IMG/VR virus record: IMGVR_UViG_3300020043_004908
Span: 1-38,081 of that record
DNA from: a virus
Taxonomy: Duplodnaviria > Caudoviricetes
Strand: one strand, 5' to 3'
Length of the DNA: 38,081 nt
This document shows, piece after piece, positions 1-38,081 of the stretch. Within the stretch, counting starts at the first letter, position 1. Each line of letters begins with the position of its first letter. The translations under genes and the position numbers were made by a program. The notes under the pieces were generated by a model. It was not told where the DNA came from. It made no database searches and saw only the letters and a list, made by a program, of their open reading frames with translations.

Positions 1-278
1 ATTGCGTCATCTCCGTTGCAGTTCATCATTTCGCACTTGTCAAAATCAACAGGGACTAGCATGTACTCGCCAAGATTAACGTACTCTGTAACAGTAAAAT
101 CAGTGTGCAAAATAACTGTAATGCCTTGAGTGCCGCCGAATATCTGCACTGACACAAACGCCTTTCGCTGCTCGTAGCACTGACGCGCTAGATCAATGAT
201 TTCGTGAATCATATCAGCCGGAGTAGATGGGATTGCTGGTTCAAAGTCTGGATGGTCGTAAATCATTATGTCTGACAT
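1..278 (-). CDS. Hypothetical phage protein, 3' end cut by the window edge; allele of 36281..36607
   Basis: ATG at 278 with RBS; MSDIMIYDHPDFEP... matches ORF 36281..36607; nt 1-122 identical to 36333-36454. Confidence 0.8.
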   Translation of the reverse strand, partial: MSDIMIYDHPDFEPAIPSTPADMIHEIIDLARQCYEQRKAFVSVQIFGGTQGITVILHTDFTVTEYVNLGEYMLVPVDFDKCEMMNCNGDDA

Positions 279-356
279 GTGGCATTTCCTCGCTGGGTTT
301 GGTTTAGGTGGTTCATTGCATCACGTCCTTGTGATGGTGTATCTAGTGGATAGTAC

Positions 357-986
357 CTATGCCGCTGACCACTCATTGCAGCGCATTTGCTCACGCTCTC
401 GAGTAGTAAACCAGCCGCCTTTGCTCGGCGCTTTCCACAATGCTGACTTAACGTCTGCGTCTAGCTCGTTCCATGCTTCCTTGGCTGTGCTGTAGTCGTT
501 TGACTTTAAGGCTTCACGGATACATACAAGAGAGTCTAGCCACTTGTCGCAGACAGCCGTGTAAAGAGCATCTTCTGCTACTGTGTCGGCTTTAGTTGCT
601 GTTTTATGCCCAGTGTTATCCATGCTGTCAGCATCTTTGGTATCGTCAATAGCAAACAGTCCATTAAGCGCGTACTTGCGGGCGTATGAGCTAGAAGCTC
701 CGGTTATCTGACTATCATCCATGCCTTTCTTATCGAAGCTCTCACGGGCAAACGCAGTGACTACAGAGCTTTCCTTGCCATTGGATAGTATTGCAGTGGC
801 CTTTACGTAGTACCGCTCACCAATCAGCACAATCTCGTCTGACAGCAAAAGGCTAAACCCTTCGGGCAATAGCGGCTTGACTGCTTCAAGAATGTCTGAG
901 CAGTTGCGGTAATTGTACTTTCCGAAAGTGTTGGTATTTTCCTTGCCTACTTTCAGCTTGGTTTGTATGTCGTGCAATGCGTTCAT
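357..986 (-). CDS. erf: ERF-family single-strand annealing protein
   Basis: N-terminal K..N.FGKYNYR..DILEAVKP and QITGASSSYARKYALNGLFAIDD..DAD motifs typical of ERF. Confidence 0.9.
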   Translation of the reverse strand: MNALHDIQTKLKVGKENTNTFGKYNYRNCSDILEAVKPLLPEGFSLLLSDEIVLIGERYYVKATAILSNGKESSVVTAFARESFDKKGMDDSQITGASSSYARKYALNGLFAIDDTKDADSMDNTGHKTATKADTVAEDALYTAVCDKWLDSLVCIREALKSNDYSTAKEAWNELDADVKSALWKAPSKGGWFTTREREQMRCNEWSAA

Positions 987-1033
987 GGTAATTCCTCGCT
1001 CGGATTGAGTTGCTATCGTTTCATGGATTAAGG

Positions 1034-1228
1034 TCAGGCTGTATAGGTAATTACCGATTCCTGAGCCTTGGCAATCTTGGTCTTTACTCCACGGACGTAT
1101 ATTTCAACAGTGCGAGTGCTGATACCAAGTAACCTTGCCATGTGCTTATTCGGTATGCTGTCAACCATCATAAGGAAAACAGTTTTTTCTCTTGTCGTGA
1201 ATGAATTGAATAGGTCTTCAGGTGTCAT
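1034..1228 (-). CDS. LuxR/GerE-type HTH DNA-binding protein
   Basis: FTTREKTVF...NKHMARLLGISTRTVEIYV..VKTKI matches the LuxR C-terminal pattern. Confidence 0.8.
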   Translation of the reverse strand: MTPEDLFNSFTTREKTVFLMMVDSIPNKHMARLLGISTRTVEIYVRGVKTKIAKAQESVITYTA

Positions 1229-1240
1229 GCTGCGTATCCT

Positions 1241-1377
1241 CTAAGAAAAATCTACGATTTGTGACACCCAGTTATCAATGGTCGTGTAGCTAGTGCTAGG
1301 TCACAGTCAAAACCACAGCCAGTCTGCATAGGTCTAACAGGCGTGTACTTCTGCTTGCAGTGCTTACACTTTCTCAC
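1241..1377 (-). pseudogene. Deletion remnant: ninG 5' fragment fused to a DUF1367 3' fragment
   Basis: 1377-1290 encodes MRKCKHCKQKYTPVRPMQTGCGFDC (NinG N-terminal-like); 1289-1241 encodes YTTIDNWVSQIVDFS* in another frame; 1265-1289 identical to 37751-37775. Confidence 0.75.
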
Positions 1378-2171
1378 TCGTCACCATCGTAACATCCACA
1401 AGGCGCATCACGGTTAAGGTCAGTGAAGCCAAACATATCATCCGTGGCGATTAAGTCTTTCCAGCGCCATGCTCTGCCAAGCCCGTAAATGCCTGACTGT
1501 TTCCCGTCTTCGGCTCTGCGCTCTTGTGCTAAATCCTCAAGATCTATAGCTTTTTTAATCAGTTCAGGGTATTCAATTGCCATTTTTTTTATTTCGTGCG
1601 GCCTCATGTTTGGGCAAAAAAAGCATGACGATTTCCCAGCAGTTGGCAAGCCAGCATCAATCAAAGATTGCACACACTCCTGCCTGCCCATCTCCCATTC
1701 TATAAGCGGAAACCAGTCTATATCGCCACCCCTGTTTTTTCCTTTAGCATTTTCAGACCGTTTCACTTCGTCAAAATCATAACCAACGATTCTTATATGT
1801 GGGTGCATTTTGCCAAACGTACTATCTATAAACCATTGCATAGGCTCTATTTTGAATTGTACTGAACAGCTTTTATGCCCGTAGGCAATAGCGGGGAGCA
1901 TCCTATGGCTTATGCAATAATTAACGATTGATCCCTTTTTGCTTTGCTGTTCATTTTTTATAAAAGTTATTTCTGGATAACCATGCCTCACAGCATAAGA
2001 ACTCATAATCTTAATGTGCTCGTATGTATGCGGCATTTCTGCGCCAGTGTCAGCAAAGATTATTAAATCTGGCGGCTCATATCCGCGCTTGATAAGCTCT
2101 ACTAAAATTGCTGAAGAATTAGTACCACCGCCATAGGTTAATACTGCTGGCAAATCATGTGGATATTTCAT
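1374..2171 (-). CDS. PAPS-reductase-like PP-loop protein with Cys clusters
   Basis: TYGGGTNS PP-loop, FADTGAE.P.TY, CS..FKIEP, KSSCFFCP and terminal CGC. Confidence 0.8.
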   Translation of the reverse strand: MKYPHDLPAVLTYGGGTNSSAILVELIKRGYEPPDLIIFADTGAEMPHTYEHIKIMSSYAVRHGYPEITFIKNEQQSKKGSIVNYCISHRMLPAIAYGHKSCSVQFKIEPMQWFIDSTFGKMHPHIRIVGYDFDEVKRSENAKGKNRGGDIDWFPLIEWEMGRQECVQSLIDAGLPTAGKSSCFFCPNMRPHEIKKMAIEYPELIKKAIDLEDLAQERRAEDGKQSGIYGLGRAWRWKDLIATDDMFGFTDLNRDAPCGCYDGDE

Positions 2172-2262
2172 CTCTTTCTCCTATGTATAGCGCACTTCTT
2201 GCCGACTGGAACAAGACAGCCACATGGCCGCCAGGTGTGTGATGGTTTAATTGCTGTGATGG

Positions 2263-2730
2263 TCATGTAAAGCTCATTATCTCAGATACCCAGTTATCAA
2301 TCGTTTCAAAGGACTGATCTTTCCGCGTGATGATGTGCTTTAGAGCGTAGTCGATAGTCCTACTGTACAGCTTGGCAAACTCTACCTCATCCATCTTGGC
2401 AAAGCTGATAGACCTAGCGACTGCTTTAGCCTGCCCGTTTATGCCGATGTAAATGTCGTGATGACCGACTGCAATGGTAAGCTGCTCTCGAAACAGGTCG
2501 ATATTTTTCTCTGATACAAGACGATTGCCATGCTGAACGTTATCAGGTGTCCACAGCTCAAATAGCACATCTAGCAGCACAAAGTACTTCCTTAGAAACT
2601 GCCCGTTACGAGGCTTGCTCCACTTCATGCGATACACAGCACCGGATTCCATCGCGTTCAGAGTCTCGGTATCTGCCTCGGTCATCGGGTGCAGTGAGCC
2701 GTGGCGCTTGATTAGTAGCAGCTCAGACAT
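2263..2730 (-). CDS. DUF1367-family phage protein
   Basis: KPRN..F.RKYF.LL...FELW and FRE.LTI..GH...SISFAKMDE.EF..LY; located next to ninG. Confidence 0.75.
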   Translation of the reverse strand: MSELLLIKRHGSLHPMTEADTETLNAMESGAVYRMKWSKPRNGQFLRKYFVLLDVLFELWTPDNVQHGNRLVSEKNIDLFREQLTIAVGHHDIYIGINGQAKAVARSISFAKMDEVEFAKLYSRTIDYALKHIITRKDQSFETIDNWVSEIMSFT

Positions 2731-3292
2731 TCTTCAACCCTCTCAATTTAGCTTTGTAGTGCGACTGGATGGCCTTCAATTCATCTATCGTATATTTCGC
2801 AGGTGGTAACGGTGCTTTCACTGCCTCAACTCTATCAATCCCTATGCGCTCAATCAGATTGATTTCGTATTGCTCGTCAACTGTACGCGCTTTGTGACTA
2901 AACTTTCCCCCTCCCCCATTGCATTTCTTGCATTGTCGATGGCAATTATCTTCCATGAATCTTTTTTCTGGGAAAGCCCCACGACTCTTAAAATGGCCTG
3001 CATCCCATTGACCTCCCGTTGTAAATGGTGGGTCGATAACCCCGCAGCTAATACATGGCAGACCGCTATCACGCGCTCGGATGTATTCGTTGAATGTACG
3101 TTGAGCGAATTTAATCCAGTAGCTTCTATCCTGCTCCTTCAGCTCCTTCTTTTTCTTGCGTGTAACTGCGTCAAATGCCTTGTCCTTCGCTTTCTCGACA
3201 GACTGATACGCGCACCTTGGAGAGCAAGCCTTCTGCCCCATGCGGTCAGGTGTGAATGGTGTAGCGCAGTTCATGCACTTGCGTTGCTTCAT
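2723..3292 (-). CDS. ninG: NinG/Rap-family recombination endonuclease
   Basis: CxxC..F.P....Q..CS..CA; AQ..FN.YIR.RD..PCISCG; WDAGHF.SRGA.P..RF.EDNCH.QC..CN. Confidence 0.9.
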   Translation of the reverse strand: MKQRKCMNCATPFTPDRMGQKACSPRCAYQSVEKAKDKAFDAVTRKKKKELKEQDRSYWIKFAQRTFNEYIRARDSGLPCISCGVIDPPFTTGGQWDAGHFKSRGAFPEKRFMEDNCHRQCKKCNGGGGKFSHKARTVDEQYEINLIERIGIDRVEAVKAPLPPAKYTIDELKAIQSHYKAKLRGLKNV

Positions 3293-3352
3293 AAACCCTA
3301 CTTTCCCAGTGCTGTGACGTAATTAAATACGTCAGGTGATTTCTAATTAGTG

Positions 3353-3493
3353 TTATGCGTCACGCTTAAATCGCTCCACGTACTTTAGGACGCGCTCTTT
3401 CTGCTCTGGTGTGAGCCACAAGCGCAGCTCTACCAGACCGTTTTTCTTTCTGTTTGCGCGTGTGTTGCGCATCAACTCGCTCTTTGCTTTCAT
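3353..3493 (-). CDS. 46-aa basic protein, probable ribbon-helix-helix DNA binder (not in ORF track)
   Basis: MKAKSELMRNTRANRKKNGLVELRLWLTPEQKERVLKYVERFKRDA; ATGA-coupled to the upstream ORF; paralogous to the C-terminus of 4608..4877. Confidence 0.7.
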   Translation of the reverse strand: MKAKSELMRNTRANRKKNGLVELRLWLTPEQKERVLKYVERFKRDA

Positions 3494-3762
3494 GCCTTTC
3501 CGCTCTCAAAAATCTGCCAGTCTGTTTTATTTGTTATTGCCTTTTGCAGTTTATAATGCGCTGGCCTCCTTATAATATCCGCGTAAAGCTGTTGCTGATT
3601 TTTGCTGTATCGCAAACACTCCTGTGGGTTGCCACTTTCCCTTGCGCTTAACCTCCACCAAACAGAAATCCAATAATAACTGCGCGGCCACCCTTCCTTG
3701 TGTCCCATATCAGCCGCGTGACACTGCGCTTGCCTTAAAGTCAATGGTTGCCTAGCTCTCAT
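3490..3762 (-). CDS. Hypothetical cassette protein
   Basis: ORF with ATGA coupling at both ends. Confidence 0.6.
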   Translation of the reverse strand: MRARQPLTLRQAQCHAADMGHKEGWPRSYYWISVWWRLSARESGNPQECLRYSKNQQQLYADIIRRPAHYKLQKAITNKTDWQIFESGKA

Positions 3763-4040
3763 TCCGCACACTCTAAAGCGTATTTCTGCACGTTTTTGCG
3801 AGTACCAAACATCTTAAAGAGGCCATCCGCGCTACCTTTTGCGGCAATCTCATAAGGAACGCGAGAAACAACTTCGTAGCAGTCATCGCCTATCTTGTCG
3901 CCGTTACTCATCACAACACCTTGAACAATGGCTTTACCGCAGCAATCGCACTTTTCCCAAAACTCACGCGGTGGCGATACTTTTTTGCCGCTTGCAAAGT
4001 CAACAGTTTTTAGGCTAAAAGTTTTTGTTTTGGTAATCAT
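3759..4040 (-). CDS. Hypothetical cassette protein with CxxC...C (possible Zn-binding)
   Basis: Start reassigned to ATG 4040 with GGAGA RBS; CDCCGK...IGDDC. Confidence 0.65.
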   Translation of the reverse strand: MITKTKTFSLKTVDFASGKKVSPPREFWEKCDCCGKAIVQGVVMSNGDKIGDDCYEVVSRVPYEIAAKGSADGLFKMFGTRKNVQKYALECAE

Positions 4041-4067
4041 GTCTGAATCTCCGCAGTCGATGTGTTC

Positions 4068-4095
4068 ATTATACACAGTAACGCGTTACCTGCAA
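4068..4095 (-). promoter_or_regulatory. sigma70-like promoter with a palindromic operator
   Basis: TTGCAG (4095-4090), 16 bp, TATAAT (4073-4068); perfect palindrome GTAACGCGTTAC (4078-4089) in the spacer. Confidence 0.7.
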
Positions 4096-4137
4096 GCACT
4101 ATTTCCAATTATTTTTACTGTTAATTCATACAGTGCC

Positions 4138-4185
4138 GCATAACAACTCGCTCAACCGGACAAGCCGGTTAGCTTGGGGTTATAT
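4138..4185 (+). other. attC-like recombination site A (48 bp)
   Basis: R'' GCATAAC, AACTC, L'' GCT(C)AACC, GGACAAGCC, L' GGTTAGC, TTGGG, R' GTTATAT. Confidence 0.85.
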
Positions 4186-4542
4186 GCCACTGAAACATCG
4201 GCTCATAGCTTCATCAATACAGAATCCTCTGTTTGGTAATATCCCGTTTATTGTCATCTCGTAGACTATCAACGGCACTTCGGCTTGCGTGTACTCATTA
4301 GGCAGCATTGTTATGGTTAAACGTCTTTCTCCTTTCTCGTTCATTGCGCCAATAACTGCTTCGTAATCCGCAAGATCAACAGTTTTGCATTCTGCAGAGT
4401 ACATGGGCTTTTCCACTATTCTCGGGTATTCATGCAAAGGATCAATCGAAAAAATATCGAGCCTAGTTTTAACGGGCTTCCTGTAGCAGTAGTCATAGTA
4501 TTTTCTTGCTGCTGCACCGTGTACCTTGCCTGTAACTATCAT
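4180..4542 (-). CDS. Hypothetical protein, cassette 2
   Basis: 120-aa ORF with AGGAGA RBS; stop TAA lies in R' of site A. Confidence 0.7.
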   Translation of the reverse strand: MIVTGKVHGAAARKYYDYCYRKPVKTRLDIFSIDPLHEYPRIVEKPMYSAECKTVDLADYEAVIGAMNEKGERRLTITMLPNEYTQAEVPLIVYEMTINGILPNRGFCIDEAMSRCFSGI

Positions 4543-4607
4543 TCGTTTCTCCTATGTGTCATATAAAAACTCATTCAACCGGACGCTTCGCGCCGGTTAG
4601 CTTGGGG
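4180..4607. mobile_element. attC gene cassette 2
   Basis: Starts G|TTATATG and ends CATATAAA (one mismatch to CATATAAC) plus attC B. Confidence 0.75.
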
Positions 4608-4613
4608 TTATGC
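4561..4613 (+). other. attC-like site B (R'' AAC mutated to AAA)
   Basis: ATATAAA-AACTC-ATTCAACC-GGACGCTTCGCGCC-GGTTAGC-TTGGG-GTTATGC. Confidence 0.8.
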
Positions 4614-4877
4614 GTCACGTTTAACCCGCGCCACGTACTTTAAGACTCGCTCTTTCTGTTCTAGTGTGAGCCAAAACTCGCACCTTAATAAGCCGTCTCG
4701 CTTTCTATCTCTACGCATTTTTTCCATCATTAGTTTTTTAGATCGTTTATTATCTCTCTCGCAAACTGCACACATAACGCCAGAGTAGTGCATTAAGTGC
4801 CTTTGGCATAATTTAAAACCTTTGCATTTATCGCACAATCCTACTGGGTTAAAATGCTCGCATACTTCACGATTCAT
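4608..4877 (-). CDS. Cys/His-rich N-terminus plus RHH-like C-terminus, cassette 3
   Basis: CEH...CDKC...CQRH...CAVC followed by GLLRCEFWLTLEQKERVLKYV; stop in R' of site B. Confidence 0.65.
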   Translation of the reverse strand: MNREVCEHFNPVGLCDKCKGFKLCQRHLMHYSGVMCAVCERDNKRSKKLMMEKMRRDRKRDGLLRCEFWLTLEQKERVLKYVARVKRDA

Positions 4878-5065
4878 ACAATTCTAGTTCCATTAGCGGT
4901 TACTGTTGTCCATATTTGTCTGTTGCGCTGTGGGCAAAAATACACTTCAAATCTACATCCGTTACCAGCTTCACCAGCAAATATAATGTTTTGGTTTGTC
5001 GAGTTTGCTGCGTTTTTTGCTTGATTGTATGTCATGTTGGATGGTATTCCAGTGTAGATAGTCAT
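4874..5065 (-). CDS. Hypothetical protein, cassette 3
   Basis: Start reassigned to ATG 5065 with AAGGAGA RBS; leader shared with the ORF starting at 4040. Confidence 0.6.
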   Translation of the reverse strand: MTIYTGIPSNMTYNQAKNAANSTNQNIIFAGEAGNGCRFEVYFCPQRNRQIWTTVTANGTRIV

Positions 5066-5133
5066 GTCTGCATCTCCTTGGTTGATGTGTTCATTATCCA
5101 TACCCTGCACATAATCTATATACGTAATATCCA

Positions 5134-5472
5134 CTAAAGCCCCTCTGCCCATGATCTGTCTATTGGTACTACGGTGTCAGGTCGCCATGACTTGTCTGTG
5201 TGAAGCGCTATAAAGCTATCCTGGCGCTTTGTGCTGTCGTCTGCGTAAACATCCTGCCATCCTTGTATTATCGCTCTCTCCAATAGCAGGTTTGGACAGT
5301 GGCCTTCCTGCTCCAATCTGGACAGCTTGCGAATCAGCATATCAATACCGCGCGCACTGATTGGCTTTTTAATGTCCAGCTTCCTTGCTTCGACAAATGA
5401 TTCAAGTAGTGATCGGTCTATGCTGTCCTGTAGTAGCAGGGGCAAACATGTCGGTTTGTGTGTCATATTCAT
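5134..5472 (-). CDS. Small protein resembling the C-terminal domain of phage replication initiators
   Basis: F..ARK.IKKP.S......LI.KL......N.LLE.AI..GWQ.VY pattern. Confidence 0.5.
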   Translation of the reverse strand: MNMTHKPTCLPLLLQDSIDRSLLESFVEARKLDIKKPISARGIDMLIRKLSRLEQEGHCPNLLLERAIIQGWQDVYADDSTKRQDSFIALHTDKSWRPDTVVPIDRSWAEGL

Positions 5473-5605
5473 CAGCCTTGGTTACTTTTACGTTATGTCC
5501 ATATTTGATCTTGATAAACAGCTTTATGCACTCTGACCCGTAAATTTCCCCGCCATGATAATAGACTTGCTTTAGCCTCTTACCGCAGCGGGAACATTTC
5601 GTCAC
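5402..5605 (-). CDS. Small Zn-finger-like hypothetical protein
   Basis: CSRCGK.L......YGSEC; GTGA-coupled to the MTase. Confidence 0.5.
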   Translation of the reverse strand: MTKCSRCGKRLKQVYYHGGEIYGSECIKLFIKIKYGHNVKVTKADEYDTQTDMFAPATTGQHRPITT

Positions 5606-6627
5606 GCGAATAAGTCCATAGGTTCGAACACTTCATCAGTGAAACGACTTTCAGCCAGAGAAAGATTTATTTTTGCCTGCTTGAAATAGCTGTCTTTTAA
5701 TTCGATTCCGATTGCCTTGCGTCCTAACGAAACAGGGCTATAAACCTCGCTACCAACTCCCATAAAAGGCGTTAACACTGTTTCTCCGATATTAGAATAT
5801 AGATCAACCAGTCTATCGATAACATCAAGCTGCAACGGGTGGACGTGCTTCTCGTCATCCTCCTCTCTCGCATCACGGAAAGGTAAAACATTATCAATAC
5901 GAATGTCATCCCAAACGCTTGACGCGTAACGTTGCCAAATATAATGACTCAGCTTGTTTGATTTTGGATCTTCGTGGTCATAAAACATTTTATTCAGAGT
6001 GTCCCACAACTCCTCAGCCGTTAGCTTTGATTCATTGGCGTTATTCCAAGCCTGTAGGATGTTTGGCAGTATTGGGGTATCTCCTGCATATCGCTTAAAC
6101 CCGCATGAGTGGGTTACTGGCACTGCATTGTCGCCTTTTTTTGTCAGTATAAGCACATAGTCAGGCATGGCCGTGAAGCATTGTGTTGAGTCCTCTACTA
6201 TCAATTTGTGCATCAGGCTCTTAACCATTGTCCTCATTCTTACCTTCAATGGCTCTTTCCATATAGTGATTCTGTTTCTGTACTGGAATCCGTACTTCTC
6301 GTGTATGCGGATTATCTCGTGCGGGAAGTCCCATAGCCTGCAAGCATTGTCAAAAACATCAGTACAATGAACCGCTGTTATCCTGCCAGGCTTTGTAACC
6401 CTAGCCATTTGAGCAATCAGATAATCATACTGGTCAATAAATTGCTCTTTATTCTCGCAGTTTGAAAAATCACGCTCACTTGAGCTGTAATTGTACAGTC
6501 CTGCAAATGGTGGGCTATATATTGATAAGTCTACCGATTCATCCGGTATCGACTGCAATACATCCATGCAATCTCCGTTATAAATTGCGTAGTTTTTCGT
6601 TACTTCCTGATCCTTAATATCGCTCAT
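5602..6627 (-). CDS. DNA methyltransferase, N4-C/N6-A beta class
   Basis: GDC...DLSIYSPPF catalytic motif precedes VLTPFMGVGS..GRKAIGIEL SAM-binding motif. Confidence 0.9.
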   Translation of the reverse strand: MSDIKDQEVTKNYAIYNGDCMDVLQSIPDESVDLSIYSPPFAGLYNYSSSERDFSNCENKEQFIDQYDYLIAQMARVTKPGRITAVHCTDVFDNACRLWDFPHEIIRIHEKYGFQYRNRITIWKEPLKVRMRTMVKSLMHKLIVEDSTQCFTAMPDYVLILTKKGDNAVPVTHSCGFKRYAGDTPILPNILQAWNNANESKLTAEELWDTLNKMFYDHEDPKSNKLSHYIWQRYASSVWDDIRIDNVLPFRDAREEDDEKHVHPLQLDVIDRLVDLYSNIGETVLTPFMGVGSEVYSPVSLGRKAIGIELKDSYFKQAKINLSLAESRFTDEVFEPMDLFA

Positions 6628-8009
6628 TTCAAAAACTCCGGTAATGTGATTGTCTGATTAAACTCTTTTTTTGTTTCTGTGAAACTTCTATTCGCATTCT
6701 TTACTAGGTTTTCATATAGATCAATCGCTTTCTGTGTCTTTTGTTGTAGTGCTTCCATCACTCGCTCTTGCCCTTCGCTTATAACAAGGTCTACTATGAC
6801 CTCTTGCTTTTGACCAAACCTCCAGAATCTTCGGATAGCCTGATAATACTGCTCATAACTCCAAGTCGGGAAATATACAGTATGGTTGCAGTGTTGCCAG
6901 TTTAGACCCATTGAAGTCATGGATGCCTTTGTTATCAGTCTGTCTATATCTCCATTTGCAAAAGCAATCAGTATTTCCTCTTTCTTGTCTATGCTCATTG
7001 ATCCTATTATTTCCTTTGCATTACGATCCATTTTTGAAAGGTTGGCGCTCTCGTCATTAGTATTACACCAGTAGACCGATGTTTTTCCATTTGCCAACTC
7101 TACCGCTCTTTCGCATCTTTCGATAGTGGTCTGTTTCTGTTCAACCCTTACCTCTGACATTGTCTTAGCTGCCATTGCAAACAAAGACTCCTGACCATTT
7201 ATGCACCATGTATTGCTGTTGTGAACTACATGATTGTTTGTTATCAGTGGAGGCAACTTATAAAGTTCATCGCTAAAGTTTCCTATATCCGATGGCTTTT
7301 TTACCATTATTGCCCACTGGTTTACCCATGCAAAAAAGTCCCACTCTGCGTGTGGCTTCAGGTAAAACTTTTCGCCTATATTCCTGTTTGTGGAGTCTAC
7401 GCTGTTCTGGTTGCTTTTGAAAAACTTGCCAAGCATATCCATATATCCCATATACCCAAGTGCTTCCGAGCTATTTCCTAGCTCGATAAAGTCATTAGGG
7501 CTTGGTGTGGCAGTGCTTAGGAATCTATACCTGACGCGCTTTATAAAAGCGATGATGGCATCCTTGGTAGCACCTGCAAAGTTCTTAAGTATGCTTGACT
7601 CATCCAGCATTACGCACTCGAAATCATCGGGATTGAAATGGTGCAGCCTTTCGTAATTAGCGATAACTATCTTTTTTGTAAACCTTCCATCCTTTGATTG
7701 CTCTATGTCGTCAATACCTATCCTTTGTGCCTCATTAAGAAACTGGAACGCTACAGCCAAAGGGGTAAGTATCAATACCCGCTTATTTGTTGACATAACC
7801 ACGTTATAGGCTACTGATAGCTGTATTAGTGTCTTTCCTAGTCCAGTGTCGGCAAATACACCATAGCGGCCTTTCTGTACTGTCTTTTCAATAATTGCTC
7901 GCTGGAAATCAAACGCACTATCTGGTATCCAATTAGCTTTAAACCCATTATCTGATAGAGAATGTTTCTTATTCCGGATAAAATCCTGGTAGCTCACACA
8001 TTCCGCCAT
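6624..8009 (-). CDS. SF2 (SNF2-like) helicase
   Basis: DTGLGKT (Walker A), LDESS, TATPSPND, GLNWQ, QAIRRFWRFGQ. Confidence 0.88.
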   Translation of the reverse strand: MAECVSYQDFIRNKKHSLSDNGFKANWIPDSAFDFQRAIIEKTVQKGRYGVFADTGLGKTLIQLSVAYNVVMSTNKRVLILTPLAVAFQFLNEAQRIGIDDIEQSKDGRFTKKIVIANYERLHHFNPDDFECVMLDESSILKNFAGATKDAIIAFIKRVRYRFLSTATPSPNDFIELGNSSEALGYMGYMDMLGKFFKSNQNSVDSTNRNIGEKFYLKPHAEWDFFAWVNQWAIMVKKPSDIGNFSDELYKLPPLITNNHVVHNSNTWCINGQESLFAMAAKTMSEVRVEQKQTTIERCERAVELANGKTSVYWCNTNDESANLSKMDRNAKEIIGSMSIDKKEEILIAFANGDIDRLITKASMTSMGLNWQHCNHTVYFPTWSYEQYYQAIRRFWRFGQKQEVIVDLVISEGQERVMEALQQKTQKAIDLYENLVKNANRSFTETKKEFNQTITLPEFLK

Positions 8010-8257
8010 GTCTTGTAACTCCTGATCGCTTCGATGGTTCGGATATGAACGCCATATTCCGATGACTGTGATTTTGCAGTAATACCATGCTCGGCTTGTA
8101 TCCGTATTTTCCGCACTATTGACTGGTTTAATTTTGCGTGTGGTAATTGATTGCCGCTCTTAGCGTACTTTCGAGGGTCACACAGATAATCCTCTCTGGA
8201 TATATTGTGCTTTGATCCTTTGCGGTTGTAGGTGTCGTTTGGGTCTATGTATGCCAT
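7994..8257 (-). CDS. Small HTH protein resembling the C-terminal DNA-binding domain of phage HNH nucleases
   Basis: G...PHAKL....VRKIR.......YGV...TI..IR..KTW. Confidence 0.55.
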   Translation of the reverse strand: MAYIDPNDTYNRKGSKHNISREDYLCDPRKYAKSGNQLPHAKLNQSIVRKIRIQAEHGITAKSQSSEYGVHIRTIEAIRSYKTWRNV

Positions 8258-8534
8258 TTGATTTCCTTTTTAACATAGTTATCACTGATGACTGTAGTTC
8301 AGGGATACCCTAACCACCATACGTAATTACCTAATCATTGCAGACTGTCACTATCAGCAAAGGCTCGTCATCCTGACACTGCCCCAAAAGTCGCCCAAGT
8401 ATCCCGTCACATACGCTGTTTTATGTCATCCAGACACGCCCCGTCATCAAGGGCGCAATCTACAAACTCGCTTTTATCCTGAATGGCACGATGCGACCAC
8501 ACTATTCACAGGGTTTGTCAAAATTCAGGCAACA

Positions 8535-8630
8535 AAAAAGGGCTGTATGGTGTAACCTGATGGCGGTGACTAGGTTTGTTCCTAGCCGCAGGTCACACTA
8601 TAAAGCCCTCTCTCATCCACCGCCAAGTAG
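8535..8630 (-). ncRNA. Structured leader/antisense RNA, C4- or P4 CI-like
   Basis: 21-bp outer stem (8539-8559 with 8589-8609), inner hairpin CTAGG/CCTAG, U-tract, and an 8-nt complement TGGCGGTG (8561-8568) / CACCGCCA (8618-8625). Confidence 0.55.
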
Positions 8631-8639
8631 ACAAGGCGA

Positions 8640-8682
8640 ATCATATCGCACCATTGCCACCATTGCAAGCCTTTGCTATAAT
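8640..8682. promoter_or_regulatory. Overlapping divergent sigma70 promoters
   Basis: Minus: TTGCAA (8668-8663), 17 bp, TATGAT (8645-8640). Plus: TTGCCA (8654-8659), 17 bp, TGc-TATAAT (8677-8682). Confidence 0.7.
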
Positions 8683-8763
8683 AATCGTGCATTTCTATAC
8701 CTTGCTAACGATTTAAGTCGAGTGAGTGATGATGCACCCGCGAAGCCACAAGCCTAGCGGGTA

Positions 8764-8898
8764 TTAATTCAACAACAGCACGATGATTTCCTTGGCCACT
8801 GCGATAATATCAGCAGCAAAGTAGGTCGTAGTGTTCCAAGTGCCGAAGCAGAGCACACAGAATCCGGCGTTTAGTGCGATTTCAGCCCAGGCTTTCAT
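8764..8898 (-). CDS. 44-aa hydrophobic protein
   Basis: GGAGG RBS, TAATG coupling; MKAWAEIALNAGFCVLCF... Confidence 0.55.
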   Translation of the reverse strand: MKAWAEIALNAGFCVLCFGTWNTTTYFAADIIAVAKEIIVLLLN

Positions 8899-9050
8899 TA
8901 GACACCTCCAATAACAACAGCGAGAGAGTAGGCAAACGGCACTAGACACGCTAGGCAGGCCACCAAGAGCCAAAAGTGCTGCCATGCTGTAGGCCGGTCG
9001 TCATCTAGCAGGACGGGATTGTGGCGGGAAAGGTGCTTGTAGTCGATCAT
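8898..9050 (-). CDS. 50-aa membrane protein (not in ORF track)
   Basis: GAGGA RBS; MIDYKHLSRHNPVLLDDDRPTAWQHFWLLVACLACLVPFAYSLAVVIGGV. Confidence 0.6.
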   Translation of the reverse strand: MIDYKHLSRHNPVLLDDDRPTAWQHFWLLVACLACLVPFAYSLAVVIGGV

Positions 9051-9105
9051 GGCAATTCCTCTCAGGGTTATATGCTCAAGGCATGACGCTATGTTATACA
9101 GTAAC

Positions 9106-9309
9106 TCAGGCAGTGGAATTGTGGATAATACCTACGCCAGTATCCCAAGTTTTCATTGTTTCAGCTATTTCTCTTGGCCTAACTATTACTTTATTGCTTT
9201 GATGCGTAGTAAATGCCAAGCCTGTACCCTCGGCATCCTGGGTAGTTCCTTGGTATTTCAGCGGCCCGTAATGGTTGTGGGTGTATATTTTCCCGATTGT
9301 AAAAAACAT
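9106..9309 (-). CDS. Hypothetical protein
   Basis: ORF with AGGTGGA RBS. Confidence 0.5.
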   Translation of the reverse strand: MFFTIGKIYTHNHYGPLKYQGTTQDAEGTGLAFTTHQSNKVIVRPREIAETMKTWDTGVGIIHNSTA

Positions 9310-9417
9310 TTATTTGTCCACCTGTGTGATTAGTACCTAGATTATCCATTGCTATCATAATCTGCAATATGTTATGATTGGGCATTATACGGCATCACAT
9401 AAACACGGGGAAACATT

Positions 9418-9705
9418 ATGGCAGGCGACAAGAAAGACATTAGACAAGCTGCATCAAGCGCCACAACTGCTATAAAACGGGGTGCTGACGGTGGCAAGGT
9501 TGCAGCAACGAGGGTAAAGGCAAAGACAAAGACAGCAGCAGAGCTGGCAGCCGAAGCAGTAGCAAAGGCAGCCGAAGCCAAGTCAGATGCCGTAACGATG
9601 CTGAAAGAAAAGGACGCAGCAGAAGCAGCACGCAAGGCAGGAGCAGAAGCAAACAAGAAGAAAAAGAAATCAGCAGTTGATATTTTCATGGACAGCACAA
9701 CATGA
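9418..9705 (+). CDS. Ala/Lys-rich hypothetical protein
   Basis: First plus-strand ORF; GGGG RBS; low complexity. Confidence 0.6.
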   Translation: MAGDKKDIRQAASSATTAIKRGADGGKVAATRVKAKTKTAAELAAEAVAKAAEAKSDAVTMLKEKDAAEAARKAGAEANKKKKKSAVDIFMDSTT

Positions 9706-9833
9706 GCAGAGCAAAGGGAAGCAAGAACAAGCCAAAGCCAGAAGCAAAGCCGGTAGAGTTGCCACCAATATCCACGCGACCAGTACCTAGACGCGATGGT
9801 GTCTACACCAAGCCAGCACCAAGGCCAGAATGA
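9702..9833 (+). CDS. 43-aa protein with an AT-hook-like N-terminus (not in ORF track)
   Basis: MSRAKGSKNKPKPE...; ATGA-coupled at both ends. Confidence 0.55.
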   Translation: MSRAKGSKNKPKPEAKPVELPPISTRPVPRRDGVYTKPAPRPE

Positions 9834-10069
9834 CAGACATTAAAGAACTGATACTCGCCAACGATCCAGAGTCAGAGGTAATCCGACTATCTGCCAGGCT
9901 GTGCATGATGCAGCAAGAGATAGATAGATTGGTATCAGACAGAGATTCACTCCCGATGGGATGGGTAGCCGTTAAGATCAACGACAATACTATTAGAATC
10001 AACGCCTTAGATTCAGATGGCAACTTCTGCCACTGGATACTATCAACCGACAAAGACTTACAAGGCTAA
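9830..10069 (+). CDS. Hypothetical protein
   Basis: Translationally coupled ORF. Confidence 0.55.
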   Translation: MTDIKELILANDPESEVIRLSARLCMMQQEIDRLVSDRDSLPMGWVAVKINDNTIRINALDSDGNFCHWILSTDKDLQG

Positions 10070-10366
10070 ATGAGAATGGTTGCTATATTGACAAACTTCA
10101 ATATAGATGCTAAAACGCGAATAGCTTTTTCGGCGCGTCAGGATAGACAGATAGATTGGTTTCGGGTCATCGTTGAATTGAAAGGCCGTGGATACACTCT
10201 AGACAAGATTAGCAGCTCGATTGGAGTGCCTCGTACAACGGTTCACAGTTGGACAACAGACACCTGTTCACCTAGATACATAGACGGCATTGCCCTGATG
10301 GACCTGTGGGAGACTGTAGTTGCATCGCCTCCAATTATCCGACATACAGGAAACCGGATGCCGTGA
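10070..10366 (+). CDS. HTH protein, candidate late-gene regulator
   Basis: IDWFRVIVEL...GY....I...IGVPRTTV.SW...PRY.DG.AL..LW; immediately precedes the structural operon. Confidence 0.7.
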   Translation: MRMVAILTNFNIDAKTRIAFSARQDRQIDWFRVIVELKGRGYTLDKISSSIGVPRTTVHSWTTDTCSPRYIDGIALMDLWETVVASPPIIRHTGNRMP

Positions 10367-10377
10367 TGTATGACAAT
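10344..10377 (+). promoter_or_regulatory. Late promoter motif, copy 1
   Basis: ATACAGGAAACCGGATG, 11 bp, GACAAT. Confidence 0.75.
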
Positions 10378-10402
10378 CGCGCAACATTGAGAGGATTGTA
10401 TT

Positions 10403-10636
10403 ATGTGCGGATCAAAACCCAAGAAGCCCAAAGCACCGCCAAAGGTTGTTGAGCGTGATCTCAAAGCAGAGCAAGAGGCGGCAGCGGCAAAGGCAGCAGC
10501 AACTGCAAACCAGGAAGCGGCAGAGGCTAGGCAAGCGAAGGGCAAGATGATGCAAGCCAAGGCAGCTGGTAGTGCAGCCAAGGCAAACACCATGCAAGCC
10601 AGCGCAACCTCTGGAGCAAAGAAACTTGGCGGTTGA
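10403..10636 (+). CDS. Small Ala/Lys-rich pre-portal protein
   Basis: GAGGA RBS; MCG.KPK..K.P... start typical of the small gene before podoviral portals. Confidence 0.7.
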   Translation: MCGSKPKKPKAPPKVVERDLKAEQEAAAAKAAATANQEAAEARQAKGKMMQAKAAGSAAKANTMQASATSGAKKLGG

Positions 10637-12230
10637 TGCTCAACAGCTCTGCAAAAGACTTGCACAGCTTAAATCTGTCCGATCACCGCTTGAATCAATC
10701 TGGCGTGATTGCTATCTAGTATCGTCACCTGTTAGGGCGCATGGCCTTGAAGGTGAGATCATGGACGGCACGAGTCTTCCGTCTGCCAAGGCACGGATAA
10801 TGGATGGCGTGACAGGGGATAGTGTTCGACTGCTATCATCGTCAATCGCCTCCGGTTTGCACCCTAGTAATGCCCAGTGGTTCGAGTTGGACGTTGGTGA
10901 GTCAAGCGAAGACGAGAAACAATGGCTAGACGATGCCGCTGAAACCATATACAACAACATCCACGCTAGTAACTTTGACGCTGAAAGCTTTGAAGCCTTG
11001 GGAGATGTGGTAATAGCAGGCTGGTTTTGCCTGTATGTCGAGGAAGACAAAGAGAAAGGCGGTCTGGTATTTCAACAGTGGCCGCTTGCTTCATGTTACA
11101 TCACGTCAACCCGTGCTGATGGTCGGATTGATACGGTAGTACGCGAGTATTCATTGACGGCTAATCAATGCGTCAGGGAGTTTGGTGAGGATAAGGTTAG
11201 CGAGAAAGTGCGTCAGATGGTCGCTGACAAGAAAGGTGACGATTCTGTAAAGCTGGCTATCCAGATACAGCCTAGATCACTCAAGATTGACAACCCAAAG
11301 AATGCGAAAGAAATGCCGTTCGAGTCTGTCACTATTGAGATAGACCACAAGCACACAGTAAAAGAGTCAGGCTATCACGAGTTCCCTTGTGTCATACCTC
11401 GTTGGGTGAGAGTGCCTGATACATTCTACGGGGTAGGCCCAGTCCTAGACGCACTGCCTGATTCAATGATGTTGAACAAGATGAAGACGCTACACTTGGC
11501 AAATGCTGAGTTAAACGTTGCAGGCATGTGGATTGCAGAAGATGACGGGGTATTAAACCCTCGGTCTATCAAGGTTGGCCCGCGTAAGATTATCGTTGCC
11601 AACTCTGTAGACTCGATGAAGCCATTGAATCCTCCTGGCAATTGGCAGTTAGCGCAAGAAGAAATAAAGCTGGCACAGGCATCTATCCGTAAGATACTGA
11701 TGTCAGACCAGCTACAACCTCAAGACGGGCCCGCAATGACTGCGACCGAGGTTCATGTGCGTCAACAGTTGATTAGGCAGCTACTTGGCCCAGTGTTTGG
11801 CAGGTTTCAAGCTGAGTACCTACAGCCTCTCATTGAGCGCGTGTTCGGCATTCTGTACCGTGCTGGCGTGTTCTCACAGCCTCCTGAGACTTTGTTGGGC
11901 AAAGAGTACAAGATTAAGTACATCAGCCCTATGGCACGAGCGCAGAAGCTGGAAGACATCACAGCTATTGAGCGGTTCATGCAGGATGTTGGTGCTATTG
12001 CACAGATGAAGCCTGAAGTATTAGACCTGATTGATGGTGATGAAATGGTCAGGCTGTTACAGGAAGGCATGGGCGCACCTACCGAGATAATCAAGAAGAA
12101 GCAGGTTGTCGAGCAGGAAAGGGCAGAGCGTGCTGAACAACAACAACAACAGCAACAGCAAGCAATGATTGCTGAGATGGCAACCCGTGCAGCTCCACAA
12201 ATTGCACAGGGGGCAATGAATGCCGGTTAA
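10626..12230 (+). CDS. Portal (head-tail connector)
   Basis: About 534 aa; WF.L, PRW....YG.GP...ALPD...LN and MTATEV motifs; start reassigned to TTG 10626 after GGAG. Confidence 0.92.
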   Translation: MAVDAQQLCKRLAQLKSVRSPLESIWRDCYLVSSPVRAHGLEGEIMDGTSLPSAKARIMDGVTGDSVRLLSSSIASGLHPSNAQWFELDVGESSEDEKQWLDDAAETIYNNIHASNFDAESFEALGDVVIAGWFCLYVEEDKEKGGLVFQQWPLASCYITSTRADGRIDTVVREYSLTANQCVREFGEDKVSEKVRQMVADKKGDDSVKLAIQIQPRSLKIDNPKNAKEMPFESVTIEIDHKHTVKESGYHEFPCVIPRWVRVPDTFYGVGPVLDALPDSMMLNKMKTLHLANAELNVAGMWIAEDDGVLNPRSIKVGPRKIIVANSVDSMKPLNPPGNWQLAQEEIKLAQASIRKILMSDQLQPQDGPAMTATEVHVRQQLIRQLLGPVFGRFQAEYLQPLIERVFGILYRAGVFSQPPETLLGKEYKIKYISPMARAQKLEDITAIERFMQDVGAIAQMKPEVLDLIDGDEMVRLLQEGMGAPTEIIKKKQVVEQERAERAEQQQQQQQQAMIAEMATRAAPQIAQGAMNAG

Positions 12231-12426
12231 GGTTGATTGCTTCACGTTTGCGAAAGTATTTGAAGACAGGGGTAATGGTGAGGCGGTGTTGAACCATCTC
12301 ACCCAAATGTATTGGAAGAACCCCTACACACCCGAATCGACAACTGAAACCGCATACAAGGCGGGGCAGATGGCGGTATTAGACTACATCATAACCCAAC
12401 TAAATGAGGCACATTCAAATGACTGA
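12220..12426 (+). CDS. Bbp19-like small protein
   Basis: VF....G..VL..L.......TAY..GQ..V..YI; post-portal position. Confidence 0.7.
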   Translation: MPVKVDCFTFAKVFEDRGNGEAVLNHLTQMYWKNPYTPESTTETAYKAGQMAVLDYIITQLNEAHSND

Positions 12427-13237
12427 TGAAGCAGCCGCGCAAGCGACAACTGACGAACAGACAACACAAGAACCTACCGCACTACAACAAGCAGCACAAG
12501 AAACCCAAGCTGCACCAGTAACAGCAACGCCAGCCGACAAGATACCTGAGAAGTTCCGCACCTTGAAAGAGGATGGCACTGTTGACCTCGAAGCATCATC
12601 GGCAAAGATGGCAGAGTCATATAGCTATCTGGAGAAAAAGCTAGGCAGTGGCGATGCTCCACCAAAGTCTGCTGATGAATATCAGGTAACCTTTAGCGAG
12701 GATACCCCGATAGCGTTTGAAGACATCAAAGATGACCCTGTTATGCAGGACTTCATGCAGGGCGCACATCAGCATGGTCTGACCAATGCACAGGTGTCGT
12801 ATGTGCTTGACCAATATCTAAAAGTATTGCCGTCTGACATTGAAGCGCATTCTGAGTTACGGGCGAATGATGCTATTGCTACGCTGAAAGAAACAACATG
12901 GAAGGATGACGCATCGTTGAAAGCCGGTCTGTCTGATGCCTATCGTGCTGTTTCTACAGTGGCAGGTGATGACGCTGAGTATCTTATGGACAAGTACGGC
13001 AATGACCCGGCGTTTATCAGGTTTGCTGCCATGTTTGGCAATGGGATGCGGGAAGATTCAGCTCCCCAGGCTATGCAGATGATACCGGCTGAACAGTTTG
13101 CCGAGGCATCGCAGTCTATTACCCAACAGCTAATGGAAATGAAGTCCAACGATCCGCGCAGGGCAGGACTGTTACGCAAGCAGGAAGAGATGTACGCGAA
13201 ACAGTACGGCAATGCCCCTGCCCACGGGCTTGGTTAA
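12419..13237 (+). CDS. Capsid scaffolding/assembly protein
   Basis: Acidic; IPEKF...S.YLEKKLG..P.SA.EY, GL..AQ and GNDP.FI...G..MRED; between portal and capsid. Confidence 0.8.
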   Translation: MTDEAAAQATTDEQTTQEPTALQQAAQETQAAPVTATPADKIPEKFRTLKEDGTVDLEASSAKMAESYSYLEKKLGSGDAPPKSADEYQVTFSEDTPIAFEDIKDDPVMQDFMQGAHQHGLTNAQVSYVLDQYLKVLPSDIEAHSELRANDAIATLKETTWKDDASLKAGLSDAYRAVSTVAGDDAEYLMDKYGNDPAFIRFAAMFGNGMREDSAPQAMQMIPAEQFAEASQSITQQLMEMKSNDPRRAGLLRKQEEMYAKQYGNAPAHGLG

Positions 13238-13271
13238 ATACAGGAAACCGGATGGTGGTTGTAGGTACTAT
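13238..13271 (+). promoter_or_regulatory. Late promoter motif, copy 2
   Basis: ATACAGGAAACCGGATG, 11 bp, TACTAT. Confidence 0.75.
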
Positions 13272-13375
13272 TCCCTGCAACTACCGCCACTTCGGTGATA
13301 ACGGTGGATTTATAGAGTCCAGCATGGTGCTGACAAACTCGAACAAATCAAATCAATCAACCGGAGGGACATATT

Positions 13376-14275
13376 ATGTCCAATCAAATTACAGAAGCAT
13401 TTCGTCAGCAGTTCGCTGACAACTTCATGCATGTAGCGCAACAGACTGAATCTGTTCTTGAGCGTGCTGTTACTGTTGTGCCTAACATTCAAGGCGCATC
13501 AAAGTCTATCAATCGTCTTGGCAAGCGTGCTGCACAGCGCCGTACTGTCCGTCACGGTGATACCCCAATCAACGAACAAGCGCATTCAACACGTTACATC
13601 GACCTTTACGACTGGGAAGATGGCGATATGATTGATGATCTTGACCTCGTGCGTACTCTGATTGATCCAAAGTCAGATTATGTGAAGGGTATGATTAGTG
13701 GTCTGAACCGTGCGAAGGATGCCGTAATCATTGCTGCTTTGGGCGCTGCTGCCCGTTCAGGTGCGAGTACTACTGCTTCAATGGCTGCTGCTAACCGTGA
13801 GCTAACTAACGCAGTTCTGAACAAAGCCAAGCTGATTGCTGCTCGTGAATATTTCCGTGCTAACGACTGCGATGAAGAAACAGGCGAAGAGTTGTACATG
13901 GTGATTGGCTCTAGTGCGTTGGGCGACCTGCTCACTGACAGCACGTTGTCCACTGCTGAGTACAACACCATTGCAGATTGGCACGCTGGCAACATCAAGA
14001 CTGGTAAGGTGATGGGCTTCAACCTGATCCATACTAACCTCGTGCCTGCTTGTACAACTACAACTGGCCCTGGCGGTACTGGTGTTTATCCTGCAACTGG
14101 CAAGTGCGTGTATGCATTCGCTAAATCAGGTGTTGCATTGGGAATCGGCAAAGACAAGACCATCACAGTAGGTGTTGATCCTTCTAAAGGCTTCAACACT
14201 CGTGTGTATGCAAAAATGGCCTTGGGTGCGGTTCGCATCGAAGAAGAAAAAGTTTATGAAATCTTTGCATCTTAA
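13376..14275 (+). CDS. Major capsid protein
   Basis: MS.QIT.AF.QQF..N.....QQ..S.L; LIDP.S.Y; R.KD..II.A; GAVRIEE.KV. Confidence 0.9.
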   Translation: MSNQITEAFRQQFADNFMHVAQQTESVLERAVTVVPNIQGASKSINRLGKRAAQRRTVRHGDTPINEQAHSTRYIDLYDWEDGDMIDDLDLVRTLIDPKSDYVKGMISGLNRAKDAVIIAALGAAARSGASTTASMAAANRELTNAVLNKAKLIAAREYFRANDCDEETGEELYMVIGSSALGDLLTDSTLSTAEYNTIADWHAGNIKTGKVMGFNLIHTNLVPACTTTTGPGGTGVYPATGKCVYAFAKSGVALGIGKDKTITVGVDPSKGFNTRVYAKMALGAVRIEEEKVYEIFAS

Positions 14276-14285
14276 GGGGTGATTT

Positions 14286-14795
14286 ATGACCGTAGTTAAT
14301 GTAAAAAGTACAATCGTCACCAATGCGGATGCATCCACTCAGACTCTCAACAAAAAGGGTCTGGAGGGTGGCATTGTAAAGGTAGCTCGTGGAACCGTTG
14401 AGACAACCAATGGCGATGACATCGGGAGCAAGTATCGCTTTTGTCGTCTGCCAAGCCGCGCACGTATCGTTAGTATGCAGTTATGGTCTGATGATATTGG
14501 CACGACTACCATTGCAGACTTCGGGTTATACCGTACTGCTGCTGATGGCGCTGCTGTTGTTGATGCTGACTGCTTCGCGTCTGCTGTATCGCTCAAGGAT
14601 GGCGCAATAGCTGGCACAATGATTCAGCACGAGTCAGCTGTTTATGGTGTTGAGGATGTAGAAATGCAATTGTGGGAAATCGCAGGCGCAACTTCTGATC
14701 CGAACATTATGTATGACGTGACCGCTACACTGACTGCCGCTGCTGATGCTGCGGGTACAATCAGTCTGTTAGTGTTCTACTCAGAAGGTAACTAA
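14286..14795 (+). CDS. Capsid cement/decoration protein
   Basis: Beta-rich protein directly after the MCP and before a terminator. Confidence 0.65.
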   Translation: MTVVNVKSTIVTNADASTQTLNKKGLEGGIVKVARGTVETTNGDDIGSKYRFCRLPSRARIVSMQLWSDDIGTTTIADFGLYRTAADGAAVVDADCFASAVSLKDGAIAGTMIQHESAVYGVEDVEMQLWEIAGATSDPNIMYDVTATLTAAADAAGTISLLVFYSEGN

Positions 14796-14803
14796 GTAAT
14801 ACT

Positions 14804-14830
14804 CCCCGCTGCTTCGGTGGCGGGGTTTCC
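14804..14830 (+). terminator. Intrinsic terminator after the capsid genes
   Basis: CCCCGCTGC-TTCG-GTGGCGGGG followed by TTTCC. Confidence 0.75.
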
Positions 14831-14850
14831 TAATTCTAAAGGGGTTGTGC

Positions 14851-15423
14851 ATGGCAACTGATGTGAGTATTTGTTCTAATGCTTTACTGATGTTGGGCGC
14901 ACAGCCTATCAATTCTTTGACTGAGAACAATGACCGCGCCAGACTTTGTAATTCTCTGTTCGATTCTGTTCGTGATGATGTGCTACGTTCGCACTTCTGG
15001 AATTGCGCGACTAAACGAGTATCTATTGCGCCAGATACTGACGCACCCGCGTTTGATTACACTTATCAATTCACTCTCCCGTCTGACTGGATAAGAATTG
15101 TTTCGTGTGGTGAGTACGGGTACGAGGTAGATTATCGGCAGGAAGGTCGCAAGATTCTATGCTCTGAGTCAACGCTCAAGCTGACGTACATCTACAAGAA
15201 TGAAGACGTTACCACATGGGATGTATCGTTAATCAATGCGATGCAGCACGCTATGGCTGCAAAGGTTGCCTATGCTATCACTCAGTCTGCAAGCATGGCA
15301 CAGGTAATGGATCAGCAGCTTTCAATGTACATGAAGCGTGCAAGGGCTGTCGATGGTCAAGATAATCCACCTGAAACCATGGGCGACTTCCCACTGTTGG
15401 CTGCCCGATATGGTGCTTGGTAA
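14851..15423 (+). CDS. Tail tubular protein A / adaptor
   Basis: MAT.VSICSNAL..LG..PI.SL; LR.H.WN.A.KR; Y.F.LP.D. Confidence 0.85.
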   Translation: MATDVSICSNALLMLGAQPINSLTENNDRARLCNSLFDSVRDDVLRSHFWNCATKRVSIAPDTDAPAFDYTYQFTLPSDWIRIVSCGEYGYEVDYRQEGRKILCSESTLKLTYIYKNEDVTTWDVSLINAMQHAMAAKVAYAITQSASMAQVMDQQLSMYMKRARAVDGQDNPPETMGDFPLLAARYGAW

Positions 15424-17888
15424 TGCCAAGAGTTACCGTAGCACAGTCTAATTTCACGGCTGGAGAGATAAGCCCTAGATTATACGGTAGGTCTGACTTA
15501 GCCCGTTATCTGGCTGGAGCTAAAGAGGTAACCAATGGGATTGTATTACAGCACGGTGGCATTCGCAGGCGTGATGGTACTGTTTTCGTTACTAATGCTG
15601 GCAGCTCTAATTCTGTTAGATTGATTCGTTATGTGCTTGACCGCACGCAGGCTTATTGTCTGGAGTTTGGTGCTGGGTACATCCGGTTCTTTACTGACTC
15701 AGGTGCTGTTGTAGACGTGAACAATGCCGTCTATCAGATTACAACGACCTATACTCAGTCAGAATTAAAGGAATTGAGCTACACGCAGGCAGGCGATCAG
15801 ATGTTTATCGCTCACCGCAATCATCCATTGGCACGATTAACTAGATTGGCACATGATTCATGGACGTTGTCTGACGTTGAGTATGTCAATCAGCCCGTTA
15901 AGGAAGATTTATGGAAGCCAAAGTGTACGCTGACTCTTGATGTTGCCAGTGTTGGGGTAGGCCGTAATGCATACGCCGCTGTGTTCAGGACTTCCGATTA
16001 TAGGATTGACGCATCAGGAACAAACGTCAGCCGCAGGATTTACTCGGTCGGTGGTGGTGAGGCAATCATAACAGCCAATGCTCATGGGCTGCCAACCTCA
16101 TCTATAAAGCACACGATAGAAATAATAAAGCCATTCGAGTCATTGACAATCAATCATCTGGATTGGTGGATGGATGGCCAGCCTCAAGTGCCTTTAACCA
16201 TTGCCGCTGCATCATTGGCCGCTGGGTCTGCTATCACCTTGTCGTATGGGACAGACGGTGCATCAACGGTAGGGGCCGTGTCGTATGCACAAGACACTAC
16301 CTATAACGGGTCTAATGCTATCCGGTTTGTATACTCAGGCCTTATCACTAATTGCAACATTGGCGACATTATCAAGGTCACAGACACTACGGGGAAAATT
16401 TTCTATTACGATGTTGTTGTTGGTGGCACTACACAATGCACAGTAGTTGCCAAGGGTACTGAGAGCGCAACTCTATTCACTGGCGCAATCATTTATAGAT
16501 ACGCTACCACATTCGCCTCAGGTGCTAACGTTGCCACTGCTGACGATGTAGGGTCGATTATATCAATCAATAGCGGTTATGTGCTTGTAACAGGTGCAAC
16601 AGCATCATCTTATATCGGCACTATCCAGAAGACTCTGACCAGTGCGGTATCCCCTGGGGCTAATGCTTGGGCTGTTATGCGTCCTGCGTGGACTGCTGAC
16701 AGCGGTTATCCTGCAACAGTCACTAGCTATGAACAAAGACTCGTAGTGTCAGGTACAGCGTTCAGCCCTAATACTGTATGGTTCTCTCGCATCGGGAATT
16801 ATCTTGATTTTCTGCCTGGTTCATTGGATGACGATGCGTTGTCTGTAACGATTGCAGGTAGTGAGCAGGCTGACATTGTTCACCTGATGCAGGGTAAAGC
16901 ATTGGTGGCAATGGCTAGTAATGGGGAATACTCGTTTGCTGGGGGTGTTGAGAAGCCTATTGCGCCGACAAATATACAGATCAAGAATCAGTCAGTATTT
17001 GGCTGTTCTTATGTCCGTCCGCAGAGGATTGGAAATGAGTTGTACTTTGTGCAGCGTGCGGGCCGTAAGCTAAGGGCATTCACTTACAAGTATGACTCGG
17101 ATGATTATGGCGCTCCAGACTTGTCGATTATGTCTGAGCATTTGACCGAGGGCGGCATTGTAGACATGGCTTATAACCCAGAGCCTGAGTCTATCTTGTG
17201 GCTGGTTCGGGCTGATGGTGACTTGGTATCTGTGACGATTGAGCGAGAGAATGATGTTGTTGCTTGGGCGCATCATGAAACGGATGGATTGGTCGAGTCT
17301 GTGTGCAGTGTTCCGTCTACTGATGGGGACACTTTGTGGCTGTGTGTTAATCGTGATGGTGTCAGGATGATTGAGCGCATGGATTCTGATGTGTTGTTGG
17401 ACTCTTGTGTTATTGGTACGGGTTCATCGTCTGCCGTGTGGTCAGGGCTTGGGCATCTTGAGGGCAAGACCGTATCAGTTCTTGCCGATGGCGTTGTGTT
17501 GGATGATGTTGTTGTAAGTGGTGGCAGTGTTACGATTGGCCGTGAGGCAACGAGTGTTGTGATTGGCTTACCTTATACGACAACCATTGAGACATTGATG
17601 CAGGATTTCGGCACGGGCAATGGTTCGATACATGGCAATTCCAATCGAATTGGCGAGATAACAATACGGTTTCTCAATACGAATGGGTGTAAAATAAACG
17701 GCGATTATGTAGCGTTTCGCAGGCTTGATACGTCTATTCTGGATGATGCGCCTAGTGTGTTCACTGGATTGCATAGGATGGAGTTATTGGGCTGGAGTCG
17801 TGGCGATGTGTCGGTGGTTATCAAGCAGGAAGACCCGCTACCGTTTCACGTTCAGCAAGTGATATACAAATTCCAGAGTAATGATTGA
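15423..17888 (+). CDS. Tail tubular protein B / nozzle
   Basis: NFTAGEISP.L.GR.DL..Y; GYP..V...EQRL; FVQR.GRKLR; V.AW..H. Confidence 0.88.
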   Translation: MPRVTVAQSNFTAGEISPRLYGRSDLARYLAGAKEVTNGIVLQHGGIRRRDGTVFVTNAGSSNSVRLIRYVLDRTQAYCLEFGAGYIRFFTDSGAVVDVNNAVYQITTTYTQSELKELSYTQAGDQMFIAHRNHPLARLTRLAHDSWTLSDVEYVNQPVKEDLWKPKCTLTLDVASVGVGRNAYAAVFRTSDYRIDASGTNVSRRIYSVGGGEAIITANAHGLPTSSIKHTIEIIKPFESLTINHLDWWMDGQPQVPLTIAAASLAAGSAITLSYGTDGASTVGAVSYAQDTTYNGSNAIRFVYSGLITNCNIGDIIKVTDTTGKIFYYDVVVGGTTQCTVVAKGTESATLFTGAIIYRYATTFASGANVATADDVGSIISINSGYVLVTGATASSYIGTIQKTLTSAVSPGANAWAVMRPAWTADSGYPATVTSYEQRLVVSGTAFSPNTVWFSRIGNYLDFLPGSLDDDALSVTIAGSEQADIVHLMQGKALVAMASNGEYSFAGGVEKPIAPTNIQIKNQSVFGCSYVRPQRIGNELYFVQRAGRKLRAFTYKYDSDDYGAPDLSIMSEHLTEGGIVDMAYNPEPESILWLVRADGDLVSVTIERENDVVAWAHHETDGLVESVCSVPSTDGDTLWLCVNRDGVRMIERMDSDVLLDSCVIGTGSSSAVWSGLGHLEGKTVSVLADGVVLDDVVVSGGSVTIGREATSVVIGLPYTTTIETLMQDFGTGNGSIHGNSNRIGEITIRFLNTNGCKINGDYVAFRRLDTSILDDAPSVFTGLHRMELLGWSRGDVSVVIKQEDPLPFHVQQVIYKFQSND

Positions 17889-18340
17889 TGATTAGAGTTG
17901 CAACACTGGATGACATAGACAGGATTGTTGAGTTGGGGTGCTGTTTACATGCTGAGTCTAGTTATGGTGAGTTGCCGTTTGACTGCGATAAGGTCAAGCA
18001 TTTAATGGCAGGTTTGATAGGTGGCGGTTATGGCGTTGTGTTTGTTGCAGAAAAGGCTGGAGAGATTATCGGTGGAATTGCCGGAGGCGTTACAGAGTTC
18101 TGGTTCTGCGATGAGTTACATGGGTTCGATTACAGTTTCTTTGTTCATCCTGAGCATAGGGGTGGTTCTGCTGCCTTTCGTTTGTTGTTGGCATTTGAGT
18201 CTTGGTGCAAGAATATGGGCGCAAAGCAAATGGACATTGGCATTACAACAGGCATCCACGTTGATAAGACAACAAGGTTTTACGAGAAAATGGGCTTTGT
18301 CAAAAGTGGACAATTATTCAGAAAAGTACTGGAGGAATAG
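17885..18340 (+). CDS. GNAT-family acetyltransferase
   Basis: IRVATLDD, FVHPEHRGG.A..LL, FYEKMGF. Confidence 0.85.
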   Translation: MMIRVATLDDIDRIVELGCCLHAESSYGELPFDCDKVKHLMAGLIGGGYGVVFVAEKAGEIIGGIAGGVTEFWFCDELHGFDYSFFVHPEHRGGSAAFRLLLAFESWCKNMGAKQMDIGITTGIHVDKTTRFYEKMGFVKSGQLFRKVLEE

Positions 18341-18343
18341 ATA

Positions 18344-18880
18344 ATGGGACTAGAAGCAGGCGCATATCTTGCCATAGCTAGTATTGCAGCTAGTGCCGGA
18401 TCAGCTATTTACCAAGGGCAAGAGCAAAAGAAAGCAGCCAATGCTCAAGCCGATCAGGTCGAGGCAGAGGGTGAATTTCAACGCAAGCAAGCAGAGGCTG
18501 ATGCCAAGACTGAAAAGCAAGCGGCTGAATTACGCGCAGAGCAGGTACGCAAGGCGGGACGAGAGCAGAGAGCCAAGGCTAGAGCCGGTGCTGCTGCAAG
18601 TGGAATGGATGTAGGGCTAGGGACGGCAACTGAATTACAGAGCGAGATAACCAGAGGCGTAGAGGAAGACGCAGGCATGAGTATCTTTGGCGGTTTGGAT
18701 GCGTTCAAGCGCGGCAATCAGACTGGTCAATCCATTGGCAACAGGGCAACGAATGAGGCTACTGCACTGAAGGCAGGTGGTAAGGCTGCACAGACTGCGG
18801 GATATGTTGGAGCTGCCAAGTCTGCTGTCGGTGGGTATGGCGATTACAAAGCGTCAAAGCCGAAGACCACTAAAACATAA
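18344..18880 (+). CDS. Internal virion/ejection protein (T7 gp14-like position)
   Basis: Hydrophobic N-terminus, Ala/Gln-rich, AASG.D..GT motif. Confidence 0.7.
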   Translation: MGLEAGAYLAIASIAASAGSAIYQGQEQKKAANAQADQVEAEGEFQRKQAEADAKTEKQAAELRAEQVRKAGREQRAKARAGAAASGMDVGLGTATELQSEITRGVEEDAGMSIFGGLDAFKRGNQTGQSIGNRATNEATALKAGGKAAQTAGYVGAAKSAVGGYGDYKASKPKTTKT

Positions 18881-18891
18881 TAGGGTAGACC

Positions 18892-20898
18892 ATGGCACAG
18901 ATACCGCTTGGCAATTTCGGATATGCTGCACCTGAAATAAGGCGCTCTCAGACTGTATCGACTGTTGTCGAGAATAACAGCGGGGCAATGACTGCCAAGA
19001 TAATCGGTGATGCTGTCAGTGATGTATCGTCACAGTTCAAAGCTAACCTTGAATTGCAATCTGAATTGGAGTCACGCAAGAAACGCAACAAGGCATCGAC
19101 ACTTAGAAACGAGTACGAAACAAAATTACAGACTGCTGAATTAGACCTAGAGCGTCAGCACGCAGAAGGTACGATAGGTTCAGATGCGCTATTGCCTGCA
19201 TACGAGCAGACGGCAAAAAAGCTCAAGGATGAGCTTACCCCATTCGCTGATGAGCTAGACGATGAAACTAGGGCAGAGTTTGTCAGTTCGCTTGAGGGTA
19301 CTCGTGTCAATGGCTTGGCTAGGTTTCAGGGTTCAGCATTAAACGCGGCCAAGAAAGACCATCAGTCATCAGTTACGGAGTCATGGGATTCATTCAGGAA
19401 GAATAACCTCGGAAACTATGAGGCCGCTTCTGCATGGCTTGATGGGGAGGGTGGCGCAGAGATGCAACGGGCTTTTGGTGCTGATGCTCCTGAGATGATA
19501 CGCAAGGCAAAGGAGCAGGCAGGGCTTGACTCTGTATCGATTGCTATCATGAATGCAGGCGAGGATACAGGCAAGTTGTCCGCTGTCCTTGGACAGTTGC
19601 AAAGCGAAAAAGCAGTAGCAATACTTGACCCTGATAAACGCCTTGTGCTGACATCAAACCTACAGAACAACATCAACACGCTGAAAGACAGGGCAGAGCG
19701 CAAGGCAATAGAGTTAGAGAACAAGAAACTCAAGATTGCAGAAGATACCAATCAGGCTTTTCTTGACAACATCATGGATGGCGCCACACTTCCTGCCGAG
19801 GATTTGCTAGCGGCTAGCGAAAGAGTCAAAGGCACTCCATACGAGCCACAATTTAATAACCTAGTTGTGCAGCAGACCAAGATTCAGGAAGTGATGAAGC
19901 AGCCTAAACATGTCAGGGATGCGTTCATTGAATCGCAAGAAAGAGAGATGCTGGCATCTGGTTCAACAAAAGAACAAAGGGCAATGATTGAGGGCTTTAA
20001 GAAAGCATCAAATGACAGAGAAGAACTGAAGAACAATGACCCGCACTCATTCAATGAGAAGATGTTGGGTGGCGAGATAACACAGCTTGATCTTAGCAAT
20101 CCTGATCCTGTATCAATCAGAAACAGGGAATTGCAGGCTTCAGCAATTGAGAAAGAAACCGGAAAGAATCCAGGCATTCTCAAGCCAACAGAGAAGAAGG
20201 CTATTGTGCAGCACATTTCTACACTGTCAGGTGAACAAAGGCTCTCATATTTTGCCAAACTGAAAGAGTCTAGCGGCACTGCATACAGCCAGATAATGAA
20301 GGATGTAGGAGCGGATAGTCCTGCTGATGCCCTTGCCGGGCAGATGTACGGCAGCGGTATGAAGGTAAAAATGGAGTCTAATACCTTTGGAGCTGATAAG
20401 TTCTTCGATTCTGATGACATCGCGTTAAGGCTTACCCGTGGTGCTGAGTTGATGAAGTCAGGCAGGGAATCAGGAAAGATGCCAATTCCTGATGAGGCTA
20501 AGTTTAATGCCTCAATGATGGACGCAACCAAAGGCGCGTTTATCAATCAAGAATCATTTGCCAAGGCAAGCGAGTCTATCAAAGCCTACTATGCTGCAAG
20601 GTCTGAACAGCTAGGGGTTTATAGTTCGGTGGTTGATGCAAAAATAATGGACGAAGCTATACGCGCAACTACAGGTAACATTGTTGTTAAGTCTAACCGC
20701 AGGGTACTTGCTCCTATTGGCATGGACTCAGAGTCTTTCCTAGAGAAAGCAGAGGCGGCATACAACACAGAGAACCCAAACGGAACACCGTGGAGCAGGG
20801 TTAATCTGATGCCATACAAGAACAATCAGTATATGATTGCTGTTGGAGACACTCCGGTAAGGCGCCACAACAAGCCGATAATTATCGAGGTCAAATAA
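18892..20898 (+). CDS. Internal virion/ejection protein
   Basis: 668-aa helical protein, MA.IP start, position in operon. Confidence 0.65.
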   Translation: MAQIPLGNFGYAAPEIRRSQTVSTVVENNSGAMTAKIIGDAVSDVSSQFKANLELQSELESRKKRNKASTLRNEYETKLQTAELDLERQHAEGTIGSDALLPAYEQTAKKLKDELTPFADELDDETRAEFVSSLEGTRVNGLARFQGSALNAAKKDHQSSVTESWDSFRKNNLGNYEAASAWLDGEGGAEMQRAFGADAPEMIRKAKEQAGLDSVSIAIMNAGEDTGKLSAVLGQLQSEKAVAILDPDKRLVLTSNLQNNINTLKDRAERKAIELENKKLKIAEDTNQAFLDNIMDGATLPAEDLLAASERVKGTPYEPQFNNLVVQQTKIQEVMKQPKHVRDAFIESQEREMLASGSTKEQRAMIEGFKKASNDREELKNNDPHSFNEKMLGGEITQLDLSNPDPVSIRNRELQASAIEKETGKNPGILKPTEKKAIVQHISTLSGEQRLSYFAKLKESSGTAYSQIMKDVGADSPADALAGQMYGSGMKVKMESNTFGADKFFDSDDIALRLTRGAELMKSGRESGKMPIPDEAKFNASMMDATKGAFINQESFAKASESIKAYYAARSEQLGVYSSVVDAKIMDEAIRATTGNIVVKSNRRVLAPIGMDSESFLEKAEAAYNTENPNGTPWSRVNLMPYKNNQYMIAVGDTPVRRHNKPIIIEVK

Positions 20899-22247
20899 TG
20901 TCTTTCTTCTATGATGAAAGCACACAGAGACAGGCTGACGAACTATCCGATAATTTCGGCATTGATGAATCGCTTGTCGAGTCAGGCGCATGGACTGGAT
21001 TTGGCAAAGGTCTTGGCATGGGCATCATGCGTGAGACATTCGCACAAACAGGTAGAACAGCAGCAATGGCAGCAGCAGTACCGTCTATTGTGTGGGATAA
21101 GATGGCAGGCACTACAGAAAGACAAGACCTATACTTCAAGGATGTTATAGACGACACGTTCAATGATGCTATCGACTATTGGACGCCTAGCGAGCAAGAA
21201 GTTGGAATGGCTGGTCAATTAGGTGGTGGTCTTGTTGGTGGTCTAGGTCAGCTTGCTTTAGGTCTTGGCAATCCATCACTGATGATTGCAAACGCTCAGA
21301 TGGGTACAAGTACAGACCTTGTAAGGCATGGAATTGACGTTGACAAGGCGCTAGATGTAGGCACTGCGTCAGGTATTGCGACAGCGGTAGGCGCATGGCT
21401 TCCTGTATTTGGCAAGACTGGCGTTCAAAAAGTAGTAGGTAATGCTGCAATAAACCCGCTTATTGGTATAGCACAAAGAGCGGTACAGTCGCAGATGCTA
21501 GAAGGAACAGATCAAGCTGCAAACTTCAACCCTTGGGATATGAATGCGATTGTGCTAGATGCCGCAATGGGTGCTGCTTTTGGCTATGTATCTAAGAGAA
21601 TGGGAGAAACAGCACCAGATGTTGTTGATGCGATAATCGGTAAAGGCGCCACAAAATCCATACAGGATAACATCGGCTATATGTTTGGCGACTACAAGCC
21701 GAATCCTTCCGAGATTGATGACCTGATGGGATTGGCTAACATCAAGTCAAGGACATACGACAGCGCACCAGGCAGACCAATTGATGAGCATTCTGCCAAT
21801 ATGCACACAGCCGCCATGGAGGAATCTATACGCGCTTTATCTGAAGGCAGAGAGCCTAATCTATCCATGCTTGATGATTCGGTTAGGTTTGAATCTAGGA
21901 CAGCAGAAGGCGTTGATTTAGTCACAGCAGGAAAGGATGCAGGTCTTGAATTGATTGATGAGGCAAGAGTAGCAAAAGCATCAGCTCCTATGAGGTCTGT
22001 AGATGTTGCTCCTGTAGAGGCTGCACCTGTAGAAGGTCAGGTAAAATCAGTCATTGACAATGACTATCATATACTTGAGGCAAAGAGAACAATTGATGAA
22101 GTTGGAGATGTTCAGGTTGTTGATGCGGAATCAGGTAATATGGTGAGCGGAAGAAAGGTTCTAGAAGATTCTGTTGCAGAAGTTCGCAATGCTGAGACAT
22201 TAAGCACGGCATTCAAGGCTGTTGCTGGTTGTATTTTGGGGGATTGA
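20898..22247 (+). CDS. Virion/ejection protein with Gly-rich hydrophobic segments
   Basis: Position in operon; ends AVAGCILG. Confidence 0.6.
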   Translation: MSFFYDESTQRQADELSDNFGIDESLVESGAWTGFGKGLGMGIMRETFAQTGRTAAMAAAVPSIVWDKMAGTTERQDLYFKDVIDDTFNDAIDYWTPSEQEVGMAGQLGGGLVGGLGQLALGLGNPSLMIANAQMGTSTDLVRHGIDVDKALDVGTASGIATAVGAWLPVFGKTGVQKVVGNAAINPLIGIAQRAVQSQMLEGTDQAANFNPWDMNAIVLDAAMGAAFGYVSKRMGETAPDVVDAIIGKGATKSIQDNIGYMFGDYKPNPSEIDDLMGLANIKSRTYDSAPGRPIDEHSANMHTAAMEESIRALSEGREPNLSMLDDSVRFESRTAEGVDLVTAGKDAGLELIDEARVAKASAPMRSVDVAPVEAAPVEGQVKSVIDNDYHILEAKRTIDEVGDVQVVDAESGNMVSGRKVLEDSVAEVRNAETLSTAFKAVAGCILGD

Positions 22248-24844
22248 TGAAATCACAATGCGGACAGGCAGCAGCAAAGGCTATAGGTCGTCAGCTTACG
22301 AAAGCGGAAGAGGCGATTATAGAGGAAAGGCTATCATCTCACATGCGGCAGATGGCTCGTAATGACCGTGATTTAGTGTTGTCAATGACAAAGCAAGAGC
22401 GTGTAGAGATGGCGGCAGACAGGGCTGCTAAGGAATTGATAGCCGAGACAGCAAGAAAAGCAAGCAACAAGGCTGCCAATGTTGTTGTCAAGGCAAAGAT
22501 GAAAGCAATTGTAGACGCTGACCCTTTGCAAGGCGTTGATCGAATCATGGATATGGTGGCAACAAACCGCAGCGGCTCAGGCATTCAATCGCTAGAATCA
22601 CAGTCATTGGCTATTCGTGACATGGGATGGAGTCACATTGTCGATACTGTTATGGCGGCAAATCCTGATTTCCTCAGGCTATTTGATACGTCAGAAGGCA
22701 CAAAGGCATTACACCTTGAATTGTACGGCATGGATTCTGGCAATTCAGCAGCAAAGGCAGGCGCCAAGGCATTCACAGATACAGCAGAGCAGTTGCGGCA
22801 GAGGTTCAATCGAGCAGGCGGAAACGTAGGCAAGCTTGAGAATTGGGGCAAGCCTAATCATCACTCTGCTGTACGCATGGCTTCTGAAGGTATGGAAGCA
22901 TGGGTTAGCAAGATGCTGACTGGCAAGGATGGAAAGCCACTTATTAAGATGAGCCAGTATGTCAACGAAGATGGTTCATTGATGTCTATTGACCAAGTGA
23001 CAAAGTTTCTAGAGTACAGCTACAGGCAGATTGTTTCCGATGGTTCATTTGGACGCATTGACGATATGCGAAAGGCAGAGGCTAAAGGTGAGTCTGTTGG
23101 AGGTGGTGGCAAGTCGTCAACAGCTAATCGCAACTCTTCGCACAGACAGATACATTTTGAAGATGCTGAAGCAGAGGCTATCTACTGGCAGGACTTTGGC
23201 GAGAAGTCCATGCTTGATGTAATGGTTGGTCACATAACAAGTATGTCTAGGGATGTGGCATTGATAGAAACATTTGGCCCTGATGCTATGCGTAATTTTG
23301 AGGATTCACTGCGATACGCAGAGGATACCGCCAAGGCTGCATTATCAGGAAGAAAGAACACTGTTAAGGCAATGAACAAGATAAGCCAGAATGCCAACAA
23401 TGTCAGGAAGCTTTTCGAGATACAATCAGGATCAGCTCCAATTCCAGCCGCTACAGCTTTCAGTAATGTGATGAAAGGCATCCGGTCATTGCAGATGCCG
23501 ATACTGGGTTCAGCCACTATAACATCCATGTCTGATTATGGCACAAGCTTCCTGACTGCAAAGCATAACCACATGCAGTTTTCCAACGTCATAGGCAAAG
23601 AGCTTGACTTGTACAAGAATCCAAAGCTTAGAGATGCCGCAAGGCGTAGGGGATTAGGTCTTGATACTATGATGAACGGCTTCAGCAGACTAGGTGAGGA
23701 TGGCTTCTCATCCGGAACTTCATGGCATGATTCATTCGCTAAATACTCGCAAAAGTTCGCAAGCGCAACAATGAAAGCTTCATTCTTGGGGCAGCTAACC
23801 GACATCCGCAGGCAAGCTTTTTCTATGGAGTTCATGGATGTATTAGGCAAGCTAACCCGTAAGCCGTTCGACAGCTATAAACCAGAGGACATCGCGCACC
23901 TTGTAAAGCTTGGCGTAACAAGAGAAGATTGGGCAGTATGGAATCTGGCACAGCTTGATGACGTTAGAGGCAAGGGCGATACATTGATTACTGCGGATAA
24001 CATCTACAGGCTGACAGATGAACAGCTTGGAGGTGATGCAGAAACAGCAATGCGACTCAGAGATAGGGCCGCAACAAAGCTGCTAGGCATTGTGCAAGAA
24101 GAAGCAAAGATGGCAATCATAGAGCCTGGGCTAAAGACTCAGCTATACCTTTCAGCAGGCAAAGGATATAACCCCGTGCTTGATGAGGTGGTAAACTCTT
24201 TCTGGCAGTTCAAGTCATTTGGTCTTGCTATGATATTCAGCCACATGGAGCGCATGGCGGGTATGCCTTCATTTGCTAGTAAGGCAGGGTATGCTGCAAC
24301 ACTAACAGCGGCAACAACTATCATGGGCGCGTTGTCTATGCAGTTGAATAATTTAATCCAAGGCAAAGACCCGCAAGATATGACTACTCCTAAATTCTGG
24401 GGCGCTGCATTTATGAAGGGTGGAAGCTTTGGTATCTACGGGGACTTCCTGTTCGGCAGCAAGACTAAATACAATCAGGGCATGGCTGAAGTAATAATGG
24501 GGCCAACAGCTTCATTTATCGGCACTCCCATAAAAGTGGCATTAGAAGAAGCAGAGTATCAAAAGCAGATAGCAGCAGGAGATGATGCAAAAGAGCCTGA
24601 CAGTGCAGCCAAGATGCTCAGATGGGCTAGACCGTTAATACCTGGATCAACGCTGTTTTATACCAAAGGCGCATTTGACCATATGGTGTTCCATGATATG
24701 CAGGAAATGGCTAATCCCGGCTATCTGAACAGAATGAAGCGTAGAATCAAGACTGATACAGGACAGCAATTCTGGTGGGAGCCTGGCGAATCAGTGCCAG
24801 AAAGGGCGCCAGATATTGGTGCAATGTTTGGAGCTGAGCAATGA
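22247..24844 (+). CDS. Large internal virion/ejection protein
   Basis: MK..C..A...AIGR.L; RFN.AGG.VG.L..W..P..H; QFKSF; GG.FGIYGDFL; PGYL.R. Confidence 0.75.
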   Translation: MKSQCGQAAAKAIGRQLTKAEEAIIEERLSSHMRQMARNDRDLVLSMTKQERVEMAADRAAKELIAETARKASNKAANVVVKAKMKAIVDADPLQGVDRIMDMVATNRSGSGIQSLESQSLAIRDMGWSHIVDTVMAANPDFLRLFDTSEGTKALHLELYGMDSGNSAAKAGAKAFTDTAEQLRQRFNRAGGNVGKLENWGKPNHHSAVRMASEGMEAWVSKMLTGKDGKPLIKMSQYVNEDGSLMSIDQVTKFLEYSYRQIVSDGSFGRIDDMRKAEAKGESVGGGGKSSTANRNSSHRQIHFEDAEAEAIYWQDFGEKSMLDVMVGHITSMSRDVALIETFGPDAMRNFEDSLRYAEDTAKAALSGRKNTVKAMNKISQNANNVRKLFEIQSGSAPIPAATAFSNVMKGIRSLQMPILGSATITSMSDYGTSFLTAKHNHMQFSNVIGKELDLYKNPKLRDAARRRGLGLDTMMNGFSRLGEDGFSSGTSWHDSFAKYSQKFASATMKASFLGQLTDIRRQAFSMEFMDVLGKLTRKPFDSYKPEDIAHLVKLGVTREDWAVWNLAQLDDVRGKGDTLITADNIYRLTDEQLGGDAETAMRLRDRAATKLLGIVQEEAKMAIIEPGLKTQLYLSAGKGYNPVLDEVVNSFWQFKSFGLAMIFSHMERMAGMPSFASKAGYAATLTAATTIMGALSMQLNNLIQGKDPQDMTTPKFWGAAFMKGGSFGIYGDFLFGSKTKYNQGMAEVIMGPTASFIGTPIKVALEEAEYQKQIAAGDDAKEPDSAAKMLRWARPLIPGSTLFYTKGAFDHMVFHDMQEMANPGYLNRMKRRIKTDTGQQFWWEPGESVPERAPDIGAMFGAEQ

Positions 24845-25131
24845 GAGAAGATCAACTAAAAGAGCTTATGCGCATTCAAGAGGTGGCTATTGATAACGCC
24901 ATTGCTGAGTTTGATGAGGCTTGTGGGCTACGGCTAACAGAGCAACAGGAGCGCGGAGACAGACGATGGTTGACTCAAATGGCATCTAGTTCACTCAAGC
25001 TATCGGCTGACATTGCTAGACTATTGAAGCCTGCCCAGTCTGATGATGGCGATAGGGAGGATGCAGAGTTATCAGCTATAATCAACGCGGCAACGACTAA
25101 GGTGCTGGCTTTTGATAGAAAGAAAGGTTGA
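24841..25131 (+). CDS. terS: Probable terminase small subunit
   Basis: Helical 96 aa directly upstream of TerL; RGDR.W motif. Confidence 0.55.
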   Translation: MREDQLKELMRIQEVAIDNAIAEFDEACGLRLTEQQERGDRRWLTQMASSSLKLSADIARLLKPAQSDDGDREDAELSAIINAATTKVLAFDRKKG

Positions 25132-26743
25132 TCTAAAAGTATTCTTCCAGATATGGGCTGACATCCAGAATTGGGATGTGCCTGACTTTCACTTCGCTGT
25201 CTGTGATTTCCTGCAAGATGATTGGGATGATGGCCTGTTGATGATGCCTCGCGGTCATGCCAAGTCCTCCATAATTGCTGTCTACAATGCATGGAAGTAT
25301 TACTACACAGACGGCAAGTACCGCATCCTGCACCAAGGCGACCAAGATTCTACCGCCTACAAGATGAGCCGTGACACTCTTGCTATTATCTCAAAGCATC
25401 CACTATGCCGCAGGGCAATGACAAAGACAAAGGGCGAGGTGCAGGAATGGTGGGTATCCGGTTCGATTGATGAGCGTAACCCGTCAATGCAGGCAAGGGG
25501 AATAACGTCTAACGTCACATCATCACGGGCCGATGAAGTACAGAATGACGATGTTGAAGTGCCAAGGAATATACAGACGGCTGACGCAAGGGAGAAGCTC
25601 CGGTATAGATTGGGGGAACAAACCCACATCCTAGTGCCTGGAGGCCGCACCTTGTACGTTGGCACTCCTCACACGCATAAGTCACTCTATGAAGATGTGA
25701 AGACCAACTCGCAGTGTTTGATACTGAAAGCCTTCCAGCACGAGCACAGGATAGAAAACAAAGACCATGCTACGTTGTCATTCAAACCTGAGTACGTCTA
25801 TTCAGGGATTGGTAAATATGCTCGACTGCTAGAGGCGGGGATTGATTACACGCTGACAAACATGGGGAATCGGTGGGAAGTCATGCTTGCTGCCACTGCA
25901 ATCCTTGCTGACTTCTATTCCGGTGCATTATGGCCTGAGCGGTTCACGCCAAAGGAAATGGAGAAACGCAGGCAGAAATGCAAGACCATGAATGAATGGG
26001 ATTCACAGTATCAGCTCCATGCCAAGCCTGTTATAGAGGTCAGAATTGATCCGGACAGGATGATACGTTACCAGTCTGAGCCTGATTTACGAGTTGCCAA
26101 TGGTTCGCCAGTGATGGAGATTGACGGAGTGCAGATGGTAGGCTGCTCGTTTACTGTTGACCCTTCGAGCGGGAAGCTGAACAGTGATGTATCGGCAGGG
26201 GCTTTGATGTTTCAGGACTGCAACGGGAAGCGTTATTGGCACAGGGCATTAACCTTTACAGGCGATGTTGCCATCTTTGCCGATGATGGCAAGACCATTA
26301 CAGGTGGTCAGGTGTTCCAGATATGCGATGTGGTCAAAGAGTTCAGCATACCAAGGGTAACAATCAAGACGGCGGGTATAGGTGGGTTCATGCCTGCTGT
26401 AATGAAGGCGGCATTAAAGCAAAGGCATCTAGTCTGTGGGGTTACAGAGGAAAAGGAAACAACCAATAAGAACAAGCGCATCATAGAGGCATTTGAACCA
26501 TTGCTATTGTCTGGCATGTTGGCTTGTCATGAGTCAGTGATTGAGATTGTCGAGGATCAGATGCGGGAATTTAACCCTGTGACTACAAGCAACGAGGATG
26601 ATTACATTGACTCTGCGGCGAGTGCTATTACCCATACCCCTGAGCGGATACAGTCTGTCGGTAAATACAGGAAACCGGATGCCTTGACGGGCAATAATTG
26701 GCAACCTAATAGTGGCACGTTTGAAGTTGGAGTTGATTGGTAA
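25112..26743 (+). CDS. terL: Terminase large subunit
   Basis: PRGHAKS (Walker A), NDDVE (Walker B), VGTPH, VDPS, DDYID nuclease residues. Confidence 0.92.
   Translation: MIERKVDLKVFFQIWADIQNWDVPDFHFAVCDFLQDDWDDGLLMMPRGHAKSSIIAVYNAWKYYYTDGKYRILHQGDQDSTAYKMSRDTLAIISKHPLCRRAMTKTKGEVQEWWVSGSIDERNPSMQARGITSNVTSSRADEVQNDDVEVPRNIQTADAREKLRYRLGEQTHILVPGGRTLYVGTPHTHKSLYEDVKTNSQCLILKAFQHEHRIENKDHATLSFKPEYVYSGIGKYARLLEAGIDYTLTNMGNRWEVMLAATAILADFYSGALWPERFTPKEMEKRRQKCKTMNEWDSQYQLHAKPVIEVRIDPDRMIRYQSEPDLRVANGSPVMEIDGVQMVGCSFTVDPSSGKLNSDVSAGALMFQDCNGKRYWHRALTFTGDVAIFADDGKTITGGQVFQICDVVKEFSIPRVTIKTAGIGGFMPAVMKAALKQRHLVCGVTEEKETTNKNKRIIEAFEPLLLSGMLACHESVIEIVEDQMREFNPVTTSNEDDYIDSAASAITHTPERIQSVGKYRKPDALTGNNWQPNSGTFEVGVDW
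26665..26698 (+). promoter_or_regulatory. Late promoter motif, copy 3
   Basis: ATACAGGAAACCGGATG, 11 bp, AATAAT. Confidence 0.75.
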
Positions 26744-28383
26744 TGGCAATACCTGCCCAAACGCAATATAACACCTATAATCCCGATGGGGTTGTAACCA
26801 CTTTTGCCTATACCTTCTGCGCGTTTGATGATGCTGATATTAAAGTTTATGCTGATGATGTCCTTGTTTCTGATTCTACTTACTCGGTAAGCGGTATTGG
26901 CACTAGGTCAGGCGGTAATGTGGTATTTACTACAGCTCCGGTTGCCGGAATTGCTGAGTTACTGATTAAACTTGTGCCATCGTTTGCCCGTACTGTTGAT
27001 TATCAGCAAAACGGGGAGCTATTATCTGACACGCTAGATGATGACGTTGACCGCCTTTATTCCATATTGCAATACAATCAGTCTGTGACGGGCAGGTCTT
27101 TAACGTTTGATGACGTTACGGCAACTGCGATGACGTTGATTGGCAATGCTGCTGCGAGAATGGGCAAGCTGCTTGGGTTTGATGCTACGACAGGCGATCC
27201 TGGTTTATTTGTTCCTGCTGATTTCACGGCTACCACTCCGACCGCCTATATCAATACCCTGTTAGACGATGCTGATAGTGCCACTGCTAGGGCAACGCTT
27301 GAGATTGTGAAGAATGCGCGAGAGCAGGAAGGCATCAGATATACGACTGCGGGTACTGCACCTGATTTCACCATTACGACTGCATCGCCTGCTGTCAGTG
27401 CTTATGTTGAAGGGCAGCGGTTCACTATTGAATTGAATGCTGACGGCACGATTGGAAGTAACACACTAAACGTCAATGCTTTGGGCGCTAAGAGTTTGAA
27501 GCAATACGATGACGCAGGCAACAAGCGATCAGGTGTTTGCAAGTCAGCACAGATTGCAGTCGTTGAATATGACGGAACAGACTTTGTTATTCTGAATCCT
27601 TTGCCGGTTTATCCATTGAGCATGGTAAGGCAGACGGTACAAGGTGGGCCAATTACTGCGGCAGGTTATCCTGATTTCCTTCCTGCCACTGATGCCGATT
27701 TAAGTCTAGTAACTCAAAACATCAGCGCGTCCGCTCCGTTTGTTGTATGTGCTTCGCAGGGCTTTGGTCTTGGCTCTGACCGTATAGGTGTCTCGACTGC
27801 AAACCTGACGTTCACTTGTCAGAATGGGACTAATTATCTGTATGTCGATGTGTCTAGTGCTGGAGTTATTACAACGGGTACGACTTTAACCGCTCCGGTT
27901 TATAGCCCTTCACTTGCTACGGGCACAAATACATTCAACTATACAACGATGACCATGTATTCAAGCGGCACTACAAAGGCTTGGCGCGTGTTTGTCGGTG
28001 AGGCTATAGCGGCTGCGGGTGCGGTTACTTCGACTATTGCCTATGCTTACAACGGTGTCTATGAGTCTGCAAACTATGGCTTGGCTGTTAGTAGTTCGTA
28101 CACTGTAAACCATAACGTAGGCTGCCCATCTATTAAAACAACGACTATGGTATGTACTACAACTGATGGCACTTATGCTGTTGGCTATGAGTTTCTAGCT
28201 CCGTCAATGGATCCGCAGGGGTATACATTCGGCCATACAGGTGTATCTATAAGTGTGAACACATATATATCGTTAGTCGCAGCCAACGCAATTTACGTTG
28301 TTGATTACTCACTTCCAAGCACTTACAAGTTGCTCGACTATACAAAATGGAAACTGAAGACAACCGTTAAGAGGTCATTCTAA
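26743..28383 (+). CDS. Tail fibre/spike protein
   Basis: T7-like fibre N-terminus (DG..T.F...F, DIKVY, GG.V.F..AP, R..DY..G.L...L..D.DRL); Thr-rich C-terminus. Confidence 0.85.
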   Translation: MAIPAQTQYNTYNPDGVVTTFAYTFCAFDDADIKVYADDVLVSDSTYSVSGIGTRSGGNVVFTTAPVAGIAELLIKLVPSFARTVDYQQNGELLSDTLDDDVDRLYSILQYNQSVTGRSLTFDDVTATAMTLIGNAAARMGKLLGFDATTGDPGLFVPADFTATTPTAYINTLLDDADSATARATLEIVKNAREQEGIRYTTAGTAPDFTITTASPAVSAYVEGQRFTIELNADGTIGSNTLNVNALGAKSLKQYDDAGNKRSGVCKSAQIAVVEYDGTDFVILNPLPVYPLSMVRQTVQGGPITAAGYPDFLPATDADLSLVTQNISASAPFVVCASQGFGLGSDRIGVSTANLTFTCQNGTNYLYVDVSSAGVITTGTTLTAPVYSPSLATGTNTFNYTTMTMYSSGTTKAWRVFVGEAIAAAGAVTSTIAYAYNGVYESANYGLAVSSSYTVNHNVGCPSIKTTTMVCTTTDGTYAVGYEFLAPSMDPQGYTFGHTGVSISVNTYISLVAANAIYVVDYSLPSTYKLLDYTKWKLKTTVKRSF

Positions 28384-28874
28384 TGGGTTACTACATAGAC
28401 GGTTCAAGCGCTTATTACGAGGGCGACAAGCGTTCTCCGTCTGATACCGCAGTAGATCAAAGACCATATCCTACAATGGATTGGACTGCGGGGGCTTGGG
28501 TCTATGATTTAGCTGCTACAAGAATAATGGCGAAACAAGTTTACACAGTAGCAATGACTGCCGATTTATCCAATGCTATGGCAACAGGGGCAAACCCTGT
28601 AGACATGATGACAGTCATCGGCTATGCGTTTATGCGTGCTGATCTTGTTGCCTATGCTGATAATGCTGCAAACAACTGCCCGTTCATTGACGGATACAGA
28701 GCAATCACAGGAGACACTAAAGCAAACTGTGTTACTGACATACTCAACGATGCAGATTTAGCGGCTGGATTATTGGGCAAAGTACTTGCAAGACGTGCGA
28801 CAGATTACGACCTAATAGATGCTGCGGCCACCGGCCCAGCAATAACCGCAATAGTTTACGTGAGGCCATTCTGA
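28383..28874 (+). CDS. Probable tail fibre assembly protein
   Basis: RP.P...W...AW motif; follows the fibre gene. Confidence 0.6.
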   Translation: MGYYIDGSSAYYEGDKRSPSDTAVDQRPYPTMDWTAGAWVYDLAATRIMAKQVYTVAMTADLSNAMATGANPVDMMTVIGYAFMRADLVAYADNAANNCPFIDGYRAITGDTKANCVTDILNDADLAAGLLGKVLARRATDYDLIDAAATGPAITAIVYVRPF

Positions 28875-29218
28875 TGAGAAATTTAACCGCAACTGTTTAC
28901 CGTGATGGTGCAGGTAGTCAAACTACGAGCGATTGGGTACGGGTAGGTGCTGAGGTATCGTGCAGGGGGTTGGTCGCAATCGTAACCCCTGCAACTGTTA
29001 CCTCTACCACTCTTACGGTTCAGGTCAGCCTGAATGGTACGGATGCCCTTAGTCACTATGACTACACTGGTGTTTCCTATGTGATTCCGATTCTAGCTAG
29101 CAGATGGATTTCTCTTGATCCTGCATTGTTTGCTGGATTTCCTTATGTTCGGATTGTCACAGGGTCAAACGAAGCGGCAGAGAGAACCTTCACACTTATG
29201 ACAACTGAGGTGGCGTGA
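28874..29218 (+). CDS. Small beta-rich structural protein
   Basis: LTVQVS.NG....YVRIV pattern. Confidence 0.6.
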   Translation: MRNLTATVYRDGAGSQTTSDWVRVGAEVSCRGLVAIVTPATVTSTTLTVQVSLNGTDALSHYDYTGVSYVIPILASRWISLDPALFAGFPYVRIVTGSNEAAERTFTLMTTEVA

Positions 29219-29688
29219 TGCTAAGTTTTGGCAGAAACCCAAAGGCTACAGTAGTCGTATCGCAAGGCACAGGCAGTCAGACTGTTAGCGGTACGGGTGC
29301 AGCTATTGATATGGCTCCGGGGTTGATAACTGTTCCTGGTGGGTTGATGAGTGCTACTGGGTCTATCAGGATTACGGCGACTTGGAAGTTTACTGGGACT
29401 ACTGCGGCTAAGACTTGTTTATTCAAGTTTGGTGGCACTACTTATTATTTGCAGGCTTATGCAAACACTGTGTTAAGTTCTGTTGCACAGACTGTATTGC
29501 ATAACAAAACCACAGCCAGTCAGGTTGCGGTTGGTGCTGGTCTTGCTACTGCTTTGGGTGCTACGACAGGAACAACGACCACATCTGCTGTAGATACTGC
29601 GAGTGATGTAGTTATCCAGATTACGTTTAGTGGCAATGCTGCTGATACTGCGTCACTTGAGCATTGGATAGTGGAGTATTTGCCATGA
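29215..29688 (+). CDS. Thr/Gly-rich virion-associated protein
   Basis: Coupled ORF with fibre-like composition. Confidence 0.55.
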   Translation: MMLSFGRNPKATVVVSQGTGSQTVSGTGAAIDMAPGLITVPGGLMSATGSIRITATWKFTGTTAAKTCLFKFGGTTYYLQAYANTVLSSVAQTVLHNKTTASQVAVGAGLATALGATTGTTTTSAVDTASDVVIQITFSGNAADTASLEHWIVEYLP

Positions 29689-29825
29689 TTAAGATCAAGA
29701 GCAAAGTTGTTGACGATGTGACTGTGCCTGTATCGCCTATCCCCGCTGGTTATGTTTATCTTACCTTCGATGGCAAGGATTTTGTTGTGTACTTTGAAGG
29801 TGATAAGTTACCTGTTCAGGAATAA
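29685..29825 (+). CDS. 46-aa hypothetical protein (not in ORF track)
   Basis: GGAG RBS, ATGA overlap; MIKIKSKVVDD...EGDKLPVQE. Confidence 0.55.
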   Translation: MIKIKSKVVDDVTVPVSPIPAGYVYLTFDGKDFVVYFEGDKLPVQE

Positions 29826-29837
29826 GGATATTTTGAT

Positions 29838-30194
29838 ATGAGCTGTGCAGAATGCCCAAACGCAGGATTGAGCGATAGAATCCAGAGAGTCGAGATGGAT
29901 AGTGCTAGGCTTATGGCGGCGCTTGAGGGTATCAAGGCTAACACTGATGAATTGGTATCATTCTCGCGCACTCAGGTAAGGATGGAAGAGCGGCAACTCA
30001 ATCAGGGTCAAGCGATTGAAAGGGCTTTTGCAGAGATTAAAGAATTTCATGATGATGGTGGTACACGACTAGCAGCGATTGAGGCTGAAATACCGACACT
30101 CGTTTTAGCTCGCAAGATGGTATTTGCATCGATGATATGGATGATTATGATGACTGCCACAATGGCATGGCAGATTATATTCAGGCAGTCATGA
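29838..30194 (+). CDS. Coiled-coil protein with a C-terminal TM segment (lysis module)
   Basis: Hydrophobic tail MVFASMIWMIMMTATMAW. Confidence 0.6.
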   Translation: MSCAECPNAGLSDRIQRVEMDSARLMAALEGIKANTDELVSFSRTQVRMEERQLNQGQAIERAFAEIKEFHDDGGTRLAAIEAEIPTLVLARKMVFASMIWMIMMTATMAWQIIFRQS

Positions 30195-30592
30195 TGAGCT
30201 TCGTAGACCTTGCCATTCTTGACGACATAAATTACAAGGTGAATCATTCACTCCGATATAAACCTGATGTAGGTAGCCACTATCAAAAAGCTGATGAGTC
30301 ACGCCGTCTCGGAACTGGAGATTGCGAGGACTACGCGATTCTCAAAGCGCAGGAATTGAAAGAGGCAGGTGTCGATGTTTCGTTGCTCACGATTGCGGTA
30401 TGCACTACAAGGCGATCTGATACTAACCACGCTGTGTTACTTGTTCCTAGTCGCAGGAGAGTTGGCATATTCAAGCGCAGGTGGGAAGATACGACTGTAG
30501 TGCTTGATAACTACAACGACACAATATATCGGTTTGAGAACACGGGCTATACGATTGTGCAAAAATATCCTGCATCGAGGTGGGTTGTATGA
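30191..30592 (+). CDS. Transglutaminase-like cysteine peptidase (BTLCP/LapG-like)
   Basis: GDCEDYAI.K, HAVL, VLDN catalytic-triad motifs. Confidence 0.82.
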   Translation: MMSFVDLAILDDINYKVNHSLRYKPDVGSHYQKADESRRLGTGDCEDYAILKAQELKEAGVDVSLLTIAVCTTRRSDTNHAVLLVPSRRRVGIFKRRWEDTTVVLDNYNDTIYRFENTGYTIVQKYPASRWVV

Positions 30593-31095
30593 GTTCAACA
30601 TGGGAAAAGGTAGGTCGCGCTGTTGCTGATGCTGCTCCGATACTTGGCGGCTTGTTGGGTGGTCCAGCGGGTGGTGCGGCAGGTGCTTTGATCGCATCGA
30701 CACTCGGATCATCATCCAGCCCGGAAGCTGTTCTGGAGAAAATGAAGTGTGATCCTGAATGGATTATGAAGGTACAGCAACTTGAATCCGATGAGCGAAA
30801 GCATTTGCTGGATCTGCAGGTGCAGACTTTGCAGGCAGAGCTGGCTGACGTTCAGAGCGCAAGACAGTCACATGCAGGGCATTGGATGCCTTCAGCTTTA
30901 ACTTTGTTCCTGACGGCTATGGTGTGCGCTATGACATATGCCGTGATAACGATGGTGATTCCTGCTGATAATAAAGATATGGCTGTCTATATTTTCGGCG
31001 TTGTTACTGGTGCATGGTCTAGCTCTATCGCGTATTGGATCGGCACATCACGCACATCATTTGCTAAAGATGCGATTATCGCGGGGTCAAAATGA
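30589..31095 (+). CDS. Holin-like membrane protein
   Basis: AP.LG.LLGGP.G; D..SAR; two C-terminal TM helices; YW.G.S. Confidence 0.7.
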   Translation: MSSTWEKVGRAVADAAPILGGLLGGPAGGAAGALIASTLGSSSSPEAVLEKMKCDPEWIMKVQQLESDERKHLLDLQVQTLQAELADVQSARQSHAGHWMPSALTLFLTAMVCAMTYAVITMVIPADNKDMAVYIFGVVTGAWSSSIAYWIGTSRTSFAKDAIIAGSK

Positions 31096-31544
31096 AACTG
31101 TCGCAAGCAGGCATTGACCTAATCAAGCACTTCGAGGGATGCTCGCACAAGGCTTATCTTTGTCCGGCAGGCGTACCCACAATCGGATATGGAGCAACAG
31201 GGCCGGATATTAAGCTAGGCATGACATGGACTCAGGCTCAGTGCGATGAAAGATTTCTACATGATGTATCATCATTCGAGCGTGACGTTAATTCACTCGT
31301 CAAAGTTCCGCTGACACAAGGACAATTCGATGCTTTGGTATCTTTCGCTTATAACTGTGGCTCTGATATTGACAGTGATGACATTGCCGAGGGATTAGGT
31401 GACTCGACACTGTTGAAGCTGTTGAACCAAGGGCATTATGACTTGGCCGCTAAACAATTCGGGCGGTGGATTAGCAAGGGTACAAGTGCAGAGCCTGGAT
31501 TAAGGCGCAGACGGAAGGCAGAGGAATTGCTGTTCATCGGATAA
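31092..31544 (+). CDS. Endolysin, GH24 lysozyme
   Basis: LIKHFEG....Y.CPAGV.TIGYG; QFDALVSF.YN.G; GL.RRR.AE. Confidence 0.93.
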   Translation: MKLSQAGIDLIKHFEGCSHKAYLCPAGVPTIGYGATGPDIKLGMTWTQAQCDERFLHDVSSFERDVNSLVKVPLTQGQFDALVSFAYNCGSDIDSDDIAEGLGDSTLLKLLNQGHYDLAAKQFGRWISKGTSAEPGLRRRRKAEELLFIG

Positions 31545-31574
31545 AAAAGGGGATGCTGACCAAGGCAATCCCCC
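31543..31574 (-). terminator. Terminator at the convergence of early and late operons
   Basis: A6 tract then GGGGAT-GC...GCAATCCCC hairpin. Confidence 0.65.
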
Positions 31575-31654
31575 GTGGTGCTTTAGCCGTAGATATTTGG
31601 CATGATGTTATCCTCTATCAGCATCGGGCGGTGCTGTATCCGCTAAATGTTGTT

Positions 31655-31876
31655 TCAGTCGCCCCAAAAATTACGCGCTCTGCCTGCTTCTGCAACAGCT
31701 ATTTCATGCCTTCTCTGCTCGTCTAGCCGCATCCTATCAATCCTTTTCTGCATCAAAACCTTGCCTTCCTCGCCCATTGAGTCGCACATTTCCTTAAATT
31801 GTTTCGATTCTTCAGCCGCTGCATATACGTTGTTAATGATCCCAACTGTCATTGCTGTTAATCCGAACATAATCAC
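31655..31876 (-). CDS. Hypothetical protein
   Basis: Coupled ORF with a hydrophobic N-terminus. Confidence 0.55.
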   Translation of the reverse strand: MIMFGLTAMTVGIINNVYAAAEESKQFKEMCDSMGEEGKVLMQKRIDRMRLDEQRRHEIAVAEAGRARNFWGD

Positions 31877-32052
31877 TCCAACCTCAAATGCTGCGTGTTT
31901 AAGTCAACCCCTTGCAGGTACGAGTAGTTATGATTATCGCGCTTCCGCTTAGGCTTTGCCGCTGCTTTCAACTGTTGAGAGCACTTCTCGTGGTTGAATT
32001 GCCTGCCTCGTTTACCGCCGCACACGGGGCAGTTGTAGCTGTCGAGCCTCAT
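31873..32052 (-). CDS. 59-aa protein with CxxC...H..C (not in ORF track)
   Basis: MRLDSYNCPVCGGKRGRQFNHEKCSQ...; GGGGA RBS. Confidence 0.55.
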   Translation of the reverse strand: MRLDSYNCPVCGGKRGRQFNHEKCSQQLKAAAKPKRKRDNHNYSYLQGVDLNTQHLRLE

Positions 32053-32061
32053 AAATATCCC

Positions 32062-32217
32062 CTATGCTCCAACTTTACCGCGCACAAATACAAACGCAAA
32101 CCTGTACCAGATAAATTGCGCTTGATTGCCAGAAAAATAGTCAAAACGCTGAATCTTCCACCATGGCGCGGCGTTGCGCTTTCCATAAACATCAACCCTA
32201 TCAAGTTTCCATTTCAT
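32062..32217 (-). CDS. 51-aa hypothetical protein, cassette 4 (not in ORF track)
   Basis: MKWKLDRVDV...RGKVGA; GAGG RBS; stop in the degenerate R' CCTATGC. Confidence 0.6.
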   Translation of the reverse strand: MKWKLDRVDVYGKRNAAPWWKIQRFDYFSGNQAQFIWYRFAFVFVRGKVGA

Positions 32218-32239
32218 AAATTACCTCTCTTATGTTTAC

Positions 32240-32314
32240 GCATAACAAGTCATTCAACGCGGACTCGCTTAATTCACTTTGTTCATTCGCTCACCTGTTA
32301 GCTTGGGGTTATGT
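32240..32314 (+). other. attC-like site C (75 bp)
   Basis: GCATAAC-AAGTC-ATTCAACG...TGTTAGC-TTGGG-GTTATGT. Confidence 0.8.
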
Positions 32315-32593
32315 TTCACTGCGCTTTGCCTGCTTTGCTAGTGATATAAACCCGTTTATAAAATTAACAAACCGCTCTGCTTCGCACCTATCATCACCGA
32401 GCGGAATACCATCAAAACCGTTGCCTTTTAATATGCAACCCTCCCCGTAATCCTTAACACTGAAATGTTCTTGGTCTACATACTCAAGGGAGCGCCTATA
32501 CTTTGCGTCAGAAACAAAAACATACTGGCCTTGCTCAATTCCTCCAAGAGTTAGAGTTATTCTAGCCCCATCATAATTTACAACTTCAGTCAT
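32309..32593 (-). CDS. Hypothetical protein, cassette 5
   Basis: Start reassigned to ATG 32593 (GAGGA RBS); stop in R' of site C. Confidence 0.7.
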   Translation of the reverse strand: MTEVVNYDGARITLTLGGIEQGQYVFVSDAKYRRSLEYVDQEHFSVKDYGEGCILKGNGFDGIPLGDDRCEAERFVNFINGFISLAKQAKRSET

Positions 32594-32662
32594 ACTATTA
32601 TCCTCGAAGGTGAAACATAACAACGCGCTCAACTCGGACGCTTCGCGCCGGTTAGCTTTTGG
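32309..32662. mobile_element. attC gene cassette 5
   Basis: GTTATGTTTCAC (32308-32319) is the exact complement of GTGAAACATAAC (32610-32621). Confidence 0.85.
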
Positions 32663-32668
32663 TTATGT
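32615..32668 (+). other. attC-like site D (54 bp)
   Basis: ACATAAC-AACGC-GCTCAACT-CGGACGCTTCGCGCC-GGTTAGC-TTTTG-GTTATGT. Confidence 0.85.
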
Positions 32669-32872
32669 GAATTGCTTGCAGTAAACCCAAGCGACAATAT
32701 CTAGCAGCTCAATCATGCGCGTGTCTTTGTAATGACCGCAATCGCTGCGCTCAACATACACAATATCGTTACCAGCACATTTTATAACTTCAAGCACACC
32801 ATCATCGCCATACATAAGTCCGCCGTTTTCTTTCAAATAGTCGCGCAATAGCTTGGTAATATCTTTGCTCAT
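32663..32872 (-). CDS. Hypothetical protein, cassette 6
   Basis: AAGGTG RBS; stop in R' of site D. Confidence 0.7.
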   Translation of the reverse strand: MSKDITKLLRDYLKENGGLMYGDDGVLEVIKCAGNDIVYVERSDCGHYKDTRMIELLDIVAWVYCKQFT

Positions 32873-32908
32873 ATCGTCACCTTGTAGTTAAAATTCACAT
32901 AACAACGC
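32663..32908. mobile_element. attC gene cassette 6 (closing attC truncated after R'' and spacer)
   Basis: GTTATGTGAATT (32662-32673) is the exact complement of AATTCACATAAC (32892-32903), followed by AACGC. Confidence 0.78.
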
Positions 32909-32934
32909 AGACAGCAGCTCCGGTGTGTGCTGTG

Positions 32935-33117
32935 TCATAATAAATCCCTCACTCTTATCATCTGGCTGTGCAGCTCTCGCACATCCGCCTCGGTTACTGC
33001 ATGACCGCACCTGACAGCTATCAATGTGTTTGCCATCTTGTACAGACCTGCCTCGACTAGCGCAGGTATCCACTCGTCATCATCCATCTGCTTAATCTCT
33101 GCGATTAAGTTAATCAT
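32935..33117 (-). CDS. Hypothetical protein
   Basis: ATGA-coupled ORF MINLIAEIKQ... Confidence 0.55.
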   Translation of the reverse strand: MINLIAEIKQMDDDEWIPALVEAGLYKMANTLIAVRCGHAVTEADVRELHSQMIRVRDLL

Positions 33118-33338
33118 TCGCGCTCCCACTTATCACGGTTGTCTTTGATTGCTTTCATTATGTCGTCAAGGTGTGCGTCAAAGTCAACCAAATCACCGTC
33201 ACGGTCTAGCACATCAACCACTTCGATGTTATCGCGTGAGCGGCCTTCCATTTCCTCTGTATCAACTTCAAAGTAAACAGTGACTAATTCTGGCGCATCT
33301 TCAACTATTTCCAGTACCGTATCTATTGAGTAGTTCAT
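33114..33338 (-). CDS. Acidic hypothetical protein
   Basis: 74 aa, very D/E-rich. Confidence 0.6.
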   Translation of the reverse strand: MNYSIDTVLEIVEDAPELVTVYFEVDTEEMEGRSRDNIEVVDVLDRDGDLVDFDAHLDDIMKAIKDNRDKWERE

Positions 33339-33342
33339 ATTG

Positions 33343-33837
33343 TCACCATGCCATTCTGAGAAGTCGATTGCCTAATCTAGCACATCCAACACGATCCTCA
33401 ACTGTGGAATATACGGAGGGAAACTCAGGGTCTTTGGCGCTGCGCTCTTTAATCCTACGTCTGCGGTTTTTATCCCTGTTCGCTGGGTTTGGCTGCTTGA
33501 GTTCGAGGTTGCCGATAGCGTTGTTGGTAATGTCGCCATCCTTGTTCATAACGTATGAACCGTTGGACTCACCAAAAATTGGCACCCAATTAGGAGAATC
33601 GCATCTGAATGCCATCCACACAAGCCTACGCACTGACTTTGACGTATAGCCCTCAGCGTTCTTGAGACTCACGTTGTAGCAGTTATTGCCTAGCTTCTGC
33701 TGCACGATGCGGCCAGGCAGAAACCTCTCGCCTGCTTTGCTGTGTGCTTTTATCATCCTGTCCTTCGAGCGAACAAATCCAGTATTAGAAACCTGATAAT
33801 CAGGGTAGCTCGGTATGTCTTTCCATATCTCAGTCAC
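33343..33837 (-). CDS. NUMOD4-domain protein with a degenerate HNH
   Basis: EIWKDIP.Y..YQVSN.G.VRS (NUMOD4); SVRRLVWMAF...VMNKDGDITNN..NLE. Confidence 0.82.
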   Translation of the reverse strand: MTEIWKDIPSYPDYQVSNTGFVRSKDRMIKAHSKAGERFLPGRIVQQKLGNNCYNVSLKNAEGYTSKSVRRLVWMAFRCDSPNWVPIFGESNGSYVMNKDGDITNNAIGNLELKQPNPANRDKNRRRRIKERSAKDPEFPSVYSTVEDRVGCARLGNRLLRMAW

Positions 33838-33857
33838 GCTACGTTACTCCTATTTGT

Positions 33858-34178
33858 TTATTGTATTCTGGTTGCGAGTTCATCGCATAGACGTCTAATA
33901 GCAATTCCGTTTCTATACCATTCATCAACACCGCGTGGATTGTGTACAGTCCTCATTGTTGGTCGTTTCTTTCCAATCCTATACATCAGGTTTTTTCTTT
34001 GTGCTTTACTTGTTATGCCAAGTGCTTTATTCAATAGCCTTCTTTTTCTTTCAAGTCTAGCAATTAAATACACAAGCTCATCCTTTTGTATGTCATGCTC
34101 AACAGACTGATTGTATGTAATCATATTCCTAGCAGTTCCATTTACAGGACTGCGAACAAATATCTCGTAAAAATCCAT
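33858..34178 (-). CDS. Basic hypothetical protein
   Basis: GGAGG RBS; lies between 17-bp direct repeats and next to an attC half-site. Confidence 0.65.
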   Translation of the reverse strand: MDFYEIFVRSPVNGTARNMITYNQSVEHDIQKDELVYLIARLERKRRLLNKALGITSKAQRKNLMYRIGKKRPTMRTVHNPRGVDEWYRNGIAIRRLCDELATRIQ

Positions 34179-34192
34179 TCATGCCTCCAAAA

Positions 34193-34212
34193 ATATAACA
34201 ACTTGCTCAATA
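34193..34212 (+). other. attC left half-site remnant
   Basis: ATATAAC-AACTT-GCTCAATA matches R''-spacer-L'' of site A. Confidence 0.55.
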
Positions 34213-34225
34213 TCTATCACATCAC

Positions 34226-34429
34226 TCACGCTACGTTACTCCATGGCTTGTGTATCAATGCAACTACTACATCAGGTATCGGTGTACTCTCAATAACATC
34301 CGGTGCTGTGTCTCGTTTGCGCTCTCGTCTAATCCGCTGCTGTATCAGGTGGCACGTTGGGCACTTCATGCTTGAACCCCAAAGGATTTTAGCGTGGCCG
34401 TATGAGCAGTGTGTGCTAGTGCCTTTCAT
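34226..34429 (-). CDS. Small Cys/His protein
   Basis: HC..GH........CPTC. Confidence 0.55.
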   Translation of the reverse strand: MKGTSTHCSYGHAKILWGSSMKCPTCHLIQQRIRRERKRDTAPDVIESTPIPDVVVALIHKPWSNVA

Positions 34430-34701
34430 TTGCTTTCCTTGGCGATGGCTTTCTCAAACTCTCCATGGATTGAATATCCAAGCCCACCATGATTGTTTGC
34501 CCACTTGATAACGTTCAGCAGCTCGGCGTTCTTCACGCAAAGGTCGGCATTCTGTTGAGCCTGCCTCACGGCTTCGGCTGCAAGTCTTGATGATTGCTCT
34601 TTCAGCTCTGCGTTCTGTTGCTTTAACTCCTGCACTCGTTTAATCATGTGCGCTGCCCACTCTTCTGCATCGCGCTCGACATTATACTCATGTTGTGTCA
34701 T
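34426..34701 (-). CDS. Coiled-coil hypothetical protein
   Basis: Heptad repeats; ELL......AIAKE ending common in phage early genes. Confidence 0.6.
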   Translation of the reverse strand: MTQHEYNVERDAEEWAAHMIKRVQELKQQNAELKEQSSRLAAEAVRQAQQNADLCVKNAELLNVIKWANNHGGLGYSIHGEFEKAIAKESK

Positions 34702-34907
34702 CAGTATTTACTCCCGTAGACTGAGCGAAATTCGTAACGCATTAACTTTGGCATTCCTTGCTGCCCTTTTATATCAAAATACTCGTCACACCTATCCATC
34801 CTCTCTGTTCTAATTTCAAAAGGCCGCTTTGGTCGCAGGTTACGCTTTGAGTTGTACTCTCCCCAAGCCATGAAGCATTGCTCTTTTGTGCGTTGATACT
34901 TGCTCAT
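34701..34907 (-). CDS. Hypothetical protein
   Basis: GGGAG RBS; flanked by 13-bp direct repeats. Confidence 0.6.
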   Translation of the reverse strand: MSKYQRTKEQCFMAWGEYNSKRNLRPKRPFEIRTERMDRCDEYFDIKGQQGMPKLMRYEFRSVYGSKY

Positions 34908-34943
34908 AATTTACTCCCGTAATGCCATCCTTGGCTGTGTTGG

Positions 34944-35345
34944 CTAAAATGGAATTGAATCCTCGAACATTGGAGGCGCTTGCTCTTGCTGTTTCGCTGG
35001 TGCTGATTTCTCACCCTTGCTGTCTAGCATTTGGAGTTCATTCGCTACAATCTCAGTCGTGTATTGATCCTTGCCGTCTTTGTCCTGCCACTTGCGAGTC
35101 TTAATCTTGCCCTCTATGTAAACCTTGCTTCCCTTTACAACGTAGTCACGGATAATCTCAGCAAGTTTTCCAAATGCCGATACCCGATGCCACTCTGTAG
35201 ACTCCTGCTTGTTGCCTTGCTTATCCTTCCACGATTCGCTCGTTGCTACTGACAGGTTCACGATGCAATCACCTGATGCCGTAGCTCGTACTTCGGGGTC
35301 TTTTCCTACCGAGCCAATAATTATTGCCTTATTCACGCCTCTCAT
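34944..35345 (-). CDS. ssb: Single-stranded DNA-binding protein
   Basis: [18 protein letters not shown]; EWHRV; [13 protein letters not shown]; acidic DSIPF tail. Confidence 0.95.
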
Positions 35346-35569
35346 TTTGCTTTCCTCGGTTGTTTAGTGATTCGATACTTCTTAACTCTCGCTGTATTGT
35401 CACCGTATCGGCTCGGTACTACGCACCACGATGACTTAAACTCATACCCTAACGCTTGCAGGTCTGACAGCCTACGATGCAGTGAGAGGATTCCTATCTT
35501 CATTGCGCCAAATGTTGTGATGTAGCCGTATTTGTTGCAGTGGTCTACGATTGCCTGTGACTGGTTCAT
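35342..35569 (-). CDS. Small winged-HTH protein
   Basis: SQ..AI.......IT...A...GI..L..R.SDL...GY; start reassigned to ATG 35569. Confidence 0.7.
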
Positions 35570-36102
35570 TCTGCACCTATACACATTTTGATGAATGGTT
35601 TGGTAATTGTTTCGAGGTATTTTTTATCTGACTCGTTTAATCTATCATCGTCATAATCAAGCCACTCCTGCACGGTTTTCTTTGTGCATCCTCCCCATAC
35701 TATTTCTTTGTCTAGTACGATGATTCTGTATGGATCAATTTGCAGGCATTGCATTCTCGCATTACCGCCGTAAGCGTCACGCAGGTTAGCGCCACGCAGG
35801 TTAGCGCCACGCAGGTTAGCGCCACTCAGGTCAGCGCCACTCAGGTAAGCGTCACGCAGGTCAGCGCCACGCAGGTCAGCGCCACGCAGGTTAGCGCCAC
35901 TCAGGTAAGCGCCACTCAGGTAAGCGTCACTCAGGTTAGCGCCACTCAGGTAAGCGCCACTCAGGTTAGCGCCACGCAGGTTAGCGCCACGCAGGTTAGC
36001 GCCACGCAGGTTAGCGCCACTCAGGTCAGCGCATGATCCTCCTTCATTTCGCAACCACTTTCCATGCTCTGCCACTATATTATCAAGCTCTGATTTGTTC
36101 AT
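35566..36102 (-). CDS. Pentapeptide repeat protein
   Basis: 17 A(D/N/Y)L(S/R)(G/D) units; H.KWL N-terminus and GC......W C-terminus. Confidence 0.92.
35776..36030. repeat. 15-bp coding tandem repeat x17
   Basis: Units such as gccacgcaggttagc. Confidence 0.95.
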
Positions 36103-36284
36103 TCTGCACCCCCTTGAGTATTCAGCCAGGCTAATGCCCGTGCTAGTGCTTTGCTTGCTGACCGCGCAAAAAACAGCGCATTGATTTGGTCAATCCGAGC
36201 AACAAACGAGCGACCTGATCTATAAACCCTGACTGTTTTGCCGCAGTCTGTTGGATATACGTGCAGCTCTGTCTTGTCCATCAC
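36099..36284 (-). CDS. Hypothetical protein
   Basis: Coupled ORF. Confidence 0.55.
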
Positions 36285-36607
36285 GCACCCCCTACGATTG
36301 CTTGCAACTTGATAATGATGCCCATTAAATACATTGCGTCATCTCCGTTGCAGTTCATCATTTCGCACTTGTCAAAATCAACAGGGACTAGCATGTACTC
36401 GCCAAGATTAACGTACTCTGTAACAGTAAAATCAGTGTGCAAAATAACTGTAATTCCTTGAGTTCCGCCGAATATCTGTACTGAAACAAACGCTTTGCGC
36501 TGCTCGTAGCACTGACGCGCTAGATCAATTATTTCGTGAATCATATCGGATGGATTCATCTGGTTTGGTTCAAAATCAGGATGGTCGTATATCATTATGT
36601 CTGACAT
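36281..36607 (-). CDS. Hypothetical protein (allele of 1..278)
   Basis: GAGGA RBS; mostly synonymous divergence from the left copy supports coding. Confidence 0.8.
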   Translation of the reverse strand: MSDIMIYDHPDFEPNQMNPSDMIHEIIDLARQCYEQRKAFVSVQIFGGTQGITVILHTDFTVTEYVNLGEYMLVPVDFDKCEMMNCNGDDAMYLMGIIIKLQAIVGGA

Positions 36608-36677
36608 GGTATTTCCTCGCTGGGTTGGTGTGCTAATCGTTTCACGTCCTTGTGAATGGTTGTATACGTGATTACCA

Positions 36678-37655
36678 CTAGGAAGCGGCAGACCATTCGT
36701 TAGACCTGATCTTTGTCCTTTCTTCTGTCGTGAACCATCCTCCCTTGGTGGGCGCTTTCCATAGTGCGGTTTGGGCTTCCTCTCCTAGCTCCGTCCAAGC
36801 CTCTTTTGCAGTGCTGTAATCATCTTCCTTGAGTGACTCCCTAATAACTGTGAGCGAATCAATATACATATCACAGAGGGCTTCGTACTGTTCCTTTTCT
36901 ATCTGGTCGCGTGACTTATGCTCTACGACACTATCATCAGAAGCAAAATCAATTCCCTCTCCGTTGTCGTTAAGAATGCCGATTGCCGTTTGCAATCTGT
37001 CACCGCGCTGAGACTTAGGCCACGTTTTGGATGCGCGTTTTATGCAGGTTTTCTTTGTCATCTCGCCAAAAAAGTCTACCCATGGGCATTGATATGCCTT
37101 CTTTGCAACGAATGCTTTGTATGCTTCTGACTTGTTCCTGATGTTGTGTATCTGCTCTGCTGTCATTGTTTCTACAAGAAAGTCACCATCTGAAGTCTTT
37201 GCAACACAATATACACCGGCAAACTCGCCTCTGTCGCCAAACGGGTTAAACTCATGGACAGGCAAAACAGCTATGCCTTTGTACAAAAAAGTGTCATTTG
37301 TATATACAAGCTCAGCCTTAGCCCAACGAATAGACCCCGTATCCGTGGCAATCTTGATTAGACCTTGATAGCTTATATCCAAGCAAATGCGCTTATCACG
37401 CGGTACTAAATAGGCGTAAGCGGTAGCAGGGTTCAGCGAAAGCCCAATGCTGGCAACGTTTATCACTGCGTTTCTTACGCTGTCAGGTGCGCTATTGGCT
37501 ATTCCATAAATGTAATCGTTTTTCTGTATGGCCTGCATTGCAAACATTGACTCACTTTCATAAGCCATTTTAGTGCATGTTGCCACGGTTATAGACTCGA
37601 ATCTTTCTTTACTGCGGCCTATTGCTAATAGTGCAGGTGGCTGTACGTCTGACAT
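36678..37655 (-). CDS. recT: RecT/Redbeta-family recombinase
   Basis: A.IGLSLNP...AYLVPR....LDISYQGLI.IA...G; A..VY..D.F; PW...F.EM.KKT.IKRA.K.WP. Confidence 0.9.
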   Translation of the reverse strand: MSDVQPPALLAIGRSKERFESITVATCTKMAYESESMFAMQAIQKNDYIYGIANSAPDSVRNAVINVASIGLSLNPATAYAYLVPRDKRICLDISYQGLIKIATDTGSIRWAKAELVYTNDTFLYKGIAVLPVHEFNPFGDRGEFAGVYCVAKTSDGDFLVETMTAEQIHNIRNKSEAYKAFVAKKAYQCPWVDFFGEMTKKTCIKRASKTWPKSQRGDRLQTAIGILNDNGEGIDFASDDSVVEHKSRDQIEKEQYEALCDMYIDSLTVIRESLKEDDYSTAKEAWTELGEEAQTALWKAPTKGGWFTTEERTKIRSNEWSAAS

Positions 37656-37726
37656 GTTGTATTCCTCGCTCGGATTGAGTTGCTATCGTTTCATGGATTA
37701 AGGTCAGGCTGTATAGGTAATTACCG

Positions 37727-38081
37727 CTATGCGAATGACATTATTTCATTCACCCAGTTATCAATGGTCGTGTAGTCGTGCTTATCGCTCTTGATAATCT
37801 TCTCAAGTGCGTACTGTATCGTCAGACGATAAAGCCTGTCGAATCCAACCTCATCAAGTGCCGCGAAGCTGATTGATTTTGCTACTGCCTTTGCCTTTCC
37901 ATCTATGCCAATGTAAATATCGTAATGACCTGCCGCAATGGTTATCTGCTCGCGAAACAGATCACGATTCTTGACGCAAGCCACGCCGCGAAACTCTACC
38001 GAATCAGGCTGCCACAATTCAAACAGCACGTCATTCAGCAAGACAAAGTACTTTTGCAGGTACTTGTAATTCCGAGGCTTG
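37727..38081 (-). CDS. DUF1367-family protein, 5' end cut by the window edge; allele of 2263..2730
   Basis: DVLFELW, DLFREQITIA.GHYDIYIGI.G.AKAVA.SISFA. Confidence 0.8.
   Translation of the reverse strand, partial: KPRNYKYLQKYFVLLNDVLFELWQPDSVEFRGVACVKNRDLFREQITIAAGHYDIYIGIDGKAKAVAKSISFAALDEVGFDRLYRLTIQYALEKIIKSDKHDYTTIDNWVNEIMSFA

What the first reader, a model, noticed from the sequence alone, without database searches (positions are those of the whole stretch)
3352..32908. Phage-borne attC cassette arrays with systematically inverted ORFs and no integrase
Seen in the sequence: four complete sites (4138-4185, 4561-4613, 32240-32314, 32615-32668) with integron attC anatomy (R'' ..TAAC, 5-nt spacer, L'' with an extra C, central hairpin, L', 5-nt spacer, R' GTT..), plus two left half-sites (32897, 34193). 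Each R'' complements the R' at the start of its OWN cassette better than the adjacent R' (8 bp for cassette 1, 12/12 bp for cassettes 5 and 6). That is what linearised circular cassettes look like. Established: in canonical cassettes the ORF points toward R'' and often stops in it, and excision needs IntI. Here the bulged C defines + as the top strand, yet all cargo ORFs are on - and stop in the TTA of R' (3353, 4180, 4608, 32309, 32663). Inference: the phage uses mirror-image cassettes in line with its early transcription, mobilised in trans by a host IntI (or a relative), as a plug-in accessory-gene system.
Basis: partly seen in the sequence, partly recalled or inferred. Interest (0 to 1): 0.93.

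Follow-up and report, generated by a model that had tools for sequence, protein, structure and literature searches.

The report
Phage attI with backwards gene cassettes
This phage carries a bacterial-type gene-docking site and small gene cassettes that differ between related phages exactly at the cut point, with genes facing opposite to bacterial integrons; lacking its own recombinase, it likely borrows the host's to swap accessory genes.

Summary
Four attC sites (4138, 4561, 32240, 32615) lie in a ~38-kb tailed-phage contig with no tyrosine recombinase. The + strand is the attC top strand; cargo genes are on - and stop in the TTA of R'.

It occurs at 18 phage places, each followed by a different cassette start. 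Homologous sites sit in bacterial genomes, one beside a full intI, and there the first gene is in normal orientation.

Exchange is at the ordinary G|TT point, not a mirror point: the attC core follows the left cassette, and one public contig lacks cassette 5 exactly. Inversion is general: 67 of 108 viral cassette clusters (null 11) against 8 of 38 bacterial (null 3).

Best reading: an integrase-less phage integron platform, likely driven in trans by host IntI; this is untested. Phage attC clusters are published (Qi 2023); eight searches found no report of the inversion or of integrase-less phage attI. This scan noted the same layout in at least 118 other genomes.

The parts
3315..3358 (+). attI-type landing site: dyad TGACG-N10-CGTCA (3315-3334), L-like box with CTA at 3343-3345, six bases, R box with crossover G|TT at 3352/3353
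   Evidence: 18 phage places, each followed by a different cassette start; homologous bacterial sites, one beside a full intI; recombination itself untested
3353..4179 (-). Cassette 1: minus-strand ORFs 3759-4040 (93 aa), an uncertain middle ORF, and 3353-3493 (46 aa, stops in TTA of the attI R box)
   Evidence: both ends shared with cassettes in G003, G005 and G007; interior without cover in 4 of 4 runs
4118..4133 (.). LexA-box-like motif (consensus recalled) next to R'' of cassette 1
   Evidence: 2 matches in the window, 16 of 100 shuffles give 2 or more, so weak; same motif in the related G007 cassette
4138..4185 (+). attC A (top strand +, G at 4179)
   Evidence: identical core with other flanks in G002, G003 and G010
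4180..4607 (-). Cassette 2: 120-aa ORF 4180-4542, no known family
   Evidence: 16 homologue clusters at 34-99% identity; no Pfam or PHROG match
4561..4613 (+). attC B (R'' reads AAA instead of AAC; G at 4607)
4608..5095 (-). Cassette 3, attC lost here: ORFs 4874-5065 and 4608-4877 (C-terminus paralogous to the 46-aa ORF)
   Evidence: 92% identical copy in G003 ends in a complete attC whose R'' complements this start
32062..32308 (-). Cassette X with decayed left end: 51-aa ORF 32062-32217
   Evidence: 99% identical over 167 bp to a complete cassette in G003, which has a different attC core; intact left end in run X7
32240..32314 (+). attC C (long core, G at 32308; folds poorly in isolation)
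32309..32662 (-). Cassette 5: ORF 32309-32602 (97 aa), ends complementary 12/12
   Evidence: one X7 contig joins site C to the start of cassette 6; interior without cover in 4 of 4 runs; 2 homologue clusters
32615..32668 (+). attC D (G at 32662)
32663..32908 (-). Cassette 6: 69-aa ORF 32663-32872; its attC is cut down to R'' plus spacer (32897-32908)
   Evidence: three relatives carry other attC remnants at this slot
33834..34225 (-). Variable 392-bp segment with a 106-aa ORF and an R''/L''-like remnant at 34193, bounded by a 17-bp direct repeat; probably not IntI-mediated
   Evidence: skipped with 17 shared letters in contigs of 3 of 4 runs; absent in G008
357..986 (-). Erf single-strand annealing protein (relevant to the rival explanation)
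36678..37655 (-). RecT single-strand annealing protein (relevant to the rival explanation)

Best explanation
The phage carries an attI-type site and attC-bounded cassettes whose genes lie on the attC bottom strand, and these cassettes are likely inserted and excised at the ordinary G|TT point by an integron integrase that would come from the host, since no recombinase gene was found in the phage. Shown: site anatomy, gene orientation, different cassettes behind the same attI in related phages, breakpoints at G|TT, the attC core staying with the left cassette, homology of the site to bacterial attI. Inferred: the attI points against early transcription, so only a flipped gene is read by the phage's early operon and no Pc promoter is needed. 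The stop codon is the cassette's own TTA, so any insertion at G|TT keeps it. In some relatives the attC core appears to supply the start codon. A likely selective benefit is that normally oriented host cassettes, many of which encode anti-phage defence, would land antisense and stay silent unless they carry their own promoter. Homology-driven exchange and deletion also act on the arrays and leave the half-sites.
For: attI-type site at 18 phage places with 18 different cassette starts; in all 12 with a detectable next attC the first cassette's R'' complements that start at 9-12 of 12. A scan whose pattern lacked GTT gave 13 hits, 11 with GTT at +17 or +18. Bacterial homologues: L192 has a full divergent intI about 165 nt away; 11 places in 9 of 401 genomes, 2 with a partial divergent intI and 1 with a fragment; first ORF top-strand in 7 of 7 readable, against a bottom-strand stop at TTA in 12 of 18 phage sites. 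Core co-segregation: shared-left pairs 11 of 24 at 0.9 identity or more (mean 0.82; 11 independent groups), shared-right 0 of 8 (mean 0.35, background 0.44). X7 contig lacks cassette 5. Inversion 67 of 108 viral clusters v null mean 11, max 16. No PF00589 in 5 of 5 related records, 3 at least 90% complete. Qi 2023 showed IntI1 recombines bottom strands of PH101 attC sites, and annotated PH101 genes are inverted to them.
Against: No recombination assay, no circular cassette seen (only assembled contigs were available), and no host identified. The X7 junction has 22 letters on its short side in one contig, below the tool's 31-letter bridging rule. In 5 of 11 shared-left groups the core differs (0.70 or less), including the window's own cassette X, which plain IntI shuffling does not explain. 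Cluster 2 has no attI in this genome. Site B has a mutated R'' and site C folds poorly. Most bacterial homologues (8 of 11) have no intI match within 1.5 kb. Bacterial loci also hold inverted cassettes above their null (8 of 38 v max 7). The contig is rated 96% complete, so a missing gene cannot be excluded.
Confidence: 0.68

Rival explanations
1. The sites came from integrons, but cassettes are now exchanged mainly by the phage's own Erf and RecT annealing proteins, which use the similar attC and attI sequences as short homology linkers; IntI is not needed.
For: Erf, RecT, NinB and NinG are encoded. The same cassette occurs with different cores in 5 of 11 groups. Different attC remnants occupy the cluster-2 right end in four phages, and an X1 contig joins cassette X to such a remnant. 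The 392-bp indel uses a 17-bp repeat.
Against: Eighteen different cassettes start at the same G|TT of a site that has no attC-like core to pair with. Unrelated cores meet the same right-hand cassette at GTT (8 of 8 pairs). Own-end complementarity is kept (90 of 115 cassettes own > adjacent), which homology exchange would not select for.
Confidence: 0.14
2. The same IntI chemistry, but the enzyme is supplied by a co-infecting phage or prophage, or by a gene in the unassembled part of this genome, rather than by a host chromosomal integron.
For: 1 of 30 other attC-bearing viral records has a full IntI; 26 viral loci encode relatives of it; the window is rated 96% complete.
Against: No tyrosine recombinase in 5 of 5 related records, two rated 100% complete. 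The attI motif was in 0 of 26 intI-bearing viral loci but has bacterial homologues.
Confidence: 0.1
3. The arrays are inert remnants of integron DNA picked up once by transduction-type capture and now decaying.
For: Mutated R'' in site B, lost attC of cassette 3, decayed ends of cluster 2.
Against: Different cassettes behind a conserved attI in close relatives; exact loss of cassette 5 in X7; captured host arrays would mostly be top-strand (28 of 38 bacterial cassettes).
Confidence: 0.06
4. The hairpins are terminators or REP-like repeats that only resemble attC.
For: They are intergenic hairpins; no covariance model for attC could be run here.
Against: No terminator call on sites A or B. Full attC anatomy; close likeness to bacterial sites in intI-bearing loci; exchange at G|TT.
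Confidence: 0.02

Closest known systems
CALINs in virulent phages (Qi et al. 2023, PMC9892861; main text parts 1-4 of 7 and supplement part 1 of 2 read, figures not seen)
   Same: attC clusters in phage genomes without intI; five of six tested phage sites were IntI1 substrates, bottom strand preferred.
   Different: The text read does not mention inverted genes, an attI in virulent phages, or cassette variation between related phages (it reports an attI heading a CALIN in prophage M16-3, which has its own intI). My check: TJE1 is normally oriented; PH101 and ctTUS972 are inverted.
Sedentary chromosomal integrons of Gamma/Betaproteobacteria (intI, attI, Pc, attC cassettes; PMC4889954, PMC8946536, PMC8618304, passages read)
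   Same: attC anatomy, G|TT crossover, core belonging to the left cassette, attI of the same sequence family.
   Different: No intI, genes on the bottom strand, stop codon in R' instead of near R'', short arrays at two places, expression presumably from phage early promoters.
attG secondary-site insertion (Loot et al., bioRxiv 10.1101/2022.09.11.507474, passages read)
   Same: IntI can place cassettes outside integrons at GWT-type sites.
   Different: Here the target is a conserved ~45-bp site reused by many cassettes and homologous to bacterial attI, not a chance GWT.
Inverted toxin-antitoxin cassettes of Vibrio integrons (orientation recalled, not read here)
   Same: Gene opposite to attC polarity.
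   Different: A minority with own promoters in bacteria; here the majority, mostly single small ORFs with the stop codon fixed in R'.
Homology-linker module exchange in lambdoid and T4-type phages (boundary sequences, PeSL repeats; recalled)
   Same: Short conserved intergenic repeats flank variable early genes.
   Different: Those repeats lack attC anatomy and a fixed crossover base.

Membership tests
attC site | R''/L''/L'/R' boxes, spacers, extra base in L'' | tested here: met
   site B has AAA for AAC
attC site | Bottom strand folds into the R/L hairpin | tested here: inconclusive
   A and D fold as expected, B partly, C no better than shuffles; modelled circular junctions of cassettes 1, 2 and 5 fold 6-7 kcal/mol more stably than the array forms
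attC site | Hit by the IntegronFinder or HattCI model | not testable with these tools
   models not available; Rfam gave no hit
attC site | Recombined by IntI | not testable with these tools
   needs an assay; other phage attC sites passed it
Integron gene cassette | Gain or loss exactly at G|TT with the core on the left cassette | tested here: met
   exceptions with replaced cores in 5 of 11 groups
Integron gene cassette | ORF on the top strand, ending near R'' (usual, not obligatory) | tested here: not met
   all five listed ORFs are bottom-strand; top-strand ORFs in viral cassettes are at null level, 39 v 39
attI site | Simple site with R box GTTRRRY and degenerate L box heading an array, conservation ending at the crossover | tested here: met
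attI site | Homologous sites lie beside intI in bacteria | tested here: met
   L192 full intI; G218 and G185 partial; 8 of 11 class-search places have no intI match within 1.5 kb
attI site | Accepts attC in an IntI reaction | not testable with these tools
   needs an assay
Complete integron | intI gene beside attI | tested here: not met
   NinG lies there; no PF00589 in the record
Complete integron | Pc promoter driving top-strand cassettes | tested here: inconclusive
   no promoter-like match upstream of attI; hits in 3200-5300 at chance level
CALIN | At least two attC within 4 kb on one strand and no intI | tested here: met
   two clusters of two sites, by my scanner rather than IntegronFinder

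The most novel reading that the evidence does not exclude
Phages keep their own cassette pool, built from phage genes in reverse polarity and docked at attI sites taken from bacteria. They run it with the host's SOS-induced integrase, and the reversed polarity works as a filter that silences host anti-phage cassettes. attC cores that supply start codons and are swapped between cassettes would make phage arrays a place where cassettes are being made, which would open the question of cassette origin to experiment.
Probability: 0.35. Interest if true: 0.9.

Novelty: new variant of a known kind. Interest (0 to 1): 0.74.

Why it matters
Integrons are seen as bacterial devices, and recently as stores of anti-phage defence. 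If phages carry attI and use the host integrase on reverse-polarity cassettes, the same machine also diversifies phage early genes, and strand polarity separates the two gene pools. It gives a site-specific route to phage mosaicism and short natural substrates (a 45-bp attI, attC sites of 48-75 bp) that can go straight into standard assays. It also means that some inverted cassettes recovered from environmental DNA may be viral.

Tried and rejected
Mirror (top-strand, AA|C) crossover: rejected as the main route, because the core follows the left flank. The 3283-3360 stretch as a degenerate attC: it does not fold beyond shuffles (z -1.3) and has no L''/L' pair, although an R''-like CATAAC overlaps the start codon in some copies. 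Half-sites 32897 and 34193 do not fold. Top-strand ORFs ending in R'' in cassettes 1 and 2 (71 and 44 aa) are treated as shadows; the first is not kept at that length in related cassettes. No match in cultured phages for either cluster. Rfam: none. Cargo function: no usable Pfam, PHROG or atlas hit; a ribbon-helix-helix look for the 46/89-aa tail is recalled and untested. Host: not identified; nearest bacterial attC sites are 0.60-0.85 alike and span many phyla. The loose pattern is at chance level by itself (24 places v about 33 control matches); only the added CTA box marks 11 places as real. Promoter scan at chance level. Missing cover in laid contigs is not taken as proof of absence. The first scanner missed sites B and C and was replaced. 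L384 was dropped from the attI set as a chance match without the dyad (1 of 9 metagenome hits), as were L429 and L432 (2 of 13). Not in print as far as eight searches show; subscription papers, figures and the Dryad file of Qi 2023 were not seen and may show the orientation.
Full report
Setting. The window is a whole 38,081-bp virus record, rated 96% complete. It has T7-like portal, capsid and tail genes on + and a lambdoid-type early region on - (Erf, RecT, NinB, NinG, SSB, helicase, methyltransferase). No tyrosine recombinase was found in it or in four related records, while the same search rang in 14 of 14 control genomes. Partial relatives occur in public runs labelled mostly wastewater and sediment. 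The host is unknown.

The observation. My scanner found them at 12.4-14.6, with no hit at 11.5 or above in 30 shuffled windows. It is a home-made scorer, not IntegronFinder. A, B and D fold better than most shuffles; C does not. Each cassette's R'' matches its own start better than the neighbour's, and modelled circular junctions fold 6-7 kcal/mol more stably than the array forms. Five minus-strand ORFs stop in the TTA of R'. The 120-aa ORF has 16 homologue clusters down to 34% identity, so it is a real gene; none of the cargo has a known family.

The inversion is general. Pattern scans of viral contigs and bacterial genomes, with the other loci held at that point, gave 115 viral and 38 bacterial cassettes bounded by two sites. 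After clustering, 67 of 108 viral clusters have a bottom-strand ORF of 45 aa or more stopping exactly in R' (null mean 11, max 16 in 40 shuffles), against 8 of 38 bacterial (null mean 3, max 7); Fisher p = 2e-5. Top-strand ORFs near R'' are at null level in viral cassettes (39 v 39) and above it in bacterial ones (20 v 10). So bacteria hold some inverted cassettes too, possibly in prophages, which I did not separate.

Where the crossover lies. If the phage used the other strand, the core would travel with the right-hand gene. It does not. Among 222 viral sites, pairs sharing only the left flank have cores of mean identity 0.82 (11 of 24 at 0.9 or more; 11 independent groups, 6 with near-identical cores), and pairs sharing only the right flank 0.35 (0 of 8; background 0.44). 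In run X7 one contig carries cassette X and site C and then continues with the first 22 letters that follow the R' of site D, so cassette 5 is absent with the left core kept (tables 7 and 8). That side is shorter than the tool's 31-letter rule, so it is one modest piece of evidence. Against a pure IntI story, 5 of 11 groups show one cassette with different cores, including the window's cassette X.

The missed part: attI. BLAST to relatives showed identity ending at 3352-3356. The 3315-3358 stretch occurs at 18 phage places (window included), upstream of different genes and twice in G008, and all 18 are followed by different sequence after GTTA. Where a next attC was detected (12 of 18) its R'' complements that start at 9-12 of 12. 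A scan whose pattern did not contain GTT returned 13 hits, 11 with GTT at the expected offset. The same architecture (dyad, CTA, six bases, GTTA) lies about 165 nt from a full divergent intI in a betaproteobacterial MAG, L192. It also occurs at 11 places in 9 of 401 genomes of the class of G044, three of them spaced by eight bases; 2 have a partial divergent intI and 1 a fragment, and 8 have no intI match within 1.5 kb. In bacteria the first ORF is top-strand in 7 of 7 readable places and in L192; in phages a bottom-strand ORF stops at the TTA in 12 of 18. The window has one copy; cluster 2 lacks it, although relatives G008, L374 and L385 have one at the matching slot.

Decay. Cassette 3 has lost its attC, which is intact in G003. 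The right end of cluster 2 is an attC remnant that differs in four phages. The 34193 remnant lies in a 392-bp indel bounded by a 17-bp repeat. These point to homology-driven exchange and deletion, for which Erf and RecT are candidates.

Mechanism. Shown: anatomy, orientation, exchange at G|TT, attI homology, no recombinase found. Established (PMC8946536, PMC9892861, passages or text read): IntI recombines the attC bottom strand with attI and is SOS-induced. Inferred: host IntI acts in trans. With attI pointing against early transcription, a flipped gene joins the early operon, and its stop codon, formed by the cassette's own TTA, survives any insertion. In 34 of 222 viral sites (5 of 108 bacterial) an ATG inside the core opens a reading frame through R'', 19 with a ribosome-binding-like motif, so some cassettes would carry their start in attC; none of the window's four sites is among those 19. 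Host integrons store anti-phage genes (bioRxiv 10.1101/2024.07.02.601686, abstract and passages), so reversed polarity would likely keep captured host cassettes silent. The idea of separate pools was prompted by earlier scan notes and is untested. Confidence 0.68. A viral source of IntI is possible: 1 of 30 other attC-bearing records has one and 26 viral loci encode relatives, none with this attI motif.

Comparison. Qi et al. 2023 described 17 phage CALINs and showed IntI1 activity on five of six sites. They call the TJE1 and PH101 arrays typical. By my check TJE1 is normally oriented, whereas PH101 and ctTUS972 genes are opposite to their attC top strands; two more listed phages gave no match to my pattern. 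So inversion is not universal in phages, and sites in an inverted array are already shown to be IntI1 substrates. The element works like an integron, qualifies as a CALIN with an attI, and is not a complete integron. Eight literature searches found no description of systematic inversion or of integrase-less phage attI. This scan has noted the layout in at least 118 other genomes and attI-type phage sites elsewhere; these are unchecked notes, not support.

Verdict. A real, well-supported new variant of the integron cassette system. The enzyme source and the reason for the inversion remain inferred. Interest 0.74.

Noticed in passing
window:1-222 v 36333-36554; 991-1056 v 37661-37726; 2328-2508 v 37792-37972: The two ends carry paralogous modules (small gene, Erf or RecT, NinB). 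G008 also has two NinB copies, so the duplication may be real rather than an assembly overlap.
   Followed up: partly
window:4040-4133; L237, L234, L229, L288: A family of multi-gene inverted cassettes shares a leader with a perfect -10 hexamer, in two cases a LexA-like box, and ends in a small basic gene with a conserved C-terminal tail; possibly an SOS-linked regulatory or toxin-antitoxin-like module.
   Followed up: partly
L240, L229, L010, L374, L389, L392 (attC cores): Many small phage proteins begin with similar peptides (MSEANE..., MNEVNEASP...) that are translations of the attC bottom strand; site C of the window has such a start interrupted by a stop.
   Followed up: partly
G088 (L470, L472, L473), G385, G163, G197, G377, G350: Bacterial genomes hold attI-type sites with the same dyad but no intI match within 1.5 kb; G088 has three copies.
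   Followed up: no
G033 (L380, L283): A viral record with a full IntI encoded on the same strand as its apparently inverted cassette genes.
   Followed up: partly
L237, L238, L229: DNA-methyltransferase-like and other modification genes occur as or beside inverted cassettes in relatives (judged from their N-termini only).
   Followed up: no
window:35566-36102: Pentapeptide-repeat protein with a 15-bp tandem repeat.
   Followed up: no
window:33343-33837 and 1374-2171: NUMOD4/HNH-like gene and a PAPS-reductase-family gene in the early region; in G008 the latter directly follows an attC site.
   Followed up: no
window:31283-31302: A second TGACG-N10-CGTCA dyad inside the endolysin gene, with no GTT at the attI offset; probably chance.
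   Followed up: yes
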